A stretch of 64,000 nt of DNA from Candidatus Latescibacterota bacterium (GTDB taxonomy: Bacteria > Latescibacterota > UBA2968), in the NCBI GenBank assembly GCA_965205975.1, contig OZ242195.1, positions 864,001 through 928,000 on the forward strand, in the 5' to 3' direction. Positions within the stretch are counted from its first letter, which is position 1, and each line of letters begins with the position of its first letter. The notes below the pieces were generated by a model that was given only the letters and a program-made list of their open reading frames with translations, searched no databases and had not been told where the DNA came from. The position numbers were made by a program, and so were the translations under genes. Shown here in pieces: positions 1 through 64,000 of the stretch.

Positions 1-411
1 TATATCCATGCGGGAAGCCAGTTGGGAGTTTTGCTCGAGATCAATAGCGAGACCGACTTTGTAGCGCGTACTGATGAGTTCCAGACGTTTTCAAAAGATG
101 TGGCTATGCACATCGCCGCCGCTGCTCCTCTTGTAGTGAATCGCGAAGACGTAGATGCCGATATGCTGGAAAGGGAAAAGAGTATTTTTCGCGATCAGGC
201 GCTTAGCGAAGGCAAACCAGAGCACATCGTGGATCGGATTGTGGAAGGCCGCATGGAAAAATACTATCAAGAAGTGGTCTTGATGGAACAGGCTTTTGTC
301 AAAGATCCGGACAAAACTATTCAAGATCTACACTCAGATTTGGTGGCCAAGTGCGGCGAAAATATCACCATTCGCCGATTCGCCCGTTTTGTCCTGGGTG
401 AAGAGAGTTAA
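1..411 (+). CDS. tsf: Translation elongation factor Ts (5' part outside the window)
   Basis: Frame open from base 1: YIHAGSQLGVLLEINSETDFVART...EQAFVKDP...IRRFARFVLGE, typical EF-Ts motifs. Confidence 0.97.
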   Translation, partial: YIHAGSQLGVLLEINSETDFVARTDEFQTFSKDVAMHIAAAAPLVVNREDVDADMLEREKSIFRDQALSEGKPEHIVDRIVEGRMEKYYQEVVLMEQAFVKDPDKTIQDLHSDLVAKCGENITIRRFARFVLGEES

Positions 412-448
412 GCATCTATATTGCCCAATTGCCCAGAGGAGGTGCGCC

Positions 449-1006
449 GTGATTGATGAGATTATGGCTGAAGCGCGAGAGGCCATGCAAAAGTCTGTTA
501 CAGCCCTGCAAAATGAGATGGGGTCAGTACGCACCGGGCGTGCCAATGCGCATTTGCTGGATCAAATTCGGGTCGAGTATTACGGTGCACAGGTGCCGAT
601 TAATCAGGTCGCCACGGTGGGTGTGCCAGAACCGCGTTTGATAGCGATTCAACCCTGGGATAAGTCGGCGATTCCGCTGATTGAAAAGGCAATTCTGGAG
701 TCGAATTTGGGATTGACACCGGCCAATGACGGTACGATTATTCGGTTGCCCATTCCGCAATTGACTGAAGACCGCAGGCGAGAACTAGTGCGGGTGGTGA
801 GGCAATATGCCGAAGAAAGCCGCATTTCGGTTCGCAATACTCGTCGCGATGCCAATGAACTCATCCGCGATGCACAAAAAGAAGGCGAGATTCCCGAAGA
901 CGATGCCAGGCGCACAACAGAACGCGTGCAGGATTTGACCGACGAGTTTGTCGCAAAAATTGATAACGTGTTAGCAGAAAAAGAAGAAGAAATTATGGAA
1001 ATTTGA
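449..1006 (+). CDS. frr: Ribosome recycling factor
   Basis: RTGRANAHLLD, IQPWDK, PQLTEDRRRELV, RNTRRD motifs; GTG at 449 after AGGAGG. Confidence 0.97.
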   Translation: MIDEIMAEAREAMQKSVTALQNEMGSVRTGRANAHLLDQIRVEYYGAQVPINQVATVGVPEPRLIAIQPWDKSAIPLIEKAILESNLGLTPANDGTIIRLPIPQLTEDRRRELVRVVRQYAEESRISVRNTRRDANELIRDAQKEGEIPEDDARRTTERVQDLTDEFVAKIDNVLAEKEEEIMEI

Positions 1007-1030
1007 TGCGGAGCAAGATCTGCTGAATTG

Positions 1031-1062
1031 AAAAGGCCATTTCCATTGGGAGGTGGCCTTTT
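1031..1062. terminator. Bidirectional intrinsic terminator between convergent genes
   Basis: AAAAGGCCATTTCC-ATTG-GGAGGTGGCCTTTT stem-loop with A/T runs on both sides. Confidence 0.75.
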
Positions 1063-1094
1063 GATTTTTGATCCTGAAAAGTCCCCTGATTTCT

Positions 1095-1619
1095 TTAGTA
1101 TCTGATCGCATAGATTTCGACAAATTGGCCGTAGTGCCAGACGTAATACGCCGTGCGATAGTGCGATTTGGATCTGCCTGTTCGGGCGGCGCGTTCAACG
1201 GCTTCGGGTGGGTTGACGATCAGGAGTTTGCTGTCGAGACGAAAACGAAAGCCCAGATGCGTGACAAAGGGTGCGAAGATCACACTGCCTGTTCGCGCGT
1301 CGATAACGGCGAATTGCTGGCATTCTTCACCGCAAAACCACCGCACAATGGTTTGATCGCCTGCAAAGTTGGGACCGATTTTGGTACCTTGAATCAAGCG
1401 GTCTTTGTATCGAATCGCGCGCGGATGGCTCACGAGATTGACAGGACGCGGTTTGTCTTTGTAAATTTGGTATTCGGGAATCGCAAACTGTTCAAATTCG
1501 GGTTTTTCAGTCACGCGGTCAGGCGCTTCGGGTAACTCGAATTCGGGCATACAGGCAATAAAAAATAAAAACAGGACAGGGGAGATCGCCTGATATTTTT
1601 TGTATTTCGCAATTTTCAT
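1095..1619 (-). CDS. Hypothetical protein, probable lipoprotein
   Basis: Basic N-terminus, hydrophobic stretch ending FFIAC (lipobox-like), PNFAG...WFCGEEC motif. Confidence 0.65.
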   Translation of the reverse strand: MKIAKYKKYQAISPVLFLFFIACMPEFELPEAPDRVTEKPEFEQFAIPEYQIYKDKPRPVNLVSHPRAIRYKDRLIQGTKIGPNFAGDQTIVRWFCGEECQQFAVIDARTGSVIFAPFVTHLGFRFRLDSKLLIVNPPEAVERAARTGRSKSHYRTAYYVWHYGQFVEIYAIRY

Positions 1620-1700
1620 GATGTCAAATATAAGGCTTTTTCGTCAAGTCGCGCTATCATTTACCCAATTGAAAACAGGTTCAATATTATGAGGAGATCC

Positions 1701-2654
1701 ATGAGAGACAAACTAAATGCGGTTATTCAAGCGCAGAATTTTTCGGGTGTGGTTCTCGTCGTGCGATCGCGAGAGCGATTACTGGCGCAGGGATATGGAA
1801 TGGCTGATCTGGAAAACAATGTGCCAAATGCCCTGCATACCAAATTTCGCATTGGCTCCATAACCAAGACATTTACTGCAATGGCGGTGATGATATTGGC
1901 CGAGCAGGGCAAACTCCAAATAGACAATTTGCTCTCTGAGTATTTACCGGACATTCCCGATCATTGGACCGGGATTACATTACACCATCTGCTGAGCAAT
2001 ACGGCGGGGATTATACATGTGTGGGAACTACCCGGTTTTTCTGATACCATGTCGCTGAAAGCAACCTCTGCTGAGACAATTCAAAAAGTTGTGGATCGGC
2101 CCCTCGTGGCGCCGCCAGGCACAAAATACCATTATAGCGGAACGGGATTTTTTGTATTGTCGCGAGTGATCGAAAAAGTGTCGGGTCAATCATATCAGGC
2201 TTTTTTGAAAGAACATATATTTGACCCTATAGAGATGACCGATACGGGATGCGATCATCCCGATCCAATTTTGCCACATCGCGCACGCGGATATGCCCCT
2301 GCAGGGAATGGCGTGATCAATTCGCCGATGATCTATATGCCGATTCTGACCGGTGGGGGAAATTTGTATTCCACAGCAGAAGATCTGGCGAAGTGGGATG
2401 CCGCGCTCGGCGATGGCAAGCTGATTTCACAGGCTTCTTACGAGCAGATGTTTACGCCGGTGTTGAACAATTACGCCTGCGGCTGGCGCGTGGAGGACAA
2501 TGGATCTGTTATGCACGGCGGTTCCGTATCGGGATTCAATACAGTTTTGTTGCGTTTTTTAGATGACGAGGTCTGTATTATTGTATTGAGCAATGTGAAT
2601 CCCGCCCTTGTAAAATCCATTGCGCAACAACTCGCGGCGGTTGTGTTTAACTAA
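1701..2654 (+). CDS. Serine hydrolase, beta-lactamase class C/AmpC-like family
   Basis: FRIGSITK (SxxK), YHYSGTG, HGGS; GAGGAG RBS before ATG 1701. Confidence 0.9.
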   Translation: MRDKLNAVIQAQNFSGVVLVVRSRERLLAQGYGMADLENNVPNALHTKFRIGSITKTFTAMAVMILAEQGKLQIDNLLSEYLPDIPDHWTGITLHHLLSNTAGIIHVWELPGFSDTMSLKATSAETIQKVVDRPLVAPPGTKYHYSGTGFFVLSRVIEKVSGQSYQAFLKEHIFDPIEMTDTGCDHPDPILPHRARGYAPAGNGVINSPMIYMPILTGGGNLYSTAEDLAKWDAALGDGKLISQASYEQMFTPVLNNYACGWRVEDNGSVMHGGSVSGFNTVLLRFLDDEVCIIVLSNVNPALVKSIAQQLAAVVFN

Positions 2655-2681
2655 GCAACACCGCTGAGTATCGCGCGTTGC

Positions 2682-2710
2682 TTGACTCCCCACTATCCAT
2701 TGGGTACATT
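2682..2710 (+). promoter_or_regulatory. Sigma70-type promoter of the aroC operon
   Basis: TTGACT-17 nt-TACATT upstream of aroC. Confidence 0.55.
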
Positions 2711-2747
2711 TGCATACCATTCTTGTCATGATCCAGAGGAGCTTGTT

Positions 2748-3827
2748 ATGAGCAGCACATTTGGTCGCGCGTTTCGCATCACCACATGGGGGGAGTCACA
2801 CGGTGGTGGCGTTGGCGTTGTTTTAGATGGATGCCCGCCCGGTCTGGAGATCAGCGAAGAAGATATTCAAATTGAACTCGACCGCCGCAAACCGGGCCAG
2901 AGCAAAATTACCACACAACGCAAAGAAGAAGACCAGATAGAAATCCACTCGGGTCTTTTTGAGGGCAAAACCCTGGGTACGCCTATATCGATGATGGTGT
3001 GGAACCAGGATGCGCGTTCTAAAGATTACGAAGAAATACGCACCAAATACCGCCCTTCGCACGCCGATTACACATATCAGCAAAAATACGGTATTCGCAA
3101 CTGGAAAGGGGGAGGCAGAGCCAGTGCACGCGAGACAATCGGCCGCGTTGCCGCAGGTGCGGTTGCGCGCAAATTGCTCAAACGCGATTGCAATATCGAC
3201 ATTATCGCTTATGTGCGTCAGGTTCACACCCTTGTTGCCAATGTCGATCCCGTCGCGGTGACCCGCGAGCAGGTCGAGTCGAATATCGCCCGCGTGCCCG
3301 ATTCTGAGATTGCCGAGCGAATCATTCGGCGCATCGATGCCGCTCGCAAAGATGGCGACTCTCTCGGTGGCGTGGTCGAAGCCGTTGCCCATCGCGTTCC
3401 TCCCGGCTGGGGCGAACCCATCTTTGACAAACTCGAAGCCGATCTCGCAAAATCCATGCTTTCACTGCCCGCCTGCAAGGGGTTCGAATCCGGCTCTGGT
3501 TTTGGCGGTATTGCGATGACCGGCTCTGCACACAACGATCCCTTTTACAACGATGGTAGCGGCATTCACACACGCACAAATTATTCCGGCGGTATTCAGG
3601 GGGGTATCTCCAACGGCGAACCCGTCATCATCCGCGCAGCTTTCAAGCCGACTGCCACAATTTTGGCCGAGCAAGAAACCGTCGATATCCACGGCAACCC
3701 CACCACGCTCAAAGGACGCGGTAGGCACGACCCCTGCGTTTTACCTCGCGCGGTTCCCATTGTCGAAGCGATGATGGCTCTCGTACTGGCAGACCACTAT
3801 TTGCGCCAGCGCGGACAAAGCGGGTGA
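2748..3827 (+). CDS. aroC: Chorismate synthase
   Basis: [34 protein letters not shown] signatures. Confidence 0.98.
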
Positions 3828-3830
3828 GAA

Positions 3831-5477
3831 ATGATCGATTCCCAAATTTTCACCTGTATTAAAAATGCCCACTCCCACACCTATCGCTTTCCGTGGCGGA
3901 ACTTTACGCATCTTTTAAAAGATCGCGCAGAGCGTCAGCCAGATAAACCCGCGTTGATCTTTTGCGATTGCGATACGGATGCTCGCAGGGTTATTACCTA
4001 TTCTGAAGTTGAACGCCTCACCGCCGCGCTTGCAGGTCTGATGCACCGCGAATACGGCATAAGACGCGGCGATCGCGTCGGTCTTGCCTTGCCCAATTGT
4101 GCAGAAATTCCCCTGCTTACCCTTGCCCTCTTTCGCCTCGGCGCAACTTCTGTTCCCCTTGACCTTGCCAAAGATGTTGCCGAGCGCAAGCGCTACAAAC
4201 TGCAGAATGCCGGGGCCAGGCTGCTCATTGTTTTGCCCGAACATGCAGAAATTCAACGCCGCGCATTACCCGATATCCAGATTGTGACAACAGAGCAGTT
4301 GCTCGCCGCCGATGGATATGGCGCAGCGGATATCGAGCCTGAGTGGTCTGGCGATCCAGAAGGCGAACAATACACCAGTATTGTGCTGTACACATCGGGT
4401 ACAACAGGCCATCCCAAAGGCGCGTGTATTACCCGACAAAGCCTTACATCCAATGCCGATGGCATCATTCGATGGCTCGGATTTGATGCACGCGAACGCC
4501 TCAACCTCGTTTTACCACTTCATCATATCAATTCCACCACGTTTTCGATCACCAGCCTCATGGTGGGGGGGAGCCTCATTCTCAACTCGCGCTACAGCGT
4601 TTCGGCGTTCTGGCGTATCATATCGCGGGAACGGGCGACATCCGCGAGTATTGTACCGACGATTATGGCCGACCTGCTCGCCCGCGCCGATGACTTTGAG
4701 CGCGAGGGCTACGATATATCTTCGCTAAAAAAAATTATGATCGGCTCGGCACCTGTCCCACCTAATATTGCCTGCCAGTTTGTCGATCGCTTTGGCGTTC
4801 GTCTCGTTCAAGGGTATGGTTCAACCGAAGTCAGTTTGCGCGTTACCGGCGTACCACCCGATTTGCCCGATGACCAGTACCGCGATGTACTAGAACAGAA
4901 TGCCATTGGCGTTGAGCTTGCCAATAACAACATAAGAATTGATGGTGGAAGAAACGAAGGCGATGTCGGTGAAATCCTCGTGCGCGGTCCCGTGGTTGCC
5001 AATGGCTACCTCAACCAGTCCAAAGATACTGCCGAGGTTTTTTGCAATGGCTGGTTTCACAGTGGCGACATGGGGTATTTCCGAGACCTGTATAACCATC
5101 GTTTCTACTTTATTCACGGTCGAACAAAAGAAATCATTATCAAAGGCGGTGTCAATATATCACCCATCGCTGTTGAAAATGCCCTGCTCGACGCCTGTCC
5201 AGAACTCGACGTTGTTTATGTGGTTGGTCTTCGTCATGACCGATGGGGGGAAGCTGTTTGTGCAGCGGCTATTTTTAAATCTGGGATTGACCAGTCCGAA
5301 GCAGCCCAAGATATTCTCAAACGCGGACAAAGCGGCCAAATCCCGGGCCTGAGTACTTATGAAGCCCCTTCGCGCATTATCCCAATTACACCCGAAGACC
5401 GCCCGCTGACCTCTACGGGTAAAGTCCAGCGCAGCGCCCTGCGCGAGATCATCCAGAATCAAATTGACAATGCGTGA
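3831..5477 (+). CDS. Class I adenylate-forming enzyme (acyl-CoA ligase family)
   Basis: YTSGTTGHPKG, QGYGSTE, GWFHSGD, TSTGKVQR motifs. Confidence 0.92.
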   Translation: MIDSQIFTCIKNAHSHTYRFPWRNFTHLLKDRAERQPDKPALIFCDCDTDARRVITYSEVERLTAALAGLMHREYGIRRGDRVGLALPNCAEIPLLTLALFRLGATSVPLDLAKDVAERKRYKLQNAGARLLIVLPEHAEIQRRALPDIQIVTTEQLLAADGYGAADIEPEWSGDPEGEQYTSIVLYTSGTTGHPKGACITRQSLTSNADGIIRWLGFDARERLNLVLPLHHINSTTFSITSLMVGGSLILNSRYSVSAFWRIISRERATSASIVPTIMADLLARADDFEREGYDISSLKKIMIGSAPVPPNIACQFVDRFGVRLVQGYGSTEVSLRVTGVPPDLPDDQYRDVLEQNAIGVELANNNIRIDGGRNEGDVGEILVRGPVVANGYLNQSKDTAEVFCNGWFHSGDMGYFRDLYNHRFYFIHGRTKEIIIKGGVNISPIAVENALLDACPELDVVYVVGLRHDRWGEAVCAAAIFKSGIDQSEAAQDILKRGQSGQIPGLSTYEAPSRIIPITPEDRPLTSTGKVQRSALREIIQNQIDNA

Positions 5478-5554
5478 ACTCCTGTCTGCGATTGACACAA
5501 TTTGTCTGGTGTATTATATAGGGACTGGCTACTGACTACTTTCTGGTGATTGTC

Positions 5555-5875
5555 ATGTTGCGTATTTTTCTCCTCCTATTTCGTCTCTTGCGCGTACGCG
5601 GTGTCTTGTCAATCATCTCTCGACTCCCAAAATACTTGCGCCTTACCTGGCGACTCTTATGGGATTCTCGCATACCTTTATTGCCCAAAGTGTTTGTAAT
5701 TTTAACCATTTTATATGGCCTTTCTCCCTTTGATATTATCCCAGAGGTGATTCTTCCCCATATCGGATTGGGAGATGACATCGTGTTTATTATCCTGTCT
5801 ATTCGCAATCTGATCGCGGCCAGTCCGCAGAATATCGTTCAGGAACACGCCCGCAAGATTGCAGAGAAATCGTGA
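5555..5875 (+). CDS. DUF1232/YkvA family membrane protein
   Basis: YGLSPFDIIPE..PHIGLGDD motif. Confidence 0.8.
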   Translation: MLRIFLLLFRLLRVRGVLSIISRLPKYLRLTWRLLWDSRIPLLPKVFVILTILYGLSPFDIIPEVILPHIGLGDDIVFIILSIRNLIAASPQNIVQEHARKIAEKS

Positions 5876-5878
5876 TTT

Positions 5879-7003
5879 ATGTCTCGCATGGATTTCAAAA
5901 CACAGATCGCTGCCGGTCTTCTTACGTGGTATCGCAAATACAAACGCGATTTGCCCTGGCGACAGACAGACGATCCCTATCGCATCCTGTTATCTGAGTT
6001 TATGCTCCAGCAAACGCAGGTCGATACTGTTATTCCCTATTATCACCGTTTTCTCGACCGTTTTCCCACGGTTTTCGACCTCGCCAATGCCTCACAGGAT
6101 GATGTCCTCAAAGCCTGGGAAGGCTTGGGCTATTACGCCCGCGCCCGCAATTTGCACAAAGCCGCGCATTCTATTGCCACGGACTTTGGCGGCACAGTGC
6201 CCGATACGTACGACGAACTCAAATCTCTACCCGGTTTTGGTCCTTATACCACGGCCGCAGTTTTGAGCATTGCTTATGATCGCGACCATGCCGTACTCGA
6301 TGGCAATGTTATTCGCGTTGTCACGCGCCTTTTTGATATTGGTGAGGATGTCACGCAAACCCGCGTCAAAAACCGACTTTGGGATCGCGCCCAGGCCCTG
6401 TTGCCAAAAGGTGAAGCCGGTGACTATAATCAGGCGATTATGGAACTCGGCGCAATGGTCTGCACCGCCAGAAATCCGGCGTGCGATCAGTGTCCCGTGC
6501 AAAAATACTGTGCGGCGTACAGTGCGGGCAATCCGCAGCGTCTGCCCGTCAAAGGCAAGAAGAAACCGCGCCCTCATCACACGCTGTGCGCGGGTATTGT
6601 GTGGCACAATGACAAAGTGCTCATTACCCAACGCCCGCAAAATGGCTTGCTCGGCGGACTTTGGGAATTTCCCGCAGGAACGCAACAGGACGGGGAGTCT
6701 TTGCAAGACACCTGCAGGCGCGGGATAAGAGAAATCGCAGGTATCGACGTCAAAATTAGAGATCGCTACCGCACTGTCAAACACGCTTTTACCCACTTTA
6801 GTATTACCCTGCACACTTTCCAGTGCCATTATGTCAAGGGCAGGGCGCGTCCTCTCTTGTGTGACAATCTCGCATGGGTTATGCGTGCCGATTTCAACGC
6901 TTATGCTTTTTCTCGCACCAGCCGCAAACTCATTGAGTATCTACAAGAAGATGTCCAACCCGACCTTTTCGCATTTGAACACAATATCAGGGAGGTTCCA
7001 TGA
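5879..7003 (+). CDS. mutY: A/G-specific adenine DNA glycosylase
   Basis: RDLPWR, MLQQTQV, WEGLGYYARARN, HhH-GPD, CxxxxPxCxxCPxxxxC, NUDIX-like C-terminus. Confidence 0.97.
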   Translation: MSRMDFKTQIAAGLLTWYRKYKRDLPWRQTDDPYRILLSEFMLQQTQVDTVIPYYHRFLDRFPTVFDLANASQDDVLKAWEGLGYYARARNLHKAAHSIATDFGGTVPDTYDELKSLPGFGPYTTAAVLSIAYDRDHAVLDGNVIRVVTRLFDIGEDVTQTRVKNRLWDRAQALLPKGEAGDYNQAIMELGAMVCTARNPACDQCPVQKYCAAYSAGNPQRLPVKGKKKPRPHHTLCAGIVWHNDKVLITQRPQNGLLGGLWEFPAGTQQDGESLQDTCRRGIREIAGIDVKIRDRYRTVKHAFTHFSITLHTFQCHYVKGRARPLLCDNLAWVMRADFNAYAFSRTSRKLIEYLQEDVQPDLFAFEHNIREVP

Positions 7004-7818
7004 AGCTCGAAAACAAAATCGCGCTTATCACGGGTGCCGGATCGGGCATTGGCAAAGCCATTGCACTCGAAATGGGCAGCGCAGGCGCGCATATCGCAGT
7101 TAACGATCTCACTGCCGAAACAGCCGAAACCACCGCACACCAGATCGAAGACCTCGGATGCGAAGCCCTCGTCATTCCCGCAGATGTGGCTGATTCGGAG
7201 CAAGTCGAGAATATGGTTCAGCAGACGCTCAATCGCTTCGGGCGCATTGATATTCTGGTCAATAATGCCGGTGTGTACATTCCCCAGGACGGTGGCGTCA
7301 CAGCTATTACAGACGAAGCGTGGCAGCGCATTCTCGATGTGAATCTCAATGGGCCTTTTTATTGCTGTCGCGCCGTTGTAAAAGACATGATAGCACGCAA
7401 GCAGGGCGGTAAAATTATCAATATTTCGTCTGTACAGGCCGAAGTTGCGCATTTCGACGCTTCTGCCTATCAGCCTTCTAAAGCCGCAGTGGTTATGCTC
7501 ACGCGAACCCTTGCGGTGGAACTCGCTCCTTACAAAATTAATGTCAATGCCATTGGTCCGGGTGCTATTGCATCCGAAGGTATGGGCGCATCACTTGGTC
7601 CTGAAGTTATCGATGCCTACCGCAAACGCATCCCCTGGGGTGCTCGGGGATATACCCGCGATATTGGAACTGTCGCCGCTTTTCTCGCTTCGGAGGACGC
7701 GGGCTATATCACGGGTCAAATCATCTATGTCGATGGTGGTTATTTATCCGATAGCACACCGACGGAGCTAAAATCACAAGATCACCCCGTGCCACCCGAC
7801 GATCCGGACCCGAAATAA
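7000..7818 (+). CDS. SDR family oxidoreductase
   Basis: TGAGSGIG, NNAG, YQPSK. Confidence 0.93.
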   Translation: MKLENKIALITGAGSGIGKAIALEMGSAGAHIAVNDLTAETAETTAHQIEDLGCEALVIPADVADSEQVENMVQQTLNRFGRIDILVNNAGVYIPQDGGVTAITDEAWQRILDVNLNGPFYCCRAVVKDMIARKQGGKIINISSVQAEVAHFDASAYQPSKAAVVMLTRTLAVELAPYKINVNAIGPGAIASEGMGASLGPEVIDAYRKRIPWGARGYTRDIGTVAAFLASEDAGYITGQIIYVDGGYLSDSTPTELKSQDHPVPPDDPDPK

Positions 7819-7819
7819 T

Positions 7820-8566
7820 ATGATTTCAAAAAATCTCACCAATAGAACGGCTATTATCACCGGTGCCGCGCAGGGTATTGGAAAAGCGATTGCCATACGC
7901 CTTGCTGAGGCCGGTGCAAGTGTGGCGATTGCCGATCTCAATCTGGACAGCGCGCGCGAAACGGCTCGAGAAATCGGGGCAGATGCATTGGCTCTATCGC
8001 TCGATGTTGCAAATGCTGAGCGTGTGCAGAATACCGTTGATGAATGTCTCAATACATGGGGACGTATCGACATCCTCGTCAATAACGCGGGCATTGTGGG
8101 GCGCGACGTGCCAGTCAAAGATCTCACAGAAGGGGATTGGGACCAGGTTCTCGATATCAATCTCAAGGGGACTTTTTTGTGTTCGCGCGCTGTACTGGCG
8201 CCTATGCTCAAACAAAAAAAAGGCGCCATTGTCTCGGTCGCCTCCATAGCAGGCAAAGAAGGCAATCCCAGCATGGCACCCTATTCGGTCTCTAAAGCGG
8301 GTATTATATGTTTTACCAAGGTCCTGGCAAAAGAGCATCTCGAGGACAATATTCGCGTCAATTGCGTCTCGCCCGCTCTGATCGAAACCCCACTCTTAGC
8401 AGATGTGGAACCAGAGCAACTCGATTACATGACGTCCAAAATTCCCCTCGGGCGCCTCGGCCAGCCCGAAGAAGTCGCCGCGGTTGTTCATTTTCTCGCA
8501 TCCGACGATGCTTCTTTTGTGACCGGGCAGTGTTATGATGTCAGCGGTGGTAGGGCGACGTATTGA
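7820..8566 (+). CDS. SDR family oxidoreductase
   Basis: TGAAQGIG, NNAG, YSVSK. Confidence 0.93.
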   Translation: MISKNLTNRTAIITGAAQGIGKAIAIRLAEAGASVAIADLNLDSARETAREIGADALALSLDVANAERVQNTVDECLNTWGRIDILVNNAGIVGRDVPVKDLTEGDWDQVLDINLKGTFLCSRAVLAPMLKQKKGAIVSVASIAGKEGNPSMAPYSVSKAGIICFTKVLAKEHLEDNIRVNCVSPALIETPLLADVEPEQLDYMTSKIPLGRLGQPEEVAAVVHFLASDDASFVTGQCYDVSGGRATY

Positions 8567-8570
8567 TTCG

Positions 8571-8735
8571 TCACCCGAGTGGTCGCGCGCTGAATACTTC
8601 TCTCATATAGAGAACGACCCACCCGATAGCCGTCACTGCTATCGCAACGCCCACGGCAATCAGACACAGCAACCATCCCGGAGTTCGGGTATCCGGATCG
8701 TGATAGGGATTTCGTCGGGGATCGTCCCAGCGCAT
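8571..8735 (-). CDS. Small single-pass membrane protein (54 aa, not in the ORF track)
   Basis: MRWDDPRRNPYHDPDTRTPGWLLCLIAVGVAIAVTAIGWVVLYMREVFSARPLG*; fills the gap between convergent genes; AGGA upstream. Confidence 0.55.
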   Translation of the reverse strand: MRWDDPRRNPYHDPDTRTPGWLLCLIAVGVAIAVTAIGWVVLYMREVFSARPLG

Positions 8736-8762
8736 AGTGGTGTCCTGAGTAGTATCAGCAAT

Positions 8763-9203
8763 TCATCGATTTAGATTTTCTGAAAATTCAGTGCCTTCTG
8801 GCACATCCGTATCGCTTTCAAAGCAGAGACTAAATCCATCCGGGTCGTTCAATGAAACAACCCACATTCCGTTTCCCACAAAGGGATTCGATACCTCGAT
8901 ACCACGATTCTTGATTCTGCGATAGATCGTCAGGGCATCTTCGCACATGAATACAATTGAGACGCCTTCGCCCATTTTCCCTTTGGGCACCCACGAATTG
9001 CGTCCTTCCTGTCGGAATTCCTGCAACATTAACGCGGCATCTCCACATTGGAGCCAGCACCAGCGGAGCTTTCCATCTGGTTCCCATTTATGGATCATTT
9101 CAAATCCGAGATCCTCGACATAGAAGCGAACAGACGCTTTGATGTTTGATACAGAAAAAAACGGGACTGCCTGTTTGACATTTGGTTTTGCTTCAGCGGT
9201 CAT
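8763..9203 (-). CDS. VOC/glyoxalase (bleomycin resistance-like) protein
   Basis: PFFSVSNIKASVRFY..LGF and DPDG motifs. Confidence 0.88.
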   Translation of the reverse strand: MTAEAKPNVKQAVPFFSVSNIKASVRFYVEDLGFEMIHKWEPDGKLRWCWLQCGDAALMLQEFRQEGRNSWVPKGKMGEGVSIVFMCEDALTIYRRIKNRGIEVSNPFVGNGMWVVSLNDPDGFSLCFESDTDVPEGTEFSENLNR

Positions 9204-9391
9204 TATTCGCTCCTTATGTTTTTAGGGGCTTGCTCTTTATTGAAAGATGTAAAATTCTGAAATGACGGGATCAATGCCGCGCAAATAGAGCAATGAGATT
9301 ATTGCGAAAATAATAAAGATAGCGACGCAGAGAAGAACAAACCCATTTTTTTGATACCATTTTGGCCGGTGGGGGGAGATGTTGGGATCGC

Positions 9392-9997
9392 TCATGGTAT
9401 GGATGTGTTGAAGAGGTCGAGAATGAAGGGCAATATGGTACGCAGAGCCTGGCCCCGGTGGCTGATACGATTTTTTTCGTCAGAAGGCAGTTCGGCAGAA
9501 GTGCAGTTGTGGGTGGGAATGAAAAAGAGCGGATCGTAGCCAAAGCCATTCGCGCCCCGGGGTGTTGTGAGGATGCGGCCCTCCCAGATAGCCTCGGTGG
9601 TTTGTACACTGCCATCAGGTGTGGCGAGTGCCATCGCGCAGCAAAAGTGCGCGGTGCGCTGGTTTGTGGGAATACTATTCAAGTTTTCGATAAGTTTGGC
9701 ATTATTCGCCTCATCTGTGGCATATTCTCCGGCGTAGCGCGCGGAATATATGCCGGGTGCGCCGTTTAAGGCATCGACCACAAGGCCGGAGTCATCAGCC
9801 AAAGCAGGCAATCCCGTGTATTTTGCAATTTCACGGGCTTTTTTTTGGGCATTGGCTTCAAAGGTTTCGCCGTCTTCGATTACTTCGGGCGCGTTGGGAA
9901 ATGCATCGAGCGAGATTACCTGAATATCAGAGCCGAGCATGTCCTGAATTTCTCTGCGCTTGCCCTGATTGCGCGTGGCGAGTATGAGGATAGGCAT
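9392..9997 (-). CDS. rdgB: Non-canonical purine NTP pyrophosphatase
   Basis: ATRNQGK, ADDSGL, PGIYSARY, GFGYDP, SHRG. Confidence 0.96.
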   Translation of the reverse strand: MPILILATRNQGKRREIQDMLGSDIQVISLDAFPNAPEVIEDGETFEANAQKKAREIAKYTGLPALADDSGLVVDALNGAPGIYSARYAGEYATDEANNAKLIENLNSIPTNQRTAHFCCAMALATPDGSVQTTEAIWEGRILTTPRGANGFGYDPLFFIPTHNCTSAELPSDEKNRISHRGQALRTILPFILDLFNTSIP

Positions 9998-10008
9998 AGG
10001 TTTGACTA

Positions 10009-10725
10009 CTATTGCGCCATAACATCTTGTTGGAGTTGCGTGATTTCGGAGACGCCCTTTTGGCCGAGGGCGATCAGGTGTTGCATCTGGTCGAAAGTGA
10101 AGGGGTTTCCTTCAGCTGTGCCCTGTACCTCGACAAAGTTGCCCTGACCGGTCATAACGATATTCATATCCACTTCGGCTGTTGCATCTTCGGCATAACA
10201 CAAATCGAGCATGGGCGTGTTGTCAATGATGCCCACGCTGACGGCTGCGACGGAATCTCCAAGAGGATTCTTTGTAATACTGCCTTCATTTTTGAGCTTG
10301 TCAATCGCATCGACGACTGCGACATAAGCCCCCGAAATTGAGGCTGTGCGGGTGCCGCCATCGGCTTGTAACACATCGCAGTCGATCCAGAGGGTGCGCG
10401 CGCCGAGTTTTTTGAGGTCGATCACTGCGCGTAGCGCGCGGCCAATAAGGCGCTGAATTTCCTGAGTTCGGCCTTTGATCCCGCGCGTTTCGCGCTCGCT
10501 GCGCGTATGGGTCGAACGGGGCAACATGGCGTATTCCGCCGTGATCCAGCCCGTGTTTTTGCCCACGAGAAAATGGGGTACGCGATCTTCAACACTCGCT
10601 GTGCATATAACGTGTGTGTCACCCATTTTGATCAGTGCCGATCCCTCGGCGTGTTTCATAAATCCGCGTTCTATACTCGCGGGACGCAATTGATCTGGGC
10701 GGCGTCCATCTATGCGCTGGCTCAT
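10009..10725 (-). CDS. rph: Ribonuclease PH
   Basis: [37 protein letters not shown]. Confidence 0.98.
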
Positions 10726-10740
10726 AAGTGCTCCTTGTTC

Positions 10741-11523
10741 TTACCGTGGATCAAACCAGTTTTTTTCGGGGTTGTCCAATTCGCGAAAGTCGCGCCCCGT
10801 GACGTGAATAATTTTACACATTTCGAGAAAGCGAGAATAGATGCGCCCCTGCGCGAGGTCTTTCAATTCATCAACTTTCTGATTTGTGGTCACAAATGTC
10901 AGGCGTTGATTGGCATAGCGAGCGTCAATGAGGTTGTAGAGGATTTCCATTTCCCATTCGGTATTGCGCTGTACGCCAAAGTCGTCGATGACGAGATAGG
11001 GAACATTGCTCAACACGTCAATCATCGGCATGGCCTGCCCATGCGTGTCACTGCTTTCGTCAAATGTGCGTCTGATCTCGTGAAAGCTTTTTGAAAGCGA
11101 GATAAACTTGCCGGGTTTTACAAATCGAAAAATGAGCTCGTTGAGCAAAATATAAGCAAAGTAAGTTTTTCCACGACCTGGCTCACCCCACAAATAGAAG
11201 CCTTCAATCGATTTTTCTGTTTTAGTGAGAATTTTATCGTACAATGCCTCAAAATGTTGTTTGAGTAATTGCGCTCCTGGGATGGGCTGCCCATTCTCAT
11301 ATTGCTCCTTAAAGTCCCGTAAAAACTTAAAGCGAAATCGATCGGGAATGCCCGATTTTCGGATGTATTTGTCAATGTGAATAATCTTCATCCGAAAGGA
11401 ATAACATGGGCACCAGGTGGGTTCGCCGCTCTTTGCATCTACAACCATAAAAGGCGACTTGCCGCCGCATTGACAGTGTTCGAGGACTTTTTGAGAAAGT
11501 TTGATTTCGCCGTGAAGCCCCAC
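10741..11523 (-). CDS. DnaC/DnaI/IstB-family AAA+ ATPase (helicase-loader-like) with N-terminal Cys pairs; true start may lie near 11598
   Basis: Walker A GEPGRGKT, Walker B LVIDDFG, TTN, RIYSRF; CQC...CPC. Confidence 0.85.
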   Translation of the reverse strand: MGLHGEIKLSQKVLEHCQCGGKSPFMVVDAKSGEPTWCPCYSFRMKIIHIDKYIRKSGIPDRFRFKFLRDFKEQYENGQPIPGAQLLKQHFEALYDKILTKTEKSIEGFYLWGEPGRGKTYFAYILLNELIFRFVKPGKFISLSKSFHEIRRTFDESSDTHGQAMPMIDVLSNVPYLVIDDFGVQRNTEWEMEILYNLIDARYANQRLTFVTTNQKVDELKDLAQGRIYSRFLEMCKIIHVTGRDFRELDNPEKNWFDPR

Positions 11524-11601
11524 TTTTACATGGGGGTCGTAGTAATAGCCAGGGTCATTGGAGGGGAGGTCAATGCCTGTTGTTTGTGGAGACGTGATGA
11601 T

Positions 11602-12072
11602 TTACCTCCCGTTGCGGGTGCGTGTCTTCAACGCCTGTTCGACTTCGCGTTGGGCATCTCGGCGGGCAATATCGCGCCGCTTGTCAAATTGTTTTTTGCC
11701 GCGTGCCACGCCGAGTTCGACTTTGGCTTTGCCGCGTTTAAAATAGAGTTTGAGAGGAATTAATGTGTGGCCTCTTTCATTGATATATCCTCTCAGGCGA
11801 TTGATTTCATGGCGGTGGAGCAGCAATTTTCGTTTGCGCTCAGTGTCGTGGTTAAACTGGTTGCCCTGTGCATATTCGCTGATATGCGTGTTGTGCAAAT
11901 AAGCTTCCCCGCCCTCAATACGCGCGTAGCCATCTTTCAAATTGGCCCGGCCTTCGCGCAGGGCTTTGACTTCTGTACCCCGCAATTGCAGGCCGGCTTC
12001 ATACGTGCTGAGGATGTGGTAATCGCGCCGTGCTTTTCGGTTTTGCGCGATGATTTTGATACTTTCTGACAT
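11602..12072 (-). CDS. smpB: SsrA-binding protein
   Basis: [36 protein letters not shown] before ATG 12072. Confidence 0.98.
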
Positions 12073-12084
12073 TAGCACCTCCGC

Positions 12085-12915
12085 TCATATATCGGGTTGC
12101 AGGATGTGCATGAGATGTTCGAGTTTTTCTGCGCGATTTGGGTCGTCCAGGTTTAGATATGTATATCTGAGGTTGTTCATCATGCGAAAGAGCGTGAAGG
12201 AGTTGCTGGCTTTAGAAAAGAGATCGTCCGAGATTTTTTCACCAATGAGGTCGGCGCATTCATTTGCCGTAAGGATCTGTCCCCGATTGTGCGGGTCAAT
12301 ATAAATATGTTGATCGTTTTGGGTGTATTTGACGATGTAGTGCTTGGGTAAAGCGACGCCTGAGATGGGCAATTCCAGGCGTTGTGCGAGAATGAGATAG
12401 ACCGCTGAGAGCGTTATCGGCCAGCCACGCTTGCGATCGAGTACGCGGTTGAAATACGTATCGTCGGGATCATGGCGGGTAGATGCGTGAAATCCTTGCT
12501 CGTCAAAGAGATAATGGTTGAGTGTGCGAATGATGCGAATGGGATGATCGTCGGGGGCAATCCTGGGCGCGAGTTCAAAGGCCATGTATCCCAGGCGCGT
12601 TTTGTAAGCACTTTCATCGAGGTCGGGATATCCAAATCGCGCCAGCGCAAAGACGCCTTCTTCGAGGGCAATATCGCCGTGTTGGTCGCGTGTGAGACTG
12701 CGAAACCGCATATCGAGAGACGGTTCTCTAAATCGCCTGAGTACGCGGCTGACTTCTCGATGTGCGCGTGAGTCTTCGGCGCAGGCACTGTGGATTTCGC
12801 GTGTGGCCTTCTCGCCCAAATCATACAGTTTTTGGCGCATGCGATCCACAATGTCGGGGGAGGCGTCCGATAGAAGCGATACAATGGCGCGGATTTGTGC
12901 GGAGTGGAGTGTCAT
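12085..12915 (-). CDS. SirB1-like transglutaminase-core protein
   Basis: VLDRKRGWPITLS..Y, GVALPKHYIV, IDPHNRG, RMMNNL. Confidence 0.85.
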   Translation of the reverse strand: MTLHSAQIRAIVSLLSDASPDIVDRMRQKLYDLGEKATREIHSACAEDSRAHREVSRVLRRFREPSLDMRFRSLTRDQHGDIALEEGVFALARFGYPDLDESAYKTRLGYMAFELAPRIAPDDHPIRIIRTLNHYLFDEQGFHASTRHDPDDTYFNRVLDRKRGWPITLSAVYLILAQRLELPISGVALPKHYIVKYTQNDQHIYIDPHNRGQILTANECADLIGEKISDDLFSKASNSFTLFRMMNNLRYTYLNLDDPNRAEKLEHLMHILQPDI

Positions 12916-14789
12916 ACAGGTGCACCGCGTTTTTTTAGCATAATCATAAGTAGAGCAATATCCGCAGGCGAAATGCCGGGAATGCGAGATGCCTGCCCCA
13001 GTGATCGAGGTCTAATGCGGGTGAATTTTTCAATAGCTTCATTTCGCAAAGCTGCAATGGCAGCATAGTTAAAGTTTTCGGGAATATATTTTTTTTCCAA
13101 ATTGTGAAAGCGTTGCACCTGTTCTTCTTGTCGGCCGAGATATCCTTCGTATTTGAGTTCAATTTCGACCGATTCACACACATCCTCGGGCAGGGTTTCA
13201 GAAGCAGGTGACAATTGTGTGACAGTGTCGTAAGACAATTCTGGGCGCCGCAAAAGTTCAGCGAGCGTCACCGCGCGTTTTAAGGGAGAAGAATGCGATG
13301 CTTTAAGTGTTGTTTGAATATCGTCGGTTGGGGTAAGGCGCGTTGATCGCAGCCGTTCGATTTCTTCGTCGATTTGCCGTTTGCGTTTGCAAAAGCGGTT
13401 ATACGCCTCGTCGGAAAGCAGGCCAATTTTTCGTCCGAGTTCGCACAGGCGCAAATCCGCGTTGTCCTGCCGCAAGAGCAGGCGATATTCGGCCAGCGAG
13501 GTAAACATGCGATAGGGTTCTTCTGTGCCTTTGGTCACGAGGTCGTCAATCAGCACGCCGATATAAGCCTGCGACCGATCCAGGATTATGGGATCGTCAC
13601 CCCGGGCGGTTAAGGCGGCGTTGATGCCCGCCATAATTCCCTGCCCAGCAGCTTCCTCGTATCCGGTGGTGCCGTTGATTTGTCCCGCAAAAAATAGACC
13701 GGCGATGGGTTTGGTTTCCAGGGTAGGATGTATTTGCGTTGGAGGCACATAGTCGTATTCGACGGCATAGGCCGGGCGCATGATCTCTGCCCGTCCAAGA
13801 CCGGGGATGCTGCGTACAACCTCGATCTGTACATCTTCGGGCAAGCTCATCGATAGGCCGTTGAGATAGACTTCAAGAGTGCGATATCCCTCGGGTTCGA
13901 GAAAAATTTGATGCCCTTCCTTGTCGGGAAAGCGCACAATTTTGTCCTCTACCGAGGGGCAATACCGGGGTCCCACACCCTGGATGCGTCCGCTGTACAT
14001 TGCAGAGCGATCCAGATTGCTGCGAATAATGTCGTGCGTTTTTTGCACGGTCATTGTGAGGTGACAGCTGAGTTGCTCTTGCTCAATGCAGGCGGTGTGG
14101 TAGGAAAAGGGGCGAGGATCGGCATCGCCGGGTTGTTCTTCGCAGGTACTAAAGTCGATGCTGCGTGCATTGACGCGCGGAGGGGTGCCGGTTTTGAGTC
14201 GCCCGAGTTCAAAACCGAGTTGTGAGAGGCCATCGGATGCTTTGTCGGCGGCTTGCTCACCTGCACGCCCCGCACTGTAGGAAAAATCGCCCACATGAAT
14301 GAGGCCCTTGAGGAAGGTGCCTGTGGTCAGGATTACGGTTCTGGCGGCAAAAACTGTTTTGGCTTTGGTAACCACACCCTCAATACGTCTGTTTTTGACC
14401 ACGAGATCTTCGAGCAAGCCCTGTTTGACGTCAAGGTGCGGCTGGTTTTCGATTACTTCTTTCATGCGAAACTGATATGCTTTTTTATCTGCCTGCGCTC
14501 GAGGAGCCTGTACGGCGGGTCCTCTGCGCCGATTGAGCATGCGAAATTGCAGACCTGCGGCATCAATATTGCGTGCCATTTCACCGCCCAGAGCATCAAT
14601 TTCGCGTACCATATGACCTTTTGCAATGCCGCCAATGGCCGGGTTGCACGACATCTGCGCGATGGTGTCGAGGTTCATGGTCAGCAGTAGCGTTTCACAT
14701 CCCATACGCGCAGAAGCCAGAGCGGCTTCTGCTCCCGCATGTCCACCGCCAACAACGATGACGTCGTATTTTTTTTCGTATATCGACAT
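12912..14789 (-). CDS. mnmG: tRNA uridine 5-carboxymethylaminomethyl modification enzyme MnmG (GidA)
   Basis: GGGHAG, MSCNPAIGG, GPRYCPS, GQINGTTGYEEAA. Confidence 0.98.
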   Translation of the reverse strand: MSIYEKKYDVIVVGGGHAGAEAALASARMGCETLLLTMNLDTIAQMSCNPAIGGIAKGHMVREIDALGGEMARNIDAAGLQFRMLNRRRGPAVQAPRAQADKKAYQFRMKEVIENQPHLDVKQGLLEDLVVKNRRIEGVVTKAKTVFAARTVILTTGTFLKGLIHVGDFSYSAGRAGEQAADKASDGLSQLGFELGRLKTGTPPRVNARSIDFSTCEEQPGDADPRPFSYHTACIEQEQLSCHLTMTVQKTHDIIRSNLDRSAMYSGRIQGVGPRYCPSVEDKIVRFPDKEGHQIFLEPEGYRTLEVYLNGLSMSLPEDVQIEVVRSIPGLGRAEIMRPAYAVEYDYVPPTQIHPTLETKPIAGLFFAGQINGTTGYEEAAGQGIMAGINAALTARGDDPIILDRSQAYIGVLIDDLVTKGTEEPYRMFTSLAEYRLLLRQDNADLRLCELGRKIGLLSDEAYNRFCKRKRQIDEEIERLRSTRLTPTDDIQTTLKASHSSPLKRAVTLAELLRRPELSYDTVTQLSPASETLPEDVCESVEIELKYEGYLGRQEEQVQRFHNLEKKYIPENFNYAAIAALRNEAIEKFTRIRPRSLGQASRIPGISPADIALLMIMLKKRGAPV

Positions 14790-14797
14790 ATTTGTTT

Positions 14798-15826
14798 TTA
14801 TTGCTGAGCGTGTACTGGTGTGCCAATTGCCAGAAGATGATCGTTTTGCGATTTACTTTGTATCGTTTCGACTTCAAATCCCAGATCGGTAATCATCTGG
14901 TGTGTATCTTCTACATCCAGGCCGCCTGTGGTCAAATACCCTTCCATAAAGAGCGAGTTAGCTGGATAAAGCGCCAGAGGTTGGAGGGATCGGAGATTTT
15001 TTTCTCGACCACCCGCTACGCGAATTTCGGTTGAAGGGTTGACAAATCGGAACAGACACAATGCGCGCAGACAATCGTGAGGGGTTAAGGAATTTTGATT
15101 CGACAGGGGCGTGCCCGCGATGGGGTGTAAGAAATTGACGGGAATGGAGTTGACGCCAAGGTCGCGCAAAGACATTGCCATATCAATTATGTCGTTGTGG
15201 GTTTCTCCCATACCAATAATGCCGCCGCTGCACGTATCCAGGCCTGCTTTTTGGATGTTGTACAGGGTTTCTAACCGGTCTTCGTAGGTATGTGTAGATA
15301 CAATATGCGGCGTGTGTACTTTGCTGGTGTTGAGGTTGTGATTGACGCGATCGACGCCTGCGTCTTTTAAGCGTTGTGCTTTTTCTCCAGTCAGTAAGCC
15401 CAAACAACAACAGATGTCGATATCTACTTCCCGTTTGATCTGGCGGACTACACCTGTAATGGCATCAACTTCATTATCGGTGGGCGCGCGGCCACTCGTG
15501 ACAATGCAGTAGCGATAAGCACCGTTTTCTTTGGCTTTGCGGGCTGCGTCTATCATTTCGCGGGCTGGCCGCAGTGGATATTTATCAATTGGTGCGTTTG
15601 AGACAGCCGATTGCGAGCAATAGGCACAGTCTTCGGGACACAAGCCACTTTTGGCATTCATCAGCACATGGATGTGTACTTTGCGCCCAAAATAATGATG
15701 GCGCACCTGGTATGCCGCGTGCAAAAGCGGTAGAATATCGCGGTCAGACGTTTGAAGAATAGCGTGCATTTCAGCGTTTGACAAGTCGGTTCCAGAGAGG
15801 ATTTTTTTTGCATAAGAGGTGTACAT
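14798..15826 (-). CDS. bioB: Biotin synthase
   Basis: Radical SAM CPEDCAYCSQS, NHNLNT, CSGGIIGMGE, IPVNFL, RVAGGRE. Confidence 0.96.
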   Translation of the reverse strand: MYTSYAKKILSGTDLSNAEMHAILQTSDRDILPLLHAAYQVRHHYFGRKVHIHVLMNAKSGLCPEDCAYCSQSAVSNAPIDKYPLRPAREMIDAARKAKENGAYRYCIVTSGRAPTDNEVDAITGVVRQIKREVDIDICCCLGLLTGEKAQRLKDAGVDRVNHNLNTSKVHTPHIVSTHTYEDRLETLYNIQKAGLDTCSGGIIGMGETHNDIIDMAMSLRDLGVNSIPVNFLHPIAGTPLSNQNSLTPHDCLRALCLFRFVNPSTEIRVAGGREKNLRSLQPLALYPANSLFMEGYLTTGGLDVEDTHQMITDLGFEVETIQSKSQNDHLLAIGTPVHAQQ

Positions 15827-15856
15827 AGTATGTCCTGAATGTCTATTTTTTTGTAG

Positions 15857-16378
15857 TTATCGATAAAATGCAAGGCCGAGAGCTGCGGTTACAACAATGG
15901 CCAGAGCGGGATGAAGATTGAGAAAGTTGATAGCTGCAAAAGCAGCAACCGCAATGAGGGCCGTGTGCCAGGAAGTAACAGATTTGGGACACATTTCCCA
16001 GACCACGACGATTAAAAGCCCAACTACTGCCGGACGCACGGCTTTGAGCATGGCCTGTACGAGCGGGGTATCCTTATAGTTCATAAAAAACAAACCGAGG
16101 ACCATCATCATGAGCAATGAGGGGAATACCGTGCCAAAGAGCGCGACCACAAGGCCAGGTGTATCGGCGACCTGGTATCCTATATACGCAGCCATTTTAG
16201 TGGCAATGGGACCGGGAAGTGCATAGCCCATCGCAAGGGCGTCTGTAAATTCTTCTATGGTCATCCAATTATTGTGATCGACGACTTCTTCTTGAATGAG
16301 TGGGATCATCGAAGGACCGCCGCCATAGGCAAAGATGCCGACTTTGGTGAATGAAACAAACAGGTCCCATAGCTTCAT
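15857..16378 (-). CDS. Short-chain chromate transporter (CHR family)
   Basis: FTKVGIFAYGGG and ALPGPIA motifs; hydrophobic. Confidence 0.9.
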   Translation of the reverse strand: MKLWDLFVSFTKVGIFAYGGGPSMIPLIQEEVVDHNNWMTIEEFTDALAMGYALPGPIATKMAAYIGYQVADTPGLVVALFGTVFPSLLMMMVLGLFFMNYKDTPLVQAMLKAVRPAVVGLLIVVVWEMCPKSVTSWHTALIAVAAFAAINFLNLHPALAIVVTAALGLAFYR

Positions 16379-16658
16379 TAAAACGCTCCTTGTAAGCGTA
16401 ACAGATTGTTAAACATCAAGGTTATGAATAAAATCGCTTCTTATAGCGAAATGGAAATATATCCATTTCACGCTTATGAGACAAGGTAAATCACATCGGG
16501 AATCGTCAAAATTGCTACCTGATTTTGCATTGGATTTTTTGCTCAGATTTTTTACATTTGAGCACGATTTTGTTGTGCGTCAATCTATTTTTCTGTAATT
16601 GTGCGGGGAGACGGCGCAATAGAAACGGAATAAGATCTGGTTTAATTTCTATTTATCG

Positions 16659-16687
16659 TTGACAATCCCGGGCCTTTTTCCTATTAT
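16659..16687 (+). promoter_or_regulatory. Sigma70-type promoter
   Basis: TTGACA-17 nt-TATTAT about 30 nt upstream of ATG 16719. Confidence 0.7.
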
Positions 16688-16718
16688 GCCCGCTCTTTTT
16701 TGGCGGCGATTTACTCCC

Positions 16719-17426
16719 ATGTCGGTATTAGAAAAACTCCAAAAAATCTGTGATCAAAATCCGGCGTCCATTTTATTTGCACGTCTGGCAGATGGGTTGT
16801 TGCAGCGTGGAGAGATCGCACGCGCAATTGAGGTTTGCCGCCGCGGATTGCGCTATCGGCCGTCATATACAGCGGGCCATGTGGTAATGGGTAAGTGCTA
16901 CCATGCGGCCGGGGATTATGAAGAAGCGCGTCTGGCGTTTCAAAGGGTATTGCTATTAGATGACGGTCATCTTGCCGCACATTGGTATATGGGCAAAATC
17001 GCTTTGCAATTGGGGCGTGACGACCTCGCGCTCAAATATTTTGAACAGGCTCATGTTCGCGATCCATTTAGTCCCGAACTCATAGATCAGATTCTCAAAC
17101 TCAAGGGTGAGGCGGTTGAAGAGGAGCAGGACAACGGCCCTGAGTCTGGCGGTTCTGAAGTCGTATCTGGAAGCGAGGCATTTGCTCAGGCGCTTTTAGA
17201 AGAAGATGACGAAGACGATTTGGATGCGCTGGTTATGTCTCTTAAACGCGAGCCAAAATCTGGGGAAGAGGCTCCTGTTATAGCAACGACCACGCTGGCG
17301 GAGCTATACGCGAGTCAGGGCCTTATTCCGGAGGCCATCGCAGTTTTGGAACAGGTGATTGCACGCGAGCCCGACAATGAGCATATTATTGCCCGCCTAT
17401 ATGAGTTGCGGAATTTATCGGAATAA
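16719..17426 (+). CDS. Tetratricopeptide repeat protein
   Basis: FARLAD..., several TPR-like helices, C-terminal TTTLAELYASQG motif. Confidence 0.88.
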   Translation: MSVLEKLQKICDQNPASILFARLADGLLQRGEIARAIEVCRRGLRYRPSYTAGHVVMGKCYHAAGDYEEARLAFQRVLLLDDGHLAAHWYMGKIALQLGRDDLALKYFEQAHVRDPFSPELIDQILKLKGEAVEEEQDNGPESGGSEVVSGSEAFAQALLEEDDEDDLDALVMSLKREPKSGEEAPVIATTTLAELYASQGLIPEAIAVLEQVIAREPDNEHIIARLYELRNLSE

Positions 17427-17440
17427 GAGGAACTGAGAGC

Positions 17441-18175
17441 ATGAATCAGGAGTATGACGGAATTGCGGAGGCCTATAGGGATTCCAAGCAACTTTCATTT
17501 CGAAAATATATTGAAGAATATACCTTTTTTCATATACTGGGAGATGTCGGAGGGGCAACGGTCCTAGACCTGGCTTGCGGTGAGGGATTTTACACGCGCA
17601 AGATCAAGCGAGCCGGGGCGGAAGAGGTCACAGGCGTCGATCTTTCCGCAGAAATGATCAAGTTGGCAGAAGAAGAAGAACGCATCCGTCCTCTGGGATG
17701 CAAGTACCTGAATCGAGATGTGGCACAGCTCGATATGGCTGAATCTGTCGATATCGTAGTGGCGATATATCTTTTAAATTATGCCAGGACAAAAGAGGAA
17801 CTTCTCAATTTTGTCCTGGTGGCTTATAATAGACTGCGACTGGGGGGGCAATTTGTCGGATTTAATGACAATGTCCAGCATGTTCCCAAGGGAACTACTT
17901 CCTTTGCCCAATACGGATTTGACAAAGTGTGTACTCCTTCTCCTGAAGAGGGCGATATTATTTTGTATCAAATGATCAATGAAGATGGCACGCAGTTTGA
18001 GTTTAAGAATTATTTTCTCAAACCAGAAACGTATCAGTGGGCTTTTCAGAAAGCTGGTTTTTCCGACTTTCAATGGGTCGGTCCGTTTATACATCCATCT
18101 CAGCAGCACAACCCATTTTGGGATGCTTTTATGTCTCATCCTCCACTCATTGGTTTTTGCGCGTCAAAACAATAA
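17441..18175 (+). CDS. Class I SAM-dependent methyltransferase
   Basis: VLDLACGEG, GVDLS. Confidence 0.9.
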   Translation: MNQEYDGIAEAYRDSKQLSFRKYIEEYTFFHILGDVGGATVLDLACGEGFYTRKIKRAGAEEVTGVDLSAEMIKLAEEEERIRPLGCKYLNRDVAQLDMAESVDIVVAIYLLNYARTKEELLNFVLVAYNRLRLGGQFVGFNDNVQHVPKGTTSFAQYGFDKVCTPSPEEGDIILYQMINEDGTQFEFKNYFLKPETYQWAFQKAGFSDFQWVGPFIHPSQQHNPFWDAFMSHPPLIGFCASKQ

Positions 18176-18220
18176 GTTCATATCCCAGCAGGGATGATCG
18201 TTGACAATAAAGGATTGTTT

Positions 18221-18778
18221 ATGGTTTCTACTTCTGACTTTCGCAATGGTATGGTTATTCGCCTGGATGGGCAGCTTTTTTTTATGACCGAGTTTGAGCA
18301 TTTTAAGCCCGGCAAAGGTGCTGCGGTCGTGCGCACCAAGCTCAAGAGTGTGAGGTCGGGTGCTGTGATTGACCGCACATTCCGGTCGGGCGACAAAGTA
18401 GATGATGTCCGCCTGGAAAAACGAAAGAGCCAATACTTATATAAACAAGATACATTTTACATTTTTATGGATACTCGCACGTACAACCAATACGAAGTGC
18501 CCACGGAGATTGTGGGTGATGCACAACAGCTGTTGCAGGAAAATGAGATTGTCGATGTACTGATTGCCGAGGGAAATGCCCTGGGTGTGGAACTGCCCAT
18601 TTTTGTGGAATTGAAAGTCGATCAAACCGATCCCGGCTTGCGAGGCGATACGGCCACTGGTGGCACAAAGCCCGCGCGCGTGGAAACCGGGGCGACAGTG
18701 CAGGTTCCGCTATTTGTCGAGATTGGCGATGTGTTGAAAATCGATACGCGCACCCAATCTTATGTCGAACGGGTTTAG
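18221..18778 (+). CDS. efp: Elongation factor P
   Basis: KPGKG loop, PGLRGDTATGGTKPA, VPLF, IDTR. Confidence 0.97.
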   Translation: MVSTSDFRNGMVIRLDGQLFFMTEFEHFKPGKGAAVVRTKLKSVRSGAVIDRTFRSGDKVDDVRLEKRKSQYLYKQDTFYIFMDTRTYNQYEVPTEIVGDAQQLLQENEIVDVLIAEGNALGVELPIFVELKVDQTDPGLRGDTATGGTKPARVETGATVQVPLFVEIGDVLKIDTRTQSYVERV

Positions 18779-18787
18779 GAGATTACT

Positions 18788-19261
18788 GTGAAAATTTCCA
18801 AGCAGATAATAGCGAGTGCAAAAGAACTCATCGACCTGATTGGTGCCGATGATGTGGAGGAAGTTGAAATTGAGCGCAAGCTCTTTGGGCGCGGCCGCAT
18901 TCGCATTGTGCGCGCCAGCCAACAAGCCCCCATTGTGCAAACGCTGGCCGCACCGCCAGCGTCAGCATCTGTTGATGTACCGAAGACTGAAGATGCTATA
19001 AGTGAAGACGATGGGCGCTATCACACTTTGCGCTCGCCTATGGTGGGTATGTTCTACCAATCGCCAAACCCCGAAGCACCGCCTTATGCAACAGAAGGCG
19101 ATGAGGTGGCGAGAGGGCAGACCCTGTGTATTATTGAAGCCATGAAGATTATGAATGAAATCGAGTGTGATGTGAATGGTCGGGTAGTGCGCGTACTGGT
19201 TGAAAATGCCGCGCCCGTCGAATACAACACACCCTTGTTTTTAATTGATCCACAAAAGTAG
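18788..19261 (+). CDS. accB: Acetyl-CoA carboxylase biotin carboxyl carrier protein
   Basis: SPMVG, EAMK biotinylation motif. Confidence 0.95.
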   Translation: MKISKQIIASAKELIDLIGADDVEEVEIERKLFGRGRIRIVRASQQAPIVQTLAAPPASASVDVPKTEDAISEDDGRYHTLRSPMVGMFYQSPNPEAPPYATEGDEVARGQTLCIIEAMKIMNEIECDVNGRVVRVLVENAAPVEYNTPLFLIDPQK

Positions 19262-19359
19262 TCGTGCCCTTTCAGGGATGCCTATTCGCTTGTTGCCGCT
19301 TGCCCTCTCCCGGCGAATGAGCAGGCCCTATTGACCTTTCCTTTTTTGAGATCATACCT

Positions 19360-20703
19360 TTGTTTGAGAAAGTTCTCATTGCCGACCGCGGCGAGATTGC
19401 TCTGCGTATTATCCGAGCCTGTAAAGAATTAGGCCTGAAAACCGTTGCGGTTTATTCTGAAGCGGATAGCAATTCGCTACATGTCGGTATGGCCGATGAA
19501 GATGTTTGTATTGGTCCGCCCCCCGGCGAGCAAAGCTATCGAAATATTCCGCGGATCTTAAGTGCTGCCGAAGTGACCAATGCCGATGCGATTCATCCGG
19601 GCTATGGCCCTCTGGCCGAGAATGCCGAGTTTGCCGAAATTTGCGGTACCTGCGGCATTGTTTTTATTGGTCCGTCTGCAGAATCGATACGCAAGATGGG
19701 CGATAAGGCTATCGCACGAGAGACCATGCAAGGAGCCGGTGTGCCCGTTGCGCCGGGTACGGGGGTTTTGGAGAGTTATGAGGAAGCCCGTGAAGTTGCG
19801 CGTGACATTGGATATCCCGTGCGCCTCAAAGCCGTGGCAGGCGGAGGCGGACGGGGGATGCGTACTGTATTTTCAGAGAGCGAGTTAGAACGCGCATGGC
19901 AAATGGCACAGGCCGAGGCACAGGCGGCGTTTACATCTGGCGCGCTCTATTTGGAAAAAGAGATTGTGCAGCCCCGGCATGTGGAGATTCAAGTGTTGGG
20001 AGATTTGGCGGGGCGTATTGTGCATTTGGGGGAACGAGAGTGTTCGGTTCAGCGACGGCACCAAAAGCTTATTGAAGAGTCGCCTTCACCCGCAGTTGAT
20101 GACGTCATGCGCCTGCGTATGGGAGAGGCGGCTATCAAAGGTGCTCTCGCGGTTGGATATGCCAGTGCTGGCACGGTTGAGTTTTTGCTCGACGCTTCCG
20201 GGGATTTTTATTTTTTAGAAATGAATACGCGGATCCAGGTTGAGCATCCGGTTACAGAGACGGTGGCAAGTCTCGATCTGGTCAAATGGCAGATCCGTAT
20301 CGCAGCCGGTGCTTCTCTTTCATTTTCTCAAGATCTATTTGATTTCAAAGGGCATGCTATTGAGTGTCGAATCAATGCCGAAGATCCAGAGCATAATTTC
20401 AGGCCCTCGCCCGGCACAATTACGTCCCTTCACATGCCGGGTGGTCCGGGCATTCGCATTGATTCACACGTATATACGGGATATACGGTTCCGCCGCAGT
20501 ACGATTCCCTTTTGGCCAAGCTCATCGGATATGGGGACACGCGCGATGAGGCAATTGCGCGGGTGATACGCGCGCTCGAAGAGTTTGTGATCGAAGGTGT
20601 GCCAACGACTATTCCCTTTCACCTCCATGCTTTGCAACACGAGGATTTTAGAACGGGACGGGCAACAACAGAATTTGTGAATAAATTGGGCTATGGTGGG
20701 TGA
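19360..20703 (+). CDS. accC: Biotin carboxylase
   Basis: [33 protein letters not shown]. Confidence 0.97.
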
Positions 20704-20745
20704 ATCCCATTCTCAGCTATAGGCAAAGGTATAAAGGAGCAGAAA

Positions 20746-21129
20746 ATGTCGGAGATTCCAGAAGATTTACTTTTTAACAGCGACCACGATTGGGTTCGGA
20801 TTGAGGGCGATACGGGCACATGCGGGATTACGGATTACGCGCAGGGAGAGCTGGGCGATATTGTGTTTTTAGAATTGCCAGAGCCTGGCGATTTTGTTAC
20901 CCAGGGGGAATCCTATGGCATAATTGAGGCGGTTAAGACTGTGTCCGATCTCATTGCACCGGTTTCGGGTGAGGTGGTTGATGTCAATACCCAGTTGACA
21001 GATGATGCTGCTCTGGTTAATGACGAGCCTTATGGAGAGGGATGGATGATTCAGGTGCGCCTTTCAGATCCTACAGAGACAGAGTTTTTAATGGACGCCC
21101 AGGCCTATGCGGGCCTGGTTGATGAATAA
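20746..21129 (+). CDS. gcvH: Glycine cleavage system H protein
   Basis: GITDYAQGELGD, EAVKTVS lipoyl motif, PYGEGW. Confidence 0.96.
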   Translation: MSEIPEDLLFNSDHDWVRIEGDTGTCGITDYAQGELGDIVFLELPEPGDFVTQGESYGIIEAVKTVSDLIAPVSGEVVDVNTQLTDDAALVNDEPYGEGWMIQVRLSDPTETEFLMDAQAYAGLVDE

Positions 21130-21177
21130 GGGATGTTGTGCTATTTTGCTCGATCTGTGAGAAAGAGGAGTTGTGCG

Positions 21178-21308
21178 ATGCGTATTCGAATGAGTGTCAA
21201 TACTGAGTTTGAAGACCAATTTTGGCCTGCCACCGACAAATTTTGAGGTATCATGGATGCGGCCGAGTACAAGCCTATTGTGCTCGGCTTTATTTTTTGA
21301 TTACATTT
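21178..21308 (+). pseudogene. Relic of the N-terminus of a type I restriction-modification HsdM subunit
   Basis: After GAGGAG: MRIRMSVNTEFEDQFWPATDKF*GIMDAAEYKPIVLGFIF*, matching the HsdM consensus FExxLWxAADKLRGxMDAAEYKHVVLGLIFLKYI with a stop and a frameshift. Confidence 0.75.
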
Positions 21309-21386
21309 TAGAGACACCTTGCGACCTGAGCGTTTATCAGGCAAAATCTGCCTATGCGAAGCAGAGAAATTGATAGAGACAAAGAT

Positions 21387-21703
21387 ATGAGCAATACGAC
21401 ACCATCTATTGTGCCCGATAACCTCCGTCCGTATCTGACTGAGATTGCAGAGCGGCTTTGGTCAGGCCGTGCGGCTGTCATGGTCGGGGCTGGATTTAGC
21501 AAAAATGCCACGCAAAACAGTACTTCAGACTCTGGTTTTCCTGACTGGTCTCAACTTGGCGATCTGTTTTACGAGAAAATCCATGGCAGAAAACCTGAGA
21601 CTCAAAGCAAATATCTCAATGTGCTTAAACTGGCAGATGAGGTGCAGGCCGCGTTTGGACGGTCCGCGCTGAATCAGATATTGCGCGATGCCATTCCAGA
21701 TTA
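21387..21703 (+). pseudogene. N-terminal fragment of a Dsr1-like SIR2 defence protein, truncated by IS3
   Basis: PYLTEIAERLWSGRAAVMVGAGFSKNA...FPDWSQLG...YLNVLKLADEVQAAFGR; similarity stops at the IS left end. Confidence 0.8.
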
Positions 21704-22902
21704 TGAGGTGCGCCCCATTATTTGACCCGGTATAAAGGCTAATGAACGGGGCTGAACATCGCCCCGTTTTACCCCGCTTGACATTGGGTGTCAGCGTGGT
21801 ATTTTCTCACCAACAGGAGGAGATACCATGGGTAAGAAAACCAAGAAGTCCTACTCGGCAAAACTCAAGTTCCAGATCGTGTTAGAGGCATTGACCTCGG
21901 AGCAAGAGGATGCAGAAATCGCTCGCGCTTACGGTGTGCATCCGGTGAGTCTATCAAACTGGAAACGTCAGTTTATAGACAGTGGTGCAGAGATTTTCTC
22001 TGGTAATGATACCGTCAAGACGTATGAAGCGCGTGTGTCTGATCTGGAGCGCCTGTTAGGTCAGAAAGAAGTCGAACTGGCCTTGCTCAAAAATTTTTTA
22101 GGCAACCGTTGAGCGTGTCAGACAAAGTAGAACTGGTCGAAAAGCATAAGGACAGGTATGGTCTGAATATGTGCTGCCGTGCCTTAGGCTTGTCAAAAGG
22201 GACGCTTGCCTATCGTCGCGGTCGGGCCTCTTGTTCTCAGGCAGATGAACAGATAAAGGCTGAGATCGTCACCACAATCCGGCATCACCCCGATTATGGG
22301 TATCGTCGCATCAAGGAAGACCTGATAGCGCGTGCTGGCATCGTGGTCAATCATAAGCGGTTACGTAAGATATTGTCAACGTATGAGTTAGACTTACCTC
22401 GTCATCTGCCAAAACGCGGCAAGAATCCGGTATTGAAGCTGATAAGCGAGGTGGGACAAGACGCCAATTTAGTTCAGAACCGCACCGTTGATCCCTTGCG
22501 AGTCTTTTGCACCGACTTTACAGAATTGCTCTATTGCCAAGGACAGAAAAAAGCGTGGTTAATGGCGTTTTTGGACATCCACACCAGGTGGATCGCAGGC
22601 TTTGGCGTGGGCGCACATCGCAACCGTGACCTGGCGATTTATTGTTTGGATCAGTTACAAAACAACCTGAGTTGTTTGGACAGGAGACTGTCTGACATCC
22701 TCATCCATCACGACCGCGATTCGGTTTATACCTCATACGACTGGTTACATCGTGTGTTGATTGAAGAACGTGCAGGGATTTCTTTTGCGATGAATGGGGC
22801 AAAAGATAATCCGTGGATAGAGTCCTTTTGGGGACGTTTTAAGACGGAAAACAAGACTTTGATTATGCACGCAGAATCTTTGACAGAACTTATCTGTGTG
22901 AT
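21704..22902 (+). mobile_element. IS3-family insertion sequence lacking its right end
   Basis: Starts TGAGGTGCGCCCCATTATTTGACCC; TTGACA/TATTTT promoter; orfA plus orfB in the -1 frame; no right inverted repeat found. Confidence 0.8.
21828..22112 (+). CDS. IS3 transposase OrfA (HTH)
   Basis: YSAKLKFQIVLEAL...IARAYGVHP..LSNWKRQF; AGGAGGAG RBS. Confidence 0.9.
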   Translation: MGKKTKKSYSAKLKFQIVLEALTSEQEDAEIARAYGVHPVSLSNWKRQFIDSGAEIFSGNDTVKTYEARVSDLERLLGQKEVELALLKNFLGNR

Positions 22903-22912
22903 GTGGAAATGA
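22109..22912 (+). pseudogene. IS3 transposase OrfB (DDE), C-terminally truncated
   Basis: YGYRRI, VNHKR, TDFT, HHDRDSVY, DNPWIESFWGRFKTE; lacks the usual YYN..R.HS C-terminus. Confidence 0.85.
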
Positions 22913-24230
22913 CCGAGTTGGTCAACGCGCACGCAAGATCAATTCTCTATTTCGGCAGATCGTTGAAAATGGTTACAAAGTGATTCGGGAAGACGGTCCA
23001 CCAGTTAAGCTTATATTAGGATCGTCCAATGTACCAGGTAATGAGTTGAAAGGTCGTCTTGATTACAGCAATCCTGATGATGAGATTGTAGGCTTTCTGC
23101 ATAAATACAAGCAGCAATATCCTGAAGCAGATGCCCGTCTTCTTACTCATGATACTGGGCCAATGATGACTGCCAAAAGTCTTAATATACCATTTGTGCC
23201 TGTGAAAGATGATTGGCTGCTACCGCCCGAAAGTAACCAAGTAGAAAGAGAAAATCGACGGCTAAGAGAAGAGGTGAATCGCCTGAGGAAAGCCGAGCCT
23301 CAGTTTCAGATTAAGTGTGTTGATGATAATGATATAGAAGTCTCCGAACTTAATACGGAGTACCAAGTCTATGAACCGTTGACCAAAGATGACCTCTCGA
23401 CATTCATGGACTTGATAAGGAAACGATTTCCAATTGTCACCGATTTTGAGCCGAGCAAACCGCCTGATAGAGAGTCGTCATTCTCGATAGCAACAGGCAT
23501 TTCTAATGAATTTGTTTATACGCCCGATTCAGAAAAGGCGATTGCCAACTATCAAGATCAAGAGTATCCGCATTGGATAAATAGCTGCAAGAATGTGTTA
23601 TCTAACCTTCATGAAACATTGCAGTACAAGACAAAGCCTCTCTCTTTCTGCTTTGTGGCCGCAAACGAAGGAACCCGCCCAGGGAAAGACACTTTGGTAG
23701 ATATTATAGCAAGGGGAAACTTCAAAATCTGTCCGCTCCGAATGGAAGAAGTGGAGATATATACAGAACCCAGCCTCCAATCTCCACCAAAACCACCTCG
23801 AGTTCAATGGATGGATCGACCCCTAATACATAGACCTCTAATAGACATTGCTACAAATTCCATCACACCAATAGCCCCTATGAAAGACTTATCTACATAT
23901 CATAGATTAATGTCGCCAATAGCTAACCGACATTTTCAAGGCGATCCGAATACCTTTTACTATAAGCCAGAGAAACCGACGATGCCCGTAGAGTCGTTCA
24001 GCTTGGAGTGTAAACAGTGGCGTCACGGAATCGGTGACAAAGATTTCAGGGGACAAATCTCTCTTGACGGTGATACCAATCAGATTTGTGGGGCGGTCGA
24101 ATTTCAAATTCACGCCGAAAATCTATCGAGTCCCGTCAAAAAGGTCCTTCCCATAAGAATTTCAATTAAAAGAGTAAGTACAAAAGATTATGCTCAGGTT
24201 CTTATAGAGGATTTATTTAATTCAAATTAG
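22903..24230 (+). pseudogene. PIN-domain protein with unknown C-terminal domain, 5'-truncated
   Basis: Frame open from about 22903 (GNDRVGQRARKINSLFRQ...); DYSNPDDEIV and LLTHDTGPMMTAK PIN motifs; the first PIN Asp motif is missing. Confidence 0.7.
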
Positions 24231-24239
24231 GTAAGCGGT

Positions 24240-25706
24240 ATGACGCGATCTGATCTCCTCTCCCAAATAGCCCTGGGCGAAGACAGCACTCGCCAGTTCA
24301 AGGTTGATGTGCGTAATGCCGCATCATTGGCCTCTGAGATGGCGGCGTTTGCCAATTCCAATGGGGGTACGATTTTTATTGGGGTAGCGGATGACGGCAC
24401 CACACCAGGGCTTGCTATGGCGGATGTTTCCCGCATCAACCAACTCATCAGCAATGCCGCGAGTCAATTGGTGCGTAGTCCTTTGATCGTGCAGACAGAG
24501 AATGTGGCACTGGACAATGGCTGCCTCGTGATTGTGCTAACTGTGCCTAAAGGGATTGACAAACCCTATTTCGACAATAACGGGGTAATCTGGCTGAAGA
24601 CCGGGGCAGATAAGCGACGGGTGAACTCCAAGGAAGAACTGCGTCGGCTGTTCCAGATCTCCGCGCAGTTTTATGCAGATGAATTACCCACCCAGGCGGA
24701 CGTTGACAAATTGGATAAATTGCGCTTTCGCGATTTTTTGCGCGAGGTCCACAATCAGGAATACCCGGACTCCTCCGAAGAAATAGTCCGCCTGCTCCAA
24801 AACATGAATCTCGCCACTGAGGATGGGTATTTGAATCTGGCGGGTGTGCTGATGTTCGCTGAACAGCCGGAGTGGATCACGCCGCAGTTCGTCGTAAAAG
24901 CTATTTGCTATCCCGGCAACAAAATTCACGCCACAGACTATATCGATACCGAGGATTTCGCCGGGCCGTTGCCCAAGATCTTTGATGATACTCTGGCTTT
25001 TATCATGCGTAACTTACACAAGGTGCAGGCTGGACGCGGTGTAAATGCGCCGGGATTGCCAGAAGTTCCGATAAGCGTGTTCGAAGAGTTGCTGGTCAAT
25101 GCGCTGGTGCATCGAGACTATCTGATAAGTGCTCCGATTCGCCTGTTCATTTTTGACAACCGCATTGAAATCATCAGCCCCGGTCATTTGCCCAACAACT
25201 TGACCGTTGAAAAAATTCTATCCGGTAATTCTAATATCCGCAATCCAATTTTGGTTTCTTATGTAGCCAAAGGACTGTTGCCCTATCACGGGTTGGGTTC
25301 TGGAATCAAACGTGTCTTGGATGCATGGCCGCAGATCGATTTTGTGGATGACCATGAGGGTAACTTATTTACTGCAACGGTTCACCGAAAACCCGTAGAA
25401 GAGCTAAGATTGGTGGATGTTTTGCCAAAAAGTTCGGAGAAAAGTTCGGAGAAAGATCAAAATTTAGAAAAAAGTTCGGAGAAAAGTTCGGAGAAAGATC
25501 AAAATTTAGAAAAAAGTTCGGAGAAAACCGATGTCGAGATTTTGACCAGACTCGCGGAAAATCCCGACATGACGATTTCCAAACTCGCTGGAATACTCGG
25601 TATCACCACGCGGGCTATCGAAAAACAGCTTGCCAAACTCCAAGAACAAGGCCGCCTGCGTCGCGTTGGGTCAGCCAGAGGGGGGCACTGGGAGGTACTG
25701 AATTGA
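24240..25706 (+). CDS. AlbA_2 (Schlafen-like) + HATPase_c_4 (RecG C-terminal-like) + wHTH protein
   Basis: GEDSTRQFK, AFANSNGGTIFIGV, ELLVNALVHRDY, RIEIISPG, RNP, GSARGGHW. Confidence 0.9.
   Translation: MTRSDLLSQIALGEDSTRQFKVDVRNAASLASEMAAFANSNGGTIFIGVADDGTTPGLAMADVSRINQLISNAASQLVRSPLIVQTENVALDNGCLVIVLTVPKGIDKPYFDNNGVIWLKTGADKRRVNSKEELRRLFQISAQFYADELPTQADVDKLDKLRFRDFLREVHNQEYPDSSEEIVRLLQNMNLATEDGYLNLAGVLMFAEQPEWITPQFVVKAICYPGNKIHATDYIDTEDFAGPLPKIFDDTLAFIMRNLHKVQAGRGVNAPGLPEVPISVFEELLVNALVHRDYLISAPIRLFIFDNRIEIISPGHLPNNLTVEKILSGNSNIRNPILVSYVAKGLLPYHGLGSGIKRVLDAWPQIDFVDDHEGNLFTATVHRKPVEELRLVDVLPKSSEKSSEKDQNLEKSSEKSSEKDQNLEKSSEKTDVEILTRLAENPDMTISKLAGILGITTRAIEKQLAKLQEQGRLRRVGSARGGHWEVLN
25428..25527 (+). 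repeat. In-frame nested tandem repeat (42-bp unit, about 2.4 copies; contains 12-bp AAAAGTTCGGAG x5)
   Basis: Encodes KSSEKSSEKDQNLE twice plus KSSEK. Confidence 0.92.
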
Positions 25707-25872
25707 CCCATATCACCGCGCATACTTGCCGAAATGCATCGCGTTAAGGCTTTAGACCGAGAAATGTCAGAGAATAAGGCTTGACACCTTGTAGTCAATA
25801 CAATATATCATGAAGATTTATATTAGAGAGTGGATGGGAGAAGGCTAATCGCTATTTTTGAGGTGCTTTATC

Positions 25873-26400
25873 ATGCCCGTGACGATGCCCACAATACTCA
25901 ATCAGTCTGTATTGGTGCTCAATCAGAGTTACGAACCTCTGCATGTGTGTTCTGTGCGCAGGGCTATTGTGCTGGTTTTTCGAGGTCGCGCCGAAGTTGT
26001 TGAAACGTGCGATTCTCGTATCCATACGGTGAGCGATTCTTTCCCCGTGCCGAGTGTGGTGCGTCTGGCTATATATGTGCGCGTGCCTCCCAAACCGCTC
26101 GCCTTGACCAAGCGCAATATTTTAAAACGCGATGGGTTCCAGTGTCAGTATTGTGGCATTCGCCGCGGTCCGTTTACCATTGATCACGTTGTGCCGCGGT
26201 CTCATAATGGGCGCAATTCATGGGATAATCTGGTGTGCGCCTGTCATCGGTGCAACAACCGCAAGGGCGACCATACGCCTGCGGAAGCAGGTTTATCATT
26301 ATTGCGCAAGCCTCAGTCTCCCAATCGGGTGACCTTTATTCGACATCATATTGGGGTGCCAGACCGTCGCTGGCGTCCCTATCTTTTTATGGATGATTAA
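25873..26400 (+). CDS. HNH endonuclease family protein
   Basis: VLVLNQSYEPL, RDGFQCQYCG, TIDHVVPRS, WDNLVCACHRCNNRKG. Confidence 0.93.
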   Translation: MPVTMPTILNQSVLVLNQSYEPLHVCSVRRAIVLVFRGRAEVVETCDSRIHTVSDSFPVPSVVRLAIYVRVPPKPLALTKRNILKRDGFQCQYCGIRRGPFTIDHVVPRSHNGRNSWDNLVCACHRCNNRKGDHTPAEAGLSLLRKPQSPNRVTFIRHHIGVPDRRWRPYLFMDD

Positions 26401-26412
26401 AAGCGGGGACTG

Positions 26413-27480
26413 ATGGAAAAAAAGCGAATTTTGACAGGTGATCGGCCAACGGGGCGTTTGCATCTCGGGCACTATGTTGGGTCTTTGAAAAATCGCGTGG
26501 CCCTGCAAGATGATTACGAGTGCTATTTTTTAGTGGCTGACCTGCACATGTTGACCACGCAGCCCCAAAAAGAATACATTGATGCATTGCGTGAAAATAT
26601 CTATGAGATGGTATTGGATTATTTAGCTTTGGGAATAGATCCAAACAAATCAACCATTTACCTTCAATCGGCCATTCACGCTGTATATGAAATGAATCTG
26701 TTTTTTGAGATGCTCGTGACATTGCCCCGCGTGGCGCGGTTGCCCAGTGTGAAAGATATGGCACGCGCGGCGAATATGACCGATGAGGCAATTCCATTTG
26801 GACTGATTGGGTATCCCGTGCTTCAAAGTGCCGATATTTTGATGCCGCGCGCACATGTTGTGCCGGTGGGAAAAGACAATGAGGCGCACGTTGAAGTGAC
26901 GCGAGAAATTGCGCGTCGGTTCAACGCGTATTACGGCGATGTATTTCCCATTCCCGAACTCCTCATGGGCGATGTGCCTACTCTGGTGGGGACCGATGGA
27001 CAGGCCAAGATGAGCAAAAGTCTCAACAATGCGATTTTTTTGTCTGACGATGAAAAGACGGTGGAAAAAAAAGTGCGCGGTATGTACACAGATCCCAATC
27101 GCGTTCGCGCAGATATTCCGGGCACTGTTGAAGGCAACCCCGTATTTATCTATCACGACGCATTTAATCCCAATGTCGATGAGGTTGAAGATCTCAAAAC
27201 CCGCTATCGCCAGGGCCGTGTGGGCGATGTCGAAGTAAAAGATAAATTGGCCCGCGCGCTCAATGTATTTCTCGATCCTATCCGCCAACGCCGAGCACAT
27301 TTTGCGGCGCAGTCTGGTTATATCGAGCAAGTGATTTACGAAGGTACGCTCAAAACACAAGCACTTGCACACGAAACTCTCATAGCCATGAAAAAGGCGA
27401 TGGGTTTTACCGGCGTATGGAATCGGATTTCTCGCAAAGCGCGAGATAGAATGAAAAAACAAGAGAAGGAGGCGCGATGA
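26413..27480 (+). CDS. trpS: Tryptophan--tRNA ligase
   Basis: [28 protein letters not shown]. Confidence 0.97.
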
Positions 27481-28280
27481 TTGCATCCAATTTGACGGCT
27501 CGATTCGATCCGGATGCCGCGCCTTATGGCGTGAAGCTCGATTTGTTTGAAGGCCCGCTGGATCTGTTGCTCTTTCTCATTCAAAAAAACGAGATTGATA
27601 TCTACGACATTCCCATCGCCGATATTACGCGGCAATTTTTAGAATACGTCGAGATTATCCAGCGATTAAATTTAGAGGTTGCCGGCGATTTTGTCGTGAT
27701 GGCCGCCACATTGATGCGTATCAAATCGCGCATGTTGTTGCCCTCTGACCCAGAGGCTGAGGAGGAAGAAGGAGATCCTCGCGAGGAATTGGTGCGCCGC
27801 TTGTTGGAATACCAGCAATTCAGAGAAGTAGCCACGTGGATGGACGATCAGCAAACGGAATACCGCGATGTTTTTTATCGGGGTGCTTCAATGGACCTGG
27901 AAGATATTCGGAAGCAACACGCAGCCGAAGCTGGGGAATTCCGTCCCGTGAGTCTGTTCGAATTGCTCCGCGCTTTTAAGCAAGCTATGGATGCTGCACC
28001 AAAAGTCGATTTTCACGAGGTGACGCGGGTTGATGTGACTACAGAGGAGCGCGTTGAATACGTGCTCGATGTACTTGAAAGACGTCATCAGGTTCCATTT
28101 AGTGAACTGATTGCCAGTACACATCGAATTGTTGTTGTTGTGACATTTATCGCGTTGCTGGACTTGATGAAAGAAGGGAAAGTCCGCGTTCAACAGGCCG
28201 ATATCGATGGAGAACTCTGGGTTTATCGCCGCGATGCTTTAGATACGGCGTCTTTCGAGGAGGGCATAAACGATGTCTGA
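27477..28280 (+). CDS. scpA: Segregation and condensation protein A
   Basis: [39 protein letters not shown]. Confidence 0.95.
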
Positions 28281-29019
28281 GAGAGATGACGCACGCGTCG
28301 CAAATTTGGCTACCGATGAAGATGCACGCAATAAAGGCGTGGTTGAAGCCTTGTTGATTGCAGCCGATGATCCTCTGGGGGCGTCGCGCCTGTCATCGGT
28401 TTTGGGACGGGATACTGGCGCAAAAGAAATTCGCGCCTATGTCAATGATCTCAATGAAGAATACGCACAGACGGGGCGCAGTTTCAGGGTTGTCGAAGTC
28501 GCGGGTGGCTTTCAGTTGGCTGTACACAGCGAATTTGCGCCCTGGATTCGGCAACTGATGCGCGAGAAGGTCGCGCCCCGGCTTTCGCAAGCTTCCCTGG
28601 AAACCCTCGCTATTCTGGCTTTTAAGCAGCCAATTACCAAAGCCGAGGTGGAGCATATTCGCGGCGTGTCTGTCGATGGCGTTTTGCGGCAATTGATGGA
28701 AAAGGGCCTGATCCGAATTTCCGGGCGGTCAGACGCACCTGGACGGCCCCTGTTATACGGAACGACACGCGATTTTTTGAAGCATTTTGGCCTTAAGACC
28801 CTGTCTGATCTGCCCAGGATTCGCGAGTTGGAAGAGTTGCTCCGAGAAGAGGAGCAACGGGTGGCCGAAGGCAAAGACAGCCCGTTATCGGGTGTGATCA
28901 ATACCGATGGGAATAGCGAACGGGATACCCATGACAGAGCGCCTGAACCGGTTTCTGGCCCGCGCGGGGGTGGCTTCGCGGCGGGCGAGCGATCAGTTGA
29001 TTCAAACGGGCAGCGTTAA
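28273..29019 (+). CDS. scpB: Segregation and condensation protein B
   Basis: LSQASLETLAI.AFKQPIT, IRGV, GRPLLYGTT..FL. Confidence 0.95.
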   Translation: MSERDDARVANLATDEDARNKGVVEALLIAADDPLGASRLSSVLGRDTGAKEIRAYVNDLNEEYAQTGRSFRVVEVAGGFQLAVHSEFAPWIRQLMREKVAPRLSQASLETLAILAFKQPITKAEVEHIRGVSVDGVLRQLMEKGLIRISGRSDAPGRPLLYGTTRDFLKHFGLKTLSDLPRIRELEELLREEEQRVAEGKDSPLSGVINTDGNSERDTHDRAPEPVSGPRGGGFAAGERSVDSNGQR

Positions 29020-29665
29020 AATAAATGGCGCTGTTGTGACACATCCGGGCACGCGAATAAACCCGCGTAGCGATCAGGTATGTGTCAATGGCCGGGCGAT
29101 CCAATCGGTTGATCAACAAACGTATATTTTATTGCACAAACCCCCGGGATATCTGGTATCGGCGCGCGATCCGCATCATGCCCAAACAATTTACAAATTG
29201 TTGCGCGGCATTGATGCTCGGGTTTTCCCCGTCGGACGGCTCGATCTGGATACGCGAGGGGTTTTGTTGTTGATGGACGATGGCGATCTGGCATTTCGAT
29301 TGACCCATCCGCGGTATGGTGTAAAAAAAGTCTATCGCGCCTGGGTGAGTGGGCATCCCAGCGAGGCGGTATTGAGAGCACTGCGAGAGGGAATAAAGCT
29401 CAATGATGGTCTTTCTGCTCCTGCACATATTCGCGTGATGCGTGCAAGAGGTGGAGATACAGAATTGGAATTAGCACTTCACGAGGGGCGCAAAAGACAA
29501 GTGAAGCGGATGTGCGAGGCGGCCGGACATCGGGTGCAATCTTTAATACGCACGCATTTTGCCGGTCTCACAACGCGGCACCTCAAGTTAGGCCAATGGC
29601 GGCATTTGACTCAAGCAGAAGTAAAGAGGCTCCGAGAACTGGTCGGGCTGAACCAGGAACAATGA
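28931..29665 (+). CDS. rluB: Pseudouridine synthase, RluB/RsuA family
   Basis: ERLNRFLARAGVASRR S4 domain, PVGRLD, EGRKRQV; scpAB-rluB-cmk context. Confidence 0.88.
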   Translation: MTERLNRFLARAGVASRRASDQLIQTGSVKINGAVVTHPGTRINPRSDQVCVNGRAIQSVDQQTYILLHKPPGYLVSARDPHHAQTIYKLLRGIDARVFPVGRLDLDTRGVLLLMDDGDLAFRLTHPRYGVKKVYRAWVSGHPSEAVLRALREGIKLNDGLSAPAHIRVMRARGGDTELELALHEGRKRQVKRMCEAAGHRVQSLIRTHFAGLTTRHLKLGQWRHLTQAEVKRLRELVGLNQEQ

Positions 29666-29672
29666 GTAATGT

Positions 29673-30356
29673 ATGCGCGAAAATGGGATTGTCATTGCGA
29701 TTGATGGCCCGGCAGGTGCTGGCAAGAGTACAACTGCACGGCTCGTTGCAGAGCAAATGGGGTACCTCTATCTGGATACTGGGGCGATGTATCGCGCCGT
29801 AGGGCTGGCTGTCCTGCAACAGGGCATTAATCCCGATGATGCCGATGGCGTGACCGCATTGTGTAGTGCGCTCAATATCGCACTTGAGATGCGAGATAGG
29901 GAGTTGCAAACCCTGCTCAATGGGAAAAATATATCCGATGCAATTCGCTCACCTGAAATTTCGCAAGCTGCGTCTCGCGTAGCTGTCCATCCGGGGGTGC
30001 GCGATGTGCTCGTTGCATTACAGCGGGCTATGGGCCGTGATGGGGGGATTGTTTTAGAAGGTCGAGATACAGGCACTGCTATTTTTCCAGATGCGGAATT
30101 AAAAATTTTTCTCGTTGCCGATCCCGCCGAACGCGCGCGGCGACGGCTCAGAGACCTCGAAAAAAGGGGTGAATCTGCTGTGTTTGAGTCGCTGTTGGAC
30201 GAAATTCGCATTCGGGATATTCGCGACCGACAAACGCAGTTGCAACGCGGCGCGTGGCCCGCACCTGATGCCGTGTGTATAGATACTACGGTACTGTCAA
30301 TAGCAGAACAAGTAGATCGGATTGTAGCACTTGCCCAACGGCAAAATAGGGCTTGA
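29673..30356 (+). CDS. cmk: Cytidylate kinase
   Basis: AIDGPAGAGKST, DTGAMYR, EGRD. Confidence 0.97.
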   Translation: MRENGIVIAIDGPAGAGKSTTARLVAEQMGYLYLDTGAMYRAVGLAVLQQGINPDDADGVTALCSALNIALEMRDRELQTLLNGKNISDAIRSPEISQAASRVAVHPGVRDVLVALQRAMGRDGGIVLEGRDTGTAIFPDAELKIFLVADPAERARRRLRDLEKRGESAVFESLLDEIRIRDIRDRQTQLQRGAWPAPDAVCIDTTVLSIAEQVDRIVALAQRQNRA

Positions 30357-31021
30357 ATGGTAAATGGATGGTATCGATGACATTTTATCGCTTTTTCTGG
30401 TGGCTGGCCTACGGGCTGGCCGTTATTCTCTTTCGATTACGGGTCGAAGGGCGGTGTCACATACCCCAGTCGGGTGCTTTGATTTTAGCTGCTAACCACT
30501 GTTCTTACGTCGATCCCGTTATTATTGGAGTTGCGGCAGGACGCGAACTTTGGTATCTTGCTAAGGCTGAACTCTTTCCTATTCCGTTGCTGGGAAAGCT
30601 GATTCACAGGTTGCACGCGATGCCCGTAGATCGGAGCCGTGGAGACCGCAGCGCATTTTTGGCCTGGACAAGAACTTTGCAGGCAGGTAATCCCGTGCTC
30701 ATTTTTCCAGAAGGCACGCGCAATAAACGCCCCGGTTTTCTGCGTCCCCGAGCAGGGGTTGGCATGCTGGTTTATCGCACTCAGGCACCTGTGATACCCG
30801 TATATATTTCGGGCACAGTCAATATCTGGAAAACGATGGTTGGGCTGGATCGGTTGCAGGTGCGATTTGGCAAGCCTATTTTGGGTTGTCCAGAACAATT
30901 GCCCGACAGGCGTCGCGACGCCTACAATTTTATCACCCATGAGGTGATGCGTCATCTCGCTGTTCTGAAGCGGATGCGGCGGAAAGCCGGCACGGTCGCA
31001 CCCACTTCTCACAATAGTTAA
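30353..31021 (+). CDS. plsC: 1-acyl-sn-glycerol-3-phosphate acyltransferase
   Basis: NHCSYVDP, FPEGTR. Confidence 0.9.
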   Translation: MNGKWMVSMTFYRFFWWLAYGLAVILFRLRVEGRCHIPQSGALILAANHCSYVDPVIIGVAAGRELWYLAKAELFPIPLLGKLIHRLHAMPVDRSRGDRSAFLAWTRTLQAGNPVLIFPEGTRNKRPGFLRPRAGVGMLVYRTQAPVIPVYISGTVNIWKTMVGLDRLQVRFGKPILGCPEQLPDRRRDAYNFITHEVMRHLAVLKRMRRKAGTVAPTSHNS

Positions 31022-31115
31022 CAATAAGGTGTCGGTACGGTTTGATCGACGTTGTTCGTCGTTCTTTTTTTATTATTTTGCGCGATTTTTTTTAGCGTGA
31101 AAGGAATTATTTGGT

Positions 31116-33029
31116 ATGTCCGTTAATACCCTTCCCAAACCCACTCCTGAAGAAGCACTGGCCGCGCTGGATGAAAGCGAATACAGCGAGGCAGAGTTTA
31201 ATGAAATGATGGAACTCTACGAAGAGACGTTAGAGACCATTAAGCAGGGCGAGATTGTTATGGGCACTGTGAGGTCCATCCACGATGGAATCGTAGTGGT
31301 AGATATTGGTTTTAAGTCTGAAGGCGCGATTCCCCTCTCTGAGTTTGGCGACCCGCCAGCTATAGAGGATGGCGATGAAATTGAGGTTTTTTTAGAGAGT
31401 ATTGAAGATCAAGAAGGTCAGGTAGTGCTGTCCAAGACCAAAGCTGACTTTATGCGGGTGTGGGATCGCATTAAGGATGCGTATGATAGCGATCAGATTG
31501 TCGAAGGTCGCTTGATGCGGCGAATCAAGGGTGGCATAGTGGTCGATCTTTTCGGCGTCGATGCTTTTTTGCCTGGCTCCCAAATTGACATCAAACAGGT
31601 CAAAAATTTTGATCAATTTCTCGGCAATGTGTATCCGTTTCGCATTATAAAGCTCAACAAGAATCGCCGAAATATTGTCATTTCTCGCCGCGTCGTGCTC
31701 GAAGAAGAACGCTCCAGGCTGCGCAAACAGATTCTCGCCACATTAGAAGTGGGGCAAGTGCGTCAGGGGTCGGTCAAAAATATCACCGATTTTGGTGCTT
31801 TTATCGATCTGGGCGGATTAGATGGATTGTTGCATATTACAGATATTGCCTGGGGGCGCGTTGGACATCCATCAGAAGTTTTGTCCATAGGAGAAGAAGT
31901 AGAAGTCAAGGTGCTCAATTACGATGAAAAACGCGAGCGCATTTCGCTGGGCATGAAGCAATTACAAGATCATCCCTGGAAAGATGTTGAAGAAAAATAT
32001 CCGGTTGATAGCAAGGTGATAGGTAAGGTTGTCAGCATTACGGATTACGGGGCTTTTGTCGAGTTGGAACAGGGTGTCGAAGGATTGGTCCACATTTCTG
32101 AAATGTCGTGGACGCAGCATATTCGCCATCCTTCCAAACTGGTCTCCATTAGTGATGAAGTTGAGGTTATGGTCTTGCGCGTTGACCAGGAAGGGCAAAA
32201 AATTTCGTTGGGTCTCAAGCAGGTACAGCCCGATCCCTGGGAAGATCTCGACCACAAATACCCTTCAGGTACACCTCTTCGAGGCATTGTACGCAATTTG
32301 ACCAATTTTGGAGCCTTTGTCGAAATTGAAGAGGGGATTGATGGGCTGGTACATATTTCCGATATGTCCTGGACCAAGCGCATTCGCCATCCAAGCGAGG
32401 TAATAAAAAAAGGCCAGGAATTGGATATTGTTGTGCTCAATATTGATAAAGAGCGGCGGCGCATCTCGCTGGGACACAAACAGACTATTGAAAATCCCTG
32501 GGCAAAACTGGCCGTTACCTATGCTGTGGGAAATGCCGTAGAAGGTACTATTTCACGTGTTCTCGAACGCGGGGTGGTCGTTGACCTCGAAGGCCATGTA
32601 GAGGGATTTGTGCCGGTCTCTCAACTGGGTATTGATGACCTTCAACGTCCCGATGAATATTTCGAGGAAGGCGATGAGATGCCGCTGAAAGTCGTGGAGT
32701 TTGACGAAGATCAAAAGAAAATTGTATTGAGCGTGCGAGAGCGTTTGCGCGATGCAGATCAAGATGAAATAGACGCTTTTCATGCAGCACATCCTCGACG
32801 CGAAAGCACAGAAGTAGCAGTGGAAGATGAAGTCGCCGAAGAAGAAGTCGAGGTAGAAGCGGAGGCAGAGGTAGAGGTGGTAGCTGAGACAGAGGATGAA
32901 GAGGTAGTGGAAGCCGAAGCTGAAGTGGAAGCCGAAGCTGAAGTGGAAGCAGAGGTAGAAGCTGAAGCGGAAGCTGAGGAAGAAGCTGAGGAAGAAGAGG
33001 AAAAAGCACAGAGTAGTAAAGAGGAATAA
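31116..33029 (+). CDS. rpsA: 30S ribosomal protein S1 with a long acidic tail
   Basis: Six S1 domains (FGAFV/GLVHIS repeats); E/A/V-rich C-terminus. Confidence 0.97.
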   Translation: MSVNTLPKPTPEEALAALDESEYSEAEFNEMMELYEETLETIKQGEIVMGTVRSIHDGIVVVDIGFKSEGAIPLSEFGDPPAIEDGDEIEVFLESIEDQEGQVVLSKTKADFMRVWDRIKDAYDSDQIVEGRLMRRIKGGIVVDLFGVDAFLPGSQIDIKQVKNFDQFLGNVYPFRIIKLNKNRRNIVISRRVVLEEERSRLRKQILATLEVGQVRQGSVKNITDFGAFIDLGGLDGLLHITDIAWGRVGHPSEVLSIGEEVEVKVLNYDEKRERISLGMKQLQDHPWKDVEEKYPVDSKVIGKVVSITDYGAFVELEQGVEGLVHISEMSWTQHIRHPSKLVSISDEVEVMVLRVDQEGQKISLGLKQVQPDPWEDLDHKYPSGTPLRGIVRNLTNFGAFVEIEEGIDGLVHISDMSWTKRIRHPSEVIKKGQELDIVVLNIDKERRRISLGHKQTIENPWAKLAVTYAVGNAVEGTISRVLERGVVVDLEGHVEGFVPVSQLGIDDLQRPDEYFEEGDEMPLKVVEFDEDQKKIVLSVRERLRDADQDEIDAFHAAHPRRESTEVAVEDEVAEEEVEVEAEAEVEVVAETEDEEVVEAEAEVEAEAEVEAEVEAEAEAEEEAEEEEEKAQSSKEE

Positions 33030-33110
33030 GATTGCTCAGATGTGTCAAGAGGTTGCAAAGCGTTGGGGCATATCGTCTCAACGCTTTGTTTTTGCAAATG
33101 GCTGATTTTT

Positions 33111-34466
33111 ATGCGAGATCAAAAGACAGTTGCGTTTTATACACTGGGTTGTAAGCTCAATGCCTATGACACGCAGTGGTATGCCGAGCAGTTTGTGGCG
33201 CAGGGTTATCGCGAGGTGCCGTTTGGGGAACTCGCAGATGTTACTGTGGTCAATACATGTACCGTGACTGGTCAAGGGGATGCACAGTCGCGCAAGGCAT
33301 TGCGCAAAGCGCATCGGATTTCGCCTACAGGTACCGTGGTTGCGGTGGGGTGTTATGCACAAACCGATCCAGATGCCCTATCTGCAATGCCCGAAGTCGA
33401 TCTGGTGGTAGGGACAACGGAGCGGACGCAACTCCTGGATCTGGTAAATAATACCTGTTCTTTGGGGCGCACATTTGTAACGCGCAGTCGCACGGCTGAT
33501 TTTCAGGATATGGATATTTACAATTTTGGCGGACGCGCTCGAGCTTTTGTCAAAATTCAGGAAGGTTGCAATGAGTTTTGCTCGTTTTGCATTATTCCGT
33601 TTGCGCGTGGGCGAAGTCGCAGTCGCACGCTTGAGAGTACCGTATTGCAGGTCGAAAAGTTGGTGGTAGCGGGCTATCGAGAGGTGGTGTTGACGGGGGT
33701 ACATATTGGCGATTACGGTGTGGATTTGGAGGCGCGCGATTTGTTGGCGGTGCTGGAGGCTATTGAGGGGATCAATGGGTTGGAGCGTTTTCGCGTGAGT
33801 TCGATTGAAGCGACTTATGTGACCGATGCCATGATCGACTTTTTTGCGTCGAGCCAGAAATTTTGCAGGCATTTGCACATACCATTGCAAAGCGGTGATA
33901 ATGGCGTGTTGAAGGCGATGCGCCGCCCCTATACGCGGGAGCAGTATATTGCGTTGATTGAAAAACTCGCGGACCGGATTCCCGATGTGGGGATTGGCGG
34001 CGATGTGATGGTGGGGTTTCCCGGTGAGTCGGATGAGGCATTTCACAATACGCGCGATTTGATAGCCAATCATCCCCTGACGTATTTGCACGTATTTCCG
34101 TATTCGCCGCGCGGTAAAACGCCTGCAGCGCGCATGACGAATCAGGTTGATTCACAGGTAAAAAAGCAACGCGGCGCAATACTTCGCGAATTGGGGCAGC
34201 AAAAGGTGGCGGCATTTCAAGCGCGGTTTATTGGGCGAACATTGCCCGTGCTTTTTGAGAATCGCCGCAATGAGCAGCTTTTACAGGGGTTGACCGATAA
34301 TTATATCCGGGTGGTTGCGCCCGCACCAGATGCTGCGTGTGAACAGATTGTCGATGTGCGCTTGCAGCGGGTTGAAGCCGATGTGGTCGTCGGAGAATTG
34401 GCGGGTTATGAGCGCAAAATAGTACAGCGTCACGCGCGGGAGTTATTACAGTTGCAGAGTGCATAA
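33111..34466 (+). CDS. mtaB: tRNA t6A methylthiotransferase
   Basis: TLGCKLN, NTCTVT, CNEFCSFCIIP, HVFPYSPR..TPA. Confidence 0.93.
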   Translation: MRDQKTVAFYTLGCKLNAYDTQWYAEQFVAQGYREVPFGELADVTVVNTCTVTGQGDAQSRKALRKAHRISPTGTVVAVGCYAQTDPDALSAMPEVDLVVGTTERTQLLDLVNNTCSLGRTFVTRSRTADFQDMDIYNFGGRARAFVKIQEGCNEFCSFCIIPFARGRSRSRTLESTVLQVEKLVVAGYREVVLTGVHIGDYGVDLEARDLLAVLEAIEGINGLERFRVSSIEATYVTDAMIDFFASSQKFCRHLHIPLQSGDNGVLKAMRRPYTREQYIALIEKLADRIPDVGIGGDVMVGFPGESDEAFHNTRDLIANHPLTYLHVFPYSPRGKTPAARMTNQVDSQVKKQRGAILRELGQQKVAAFQARFIGRTLPVLFENRRNEQLLQGLTDNYIRVVAPAPDAACEQIVDVRLQRVEADVVVGELAGYERKIVQRHARELLQLQSA

Positions 34467-34485
34467 CGCGAAATTTGGACAGAAC

Positions 34486-34520
34486 AGGCCGATTCCAAAG
34501 GGAATTGGCCTTTTTTTTTT
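34486..34520 (+). terminator. Intrinsic terminator after mtaB
   Basis: AGGCCGATTCC-AAAG-GGAATTGGCCT followed by a T run. Confidence 0.85.
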
Positions 34521-34607
34521 CAAAATTCTGAGTATATTCGATGAGAAAGAATTTTTGCGTTTGTTAAAGGCGATTATCGCGGTCCAACAAAATAAAGGAG
34601 TGAGGCT

Positions 34608-35174
34608 ATGTCTTTTAATGCAGGTACTTATGGCGATGTTTTTGCGGAATTGATTTCCGAAAAGCGATTGAATCCACTGGATGGCGGCGAAGAGAATACT
34701 GCGGCGAAAAGCGCGCTCGACGCATTGACTGTGGCGTCTGCATTTGCCGGGAAAACAGTAGTGGATGAAGATATGGCACAGGCCTGTATTTCTGGCATGT
34801 GGTTGTATCACAACTTTTTAGATGCGTCTCACACCATCAGCCAGGGCATTCATACGGCGACTGGAAGTTATTGGCACGGCATCATGCATCGCCGCGAACC
34901 CGATTTTTCCAATTCAAAATACTGGTTTGGCAAAGTGGGCAACCACGCCATTTTTGACGATTTGTGCAAGGCGGCGGTCAGCATTGCGGGTGGTGTTTCC
35001 GGTGCGCCAGAGTTTTTGACGACGCAAGCACATTGGGATGCAGGTGCCTATGTTGACCTGTGTGCCGATGCTCTTGAAGGGCGCTCAGCACACGACGCGC
35101 TTTGCCGCGAGATTCAATTGCGGGAGTGGGAGTTATTATTTGATTATTCGTATCGAAAAGCGGTTGGGGAATGA
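34608..35174 (+). CDS. Conserved hypothetical protein
   Basis: SHTISQ...SYWHGIMHRREPDFSNSKYWF motif; RBS AAGGAG. Confidence 0.8.
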   Translation: MSFNAGTYGDVFAELISEKRLNPLDGGEENTAAKSALDALTVASAFAGKTVVDEDMAQACISGMWLYHNFLDASHTISQGIHTATGSYWHGIMHRREPDFSNSKYWFGKVGNHAIFDDLCKAAVSIAGGVSGAPEFLTTQAHWDAGAYVDLCADALEGRSAHDALCREIQLREWELLFDYSYRKAVGE

Positions 35175-35195
35175 GAAGCCTTTAGAGGATTTGGG

Positions 35196-37838
35196 ATGGC
35201 GACACAACTGACACCGGCGATGGAACAGTACGCGCGTTTTAAGGAGCAGCATCCGGATGCGATTTTGCTGTTTCGGATGGGCGATTTTTACGAGACGTTT
35301 TACGACGATGCCGTTGTTGCATCTCAGCTTTTGGGATTGACGTTGACATCGCGTAACAATGGGCGTGCAGATCGCATCCCACTGGCAGGTGTTCCGTATC
35401 ACGCGCTGGATACCTATCTCGCAAGGCTTATCAAAGCCGGTAAAAAAGTGGCGATTTGCGAGCAGATGGAGCCGCCGCAAAAGGGCAAAAAAGTGGTGCG
35501 CCGCGAGGTGGTGCAGGTTGTATCGCCGGGAACGGTAATGTCCGATGATTTGCTCGATCAAAAGCGCAATAATTATCTTGTGGGCATTTATGTTTCTGAC
35601 GATCAATTGGGCATGGCAACAGCGGATTTGTCAACGGGAATGTTCAGGGCATCGGAACGCGCGGCAGATGATTTGTGGGAGATATTGGAGCGCGTGGCTC
35701 CCGCAGAGGTGCTGGCGCCCGAGGCGTGGGTCAAAGACAACGAAGCCGAGTTTGAAGCGCGGATGCCGGGTGCTTTGCTCACGCATATAGAAGATTGGCA
35801 TTTTGGACAGCATTATGCGTACGATACACTGAAGGATCATTTCAAGGTGGCGTCTCTCAAGGGCTTTGGATGCGATGATCTCACCGTTGGGATATGCGCC
35901 GCGGGCGGGGTGCTGTGTTATTTGCGCGAAAATCAAAAGGGAGCCGTATCCCATATTACGCGATTGGCGCGCGAACACACCGAGTCGGTGATGGAATTGG
36001 ATCTGGTGACACAGCGCAATCTGGAACTGGTTACAACCATTCAAGAGGGGCGGCGCGAGGGTACGTTGTTTGGGGTTTTAGATCAGACGTGTACGCCGCA
36101 GGGCGCGCGGACACTGCGCACATGGCTATCACAACCGCTTGTGGATGTTGGTCGCATTGATGCGCGCTTAGATGCAGTACAAGAATTTGTCGAATCTGCG
36201 GCGTGTCGGGACGAGGCGCGAGAGGCGTTGCGCGGTGTTGGAGACATGGAGCGGTTGATGTCCCGAATTTGTTGCAATCGGGCCAATCCACGTGAGCTTG
36301 TGGCTCTCCAGCGGTCTCTGGAAGCAGTTGTTCCACTGCGAGAAACCCTGCGTGAATTTCGCGCTGATTTGCTGGTGCGGGCGCGGGATCAGGGCATGCC
36401 GGATCTGACAGAGTTGATTGATTTGATTGCCCACACGCTTGAAGACGATCCACCTGCGCAGATTAGCGATGGCGGATATATTAGAACGGGCTATCACAAG
36501 GAACTGGACGAGTTACGGGAAATCGCATCGGGCGGGCGCGATTGGGTTGCCAACTTGCAGGCAGATGAACGCGAGAAAACGGGTATTGCGTCGTTGAAGG
36601 TGGGGTATAACAAGGCATTTGGATACTATATTGAGGTCACCAAGGCCAATCAGGATAAGGTGCCCGCGTATTTTGTTCGGAAGCAAACGCTGGTCAATGC
36701 CGAGCGGTATATCACGCCGGAGTTGAAGGATTGGGAGGCGAAAATTTTGGGCGCAGATGAGCGGGCCAGGGATCTCGAGCGCGATTTGTTTGCCGCGTTG
36801 CGAGAAGAGGTAGCCGGTTGGGTGGAGCCCGTGCAGCGCACGGCGCTATCCGTGGCCACCGTAGATGTGTTGAGCACACTGGCCGAGGTGGCATCGTCCA
36901 ATGATTATGTGCGTCCCCAGGTGGATAATAGCGTGCGTATTGATGTGAAGGATGGGCGACATCCCGCGGTTGAGCAGTTGCTTCCGGGCGGGCAGTTTGT
37001 GCCCAATGATCTGACGATTGACGGCGAGAAAGATCAAATTTTGCTGATTACTGGCCCAAATATGTCGGGGAAATCGACGATTTTGCGCCAGACCGGGTTG
37101 ATTGCGCTTTTGGCGCAGGTCGGCAGTTTTGTGCCAGCGCGCGAGGCGCGTATTGGGGTGGTGGATCGCATTTTTACACGGGTGGGCGCATCCGATAATC
37201 TGGCGCGGGGCGAGAGTACGTTTTTGGTGGAGATGAATGAGGCGGCGAATATTTTGAATAATGCGACGCCGAAGAGTCTGGTGCTTTTGGACGAGATCGG
37301 GCGCGGGACGAGTACGTTTGACGGGTTGAGCATTGCCTGGGCTATGACGGAGTATTTGCACAATGCCGAACAGATTCAGCCGCGGACGTTGTTTGCAACG
37401 CATTATCACGAGTTGACAGAGTTGGAAGATTTGCTGCCGCGGGTGGTGAATTACAGCGTTGCTGTGCGCGAGGCGGGCGATACCATCGCGTTTTTACACA
37501 AGTTGGTGCCGGGCGGGTGCGATCACAGCTACGGCATTGAGGTGGCGCGTCTGGCCGGGATGCCAGCAGAGATGATTGCGCGGGCAAAGGAGATTTTGAA
37601 TCGGCTGGAGCAGAACGATCTGTCGGTGGGGTCAAAACCCCAACCCGATCGCGTGAGGGAGAATGGGCAGATGCCGCTGTTTGCGCCGGTAGAAGAAGTG
37701 AAGGTTGAGCGGGAAGATCACCCGATGCTGTCTGAGTTGCGCGATTTAGATATCACACATCTCACACCGGTTGAGGCGCTGGTAAAATTAGATGGGTGGA
37801 AGCGGGCGTTGATACAGGAATCACAACATGGCTCTTGA
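35196..37838 (+). CDS. mutS: DNA mismatch repair protein MutS
   Basis: TPAMEQY, FRMGDFYE, TGPNMSGKST, DEIGRGTST, ATHYHEL. Confidence 0.98.
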   Translation: MATQLTPAMEQYARFKEQHPDAILLFRMGDFYETFYDDAVVASQLLGLTLTSRNNGRADRIPLAGVPYHALDTYLARLIKAGKKVAICEQMEPPQKGKKVVRREVVQVVSPGTVMSDDLLDQKRNNYLVGIYVSDDQLGMATADLSTGMFRASERAADDLWEILERVAPAEVLAPEAWVKDNEAEFEARMPGALLTHIEDWHFGQHYAYDTLKDHFKVASLKGFGCDDLTVGICAAGGVLCYLRENQKGAVSHITRLAREHTESVMELDLVTQRNLELVTTIQEGRREGTLFGVLDQTCTPQGARTLRTWLSQPLVDVGRIDARLDAVQEFVESAACRDEAREALRGVGDMERLMSRICCNRANPRELVALQRSLEAVVPLRETLREFRADLLVRARDQGMPDLTELIDLIAHTLEDDPPAQISDGGYIRTGYHKELDELREIASGGRDWVANLQADEREKTGIASLKVGYNKAFGYYIEVTKANQDKVPAYFVRKQTLVNAERYITPELKDWEAKILGADERARDLERDLFAALREEVAGWVEPVQRTALSVATVDVLSTLAEVASSNDYVRPQVDNSVRIDVKDGRHPAVEQLLPGGQFVPNDLTIDGEKDQILLITGPNMSGKSTILRQTGLIALLAQVGSFVPAREARIGVVDRIFTRVGASDNLARGESTFLVEMNEAANILNNATPKSLVLLDEIGRGTSTFDGLSIAWAMTEYLHNAEQIQPRTLFATHYHELTELEDLLPRVVNYSVAVREAGDTIAFLHKLVPGGCDHSYGIEVARLAGMPAEMIARAKEILNRLEQNDLSVGSKPQPDRVRENGQMPLFAPVEEVKVEREDHPMLSELRDLDITHLTPVEALVKLDGWKRALIQESQHGS

Positions 37839-38178
37839 AACGAGAATGACCATACCCGACATTCACAAAAAAATTGAGGAAATGGCACAGCGTCTGGTTG
37901 AACAATTTAACCCAGATAAAATTGTCCTTTTTGGCTCTTATGCCAGAGGTGATGTGGGGATAGATAGCGATGTAGATTTGCTGGTGGTCAAACCCATTGT
38001 TGGCTCTAAGCGCGAAGCACGCATTGCCATGCGAATGGCCGTTAGGGGACTGGGGATCGCAAAAGATATTGTGTTGGCTACCCCTGAAGACATAGCAAAA
38101 TATCAAAATGTGGTTGGCACAGTCATTCGATCCGCGCTGAATGAGGGAAAGGTCTTGTATGAACGCGCCGAATCATAG
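37828..38178 (+). CDS. Minimal nucleotidyltransferase (MNT), TA component
   Basis: LFGSYARG...DSDVDLLVV. Confidence 0.92.
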   Translation: MALETRMTIPDIHKKIEEMAQRLVEQFNPDKIVLFGSYARGDVGIDSDVDLLVVKPIVGSKREARIAMRMAVRGLGIAKDIVLATPEDIAKYQNVVGTVIRSALNEGKVLYERAES

Positions 38179-38566
38179 TAAAGAGGTTGCAAAACAGTGG
38201 GTGGAAAAAGCAGAGGAGGATTTTCGCAATGCAGAATATACCCTCACGATGCCCCAAAATTGTCCCTATAGCACAGTCTGTTTTCATTGTCAACAGTGTG
38301 TAGAAAAATATATCAAAGCTATGTTGGTCTTACATGAGGTAGAATTTCCACGGATTCACGACATTGGCGAGTTGATCGGATTGCTGCCCGAAAATATGCC
38401 CTTATCACTTACGGACGAAGAACAAGAACGATTATCGGATTATGCAGTTATGGTTCGATATCCAATGGAGGTAGAACCAATTACTGAGTCTGATGCAAAG
38501 AGCGCACTTCTCATTACCAAACGCGTTCGAGCAGTTGCCCGACAATTGATGCAAAAGATATTTTGA
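38159..38566 (+). CDS. HEPN domain protein, TA component
   Basis: WVEKAEEDF, CFHCQQCVEKYIKA, RIHDI, RYP. Confidence 0.92.
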   Translation: MNAPNHSKEVAKQWVEKAEEDFRNAEYTLTMPQNCPYSTVCFHCQQCVEKYIKAMLVLHEVEFPRIHDIGELIGLLPENMPLSLTDEEQERLSDYAVMVRYPMEVEPITESDAKSALLITKRVRAVARQLMQKIF

Positions 38567-38599
38567 TACACATAACCGCCAAGAGAAATTTTTTTATAC

Positions 38600-38667
38600 T
38601 CACATATCTCACGTCTGTTGAGGCACTGGTAAAATTAGATGCGTGGAAGCGGGCGTTGGAAGAATGA
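38600..38667 (+). repeat. Displaced copy of the mutS 3' end
   Basis: 38600-38658 matches 37753-37811 at 53/59 nt and continues GAA GAA TGA (KRALEE*). Confidence 0.9.
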
Positions 38668-38683
38668 TCAGGAGATAGATGAA

Positions 38684-39187
38684 ATGGCAACTGTTGATTT
38701 GAGGACGGAAGCAAAACAGATTCTCGATAAGCTCTCCGATGAGAGTTTAGAGGTGGTAATCAGTTTGCTGAGTTCTCTCAAAAACCGAGAGTGCCCCAAA
38801 CGGACGGATCTGTTGTCAATCTATCCGTGGGTTCAGTATCTGTCCGATGCGGAATGCGATGAATTTTTCGAGGAACTCTCAAATGCCGCAAAGGACAATG
38901 GTACAGGTGTTGATGAAGTGGTCAACGCCTGGCGGGAGACAGCAGAAATCCTATCTGACCCTGACACGATGGCCGACATTGCCGAATCGGAAAAACAAAT
39001 TGCAGATAGCGAGAGTCGTCTGGAAAACACTGCGCCCGAGATTGATTGGCTTGATACCGAATACATGGAAAAGGCACGAACAGAAGCCGACGATTCAATT
39101 ACCCTCGGATTAGTGCGAAAAGCACTCGCCAAAATTCCAGGCTCAATGAGCGACTTCATCATCTCTGAGCGCGAGGATCGCGTTTAA
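38684..39187 (+). CDS. Putative antitoxin (possibly chimeric) upstream of VapC
   Basis: Acidic 167-aa protein with WRETAEILSDP and a C-terminal MSDFIISEREDR; coupled to the PIN toxin gene. Confidence 0.65.
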   Translation: MATVDLRTEAKQILDKLSDESLEVVISLLSSLKNRECPKRTDLLSIYPWVQYLSDAECDEFFEELSNAAKDNGTGVDEVVNAWRETAEILSDPDTMADIAESEKQIADSESRLENTAPEIDWLDTEYMEKARTEADDSITLGLVRKALAKIPGSMSDFIISEREDRV

Positions 39188-39654
39188 TGGTCGTGTACTA
39201 TCACGATACCAGTGCATTGGTGAAGCACTACCACGAGGAAATAGGCACGGCAGTTGTTGACCAGATTATATCCGTACCAAACAACAGCCACTACCTCTCC
39301 CGGCTTGCAGGTATCGAACTTCGGTCAGCTTCAGCAAAAAATGTCAGGATGGATCTCATCACAGTAGTAGATTTTCATAACTTGCATGGAAAGTTTCAGG
39401 CCGATATCAGGAATGGCCAGTTTCAGATTCTCCACTTGCTGTCGAGACACCTTCAGAAGGCTGAAAACCTGATTATACAACACGCGACCACGAACAGCTT
39501 ACGAACATTGGATGCCATTCAACTCGCTGTCGCCCTCGATTTTCATCAACGGCACAGACTCGATTTTTTTGTATGTGCCGACGCGAATCTGTGCATGGTT
39601 GCAATAGCTGAAGGTTTAGCTGTTATAAATCCAGTGACGCATACTCCTGAATAA
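39187..39654 (+). CDS. VapC-family PIN toxin
   Basis: YYHDTSALVKHY.EE.GT, LRTLDAIQLA.A, FVCAD. Confidence 0.92.
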   Translation: MVVYYHDTSALVKHYHEEIGTAVVDQIISVPNNSHYLSRLAGIELRSASAKNVRMDLITVVDFHNLHGKFQADIRNGQFQILHLLSRHLQKAENLIIQHATTNSLRTLDAIQLAVALDFHQRHRLDFFVCADANLCMVAIAEGLAVINPVTHTPE

Positions 39655-39700
39655 AGGGGATTATGTAGTTAAGTGACCAAAATTACCCTAAGAAAAAGAG

Positions 39701-39848
39701 GCATAGAGGACAAACCTGAGCTTAGGTACAGTATTTTTGTACCAAGGAGGGCGGTGTGCTACGTCTGGGCGAACTTTGGCGAGTCTCTCAGAGCAGTAGC
39801 ACACGGCAATCCGCCAGAACAACCACACAGAAAGAGGTCTTTCTATGC
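39701..39848 (+). ncRNA. Candidate structured RNA / antisense-controlled leader
   Basis: Nested stems: 39701-09/39840-48, 39725-30/39738-43, 39750-53/39812-15, 39754-62/39796-804, 39764-69/39787-92; apical loop UUGGCG. Confidence 0.5.
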
Positions 39849-40005
39849 ACAGATATTCATAGCGGATGAATGAGAGGAATGATGATGTTAAGTAAGGAGA
39901 TCAGTCCGAAAAAGGGGACTGCTAAGTAAAGAAACACAATGACCTGTGTCAAGAATTTTTTGCAAGGAGGAATGGTGTGAAAAAACATTATTGGATTTCT
40001 ATTAT

Positions 40006-41369
40006 CAATACTGTGAACAGTTTTAAGCGGCGCGTGCGCCATAATCCTTAAGGGATTGATATTCAGGTCGTTTTTTGATGCAAGTGTGCTCCAACCCGAA
40101 GATGCGAATAATTCGATTGAGATAATGTTGATTGAATGCCCTGATTTTCACACTGCCCATAGAGAAGCGATGCACGCCGTCCTTCTTTTTCGCGTTGAGG
40201 CATTCAGATTTGGCCAAATTTAAGGTGGTCAAAGACGCATTAAAATGAAAGTCGAGGCGTGCCTGATCCCGTGCTTGAGAATCGGCCAGACCTGTAAACT
40301 GTTTGGCATCGCGGAAGAGAAACTCTATTTGGAAGCGTGCTTTGTAATAGCGATAGACCTGCCAAGCATCGAGTGTCTCATCTGTAGAAAAGAGAATCAC
40401 ATAGCAGGGTGTTTCGCCTTCTGCTTGTTTGAGCAGGACAACGACTTTGAGATTGCGGTTAAATGAGATATGGTTGAGCAGCCCGCTATAAAGGGTCAGG
40501 TCATCCTCTTGGCCTACAAAGTCAAATCGGGACAGGTCTTGCCAATTGACCTTGCCATCATAAGTTTTCTGTCGTCCTCTGCCTGGTCTTTTGGGTCCTT
40601 TGTATAAATAGCGACAGTTGGCATCACATCGCAGTTTGCCTACAATATCCTTGTTCAAGGCGGTGATGCCGTCAATAAAATCGGCATTGGCAAAGCTGCC
40701 ATCCACGACGATATAGTGTTCACACGCAGCCAAATGGGGTGCCACCTTGCCGATATGGTCAAGATATTGTTGCATTCTTGTCGTATGCACATCTTTGTCC
40801 TTACCATGAGCCTCTTGACCCTTTCTTTTGGCTTCTTCTTGCGAGAGGGTCTGTTCGACAGACAAGGTCAGTGCCGTATGCTTTTTTATATCTACGACGG
40901 CTAACGCTGAAATTTCTAACCCTTTTTGTGCCTTTGAAGCACATCCGTTCCAAAACGCATCGCGTGAGAAGGTGTGCTTGCCTGCTTTTTTGATGAAACT
41001 GGGATCAAAGGCCAGGATGCGGTCACTTTCTTCTCCAAAGGTTTCATCAATCACCTGCCGATTAAATCGGATAAAGTCAAATGGCTTAGCAAAGTTGCGA
41101 GAATAGGTATGCTCACACAAATCACTATACCGACTCATATTGCGAAAGTTGATCTTCCCGCGTGTGACGAGAATCGTTGTAAAAAGGGTCAACAGAAATT
41201 TCTTTTGCGGTTTGGATATTTTTATGCGATTGAGTATCTTTATTGCCAGTTCCATTGTGCCGTCTCTCCAGATGTGGGGTATCTTTGACTTGGGCGTTTA
41301 AGACACCTTAAATCTGCGTGAACGGCACTTTTTTGTCAAAACTTCTATCTTTTTTTGTTCACAGTATTG
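40006..41369 (-). mobile_element. Complete IS, ISH3/IS4/IS701-like, 1364 bp
   Basis: 14-bp terminal inverted repeats CAATACTGTGAACA/TGTTCACAGTATTG; 5-bp target duplication ATTAT (40001-05, 41370-74). Confidence 0.92.
40023..41255 (-). CDS. DDE transposase
   Basis: AFDPSFI, VVDGSF, YKARFQIEFLFRDAKQ (YREK-like) motifs. Confidence 0.93.
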   Translation of the reverse strand: MELAIKILNRIKISKPQKKFLLTLFTTILVTRGKINFRNMSRYSDLCEHTYSRNFAKPFDFIRFNRQVIDETFGEESDRILAFDPSFIKKAGKHTFSRDAFWNGCASKAQKGLEISALAVVDIKKHTALTLSVEQTLSQEEAKRKGQEAHGKDKDVHTTRMQQYLDHIGKVAPHLAACEHYIVVDGSFANADFIDGITALNKDIVGKLRCDANCRYLYKGPKRPGRGRQKTYDGKVNWQDLSRFDFVGQEDDLTLYSGLLNHISFNRNLKVVVLLKQAEGETPCYVILFSTDETLDAWQVYRYYKARFQIEFLFRDAKQFTGLADSQARDQARLDFHFNASLTTLNLAKSECLNAKKKDGVHRFSMGSVKIRAFNQHYLNRIIRIFGLEHTCIKKRPEYQSLKDYGARAA

Positions 41370-41916
41370 ATTATTGGAGTTCTGGGCTTACTGGTTGCAT
41401 TTGGTCTGGGGGCCACAATAAGGCTTCCATTAAATACTGAAGCAAAAGAAGACCGCCCGACACAAAAGCCTCTATTGGACACCTCGTTACAAACAACTCC
41501 TTCAGGGTGCTGGGAGCCTGCAAAAGGAGAACAGGTTTGTGCGGAAGCTATTTGGAGATTTACAGGCCACAAGGAACACTCTGCTGTCGTGATAGTGAGC
41601 GGGACATATAAAGTGAATTGGGAGAACAGATCAACAAGACAATGGGCCGTGCGTTTTGAGCTTAAATTTTATGATAAGTATGGGTTTGAAATTTCATCAT
41701 TTCCGCCACCAAACACCAATAATTTCCCCCGCGATATTGATAAAGATTTCCAGTTTAAAATCAATCCCAACTCCCAACAAACAAAGGCAAAAGGTTTTTA
41801 TCTTCGGTTATCTAACCTGGAAGAGGCCAGCTCTATTTCTGAAATGAAAATTTTTGGGAGAGTATATTCGCCAAAGTGGGATCGTTGAAATGGAAATGAT
41901 ACATAATACACCAACT

Positions 41917-42072
41917 TCAAGAATTATCCCACCGAAACACGGGAGTATTTTCTGGTGGCATAATCCTCCATTCAGGGGGAAGAACATGAGTAAGGTATTT
42001 CTCTTTGGGTCGCCCATCAGATTTGGCAGACTTATCCCGTTTGACTTCCTTGCCAATATTTTCTAAATCCAT
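41917..42072 (-). CDS. Small hypothetical protein (51 aa, not in the ORF track)
   Basis: MDLENIGKEVKRDKSAKSDGRPKEKYLTHVLPPEWRIMPPENTPVFRWDNS*; GGAGGT RBS. Confidence 0.5.
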   Translation of the reverse strand: MDLENIGKEVKRDKSAKSDGRPKEKYLTHVLPPEWRIMPPENTPVFRWDNS

Positions 42073-42106
42073 GACAACTTACCTCCGGTGCGTAATGTTA
42101 TTCTCT

Positions 42107-42138
42107 GAAGTCCGCGTCTCCAGAAAGACGCGGACTTC
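42107..42138. other. Perfect 13-bp hairpin
   Basis: GAAGTCCGCGTCT-CCAGAA-AGACGCGGACTTC followed by GCTTTTT. Confidence 0.7.
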
Positions 42139-42149
42139 GCTTTTTGTGC

Positions 42150-42165
42150 TGAGTACATGTACTCA
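42150..42165. promoter_or_regulatory. Perfect 16-bp palindrome, candidate operator
   Basis: TGAGTACATGTACTCA, overlapping the -10 region of a minus-strand TTGACT promoter candidate. Confidence 0.55.
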
Positions 42166-42180
42166 AAAACAGGTCACAAG

Positions 42181-42357
42181 TCAATATTCCTCAATGGAAT
42201 ATGACGAAACAAAATCATCATACATCAGCCTTTTTCCTTCAAAACCTTGCACAATCACTTTCATCTGCTCAATAGTGTCGTGGGGTCGGATATCCTGCCT
42301 CATTACGAACTCATTGACGTAGAGTTGCAAGTGTTTCTTGCTCATCTTGCGGTACCT
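42181..42357 (-). pseudogene. C-terminal relic of an IS1595-family transposase
   Basis: YRKMSKKHLQLYVNEFVMRQDIRPHDTIEQMKVIVQGFEGKRLMYDDF, typical IS1595 'S.KHL..Y..EF..R' and 'GKRL.Y' tail. Confidence 0.8.
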
Positions 42358-42442
42358 GAAAGTCGCTCCGCAATGCGGAGCGTTTTGAAAAGGTTCGGTA
42401 AAATTGTCGTATATTGCGTATAAAAAAAGGGACCGGCCCCCC

Positions 42443-42565
42443 TTAAAATTTTACTGCATCAAATCTGTCTGTCCTCGGCACAGGCTTGTCTGCGTATCCG
42501 TGCAAAAGGTCTTTGAGAAATTGTGCTGTAATCGCATAGACATCGTGATCGAGAAATAACCTCAT
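42443..42565 (-). pseudogene. Truncated DUF5615 PIN-like toxin
   Basis: ATGA-coupled to DUF433; MRLFLDHDVYAITAQFLKDL then diverges and stops after 40 aa. Confidence 0.65.
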
Positions 42566-42807
42566 CGCGCCTCTGAAATATGAATATCTCCCACCTGCAC
42601 TAAGTTAATCGCATAATGGATACAAGCGCGAATGTCGTCTTCTTGAAGGTCAGGAAAATAATCAGAGAGGATCGTCTTAAACGAGATTCCCTCACGCACC
42701 AATTCGAGAACATCAACCACGGGGATCCGGGTTCCTGCTACACAAGGCTTACCAAAATGAATTTGGGGATCAACCGCAATCCTACCTCGATAATTTCCAT
42801 TTTCCAT
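42562..42807 (-). CDS. DUF433 antitoxin
   Basis: DPQIHFGKPCVAGTRIPV, YFPDL.EDDIRAC..YA. Confidence 0.92.
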   Translation of the reverse strand: MENGNYRGRIAVDPQIHFGKPCVAGTRIPVVDVLELVREGISFKTILSDYFPDLQEDDIRACIHYAINLVQVGDIHISEAR

Positions 42808-42858
42808 ATCGCTTAGACTCCAATTTAACGATGCACGATGAATAATATTTCAACCAGG

Positions 42859-42887
42859 AAAGTACCGTATAAAAAGAAAAAAGTCAA
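42859..42887 (-). promoter_or_regulatory. Sigma70-type promoter of the DUF433 cassette
   Basis: Minus strand TTGACT-17 nt-TACTTT. Confidence 0.5.
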
Positions 42888-42966
42888 TTTTCTCGCCAAG
42901 GCAGATAGGGGTAGGCGGTAGAACAGGGATAGAGATAAAAATTTCAGTGACTATTCACTTCAGTGA

Positions 42967-43184
42967 CTATTCACTACTAATCCCGTGTTCGTCGAGCCAG
43001 GTTTTGAGGGGAACGTCTTCGGGAGTGGGGAGGTGTAGCCGCGACCACCGGAGTAGCTGACGCCGAGGAGTTGTTTTTGGATGGGCGTGCAGTGGTCGAG
43101 ATAGTGTTCAACTCGCATGTCGTCGCGGGGGCGAAGCCAGTGGTAGGAGTAGCCGTAGAAGAGGACGCGGCGGGGGTCTTGCCA
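42967..43184 (-). repeat. Copy R3 of the PhyH gene 3' end (218 bp, 1-bp deletion)
   Basis: Matches 46415-46633; WQDPRRVLFYGYSYHWLRPRDD...; 16-bp tandem duplication at the stop (42943-42974). Confidence 0.95.
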
Positions 43185-43248
43185 GATGCCATGAATTTTC
43201 AGCGATGGCGGATCAACTTTGCACATTATGTTGTGCCTGTCTGTCCTG

Positions 43249-43611
43249 CTACGGAGATGCAATCAGCGGTTCTATCTCCCGCTCAATTTGGCGACGTACC
43301 GTGTGCTCGGCGACATCGAGATCGTAGCGGGTCTGAAGATTGATCCAGAACTCAGGCGTCATGCCAAAGTAGTGACCAAGGCGTAGCGCGGTATCGATTG
43401 TAATTCCATTAATTCCATGCACGATAGCGTCTAAGTCCTCCTCCGAAACTTTGATCCCCTGAGCAAGGCGAGCCACACTGAGATTCATCGGAATAAGGAA
43501 CTCATCGCGCAGGATTTCACCAGGATGTACCGGAGATAGTAGCTGTCCGGTTGTGACTTCCGAGAAGTCAACTTTTCGCCGGTCCAGTTCTTCGCGTTTA
43601 ACGGTCATCAT
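43249..43611 (-). CDS. HigA/VapI-family antitoxin (orphan)
   Basis: PVHPGEILRDEFL, TALRLGHYFG.TPEFWINLQ.RYDL; no adjacent HigB. Confidence 0.92.
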   Translation of the reverse strand: MMTVKREELDRRKVDFSEVTTGQLLSPVHPGEILRDEFLIPMNLSVARLAQGIKVSEEDLDAIVHGINGITIDTALRLGHYFGMTPEFWINLQTRYDLDVAEHTVRRQIEREIEPLIASP

Positions 43612-43624
43612 TTATCTCCTCAAA

Positions 43625-43682
43625 CTATTCACTACTAATCCCGTGTTCTTCGAGCCAGGCTTTGAGAGACACGTCTTCGGGA
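43625..43682 (-). repeat. Copy R2 of the PhyH gene 3' end (58 bp)
   Basis: Matches 46415-46472; encodes PEDVSLKAWLEEHGISSE*. Confidence 0.92.
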
Positions 43683-43718
43683 TTATCTATCATTTACGTC
43701 ATTATCGGTTTGTACTCT

Positions 43719-45275
43719 TCATGCAAGAGCTGTCTCGAACCCTATCAGATTGCGGGTCTCGCGGCTGAACTCTACCCCGATCATAAAAATCGGCTCGCCC
43801 AAGTCGCGGTATTTGTCCGCATAGCCCTTTGCCTGCAATTGCGCCATTGCAGACCCTTCCGGTGCCAATTCCACCACTTTGAACTCGAACAGATACACAG
43901 TGTCGTTGAAACGAACCACCATGTCCAGACGCCCATCGCTGCCACTGTCTTCCACAACGATGTCGAATCCCACCGATGCGAAGTAGGAGTAGAACACGCT
44001 GGCATAGTAGCCTTCGTAGTTCGCTATATCATTGTTTGTGTGCCACTGATAGGGAATGCTGGCGAAAAACGCCTTGAACAGGCTTTCCAGGCCAGCGAAG
44101 TCATTGACCAGCAGCAGGTCATACAGACGGGCGCGATGCTCCGTGCGCTGTGAGGGATCGCCAGTCAGGTGATTTAGCAGGCTCCTGTTCAAGCTCTGAC
44201 GCACTTCCCGATTCGGATAGGATAGCCGATAATACATCTCGCCACCGCGCGGTTCGGTTTGGATAATCGTGAGATAGCCGGTCTGGAACAGCAGGGCTTC
44301 GGTGGCGATGTGGTCAACATCAAAAGCCGACAGCAAATCATCACTGCCCAGCATGTTGTCCAGCGCCAGCGCACCGACCCCGCGCGATAGTAGCGTCTCG
44401 ATCAGAAATGTAGGCGTGCCGGTCTCAAACCAGTAGGCTTCGAAGCTCTGCCTTCTGAACAGCAGGAGGATGTCGAAGGGGTTATAGACCTTCTCCTGTC
44501 CCCGCCAGCTATAGCCATTGTACCAGTCGCGGATCTCATCCCTGTCCAGACCCGGCAGTTCCGGTGCGAACACCGTGTCGAGGTCCTCCTCGGTGTAGCC
44601 GCAGATGGCGGAATATTGTGGATCAATGGTGATGTCTGTAAGATTGTTGAGGCCAGAGAACAGGCTGACTTTGGAGAATTTGCTGACGCCCGTGAGGAAT
44701 GTGAATTTGATATAGGCATCACTGGACTTGATGGTTGAATACAGACCGCGCAGAAAATCGCGGTTGGCGCGTGCGACCTCTGGCACCTCAAGCGCGTCCA
44801 GAATCGGCTTGTCGTATTCATCAACAAGCACGACAACACGCTGTCCAGCACAATCGTGCAATGCCTCAATCAGTGAGGCAAAACGCCCCGGTGCTGTCAC
44901 GGCCTCTGTAACCACTCCAGAGCGGTTTTCAATGGCGGTCAGTTGCTCCATCACATTTGCCTGCAAGTAGTCAGGCTCTTTGAAATTGCCGCTGCCAAAA
45001 TCGAGTCGCACAACGGGATAGCGAACAGACCAGTCCCAGTGGTCATGGATATGAAGCCCCTCAAACAGCGGTTCATTGCCCTCGAACAGTTCCTTCAGTG
45101 TGTCCAGAAACAGGCTTTTGCCAAAGCGACGTGGACGCGATAAAAAGTAGTGTGTGCCCTCGTCTATCAGTCGCCGCATGTGGACCGTTTTATCGACATA
45201 GTAGCAGTTTTCCTCCCGAATTTTACGGAAGGTCTGAACGCCGATAGGCAGCTTGCATCTGTCTGATATGCCCAT
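43719..45275 (-). CDS. AAA-ATPase-like protein with C-terminal PD-(D/E)XK nuclease (DUF1703 type)
   Basis: LPIGVQTF, YVDKT, SRPRRFGKSL, DEYDKP, SGLNNL, GRLD...FEFK. Confidence 0.93.
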   Translation of the reverse strand: MGISDRCKLPIGVQTFRKIREENCYYVDKTVHMRRLIDEGTHYFLSRPRRFGKSLFLDTLKELFEGNEPLFEGLHIHDHWDWSVRYPVVRLDFGSGNFKEPDYLQANVMEQLTAIENRSGVVTEAVTAPGRFASLIEALHDCAGQRVVVLVDEYDKPILDALEVPEVARANRDFLRGLYSTIKSSDAYIKFTFLTGVSKFSKVSLFSGLNNLTDITIDPQYSAICGYTEEDLDTVFAPELPGLDRDEIRDWYNGYSWRGQEKVYNPFDILLLFRRQSFEAYWFETGTPTFLIETLLSRGVGALALDNMLGSDDLLSAFDVDHIATEALLFQTGYLTIIQTEPRGGEMYYRLSYPNREVRQSLNRSLLNHLTGDPSQRTEHRARLYDLLLVNDFAGLESLFKAFFASIPYQWHTNNDIANYEGYYASVFYSYFASVGFDIVVEDSGSDGRLDMVVRFNDTVYLFEFKVVELAPEGSAMAQLQAKGYADKYRDLGEPIFMIGVEFSRETRNLIGFETALA

Positions 45276-45390
45276 CTCTCATCTCCAGATTGTGATGTCA
45301 GTGCCGCCGGTTGATCAATAACCGACTTGATTGATGCAAACATGCCTGCCTATTCGAATCCACAGCATTGCACTTAAAAATTTTTAGTGA

Positions 45391-45609
45391 CTATTCACCA
45401 CTGATCCCGTGTTCGTCGAGCCAGGTTTTGAGGGGCGCGTCTTCGGGGGTGGGGGAGGTATAGCCGCGTCCACCGGAGTAGCTGACGCCGAGGAGTTGTT
45501 TTTGGATGGGTGTGCAGCAGTCGAGATAGTGTTCAACTCGCATGTCGTCGCGGGGGCGAAGCCAGCGGTAAGAGTAGCCGTAGAAGAGGACGCGGCGGGG
45601 TTCTTTCCA
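45391..45609 (-). repeat. Copy R1 of the PhyH gene 3' end (219 bp)
   Basis: 200/219 nt identical to 46415-46633 by manual alignment; open frame WKEPRR...HGISGE*. Confidence 0.97.
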
Positions 45610-45652
45610 TCAGAAAACACCGATCTTACACGACCCTATGAGTGGCACTGCT

Positions 45653-45991
45653 TCACTGATGCCGTATCTGAATTGTCCAAATTCCAGACGGCAAACTATC
45701 CCAAGCCATAACGCTACTGGCGACAAATTCGGCTTTCACTGAATCTGGCACATCGCTGTGAATACGAAACAAGATGACGCCGTGAGGGGCGGACATACCG
45801 TCACGATGCACAAGGTCTCCAAAGTCCTTATCATACGTTATCAGCGCACGTCTTTCCCGCGTTGCCAATTCCAGCAGGTTGGGGTCTGCTTCGCCCCGGT
45901 CCGTTTCCTTCGTCCATCGCACATCCTGGCCTGCAGCACGTAGCCGGACAACGACCTGCTCCGATATATTTTCGTCGGCAAGTATTCTCAT
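45653..45991 (-). CDS. DUF5615 PIN-like toxin
   Basis: MRILADENI, LITYDKDFGDL, GVILFR. Confidence 0.9.
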   Translation of the reverse strand: MRILADENISEQVVVRLRAAGQDVRWTKETDRGEADPNLLELATRERRALITYDKDFGDLVHRDGMSAPHGVILFRIHSDVPDSVKAEFVASSVMAWDSLPSGIWTIQIRHQ

Positions 45992-46261
45992 CTACCGTTT
46001 GCCATCCATAATCGCATCAATATCCTCCCAAGTCACATTGGACAGCTTTGCACCAGTAGCGGCGTATTTTCGACAGGCTCGGATATCCTCCGGGGTGATG
46101 TGCGAGTACATACGAATGATATCGGCTTCACTGCGCCCCCCGTCCAGCAATTCCATGATCAGTTCCACCGAAATCCGAGTGCCTTTTATTGTTGGTTTCC
46201 CGGCCAGTATCAACGGGTCAGTGACAATGCGATTCTGCCAGATTGGATTCTTATTTATCAT
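45992..46261 (-). CDS. DUF433 antitoxin
   Basis: DPLILAGKPTIKGTRISVE, EDIRAC..YA. Confidence 0.92.
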   Translation of the reverse strand: MINKNPIWQNRIVTDPLILAGKPTIKGTRISVELIMELLDGGRSEADIIRMYSHITPEDIRACRKYAATGAKLSNVTWEDIDAIMDGKR

Positions 46262-46344
46262 AACGTGTCTCCTCCTTTAGACTCTGGTCTCTGCAACCTC
46301 ATTACCTACCCGGAGTCTGTAAAAAAGTTCCAGGTGACAAAGAC

Positions 46345-46373
46345 AGTATATTCAGTTCTGCATGTTTTGTCAA
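46345..46373 (-). promoter_or_regulatory. Sigma70-type promoter of the DUF433/DUF5615 cassette
   Basis: Minus strand TTGACA-17 nt-TATACT. Confidence 0.75.
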
Positions 46374-46414
46374 CGCGCTGTCTTCATTCTCCTGCTCACC
46401 ACCTGTGCCGTTGA

Positions 46415-47260
46415 CTATTCACTACTGATCCCGTGTTCTTCAAGCCAGGCTTTGAGGGGCGCGTCTTCGGGAGTGGGGGAGGTGTAGCCTCGACCACCGG
46501 AGTAGCTGACGCCGAGGAGTTGTTTTTGAATGGGCGTGCAGCGGTCGAGATAGTGTTCTACCTGCATGTCGTCGCGGGGGCGAAGCCAGCGATAGGAGTA
46601 GCCGTAGAAGAGTACGCGGCGAGGTTCCTTCCAGTAGTTGGTACTGGCGGAGTGCCATAAGCGGCGGTCAAAAAACACGGCTGATCCAGGGGGTACGAGC
46701 ACCGGGATAGCGTCTTTGTGTAGCGCGTTGCGGTCTTCTCCGGGAAATGTGTTTTGCGTTTGGCTCTTGGGAAGGACGTAGAAATTGCCGCGGCCCTGCT
46801 CAGTCGTGTCGGTAAGAAAAAAGCCGATTTTGAGGGAGATCATGGGACGCGGGTTCATGTCAAAATCCTGATTGATGCGGCCGCTGTCTTGATGGAAGCC
46901 GAGTCCGGGTCCGTCTTTTTCGAATGTTTTGTGCGGTTCTGCAGGGGGTGTCACGGTCATGTGGGTGTGGTAGAGTTGGATGTGCCAGCCCAGGATGCCC
47001 CACACTTTGGGGAATGTTTTGTACCAGTCGAGCAAGGGCAAAAAGTGGTCGTCTTTGCCTATGAAGTCGTAGTGGTTGATGCGCGCTGTGGCACTTTTGC
47101 CCATCCGAGCGCGTTCTTCTTTATCCACGCGATCTACTGCGGCGACGAGATCGCTGACCATATCGGGTGGTAGGGCATCTGGAACGATGAAATAGCCATC
47201 TCGTTTGAATTTGCGCGCTTCTTCTTCTGTCAGACAATAATCGAGACATTTGGGGTGCAT
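46415..47260 (-). CDS. Phytanoyl-CoA dioxygenase (PhyH) family Fe(II)/2OG enzyme
   Basis: RDGYFIV, FHQD, GSAVFFDRRLWH...N...R motifs. Confidence 0.9.
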   Translation of the reverse strand: MHPKCLDYCLTEEEARKFKRDGYFIVPDALPPDMVSDLVAAVDRVDKEERARMGKSATARINHYDFIGKDDHFLPLLDWYKTFPKVWGILGWHIQLYHTHMTVTPPAEPHKTFEKDGPGLGFHQDSGRINQDFDMNPRPMISLKIGFFLTDTTEQGRGNFYVLPKSQTQNTFPGEDRNALHKDAIPVLVPPGSAVFFDRRLWHSASTNYWKEPRRVLFYGYSYRWLRPRDDMQVEHYLDRCTPIQKQLLGVSYSGGRGYTSPTPEDAPLKAWLEEHGISSE

Positions 47261-47276
47261 TGTTTGGCTCCTTATC

Positions 47277-47738
47277 TCAGGTCTTTGTTTTACAACGTCG
47301 CGTCAGTACATACCGATCTTCTGCGGCGCGATAATAACCTTTCACAAAGTTTCTCTCGCTAAATCCCCATTTTTCGTACAGGGAAATAGCACTTTCATTT
47401 TCGGGATCTACTGTTAAAAAGCAGTCCACGCCGATTTGATCGCAGGCGGCTAAAATCGCGTCGAACAAAGCGGAACCTATGCCTTTCCCGCGATAGGGAT
47501 GATCTACAAATACTTTGTGCAAACAATAAAGGCTGTCCGTCCTCGTGGGAAATGCCAGCACAGCACCGATCAGTTTCTCGCGCTCCCACGCACAAAACAC
47601 CAGTGCGTGCTCTGTCCACAATCGCCAGACGTGTTCGCCATCGGGAATATACTCAGAATTTCGGTTTTGTGCCCATGCTTCTCGATCCAATTTTGCGATT
47701 TCCAAAAAATCGCGTGTCTTGGCACGTTGGATGTGCAT
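47277..47738 (-). CDS. GNAT N-acetyltransferase
   Basis: VDHPYRGKGIG, NESAISLYEKWGF. Confidence 0.92.
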   Translation of the reverse strand: MHIQRAKTRDFLEIAKLDREAWAQNRNSEYIPDGEHVWRLWTEHALVFCAWEREKLIGAVLAFPTRTDSLYCLHKVFVDHPYRGKGIGSALFDAILAACDQIGVDCFLTVDPENESAISLYEKWGFSERNFVKGYYRAAEDRYVLTRRCKTKT

Positions 47739-47969
47739 TTCAAATACTCCTGCGAATAGCGGTTTGTACCTGTGTAGATATGTAGAAATGTTCGATGTGC
47801 GTCAAGTTATTTTGTATGTCTTATGGGAGATCCTTCAAAGGCATTGACATTATTACAGCAAGTCCTATCTTCAGATGCGGTTGGCAACTACAAGTTCATC
47901 CACTTTCAGCTTTTGGCCCTTTGTTTTGCCGACCGATAGCGGCTGAGAGCTACCAATTGGGAGATAAAA

Positions 47970-48731
47970 ATGAAGTTGGGTATTGTCACGTATCAGATCG
48001 CTGCGGACTGGGATGTTGCCACGATTATCGAAACCTGTGCCGAACTCGGTTATGGCGGTGCCGAGTTGCGTACCACGCATGCTCACGGCGTTGAATCAGA
48101 TCTTTCGGCAGGACAAAGGGAAGATATCCGCAAACAATTCGAAGATGGTGGGGTCGAAATCGCGGGTTTAGGCTCGGCGTTTGAATATCATTCGGATGAT
48201 CTCGGCGTTGTGCGCGAAAATATCGATGGGACAATTGAATACGCCAAACTCGCCGCTGATCTGGGCTGCCCAGGCGTTAAGGTGCGGCCCAATGGCCTGC
48301 AAACCGAGAAGGGCATTTCGGTGGATCAAACGCTCGAACAAATTGGCAAATCCGTGCGTGAATGCGCGATTGCCGCTGATGATCTGGGGGTGCAAATCCG
48401 GGTGGAAGTACACGGGCGAGAAACGCAAAAACCTGCGTATATGCGCACGATTATGGATTGGGCAGATCACGACAATGCAAAGATATGCTGGAATTCGAAT
48501 TTGGGCGAGGTTGAAGATGGCTCTATCAAAGCCAATTTTGAACTGCTCAAACACAAGATCGGTCTGGTACACATCACAGAATTGTGCAATCCGGACTATC
48601 CCTGGCGCGAACTCTTTTCTCTTCTCAATGCCGAAGGCTATGCGGGATATACGCTGGCTGAAATCCCCGGTAGCTCAGATGCCGAGCGTCTGCTTCGATA
48701 TTACAAGGCACTGTGGGAAGCGTATCAGTAG
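47970..48731 (+). CDS. Sugar phosphate isomerase/epimerase (xylose isomerase-like TIM barrel)
   Basis: GYGGAELR, RVEVHG, LVHI, GYAGY.LAE. Confidence 0.87.
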   Translation: MKLGIVTYQIAADWDVATIIETCAELGYGGAELRTTHAHGVESDLSAGQREDIRKQFEDGGVEIAGLGSAFEYHSDDLGVVRENIDGTIEYAKLAADLGCPGVKVRPNGLQTEKGISVDQTLEQIGKSVRECAIAADDLGVQIRVEVHGRETQKPAYMRTIMDWADHDNAKICWNSNLGEVEDGSIKANFELLKHKIGLVHITELCNPDYPWRELFSLLNAEGYAGYTLAEIPGSSDAERLLRYYKALWEAYQ

Positions 48732-48750
48732 ATAGGCTCCGTCCCTTCTG

Positions 48751-49434
48751 ATGAGCGTACAAAAAGAAATTTACGCCCTCAAACGCGAACTCGCCGCGCG
48801 CTATCAACTCGGCGAAGAACACCACAATATTTGTGGGCGCAAAATAGGTGTGACGTGTGTTGAAGATGCCGAAGCACTCTTTGACAAAATGCAAATGGCC
48901 GATCCCAATAGCATCGAGATTCAGGATGAACGTCTGCCTTATTGGGCAACGCTTTGGGATTCTGCGCTTGTTTTGTCCGATGTTCTGCTCGCGGATAATC
49001 TGATTGTGCCAGGCGAATCTGTGCTTGAACTCGGCTGTGGATTGGGCCTTGTCTCATCTATTGCCTGTCTCAAACGCGCGCGTGTCACTGCCACGGATTA
49101 CCAGCCCGACGCACTCAAGTTTGCGCAACTCAACGGGTTGCAAATTGCGGGCATTGTTCCACAGACGATGCTCATCGACTGGCGCACCCCGCCGCAAGAT
49201 CAGCACTATACCACCTTGTTGGGCGCAGACCTCGTGTACGAATTGCGCTTTTTCGATCCTCTCATAGCCACATTTAACGCCCTTCTTGCACCGGGAGGGC
49301 GCATTTTATTTTCTGAACCCAATCGCGTTTTAGGTAGATCTTTTTTTGACCGTCTCCAGGATGCGGGCTGGGCGTTTTCCACTATAACCGAGCGGGAAGG
49401 GGCGACAGTGTATGAGATCGTGAGATGTGATTAA
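48751..49434 (+). CDS. Class I SAM methyltransferase (family 16-like)
   Basis: PYWATLW, VLELGCGLG, ATDY, GADLVYE. Confidence 0.9.
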   Translation: MSVQKEIYALKRELAARYQLGEEHHNICGRKIGVTCVEDAEALFDKMQMADPNSIEIQDERLPYWATLWDSALVLSDVLLADNLIVPGESVLELGCGLGLVSSIACLKRARVTATDYQPDALKFAQLNGLQIAGIVPQTMLIDWRTPPQDQHYTTLLGADLVYELRFFDPLIATFNALLAPGGRILFSEPNRVLGRSFFDRLQDAGWAFSTITEREGATVYEIVRCD

Positions 49435-50321
49435 AACACATCCAGTGCCGCTACTTCGATTTCTTTTCGCAATGCTTTCTCTTCTTCCTCGTCGAGCGGA
49501 CGTGTTGGCTTGATGGGATCGCCGCACTCGATTCCCTGCCAGCGCAATACGGCGCGTACGCTGCCGTGCCCACCGTATTTTTGACAAATTCGAATTAGTT
49601 CATTCACGCCTGCTTGCAATGTGCGTGCCGTGTCCAAATCGCGCTTGTTCACCGCTTCGTAAATGCCCACAAAATGCGCGGGCATCACATTGTAAAATGT
49701 GCCAATACCCCCCTGAGCACCTACCGCAATGCCCGATAGGGCCACTTCGTCATGTCCGTTAAAAATATGCGGTTTATGCGGTCCATTGAGTATGCGTTCC
49801 ATTAAGAACAAGTTGAAATTTGTGAATTTGATGCCCACCACGCCTTTGAGTGCGAGCATCTGGTCGATTTGTTCAAACGAATACTCCTGATGCGTGACCA
49901 CGGGGATGTAATACACAAAGACCGGCAAGCTTGCCGCCGAACTCAGCGCACTGTAATACGCCAATATGTCGTCAAAACGATATCCCTGTACATAAGGGGG
50001 CAAACTCGAAATGCCATCGGCTCCTGCATTTGCTGCGTGTTTGGCGAGTTCAACCGCATCGCGCTCAGAGGGGGCACCAACGTGTACTACGACTCGGCCA
50101 TGTCCTTTTGATGCTTTGACGGCAATCTCTGTGGCCAACTTGCGCTCGGCCATTGTCATCAAATAGCCTTCGCCCGTATTGCCCGCTACATACACGCCGT
50201 GTGATCCCTGTTCGTAAATACGCGCCATGAGTTTTTCGTACGCCGAGACGCTAAATGCACCCGCCCCATCTCTGGGGCTGACCAGTGCGGGATACATGCC
50301 CTTAAAACCGTCGAGTATCAC
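49431..50321 (-). CDS. DHDPS/N-acetylneuraminate lyase family aldolase
   Basis: GNTGEG, YYIP, GIKFT (Schiff-base Lys), GGIGTFYN. Confidence 0.9.
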   Translation of the reverse strand: MILDGFKGMYPALVSPRDGAGAFSVSAYEKLMARIYEQGSHGVYVAGNTGEGYLMTMAERKLATEIAVKASKGHGRVVVHVGAPSERDAVELAKHAANAGADGISSLPPYVQGYRFDDILAYYSALSSAASLPVFVYYIPVVTHQEYSFEQIDQMLALKGVVGIKFTNFNLFLMERILNGPHKPHIFNGHDEVALSGIAVGAQGGIGTFYNVMPAHFVGIYEAVNKRDLDTARTLQAGVNELIRICQKYGGHGSVRAVLRWQGIECGDPIKPTRPLDEEEEKALRKEIEVAALDVF

Positions 50322-51325
50322 AGGGCACCTCCGGTCTTTTCGTAAAGGGCGCGGGATAGTGATTCGATTTGTGTGCGTTCAACCAGTGTCTCTACGAGAT
50401 GTTGCGGCAAACCCGCTGTTCCGTGATACAAACCGCTCAATGTGCCGGCAATGGCTGCAAATGTATCTACATCTCCACCCGTGAGTAGGGCGCGTTCAAC
50501 TGTGGGGATAAATTCGCCTTCTGCGCGCAAAAATGCCTCCAAAGCTACGACAATTGTGGCCTGGGCTTCGCTTGGAATGGCATTTTTTCGTGATGATTCG
50601 GGCATCTTTACCATGGCCGCCCACGCATCTTCCTCGTTCATTGTCAGCAATGTGCGTACCTGTGCGATTAGTTCGCCTGTGGATTCGCAAATCGGTCTGG
50701 CCGACCACTCGGCTACGTCCAGCACCTCATTCCCATCCAGCGGGCGATGTGTTACCAGATGTCCTACCACATGGGCCATTGCGACTGCAGGTGCAACTGC
50801 GCGTGGATCCTGGTGCGTCACATGGCTCGCCGCAATAGCATCTTCCTGGATATTTTCACCGGTTGCCCAGTGCCACAAGCCCACTGGCGCGATTTTCATG
50901 ACCGCTCCGTTGGAGGGGTGGTCCTTTGATGCGGCTTCGGACCACGCCAGACCCTGATCGAGGCGTTCCAGAGTCTCCTTAAAAGCCCTGCCATACATTT
51001 GCAGGAGTCCCTCGCGCCACATCGCCAAAAATCGGTTGCTCAGGTCTTCGGGATCGACCTTTTCACACGCTATAATTGACTCAACGAGGACGAGGGTTTG
51101 CTGGGTATCGTCTGTATATTCTCCAGCTGGCCGGGTCAACACGCCTTCCCGATTGACCCGACCGCGATAGTGGTCTGTCAATCCCTCTACTGCTCTGATC
51201 CGATCCCTGTCCCATCCCTCGCAAAAACAGCCCAGGGAATCGCCTATTGCGCCGCCCAGTAGCGCGCCTACAAACATATCTTCGACCTCGATGTCTTCTA
51301 TATCGTCGTCCCAATAATCAGCCAT
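50318..51325 (-). CDS. ADP-ribosylglycohydrolase family protein
   Basis: GGAIGDSLG, YTDDT, SNGAVM, GGDVDT. Confidence 0.92.
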   Translation of the reverse strand: MADYWDDDIEDIEVEDMFVGALLGGAIGDSLGCFCEGWDRDRIRAVEGLTDHYRGRVNREGVLTRPAGEYTDDTQQTLVLVESIIACEKVDPEDLSNRFLAMWREGLLQMYGRAFKETLERLDQGLAWSEAASKDHPSNGAVMKIAPVGLWHWATGENIQEDAIAASHVTHQDPRAVAPAVAMAHVVGHLVTHRPLDGNEVLDVAEWSARPICESTGELIAQVRTLLTMNEEDAWAAMVKMPESSRKNAIPSEAQATIVVALEAFLRAEGEFIPTVERALLTGGDVDTFAAIAGTLSGLYHGTAGLPQHLVETLVERTQIESLSRALYEKTGGAL

Positions 51326-51363
51326 AATTCAAACCTCAAGTTTAATCAGTGTAAAAAGAGCCT

Positions 51364-52362
51364 CTATCGCGTATCTACGATATTGCGAAATGCCCGAATG
51401 TGTTCGGGCGTTGTGCCGCAACATCCGCCTATCAAGAATCCACCGGCGTCCAACAAGTCTTCGACGTGTTGCGCCATGTCTTCTGGCCCTTGTGAATACG
51501 ACGCCTGTTTGGTGACTTTGTCCAGGGTGGGTAAGCCCGCATTGGGATAGGCCATCAATCGCTTGTTTTCAATGCCGCGATCCACAAGTGCTTGTAGCGT
51601 CTGTACTATGCCTTCAATTGCATAGGGCATGCCCGTATGATCTGTATTGCGCGTTTCTGCGCCGCAGTTTAGGCCCAGGAGTTGCACATCGTCGAGCAGA
51701 TTATCGCCGTTTGAAAATTCGCCACTTGCCAAAATGTCCAGTAGGTCGCTGGGTGAAACCCCCCAGTCCGTGCGGTAAATCAATTCACCCGTTTTGCGAT
51801 CCTGTGTGAATTTATACGTCATATTCACGGCGATGGGTAAGCCCGTCTGCCGCGCAATATCAACGGCGATTGCCGCTTCTTTGGCGGAAAACTGCGTTTC
51901 TATGACAAAAAAATCAACGCCGCCTTTGACCAGGGCAGAGATCACGCGCTCGTGGGCTGATCGCACATCTACATTTGGAATGCCAAAAACTGTATCGCCG
52001 GCATCGGCTTCGATAGCACCGGGGGAGGGACCGATAGAACCGCCTACATAAACATCCTTTCCGCTTTCTTCAACGGCTTGCCGCGCGTGTTGGACAGCTA
52101 ATTCTGTCAGGTGTTCGGCATCATCTTCATCGGCATCGGCCATTTCGAGATGTAATGGAGATACCACAAATGTGTTTGTGCCAATGGCATTTGCACCCGC
52201 ATCGATATACGCGCGATGCACTGTCACTACCTCGGTGGGATGCGATAGATTGGCGATGGAACTGTTTGCCAGATTCACCCCTTGTTCAAATAATTGAGAC
52301 CCAAATCCTCCGTCATACACCATAGGTTGGTCATCTGTGAGGCGTTCTGCAAAAGATTTCAT
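51364..52362 (-). CDS. Stand-alone homocysteine S-methyltransferase domain protein
   Basis: DGGFGS, GLNC, PNAGLP, GGCCGTTP (Zn ligands). Confidence 0.92.
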   Translation of the reverse strand: MKSFAERLTDDQPMVYDGGFGSQLFEQGVNLANSSIANLSHPTEVVTVHRAYIDAGANAIGTNTFVVSPLHLEMADADEDDAEHLTELAVQHARQAVEESGKDVYVGGSIGPSPGAIEADAGDTVFGIPNVDVRSAHERVISALVKGGVDFFVIETQFSAKEAAIAVDIARQTGLPIAVNMTYKFTQDRKTGELIYRTDWGVSPSDLLDILASGEFSNGDNLLDDVQLLGLNCGAETRNTDHTGMPYAIEGIVQTLQALVDRGIENKRLMAYPNAGLPTLDKVTKQASYSQGPEDMAQHVEDLLDAGGFLIGGCCGTTPEHIRAFRNIVDTR

Positions 52363-54287
52363 ACCGTCATCCTTTTAAACTGACACCCTTCGACAAATAC
52401 GTCAAAAAAGTCTGGCTTTGTCTCCAGTTCCACATGCTCAATTCGCTTTACCAGGCGTTCTAACTCGTCGCGTCGTTTCCGCGAGAGCAATACTTCTCTC
52501 GCGCCCAATATCGCGGCATTTCCCACCTTTTCAATGCGCTCTTGCGGCACGGGTGCGAGAAAACCGATATCAATCGCATTTTGCACATTTACGTAGTTGG
52601 CAAATCCGCCGGATAGGTAGAGCCGATGGATCTGATCGGGGGCAATGCCAAATTCGCGCATGACAAGTAACTGCCCACAATAATTTGCGGCTTTGGCCTG
52701 AGCCAGATTGCTCGCGTCTTCGCGCGACAGCGCAATGCCGTGTTCGGGCACCACTATCATTTCATATTGTTTGCGGTCGGCAAATACGCCCTTTTCCGTC
52801 ATCATATCATGCCGCCGGAGCGCGGCCAACAAATCGATTAGCCCAGAGCCGCACAACCCCTGGGGCGCGCCGCCGCCAATTACGCGATAATTAAACTGAC
52901 CATTTTCCCACACCATCGATTCAATCGCTCCATCTTGTCCTGGCATGCCACATGCGATACCACCGCCTTCAAATGCCGGTCCCGCCGGACAAGATGCTGC
53001 TACCAGCCGGTCTCGATTGCCCACGACGACTTCGGTATTGGTGCCCACATCGACGAGCATAAATATCTCGTCCTGATCACCCATTTCTACGGCGAGCATA
53101 TCCGCTGCGACATCGCCGCCAACATGGCTTGCAATAAGGGGCATGCCATATACCCGCGCTTTGGGATTTGCCCGAATGCCCAACCGCCTGCTGCTTTCAT
53201 AAAGGGCGGTTGTTTTTCGCTCTCCAGCCAGATATTCGTGTTCTATTTGAGATTTATAGGGCTTTTGTCCAATACTCTGCACATCGAGTCTGAAAAACAT
53301 ATCCCGCATGGTGGCATTGCCAGCGACGACAATTTCGTAAATTTCTTGCCGCTCAAAATCCAATTGTTCACATAGCACGAGAATTTCGTGGTTGATCGCA
53401 TTTACCAGTGCCTTCCACAGCACATTTGGATATTCGCCGTCATAGGAAATGCGATACATTATATCGCTGCCGCCAAAGCGCTGGGGATTTTCATAAGATG
53501 CATTAGCAATACTCTCGCCAGATTCCAGATCTACGAGGTCCATCACAATTGTCGTGGTGCCCACATCTATTGCCAGCCCATAGATGTGTCCCCGAAAGCG
53601 ATCGATGTCTTCTCCGTCGTAAAATATTCGGTCCCCTTTGCGCGTTACCACGGGATCGAGGTTGATTTCTTTTTGCCGGCTCAAGGTTAAAATTTGAGGC
53701 GCGCGGCGCAGGGGCACGAATTCGACTTCCGCATCTAAATCTACGACTTCAGCTTGACAGGCCAATCGGTAATTGTCTTTTAAGAAGGCTTCAGCTTCGG
53801 TTTTGGGGCACAGGGCGTCTTCGCCTTTTGTGATCTCTACGACGCATTCATGGCATATTCCCGACCGAAAACACGATGTTGGAACCCGAACAGATAGATC
53901 GTCGGCATAATCAAATATCGTCTTCCGCGCTTCGAGTTGTTGCACCTGGCCCATGTGTGTAATTGTGCCCGTTCCCTTTTTTCGGCGACGACTTTTTTGG
54001 GCTTTGAGCGCGGTCTTCATCTCACGATAGGCATCTGGCTCCGTTTCCCAGGCCGTGCGATAGTCGAGGTTATCGTTGCTGGCACATTGAAAAAGCGCCC
54101 GATTGGGCGCTGGTTTTCGCTGGAATTTACATCCAAATTTGGCCGTGCACTCGTTGTCCTTGTTTTTGTAGGGACAGCGCATTTGCGCCTGTTCGTCGGC
54201 ATGCTGGACAATATCTGAAAAAATTTCAGACATGCGATCCAGCCGCTTTTGATAGGCTTCTCGATCTATTTTTTTACGCTCACTCAT
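52359..54287 (-). CDS. ASKHA-family corrinoid activation protein (RACo-like) with 2Fe-2S domain
   Basis: CFRSGICHEC...RLAC, AIDVGTTT, DVGTNTE, CPAGPAFEG, GLCGSG. Confidence 0.92.
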   Translation of the reverse strand: MSERKKIDREAYQKRLDRMSEIFSDIVQHADEQAQMRCPYKNKDNECTAKFGCKFQRKPAPNRALFQCASNDNLDYRTAWETEPDAYREMKTALKAQKSRRRKKGTGTITHMGQVQQLEARKTIFDYADDLSVRVPTSCFRSGICHECVVEITKGEDALCPKTEAEAFLKDNYRLACQAEVVDLDAEVEFVPLRRAPQILTLSRQKEINLDPVVTRKGDRIFYDGEDIDRFRGHIYGLAIDVGTTTIVMDLVDLESGESIANASYENPQRFGGSDIMYRISYDGEYPNVLWKALVNAINHEILVLCEQLDFERQEIYEIVVAGNATMRDMFFRLDVQSIGQKPYKSQIEHEYLAGERKTTALYESSRRLGIRANPKARVYGMPLIASHVGGDVAADMLAVEMGDQDEIFMLVDVGTNTEVVVGNRDRLVAASCPAGPAFEGGGIACGMPGQDGAIESMVWENGQFNYRVIGGGAPQGLCGSGLIDLLAALRRHDMMTEKGVFADRKQYEMIVVPEHGIALSREDASNLAQAKAANYCGQLLVMREFGIAPDQIHRLYLSGGFANYVNVQNAIDIGFLAPVPQERIEKVGNAAILGAREVLLSRKRRDELERLVKRIEHVELETKPDFFDVFVEGCQFKRMTV

Positions 54288-55041
54288 TCTCCTCCTCCCA
54301 CTCCTTCAACAATTGTACAGCCAGTTCCACGCAGTCCAGGGCGTTTTCACCGTATCCATCCGCACCCATGTCGTCGGCAAATTCCTGTGTCACAGGGGCA
54401 CCGCCCACCATGATTTTTACATCGTCTCGCAGATCTTCGTCGATAAATGCCTCAATTGTCTTGCCCATATTCGGCATTGTCGTGGTCAACAGTGCGGACA
54501 TGCCGAGCAAATTGGCTTCGTGTTCTTCCACGGCATCCATAAATTCGTCTTCGGATGTATCCACGCCGAGATCGTGGACGACAAACCCGGCGCCGCGCAA
54601 CATCATGATACACAAATTTTTGCCAATATCGTGCAAATCGCCTTTCACCGTGCCCATAATGACAGTACCTACCGGCTCGACGCCCGAGGCTGACAAGATG
54701 GGTTCAATATGCGCCATTCCCGCTTTCATCGCGCGGGCGCAGGCGAGGACTTCGGGTACAAAAATAAAATTTTCTCTAAACTTAATCCCCACAATGCCCA
54801 TGCCAGCGATCAATCCATCGTCCATAATTTCCAGCGCACCCACGCCTGCGTTCAGGGCTTCGCGCGTCAATTGATCGACATCGTGATGCGCGCCATCAAT
54901 CAATGATGCGGCAATTTCCTGCATCTCGGGACTCGCATTTGAGAACAGATCGATATTGCGTTGGATCTCATCGGGGCGTTCTAAGAATTCCTCTATTTCC
55001 TCTTTGATAAATTCATTTTGAATATCGGATAATTCAGCCAT
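54280..55041 (-). CDS. Corrinoid (B12-binding) methyltransferase protein
   Basis: GTVKGDLHDIGKN, MSALLTTT, MVGGAP. Confidence 0.95.
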   Translation of the reverse strand: MAELSDIQNEFIKEEIEEFLERPDEIQRNIDLFSNASPEMQEIAASLIDGAHHDVDQLTREALNAGVGALEIMDDGLIAGMGIVGIKFRENFIFVPEVLACARAMKAGMAHIEPILSASGVEPVGTVIMGTVKGDLHDIGKNLCIMMLRGAGFVVHDLGVDTSEDEFMDAVEEHEANLLGMSALLTTTMPNMGKTIEAFIDEDLRDDVKIMVGGAPVTQEFADDMGADGYGENALDCVELAVQLLKEWEEENE

Positions 55042-56086
55042 GAACTCTCTTTTCCTCCGCATGCCAATCCACGATCGCTTTGGGGATTTCTTTCAAATTT
55101 TCGATTGATGTCTGCAATGGAATGGCACATTCAGGCCCGATTAGATTCACACCGGCGTCCAGGTTTTTGTACACTTCTTCTTTTACGGTTTCCGGCTCTT
55201 TTGAAAATAGCGTTTCCGGGTTGTTGATGTTGCCGACCAGCGCGATTCGCTCTTTCACAATATCGATTGACTCATCCGGGTCGTTTTTGGAGTCGTAGTG
55301 GAATGCTGCCATGCCCGTTTGCGCGATGTATTCCATCCGATCAACGGTGCGCCCACATATATGTAAAATCAGTGGAATGGGTATGCGGTCGGCAAATTCA
55401 ATGTGCAATTCGCGCAAATACCGGTCGTAATAATCGCCACTGACCAGATCACCTGTTGCGTGGTCGGGCAGGGTCAAGGCATCGGCGCCTGCTTCAATTT
55501 GCGCCACGCCAAATGCGACGGTTACTTCTTTTAATTTGTCCAGAATTTGCCGCGTGTGATCCGGGTCGTCCAATGATAGGAGCAAAAAATCCTCTACACC
55601 AAAACAGTGATACGCCAGAGACCAGGGTCCCATTGTTTTGCCAATAATCGCCACTTCGTCGCCGTATTCTTTTCGCAATATGCCAATCGCGTCCAGTACG
55701 CATTTTGTATCGGGATGGGTCAATAAGTTAGACGGAATTTCAATATCATCTACCTTGTGCCAGATCGGTTCTTTCATTTTTACTGTGGGCCAGTTGTCTT
55801 TTTGCTCCCACTGGATTTTGCATCCCAGTGCCGACGATTCTTGAATAATCGTAAATACGGGCATAATTGTGTCAAAGCCCAGTTCGGTATAACTCGTTGC
55901 GGCCAGCCGTGCCATGAGTTCTGGCTCGCGATTCGCCTGCGGAAATGGCGCATCGACGAGATCCATCAATTCCACGGTTGCAACCGAAGTCGGATTACAG
56001 GTTGGTGTGCGATCCACAGGTGCCCGATTGAGTGCGGCCAATACGCGGTCGCGCGGTTTCATGGGTTTTGTTGTCTGGTCGTGCAT
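55034..56086 (-). CDS. MtaA/CmuA (URO-D family) methyltransferase
   Basis: LHICG, GNIN, GPECAIP. Confidence 0.88.
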   Translation of the reverse strand: MHDQTTKPMKPRDRVLAALNRAPVDRTPTCNPTSVATVELMDLVDAPFPQANREPELMARLAATSYTELGFDTIMPVFTIIQESSALGCKIQWEQKDNWPTVKMKEPIWHKVDDIEIPSNLLTHPDTKCVLDAIGILRKEYGDEVAIIGKTMGPWSLAYHCFGVEDFLLLSLDDPDHTRQILDKLKEVTVAFGVAQIEAGADALTLPDHATGDLVSGDYYDRYLRELHIEFADRIPIPLILHICGRTVDRMEYIAQTGMAAFHYDSKNDPDESIDIVKERIALVGNINNPETLFSKEPETVKEEVYKNLDAGVNLIGPECAIPLQTSIENLKEIPKAIVDWHAEEKRVHG

Positions 56087-56101
56087 ACGTGACTCCTGTT
56101 C

Positions 56102-56731
56102 CTAATTTTGCGCGCTCGGGGCTGCGAGCACGCCCCGGCTGGCGGCCTGTTCCAATTCTCGCATGACGGATCGCACATTGGGGGCGCGTACGAGGAGAAC
56201 ACCTATGAGGGGATCGTGTGTCATGCCGCAATCAAAGCGCACCTGGTCTTCTCCCACTTGTTCCAATTCGCCCAGCTTCGCAAGCCCTCCGGCTACCAAT
56301 CGAATGCGCCGGTCTGCGCCTTTTTCATCTCTGTCAGCCGTGATTTTGTACGCACCATTAGATTGGGGCGTTGCGGAAATGTGCAATCCCGATTTTTTGT
56401 CCAGGATGGTCAACGGACGCATAGATACGTCGTCATCCATGCCGAGTTTGCACGCTTCCAGGAATAGCCGCTTCACAGAGAGCAGGTGTGTAGCGCCACA
56501 CGGAAAGCGCAGCAGTCCCTCACCTGTGTCTTCCATTCCTCCCAGGACTCGCATCGCATGGTTTACGGAGTCAATACGCGCTTGTGCTCCGTCTATCTGG
56601 CTGTATGTGTGAACGCGAAAAGTCGTGCCCTGTGCGTTTTCTTGCTGGTATAGCCCTATTGTGATGTCTTGAAAATGGACATCCATTGGCATCAATTCTA
56701 TTCGCCGACCGATATCTAATATCTGTCCCAT
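56102..56731 (-). CDS. Conserved hypothetical protein in the corrinoid cluster
   Basis: 209-aa ORF in operon spacing, GGAAGGA RBS. Confidence 0.75.
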   Translation of the reverse strand: MGQILDIGRRIELMPMDVHFQDITIGLYQQENAQGTTFRVHTYSQIDGAQARIDSVNHAMRVLGGMEDTGEGLLRFPCGATHLLSVKRLFLEACKLGMDDDVSMRPLTILDKKSGLHISATPQSNGAYKITADRDEKGADRRIRLVAGGLAKLGELEQVGEDQVRFDCGMTHDPLIGVLLVRAPNVRSVMRELEQAASRGVLAAPSAQN

Positions 56732-56745
56732 GAGAATCCTTCCTC

Positions 56746-57627
56746 TTACCTTTTAAGCACATATCGACGCACGGCTTTGGCAAAGCCATCGTTTTCAATA
56801 TGGTCGGTTTGTAGAATATTTTCCCCGGCCACTGCGCGATGGGTTGCCGCATCTGCATTGTGCATCAATACACCGGTTCCGGCTGCGCGCAACATGGGGA
56901 GATCATTATTGCCATCGCCCACCGCCATCACTTCATCGAGGCTGCTGCCAATATGGTTGGCAATCGCTGTGAGTGCCACGCCTTTGTTCACATCCGGGTG
57001 CATGATTTCAATGCGACCCGCCACGGCCCATGCCATGTAAATTTGATCGCCGAATAGGTCTTTTAATTCTTCAACAGTCTCATCGGCATGCCCGGGTTTG
57101 GGCAAGAGCATTATTTTGGGGGGCGCGGCCAATTCTTTTGCGCGTATTCGCTGCGCGAGATCGGCATCGACTTCATAGACCATATTGGTCATTGTGGCTA
57201 CCGCGCGGCTCATTTTTGTCAGGCGGTCGGTGATATAAACTTCGCAGGGGCCTTCGCTATTCATGTCGCAACGACAATATACAAAATTCATGAGCCGGTC
57301 ATCGGCATATTGGATCAGTGATAAGAATATATCATTGGGCAGTCGCTGCTCGTGCATGAGTTGGCGTGTGCCATTCGTTTTGGGAGCAAAAACCATTGCG
57401 CCATTATAACATCCGGCATAGAGCGCGTCGGCCACGCTGGGATTGCGTACAAACGGAATTTGATTGCGTTCGAAATTGCGTCCACTCATAGACGCTACAG
57501 CTACGCCGCGATCCAACAATTCGCGAATCGCCGCCATCGAAGCATCCGATGGGGTGTTGTTGTGATTTAAGATCGTTCCATCCAGATCAAATGCCACAAG
57601 TCTGATCACTGCATCTCCTCTAATCAA
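56746..57627 (-). CDS. Cof-type HAD-IIB hydrolase
   Basis: FDLDGT, NKG, GDGNND. Confidence 0.92.
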   Translation of the reverse strand: MIRGDAVIRLVAFDLDGTILNHNNTPSDASMAAIRELLDRGVAVASMSGRNFERNQIPFVRNPSVADALYAGCYNGAMVFAPKTNGTRQLMHEQRLPNDIFLSLIQYADDRLMNFVYCRCDMNSEGPCEVYITDRLTKMSRAVATMTNMVYEVDADLAQRIRAKELAAPPKIMLLPKPGHADETVEELKDLFGDQIYMAWAVAGRIEIMHPDVNKGVALTAIANHIGSSLDEVMAVGDGNNDLPMLRAAGTGVLMHNADAATHRAVAGENILQTDHIENDGFAKAVRRYVLKR

Positions 57628-58657
57628 CCAGAGGCAACCGAACGGTTCCGCCTCGCTCTGCCGAGCGGTGAACTGCCTCGGTAAATTCCATATATTTCAT
57701 GCCTTCGTAAAAGCTGGTGTCGCCCTGAGGCCCACCTTTGATGGCATTGATAAAATCGGCTTCCACTGTCCATTCGGCGGCTTCATCTTCGGGGATGGGT
57801 ATTTGTTGCGGTCGTCGATCACCCGTTTTTGCACCGCGGATTTGCGTTCCCATGTCGTAGATCAATGTGCCTTCGCTGCCATAAGCTTCAACGACGGAGC
57901 TCCCGCCGAATTGCGCGACGCCCGAAAACAGAAATGCCGCACGCGCACCATTTTCCATTTTGCCTATGATATGTGCCATATCAGGTGTTTCAACCGGTCC
58001 AGTGCCAGACCCATCGAGTAGAGGTCGCTCTCTGGTAAAAATTTCAGTTTCTGCCGTTATGTTTGACATATAGCCAAATACGCGTGCCACGCGCTCGACG
58101 GTAATGCCCATTCCCAGGATATTCAGACCGGAATACCGGCGCATTTGTCGCCAGTGCAATGGCTCTTCGATATCCCAATAACGCCCGCCCAGATCGCGGA
58201 CATATACGTGGAAGATATCGCCCAAATACCCTTCATCTATGAGCCGCCGCAAGACACGCCCGCCTTTCCAGGGCGGTGCTGGACAAATTTGGGTCACGAG
58301 ATTTGTTTCTCGACTTCTGGCATACATCAATCGGGCTTCTCGCAAGTTCATCGCCATGCGCGCCTGTACAAAGGTGTGTTTGCCAGCGTCTAAGGACGCG
58401 AGGACAAATTCACAGTGTTTGTACGGCCAGGTGCCGATCATTACCGCGTCAATGTCGTCCCGGTGCAACAGGGCCTGTGGGTCGGTCAGGGCTTCGGCTG
58501 ATAAGCCTTGCTCGGCTATGACCTTTTCACCGCTTTCTATGCTGCGGTTGCATATTGCCACGACTTCGGCATCGTCAATTTTTGCCAGTCCCGGAAAATG
58601 TCGGTTCCGAAAAATACCACCCGCACCAATAATGCCAATGCGAATTTTATCTGCCAT
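57620..58657 (-). CDS. Gfo/Idh/MocA family oxidoreductase
   Basis: GIIGAGGI, DIDAV.IGT.P..H, AGKH. Confidence 0.92.
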   Translation of the reverse strand: MADKIRIGIIGAGGIFRNRHFPGLAKIDDAEVVAICNRSIESGEKVIAEQGLSAEALTDPQALLHRDDIDAVMIGTWPYKHCEFVLASLDAGKHTFVQARMAMNLREARLMYARSRETNLVTQICPAPPWKGGRVLRRLIDEGYLGDIFHVYVRDLGGRYWDIEEPLHWRQMRRYSGLNILGMGITVERVARVFGYMSNITAETEIFTRERPLLDGSGTGPVETPDMAHIIGKMENGARAAFLFSGVAQFGGSSVVEAYGSEGTLIYDMGTQIRGAKTGDRRPQQIPIPEDEAAEWTVEADFINAIKGGPQGDTSFYEGMKYMEFTEAVHRSAERGGTVRLPLVD

Positions 58658-58765
58658 TTTTTACCTCGCTGTGTTGTCGTTATTTTAAGGGGTGCAGAAA
58701 CTGCTGTGCGAATGTATCACAGTTTTTGTCAATTAGCAAATGAATCGGTCACGGTAGCGCTGCCA

Positions 58766-60076
58766 TTAATCATTCCTGTTTTCGCTTTTTGCCAAATTGG
58801 CACAGACCAGTTCTTTATCATTGCGAGCGAACACATGTTTATAGGCAAACGCAGGATGTGACCATGTGACACCACCTCTGCGGTTCAACTGGTCGCGCGT
58901 CGGTTCGATCAGTTTCGCGCGGCTGATGATATTCAGCCCGTTCGGCGAAAGCGTTGTAATCAGGAGTTCGCCGCGCTCATTGAACATCCAGACCTTATCG
59001 CCATTTTTGATAAAATGGATGTTGCTCCAGCGCGCTTTTGGAACCGCGGTGAGGTCTTCCCAAATCCGGTCGCCGTTGCGGGCATCGAGGCAGCGGAGTT
59101 CCCCATAGCTATCCACACCGTAAATGTAATCGCCGAGTCGGATCGGGGTTGACATCGTGGAATGGAGCGCGTCTGTGTTCCGTTCATTTCTTCCCTTACG
59201 GTGCCAGCCGAATTGCATCATCGGCTTATCTGGATTCAGTTTCAGCAGCAGCGAGCCTTCAAAGAAATCAGTGATAAACAATTCATTTTGATAAAAAACA
59301 GGGCTTGCGATCCCGATTTCCATGCGAGTCGGTGGAAACGGATGGCGCCAATGCGTGCTGCCTGTCTGCGGGTTTAGCCCAGCGATATTTCTACCTGTCC
59401 AACAGACGAGTACCCGCTCGCCACCCTGTGTAATCACAATTGGAGCTGAGTAAGATGCGTTGTCTTCAAGGGCTTTCCATTTTTCGGCTCCGGTTTCGCG
59501 ATCGAAAGCGACGATGCACGCTCCGGGCGTGCCGCCGATTTGGACGATGAGGTGTGAACCTTCGACAATCGGCGCACTCGCAATCCCCCAGGTTGGCATC
59601 TCAATATTGTATTCGGAGTTGAGGTCTTTTTTCCACTTCAACGTGCCGGTTGCGGCATCAAAGCAGTGGAGATGCCCCATCGCCCCCAGGGCGTAAGCGA
59701 GTCCGTCATGAATGATAACATTGGCTCGAGGCCCGGCGGTATAGTCAATTCGGTATTCACACTCGTAGGTGAAGGACCAAATCAATTCACCTGTTTCCCA
59801 GTCGAAACAGTGAACGCGTTCGACCTGTTTCGGTTTCGCGAGACGGTCAGTAACGTAAACGCGCCCGTCAGCGACGCTCGGGCCGCTATAGCCGCTGCCG
59901 ATTGGCACTCGCCAACGAATCGGGATCTCCGGTCCGTCAAATGCCTCCAATATCCCGGTTTCGCTCCAAACACCGTCCCGGTGCGGTCCCCGCCACTGCG
60001 GCCATTCATCGGCGAAAACCGAAGAGGTGGGGACAAGCAGAGCGAGCAGCATTAGTTTCAACAGGATTCGGTTCAT
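58766..60076 (-). CDS. Secreted PQQ-like beta-propeller repeat protein
   Basis: Signal peptide, DEWPQWRGP, repeated DxxTGxxxW. Confidence 0.9.
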   Translation of the reverse strand: MNRILLKLMLLALLVPTSSVFADEWPQWRGPHRDGVWSETGILEAFDGPEIPIRWRVPIGSGYSGPSVADGRVYVTDRLAKPKQVERVHCFDWETGELIWSFTYECEYRIDYTAGPRANVIIHDGLAYALGAMGHLHCFDAATGTLKWKKDLNSEYNIEMPTWGIASAPIVEGSHLIVQIGGTPGACIVAFDRETGAEKWKALEDNASYSAPIVITQGGERVLVCWTGRNIAGLNPQTGSTHWRHPFPPTRMEIGIASPVFYQNELFITDFFEGSLLLKLNPDKPMMQFGWHRKGRNERNTDALHSTMSTPIRLGDYIYGVDSYGELRCLDARNGDRIWEDLTAVPKARWSNIHFIKNGDKVWMFNERGELLITTLSPNGLNIISRAKLIEPTRDQLNRRGGVTWSHPAFAYKHVFARNDKELVCANLAKSENRND

Positions 60077-60078
60077 GG

Positions 60079-61431
60079 TTAATCTTGTCCTTTTTTAAAA
60101 CGCAAATTTTTGACCCGGTTTCCCGTCAGTCTGAATCCTGTAACTTGTCCCGTATCGTCTCGCGTAAAATAAACTTCTGGGAAAAACCACGCATCTCCGA
60201 CGAAATGGCCGTCGGCACAGGTTAGGGATATGTCGTCATGTCGCCTGTGTTGCGCCACAAGCCGGTCTCCTTGCACACCAATGGTATAGGTCGTATCGAG
60301 TTCTTCAGTGTAATAATCGCCTTCGAATTCTGACAACTGTTCTGGCGATAGGGGTTCGGCTTCGTTGCTTTCAGAGGGTTGCTTATCCGGCTCGGGTGCT
60401 TCGGGCGCAAGGACATCAGCGAGATAGAGATCAGCGATCTTTTTCGCCAAATTAAGCGGATTAAAGGTCTCCAGATTGCACAATATGACAATGCCAAATT
60501 TCTGAGCCGGAAAACGTATGAGATGGCTGCGAAATCCCCGCCATGATCCGCCGTGTCCGGCCGTTTTCAGTGCTCTGTACTCGCCGATGTCCAATCCAAA
60601 GGCGTAACTGATCTGTTTCCCATTATTGAGAACCCCTCGCTGATGCATCTGCTCAACCACTACCTGTCCACCTACCCGTGTATTATCAAAGTTCAGAACC
60701 CACTTTGCCAGATCTTCTACCGTTGAATGGAGAGAACTCGAACCGAGGGCGGTTAAATTGTTCACTGCATTCTTGAATCCATTATCTTTCACGGACAAAT
60801 AGGAATACGCCCGGTTTTTCACAATCATCTCGTGGTCATCGTGAAAGTGGGTGTTGGTCATGGCGAGGGGCTTAAAGATGTTGGCATTCGTCCATTCGCG
60901 AAATGAATCTCCCGTTATTTTTTCGACGATTTCTGCCAGCAGATTATACCCCGTATTTGAGTATAAGAACGCTGTTCCAGGCTCGAAATTGAGTTCTTTC
61001 TGACGCCTTACCATTTTCAAAATATGCTTAAACGAAATCACGTCATCCATCTCTCCGCCCGCGATGACGAGTGCCTGTACCCAATCCCGCAAGCCACTCG
61101 TGTGATGCACCAGATGTCGAATCGTTATTTTTTTTCCAAAATCCGGGACATCGGGCAAGTGCGTCCGAATGTCGTCATCCAGCGAGAGTTTCCCTTCGTG
61201 CAACAACGTGGCGATGGCAAAGCCCGCAAATTGCTTGGAGACCGAAGCAATGTCGAAGATGGTTGTCGGCGCAATCGGGATGTCGTATTCCAGATTCGCC
61301 ATACCGTATCCGCATTTGTAGATAATTTCACCGTCTCTGATAACCGACAGAGCCGCGCCAGGGGAATCTGGCTTGTCCCATTCCGCGAATACCTGATCAA
61401 CTTTTGCCTCAAGTGACTCGTGATTTGTCAT
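60079..61431 (-). CDS. Serine hydrolase, beta-lactamase family
   Basis: ASVSKQF, YSNTGY, HGGS. Confidence 0.92.
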   Translation of the reverse strand: MTNHESLEAKVDQVFAEWDKPDSPGAALSVIRDGEIIYKCGYGMANLEYDIPIAPTTIFDIASVSKQFAGFAIATLLHEGKLSLDDDIRTHLPDVPDFGKKITIRHLVHHTSGLRDWVQALVIAGGEMDDVISFKHILKMVRRQKELNFEPGTAFLYSNTGYNLLAEIVEKITGDSFREWTNANIFKPLAMTNTHFHDDHEMIVKNRAYSYLSVKDNGFKNAVNNLTALGSSSLHSTVEDLAKWVLNFDNTRVGGQVVVEQMHQRGVLNNGKQISYAFGLDIGEYRALKTAGHGGSWRGFRSHLIRFPAQKFGIVILCNLETFNPLNLAKKIADLYLADVLAPEAPEPDKQPSESNEAEPLSPEQLSEFEGDYYTEELDTTYTIGVQGDRLVAQHRRHDDISLTCADGHFVGDAWFFPEVYFTRDDTGQVTGFRLTGNRVKNLRFKKGQD

Positions 61432-61544
61432 TGGTCACCTTCTATTGCCAAATTTTTCGCAAGGCCACTGAAGGGGCCCTTTACGGCGAAGTCCTTAAAG
61501 GGAAAACATAAAGTGCATACCATAGATATTTGTCTTTTTCAGAT

Positions 61545-62558
61545 TTATAAACGCAGGATTTTCAGGAAAAGTTCATCTGCTCCTTTGATTTCTCGGAAAT
61601 AGGGATGCTTACTTTTTAATGAAAGTAAATTCGCATAGGCTCGAAACAGCCACTCACCCTCAATTTTTTCAAAGAGCTTGTAATGAATTCCATTCGAGAC
61701 AATGAAAAAACAGCAAGTTGGATAGTTTTGTAAATAATCCTTTGCCTGATCGGGAGCATACCGAAGTCCATCGTATAGCCGTTTAGTTTCGAGGATTATT
61801 ACAGGATTCTCTTGTTCTGATGGAAACGGACTCTCAAAGATCGAAATATCAATTTTCTTCCACTCTATTCTGATTCTCTGTTCAGGAAACCCCAATGCAA
61901 TCAGGAGTGGGACTATTAGAAATGTCCTAATCTCATGCTCTCCAAATTCCCTATTCTGAGAGACGTACCACTTTGCCAGTCTACGAATTTTCCAAATCGT
62001 CTTTGTGATTATGTCAACATCGTTCCCGGATAAGCCATTGACCATTAAAAGGTCAATCAGTTGTTCGGCTTCTAAATCCTCAACTAACTCCGGAATTCGT
62101 TCTGATTGTACAGCTACACCATTTTCCCATATATTTTGCGCTTCATTCCTTGGAGTTTGCTTCTTGACTTGAAACAACGTACCTTGTCTCAAACCAGAGA
62201 TTATTGTCGAATCAGCAGGCCGTTTCCACTTTACTTCCCTACAATGTTGAAGAGCCCATCCATCAACCTCTTCGAATACTTCTGTATGGAAATAATCTGA
62301 TCTAACTTTCCCTACTGCCACAATTTTCCACTGTTTTCCACATGCCCTTTTCAAAATCACCAAATCCCCAGTCTGCATGTCTTCCATGAACCACCTATAG
62401 AATTGTCTATAATCGCAGTGGGATTTATCATCATAAATATCTCGATTTTCAAAATAATCTCCGTGAGAACCAGGGCCAACAAGTATGACTCCAAATCTCA
62501 AAAATACGTCAGAATATTCTCTATTTCCATCACCAGCGGCGATTTGCCAAATGTTCAT
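61545..62558 (-). CDS. Putative restriction nuclease: N-terminal PUA/EVE-like domain + HsdR-N-type PD-(D/E)XK domain
   Basis: NIWQIAAG...MQTGDLVIL...AVGKV; EHEIRTFLIVPLL.ALG...ID...ETK...QA..Y...VSNG; AT-rich. Confidence 0.7.
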   Translation of the reverse strand: MNIWQIAAGDGNREYSDVFLRFGVILVGPGSHGDYFENRDIYDDKSHCDYRQFYRWFMEDMQTGDLVILKRACGKQWKIVAVGKVRSDYFHTEVFEEVDGWALQHCREVKWKRPADSTIISGLRQGTLFQVKKQTPRNEAQNIWENGVAVQSERIPELVEDLEAEQLIDLLMVNGLSGNDVDIITKTIWKIRRLAKWYVSQNREFGEHEIRTFLIVPLLIALGFPEQRIRIEWKKIDISIFESPFPSEQENPVIILETKRLYDGLRYAPDQAKDYLQNYPTCCFFIVSNGIHYKLFEKIEGEWLFRAYANLLSLKSKHPYFREIKGADELFLKILRL

Positions 62559-62585
62559 TTTGTCACATCCTAAATTAATATTCCC

Positions 62586-62813
62586 TCAAACAGATTCTGA
62601 TGCATATTTGGCTTTGCGAGGCAGTTCGACGAGGATGAAATAGGATGCGGGATATAAGTAGTCTTCCTGTGATTCATCTACGACTCTCAAATATCCCTCT
62701 TGCGCTGCTTCTTCGTCGGGCAGAATCTGGTATATCTTCCGCTTCTCCAGATCGTCGCAATCTCTGTTCTCGATACACAGCGCGAATTGAGATTTTGATA
62801 GGTTCTCTTTCAT
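62586..62813 (-). CDS. Small acidic hypothetical protein, putative antitoxin/immunity protein
   Basis: FALCIEN...LEKRKIY...GYLRVVDES.EDYLYP..YF; directly downstream of a basic toxin-like pseudogene. Confidence 0.7.
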   Translation of the reverse strand: MKENLSKSQFALCIENRDCDDLEKRKIYQILPDEEAAQEGYLRVVDESQEDYLYPASYFILVELPRKAKYASESV

Positions 62814-62816
62814 TTT

Positions 62817-62976
62817 TACCACTCCATGAATCGTTTGATTTTCATCTTTCTTCGACCAATTCCATGCACCTCATACCAATGGTCCTCTGCCCGTCGGATA
62901 CTGCTATTGCTGAGGCGAATACGGGCAATACCTTTGAGTTTTCGTCACCGGCCAGATCATATTGCCTACGAAGCCG
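62817..62976 (-). pseudogene. Degraded small basic toxin-like gene (5' deleted, frameshift and stop)
   Basis: RLRRQY/GR*RKLKGIARIRLSNSSIRRAEDHWYEVHGIGRRKMKIKRFMEW*. Confidence 0.65.
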
Positions 62977-63053
62977 ACATCATTGATTACACCTCGATTT
63001 GAGCCGGTTTTGGAACCCTAGCGATAGGTCTTGGAGGTCGGCACATATCGGCC
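62968..63053 (-). repeat. Displaced copy of part of the 3' region of the beta-lactamase-like gene
   Basis: 81/86 nt identical to 63752-63837; TGG->TAG nonsense change. Confidence 0.93.
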
Positions 63054-63316
63054 TAACTCGCAACTGATTTCCCTCGTATGTGCTCAATTAAACGAACATT
63101 CACCAGGGTTTCGATCGATACGCCTTGTGCTTGGGCACTCTGCCAGAGTTCTTCTGCTATTTCAGGGAGTATCGCAACGCGAACTGCTCGCTTGTGTGGC
63201 GTATCAAAGCGAAACCATTCTCCATCATCTTCCATAAAATCAGCCGTATCCAGTTGATCCCAAAATGTAGCTTCCTCTTCATAACTCTCGAATTTTGGGA
63301 CTTTTAACTCTTTCAT
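63053..63316 (-). CDS. BrnA/CopG-like antitoxin
   Basis: PKFESYEEEATFWD..DTAD; RHH-like C-terminus; coupled to BrnT. Confidence 0.85.
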   Translation of the reverse strand: MKELKVPKFESYEEEATFWDQLDTADFMEDDGEWFRFDTPHKRAVRVAILPEIAEELWQSAQAQGVSIETLVNVRLIEHIRGKSVAS

Positions 63317-63585
63317 TTTCTCAGCCTCCTGAAGTTTTGTTTTTCACGGTCGGTCATATCTCGAGCGGTAATGGGCTTATAGACTGTACCGCTAAGATGT
63401 TCCAAGACGACAAATAGATACCGCCCATCCGCTGTCTGTCCATAAAGCCGATACCGGTTACGTCCTTGACGACGAGCTAAATGTAATGGATCCCCACAAA
63501 CTTCCCAGACTTCATCTGGTTCCACATTGTGTTGAGCAATATGTTCAATTCGATAGTCGTCCCAAGCTAATCTGCTAATATACAT
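63313..63585 (-). CDS. BrnT-family ribonuclease toxin
   Basis: WD...EHIAQHNV...EV.EV, GQT..GRYLFVV, ITARDMT.RE. Confidence 0.9.
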   Translation of the reverse strand: MYISRLAWDDYRIEHIAQHNVEPDEVWEVCGDPLHLARRQGRNRYRLYGQTADGRYLFVVLEHLSGTVYKPITARDMTDREKQNFRRLRK

Positions 63586-63627
63586 GTATCACTCGTGATT
63601 TTTTTATTTTATTTGAAACTGTTAGTC

Positions 63628-64000
63628 CTATATCACGCCCGTCACTTGCATCGCGGCCCTGGCAATCTCGGAGAGTGCGCATTCGCCGGTGACGCGATCG
63701 CCGAGTTCCCGGCTGTAGAGAGCAATCACCATCGTTCCTACCGGGGATTCGACGAAGCCGACATCATTGATTACACCCCGATTCGAGCCGGTTTTGGAAC
63801 CCCATCGATAGGTTTTGGAGGTCGGCACATATCGGCCGATGCGGCGACCGTTCTGTTGTAGGGTCAAGGTGGTGAGCATGGCCTGACAGGCTGCGGGGGA
63901 TGCGGCCTGGTCGTCGAGAATCGTCTTGACGACGGTAGTGTAGTCATTGGGTGTAGCCCAATTTTCCTGTTCTCCTTCAATCGCGAGACGCCCGCGCATG
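63628..64000 (-). CDS. Class A beta-lactamase-like serine hydrolase (5' part outside the window)
   Basis: ENWATP, GSKTGS, NDVGFV. Confidence 0.85.
   Translation of the reverse strand, partial: MRGRLAIEGEQENWATPNDYTTVVKTILDDQAASPAACQAMLTTLTLQQNGRRIGRYVPTSKTYRWGSKTGSNRGVINDVGFVESPVGTMVIALYSRELGDRVTGECALSEIARAAMQVTGVI

Follow-up and report, generated by a model that had tools for sequence, protein, structure and literature searches.

Related systems of gene accumulation

Ordered stacking of acquired genes and the regeneration of a target with displacement of a fragment are familiar from integrons, e14 in icd and tRNA islands. Closer to the loci considered here are events of insertion with long target duplication (ILTD; Nobusato 2000, cited by Furuta, Abe and Kobayashi 2010, PMC2853133), described as inserts of < 20 kb that lack mobility genes, have long and variable direct repeats (> 30 bp) and correspond to empty sites in relatives, the repeats often covering the stop codon, with the gene kept intact; the cases are restriction-modification genes, and the repeats of Table 2 are near-identical (43-47 of 45-47 bp). 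Displacement of rhs C-terminal ends (Jackson 2009, PMC2935791) and of T6SS effector-immunity modules (Kirchberger 2017, PMC5361080) leaves strings of fragments of variable length 3' of an intact gene, the new module coming first and the older ones moving further from the gene. The mechanisms proposed for these arrays involve no integrase: homologous recombination through a circle, or else homology-facilitated illegitimate recombination (HFIR). The analogy with integrons has already been drawn (PMC2935791, PMC5361080). HFIR itself uses 3-10 bp of microhomology at the illegitimate end and deletes recipient DNA.

The stretch of DNA analysed here, the window, covers 64,000 nt of Candidatus Latescibacterota bacterium (GCA_965205975.1, genome G000; contig OZ242195.1, positions 864,001 to 928,000). 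Its arrays are a real and well-resolved case of this known kind of recombination scar: in G000 and its relatives, small toxin-antitoxin (TA) and defence genes accumulate behind ordinary genes, and stranded copies of the gene ends are left behind. Ordinary exchange of DNA among strains most likely produced the scars, rather than an enzyme dedicated to insertion, and we put at roughly two in three the probability that the window loci are integrase-free gene-gain hotspots built by two-step homologous recombination between strains. As the scar type is already known from restriction-modification and rhs loci, the added value lies in the comparative resolution and in the test that it suggests. Many defence and TA genes occupy hotspots free of mobile elements, and how they accumulate there instead of replacing one another is the question addressed. 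The loci provide a readable record of it, with empty sites, both block orders and common junctions into different alleles, and suggest a simple, testable rule, in which gene body and tail act as two arms and insertion becomes additive.

Like ILTD, the loci show inserts of < 20 kb, variable repeats of > 30 bp and empty sites, and the five window units have no mobility gene between gene and tail. ILTD inserts are defined by R and M genes, whereas the window units hold TA or AAA-nuclease genes; the cargo is mostly TA, the repeats are alleles of ~90% identity and up to 265 bp, and the events are stacked. As in rhs and T6SS arrays, 10 of the 12 phyH tails lead into DNA that lies directly 3' of the intact gene in another genome. 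In those arrays, however, what is displaced is a working toxin tip, and the product of the host gene is altered; in the window the host genes encode ordinary enzymes, their tails serve as passive handles and the cargo has no relation to the host gene. In E. coli, trimming, ligation and a single crossover of linear DNA with a lacZ 3' arm likewise gave RecA-dependent duplications of 109-950 bp of the gene's 3' part around foreign DNA, but with a laboratory plasmid and at very low frequency, and true HFIR gave deletions, not duplications (PMC3240628). The minimal mobile elements of Neisseria share variable cargo between conserved genes and homologous recombination in the flanks, but the parts of that source used here describe replacement and mention neither displaced tails nor additive stacking (PMC3787668). 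In contrast to integrons, e14/icd and tRNA islands, our loci show no IntI, attC-like site, fixed crossover or element-borne integrase, and the term integron-like, used in the original prediction, holds as an analogy of order and for nothing beyond it.

The interval between mutS and phyH

Three host genes had been proposed, each with an array of its own. All five repeats were confirmed in place by sequence comparison, and mutS, phyH and the beta-lactamase-like gene (bla) are all involved; the hotspots are two and not three, because mutS and phyH converge on, and flank, a single variable interval. We compared 16 genomes at this interval and 14 bla-bearing genomes at the other. The features of the first hotspot are as follows.

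35196..37838, + strand: mutS, host gene 1 (Pfam MutS I-V); the MNT gene starts before it ends
37828..38566, + strand: MNT-HEPN pair, first cassette behind mutS; nucleotidyltransferase 37828-38178 (PF01909/PF18765), HEPN 38159-38566 (PF05168)
38600..38667, + strand: displaced mutS tail; 59-bp match plus LEE-stop end type
38684..39654, + strand: VapBC-like pair; PIN toxin 39187-39654 (PF01850) and 167-aa putative antitoxin
40002..41374, - strand: IS701-like insertion sequence, a separate insertion; transposase 40023-41255 (PF13546/PF01609)
41355..41888, + strand: 177-aa gene of no known family (no Pfam or PADLOC match)
42443..42807, - strand: DUF433 gene (42562-42807, PF04255) with truncated DUF5615 partner
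42964..43185, - strand: displaced phyH tail 3 (gene nt ~627 to stop), 223 bp, 91%
43249..43611, - strand: higA antitoxin (TIGR02607, 102 bits vs cut-off 47.7)
43624..43682, - strand: displaced phyH tail 2 (gene nt 789 to stop), 59 bp, 92%
43719..45275, - strand: AAA-ATPase / PD-(D/E)XK nuclease gene (PF09820 + PF08011)
45388..45609, - strand: displaced phyH tail 1 (gene nt 628 to stop), 222 bp, 91%
45653..46373, - strand: DUF433/DUF5615 pair, first cassette behind phyH (PF04255, PF18480)
46415..47260, - strand: PhyH-family dioxygenase, host gene 2 (PF05721)

Profile searches agreed with the cargo names first given (MNT-HEPN, PIN, DUF433 twice, DUF5615, AAA/PD-(D/E)XK, HigA and BrnTA). DUF433/DUF5615 had been expected twice; the first pair is full, but next to the second DUF433 gene the partner is reduced to a stub of 40 codons. 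This partner is complete (122 aa) in G008, where the pair lies 3' of intact phyH. No higB was found upstream of higA, and the 167-aa protein is a putative antitoxin by its position.

Relatives provided both presence/absence variation and empty sites. The interval spans 63 bp to 12.3 kb, being empty in 2 of the 16 genomes (G010 and G032), with stranded tails in nine and with tail-less cargo in five. Since 5 of the 14 cargo-bearing intervals lack a tail, tails are scars of some events and not an obligatory part of the cassette. Direct repeats measure 59-265 bp at phyH, 24-86 bp at mutS (two 24-bp repeats fall below the ILTD threshold of 30 bp) and 86-209 bp at bla, and tail-bounded units 0.6-12.4 kb. 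The five window units contain no mobility gene between gene and tail; the IS701-like copy (NF049999 below cut-off) lies outside them and has a second copy, 99.7% identical, at G000:4547323-4548695.

At mutS, 37753-37811 matches 38600-38658 over 59 bp (90%), stopping 27 nt before the present stop, at the point where two end types diverge. The LEE/LED-stop type is the intact mutS end in 12 of the 16 genomes, and both types are seen intact and displaced, in either order. The MNT gene adjoins the mutS 3' end also in G008 and G009, and the VapBC-like block lies directly 3' of intact mutS in G002 (1074 bp, 86%). The gene itself is G016-like in its body up to ~185 nt before nt 2616 and G008-like at its end (12:0 vs 2:8 sites around a breakpoint near -185 that was picked post hoc), the switch lying ~125 nt upstream of the tail start.

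At phyH, whose orthologues are 94-98% identical in 14 relatives, repeats were measured against 46412-46633. Tail 1, with 15 of its 19 differences at codon position 3, matches together with the AAA gene the intact end plus AAA gene of G009 (1922 bp, 94%), and shows a 4-nt microhomology with the G012 continuation; the AAA gene adjoins intact phyH in G006 as well. The junction of the AAA gene with tail 2 is common to G000 and G016, and tail 3 with its 3' DNA matches the intact phyH end and first cassette of G016 (673 bp, 84%) and also of G008. The DUF433/DUF5615 pair, with a sigma-70-like promoter match at 46345-46373 (11/12 consensus), is the first phyH cassette in G003 too (97%). Five of the ten tails that lead into another genome's post-gene DNA run into the terminator-like hairpin of the empty site. 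This block order in the relatives bears out serial addition, the newer cassette standing behind the gene and the older end being pushed downstream.

At least seven distinct phyH tail starts (nt 582-790) and three mutS starts were counted. The variation is partly secondary: the G003 tail is the G016 tail with a deletion, and G002 and G005 have in common the loss of a start codon downstream although their tails begin at 582 and 661. A longer primary start, common to these tails, may thus exist. Tail erosion could mask a fixed primary start.

The bla hotspot

63628..64000, - strand: class A beta-lactamase-like gene, host gene 3, continuing to 64419 past the window (PF13354; NF033103 below cut-off)
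63053..63585, - strand: BrnT toxin and CopG/BrnA-type antitoxin (PF04365, PF12441)
62968..63053, - strand: truncated displaced bla tail (gene nt 583-668), from comparison with relatives
62586..62813, - strand: 75-aa gene, a duplicate (91%) of the 77-aa gene that lies upstream of bla; no family match
61545..62558, - strand: restriction-like gene, a weak match to PF13588 (HSDR_N, E 4e-4); no PADLOC match
60079..61431, - strand: serine hydrolase, conserved distal flank of the hotspot (PF00144)

The repeat pairs 63752-63837 with 62968-63053 (86 bp, 94%), and the copy ends 124 nt before the stop codon, so it is not the gene's 3' end. Where a 3' end had been proposed, the bla copy is an internal and truncated segment. 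In G006 and G012 the tail at this junction extends to the stop, which identifies the G000 copy as a truncated tail, and at the point of truncation it meets a G014-type cassette over a word of 6 nt common to both. G000 shares the BrnT cassette and junction with these two genomes at 94-96%; between G006 and G012, whose distal tails differ, there is 1 difference in the first 60 nt and 19 in the next 144 (Fisher p 0.009). Six genomes have empty sites, and the serine hydrolase lies within ~20 bp of bla in 6 of the 14. An R-M pair lies just upstream of bla, beyond the window.

Origin of the tails

BLAST of the whole genome placed the mutS and bla pieces at only two sites each, and the phyH tail at its window copies plus one 64-bp match of 81% elsewhere. 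Among 144 tail differences, 101 fall at codon position 3 and 103 are present in other intact alleles. Judged by this codon pattern, the tails are diverged functional alleles of the gene end, as first proposed, and not decayed self-copies. One cassette junction leads into differing tail ends or downstream DNA at three loci, namely bla, mutS (G002/G014, with differing distal sequence) and a phosphodiesterase + CRISPR-Cas locus (G000/G032, with differing distal DNA), which implies recombination between tails and the ends of intact genes. Among the intact alleles sampled, none stands out as clearly nearest to any tail, which prevents the matching of donors with recipients; where two genomes have a first cassette in common, phyH contains no clear long stretch of identity.

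The predicted genome-wide excess was also found: for 27 of 3417 genes a copy of the 3' end lies downstream, compared with 8-10 for the control orientations and 0 matches kept in the far-region control, and about 10 of the 27 carry defence cargo. Hosts with tails encode MutS, PhyH, a beta-lactamase-like protein, a sulfatase and a phosphodiesterase.

Self-duplication would produce a similar geometry, if gene and cassette were copied in tandem, the spare gene deleted to a tail and the intact end altered later by allele exchange. G000 and G007 do hold a complete bla behind a cassette that in other genomes comes after this gene, G000 keeps a 72-bp 3' bla remnant at the original position, the 75-aa/77-aa gene pair brackets bla (215 bp, 90.7%) and tails are visibly eroded. 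We nonetheless consider this route unlikely, for the differences are mostly third-position and common to other intact alleles, the post-tail blocks match other genomes' first cassettes and are not second copies of the first cassette of the same genome, and 5' remnants are three times rarer genome-wide than 3'-downstream ones.

That restriction or AAA/PD-(D/E)XK breaks trigger target-duplicating repair, with TA genes riding along, is quite unlikely. Double-strand breaks were suggested for restriction-modification insertions (PMC2853133), type II and III RM, HNH and NucS genes occur in arrays, and 7 of the 9 full-length AAA/PD-(D/E)XK copies in G000 are spanned by a 47-301 bp direct repeat within 6 kb, as an uncontrolled raw count. 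However, several tail-bounded cassettes hold only RNase-type TA (BrnTA, MNT-HEPN, DUF433/DUF5615), the spanning repeats lie at differing distances from the nuclease gene, and no tail accompanies the AAA gene behind phyH in G009.

A site-specific recombinase working in trans, or integrative elements of the e14/icd or tRNA-island type that have since decayed, would explain a geometry resembling attL/attR with a replacement 3' end, the constancy of each cassette's junction across genomes and the two G000 phyH tails starting at ~627 and 628. The genome has five tyrosine recombinase genes and one fragment, but none of its six PF00589 matches is in the window, in line with the absence of an integrase noted at the outset. 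Tail starts vary without a shared motif across five genes, and 13 of them share no common word (mean 4.96 vs 5.05 random). Across the genome, matches to TIGR02249 (IntI) stay below the cut-off (at best 88 of 265 bits), no PF00239 serine resolvase was found, and relatives' cargo shows no integrase-like ORF besides IS transposases in the 58 of 129 cluster representatives scanned. A simple pattern (not a covariance model) for the attC R''/R' core pair, in its commonly known form, was absent from both strands of both arrays. An e14-like trans-acting recombinase, as first suggested, is thus very unlikely.

Although the sequencing runs hold many related strains and the genome is 4.1% contaminated by marker count, an assembly chimera of co-occurring strains is barely credible, as contigs bridge exactly the mutS tail (X1, X3, X5 and X6; four runs, three studies) and, in another study, the phyH tail of 59 bp (X5), and separately assembled genomes share identical junctions.

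A proposed two-step route

Two-step recombination between strains could proceed as follows. In a rare first step, donor DNA with a gene 3' part and the neighbouring cassette would be joined illegitimately into the gene interior across 0-4 nt of microhomology, for instance if it were trimmed, self-ligated and integrated through one RecA crossover, or if two haplotypes were joined and the spare gene copy deleted later. The product would read gene, new cassette, stranded tail, old downstream DNA. In the second step, whose pattern is seen in the relatives and whose enzyme may be of RecA type, the tail would be reused as a second homology arm: donor body, cassette and tail would pair on both sides of the recipient gene, and the cassette would be added before the existing cargo, with nothing deleted. 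A circle looped out between gene and tail would give an equal product. Against the route, the contigs gave no sign of an intermediate or ongoing event: none of the 15 joints listed, out of 58, is an excision from tail to tail. Later deletions would erode tails and cassettes, and double-crossover replacement could also swap cargo scar-free. The predominance of TA and defence genes probably reflects their small size, their own promoters, their abundance and the difficulty of losing them.

We suggest only tentatively that tails are reusable homology arms by which plain linear DNA and RecA stack cassettes ahead of any strain's existing ones, turning replacement hotspots additive. This would make them a general equivalent of integrons, free of any enzyme of their own, through which defence islands (TA, RM and even a 10-kb CRISPR-Cas system) arise behind ordinary genes. 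RecA works poorly on arms of 24-60 nt that are ~90% identical. G000 has recA, an 806-aa comEC and two dprA-like genes; comEC, dprA and recA are also present in 10-14 of 14 control genomes, so these genes do not show competence. The two primary-looking joints with a known uninterrupted cassette show 0-4 nt of microhomology, and duplication, not deletion.

Cassettes stacked at the ends of core genes

The stacking of TA and defence cassettes between intact core genes and stranded copies of their 3' parts (tails) is a real architecture that extends across the lineage at the five loci compared, and a variant on a scar type already described. In the genome under study (G000, a single contig of 5.56 Mb), the five repeats of the original prediction were confirmed in position and are local within the genome, and annotation upheld the names given to their cargo. 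The mutS and bla pieces each have two copies genome-wide and the phyH tail four, plus one weak match of 64 bp. The repeats of the three proposed arrays stand, but not as three hotspots, since mutS and phyH are convergent genes at the two sides of a single variable interval. The bla copy, taken for a displaced 3' end, is indeed a copy, but of gene nt 583-668, stopping 124 nt before the stop codon. The window contains:

25427-25522, short tandem repeat block, units of 12 and 18 bp
32811-33002, Glu/Ala/Val-rich low-complexity coding repeat, 5' of a radical-SAM (UPF0004/TRAM) gene
38600-38667, mutS tail
42181-42409, short transposase-like remnant without a family match, beside a truncated DUF5615 stub; presumably an IS1595-type transposase, by motif
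42964-43185, phyH tail 3
43624-43682, phyH tail 2 (59 bp)
45388-45609, phyH tail 1
62586-62813, member of a 75-77-aa protein family

An IS701-like element also lies inside the mutS-phyH interval, with a twin elsewhere in G000 at 99.7%. The second DUF433 gene and higA are both without an intact partner, and promoter and terminator counts gave no excess over shuffles.

That the tails are artefacts of strain-chimeric assembly is not borne out at the mutS-phyH array, where exact contigs span junctions that were found again, identical, in genomes assembled separately. The mutS tail is spanned in four sequencing runs from three studies (X1 37722-38719, X3 37698-38740, X5 38531-38719, X6 38447-38781), of which X1 and X3 are possibly the source data; runs containing window DNA include sponge metagenomes. 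The 59-bp phyH tail is spanned in X5 and the start of phyH tail 1 in X1. Among the pieces listed no contig bridges phyH tail 3, and a joint in X1 and X3 (42398-43185) that ends at the edge of this tail, with a side of only 30 nt, was left out of the evidence.

Block order in related genomes

The comparison drew on 21 genomes of the genus, and in 16 of them the syntenic mutS-phyH interval could be analysed; G007 (genes on separate contigs), G001, G017 and G018 (no mutS within the fetched 20 kb) and G011 (without a close phyH orthologue) were left out. The interval is shortest in G010 (63 bp) and G032 (69 bp) and reaches 12.3 kb in G002. Twelve phyH tails occur in 8/16 genomes and mutS tails in 5/16; either type is present in nine of the 16, and five carry cargo without any tail.

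As predicted, the tail and next block of one genome recur as the intact end and first block of another. Tail 1 of G000 and the AAA-ATPase/PD-(D/E)XK nuclease gene behind it correspond to G009 over 1922 bp (94%) and to G006 over 1882 bp (85%), tail 3 with DUF433 is matched in G016 and G008, and the DNA from the mutS tail end through VapBC is matched in G002 over 1074 bp. By eye, over 70 nt, the flank 3' of 10/12 phyH tails is also found behind an intact gene, and in five of these it is the empty-site hairpin, which resembles a terminator. The remaining two tails comprise one shortened beside an IS and one whose higA flank has no match.

The cargo is not TA only, since among that of the relatives (58/129 cluster representatives scanned) are type III RM, ankyrin proteins, a decarboxylase and a TIR-domain gene.

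Two rearrangements were seen in relatives. In G008 (L026), 3' of mutS, a deletion that spans the position of the G000 mutS tail has joined the start of HEPN in frame to a VapB-like gene. In the phyH arrays of G016 (L029:7790-8030) and G005 (L032), a fragment placed 5' of the AAA nuclease matches the 3' end of a 1267-aa gene that is unrelated and multi-copy, and its orientation is that found at G000:2845771; blocks seem to travel from hotspot to hotspot by way of the cassette genes that these have in common.

Tails as alleles of intact ends

Neutral decay of a self-duplicate would distribute changes evenly. Counted from gapped alignments, the 12 phyH tails differ from their own genes at 144 sites (23 at codon position 1, 20 at position 2, 101 at position 3), and other intact alleles have 103 of these variant bases. 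The three bla tails are similar, with 17/27 differences at codon position 3 and 20/27 variant bases in other intact alleles. Such allelic differences show exchange between lineages, but not its direction, because an intact end that swapped alleles afterwards could look the same. The nearest intact allele of each phyH tail gave no clear partner.

Two mutS end types exist among the genomes compared, each both intact and displaced, in the order B then A in G000 and A then B in G002, G003 and G006. Upstream of about -185 the G000 mutS resembles that of G016 (12:0 informative sites), and on the 3' side that of G008, which carries the same MNT cassette (8:2), this breakpoint having been picked after the fact.

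The bla hotspot

The 16 bla regions include two without bla, six empty, three with a tail, four with cargo and no tail, and one at a contig break. The bla tail has one origin, since in G000, G006 and G012 alike it begins at nt 583, following one and the same BrnTA cassette. Between G006 and G012 this tail has one difference in its first 60 nt and 19 in the next 144 (Fisher p 0.009), the latter mostly at polymorphic sites, with 19/540 in the cassette; the distal tail thus recombined with different intact ends. Whole-gene duplication followed by deletion occurs too, as the whole of bla also lies behind a block that elsewhere comes after it (G000 and G007) and a 72-bp remnant of its 3' end is kept upstream in G000.

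A type II restriction-modification pair (L001:5137-6776), just beyond the end of the window, is flanked by a GFO dehydrogenase and the 72-bp bla remnant. The 75-77-aa family, without Pfam or NCBIfam match, has five genomic copies, including L001:4443-4676 and L071:14737, at least three of them within TA clusters; it is a candidate for an uncharacterised TA component.

Other loci and genome-wide distribution

Two loci outside the window were compared as well: a tail of a phosphodiesterase gene is present in 3/11 genomes (G000, G032, G008), and a sulfatase junction is common to G000 and G031 (2/11). The initial sulfatase search overlooked the short tail even in G000, so that searches of this kind under-count. 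The CRISPR-Cas system and junction at the phosphodiesterase gene are common to G000 and G032 (L087), and the DNA behind the tail differs. In G000 (L071, 3436599-3449075), the complete system (cas3, cas1 and an array; 10-12 kb) lies between gene and 70-bp tail. The gene g2541, considered as a clean single-host case, was rejected as a dispersed multi-copy fragment.

The self-comparison of the genome proposed originally revealed an excess of downstream 3'-end copies. Once dispersed repeats were removed, together with copies lying within other large genes, 27 of the 3417 genes that have 200 codons or more, the three window genes included, show such a copy within 15 kb (binomial p 4e-5), versus 10 with a 3' copy upstream, 8 and 8 with 5' copies and 0 in the far control. 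Paralogue families or short local repeats, without defence cargo, account for about half of the 27. TA or defence genes lie between gene and copy in 10/27, whereas 2000 random sets averaged 1.3 (maximum 7), a contrast inflated by seeds taken from these loci. Most multi-gene TA clusters do not touch a gene-to-copy interval (8/21 do).

Mechanism and relation to known systems

The tail starts carry no motif: 13 of them, from five genes, shared no longer common word than random. Those of phyH fall at nt 582, 627, 628, 655, 661, 667, 691, 703, 711, 743, 789 and 790. Where the uninterrupted cassette is known, microhomology at the primary-looking joints amounts to 0-4 nt; others clearly arose by later deletion, so that the variation in starts overstates the number of events.

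The serial integration of cassettes carrying gene-end alleles, as originally proposed, agrees with the block order and the allelic tails; the likeness to integrons holds only as an analogy of order, the arrays being no integron. G000 has no integron integrase above the cut-off and no PF00239 resolvase, and its five tyrosine recombinase genes are far from the window. The LigD C-terminal domain was not found in G000 either, which makes the classical end-joining ligase unavailable as a circulariser. The genome has homologues of recA, comEC and dprA. We favour, with a probability of roughly two in three, a rare illegitimate joint that would produce a tail, followed by RecA-type reuse of this tail. 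The dependence on RecA is something we infer, as are the source of the DNA and the reason for the dominance of TA genes.

A looped-out circle and a two-arm linear donor predict identical products, and sliding identity along phyH, in genomes with the same first cassette, did not separate them. The sole point that would favour the linear route is a mutS tract starting about 125 nt 5' of the tail, which tail erosion could explain instead. A bolder reading, less likely than not, is that tails would serve as reusable arms and so build defence arrays additively without an enzyme.

The arrays work like rhs displacement and long-target-duplication insertion, but differ from them in cargo or host. RM genes are described as inserting with long, variable target duplications, without a mobile element, often across the start or stop of a gene and chiefly in species that are competent (Furuta 2010, PMC2853133); an excise-and-single-crossover model like that of the original prediction is proposed for rhs (Jackson 2009, PMC2935791); and HFIR is proposed for T6SS arrays, with an integron analogy (Kirchberger 2017, PMC5361080). 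Other papers describe gene-end duplications of 109-950 bp from trimmed and ligated linear DNA in E. coli (PMC3240628), minimal mobile elements (PMC3787668) and transformation-driven duplication through alternative pairing of repeats (PMC3784515). TA, RM and CRISPR are reported in sponge Latescibacterota, with no mention of this architecture in the part examined (PMC12993501). No description of TA cassettes stacked on core-gene tails was found in the literature, subscription journals being mostly uncovered.

Repeats around nuclease and recombinase genes

G000 has nine full-length AAA/PD-(D/E)XK genes, seven of which are spanned by a direct repeat of 47-301 bp within 6 kb. In the sponge runs, the window copy has several times the contig depth of its neighbours. 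At G000:C1:2820227-2824268 (L065), a gene for a 316-aa tyrosine recombinase is followed by YhcG and AAA/PD-(D/E)XK genes and also by a repeat of its own 3' end, 261 bp long.
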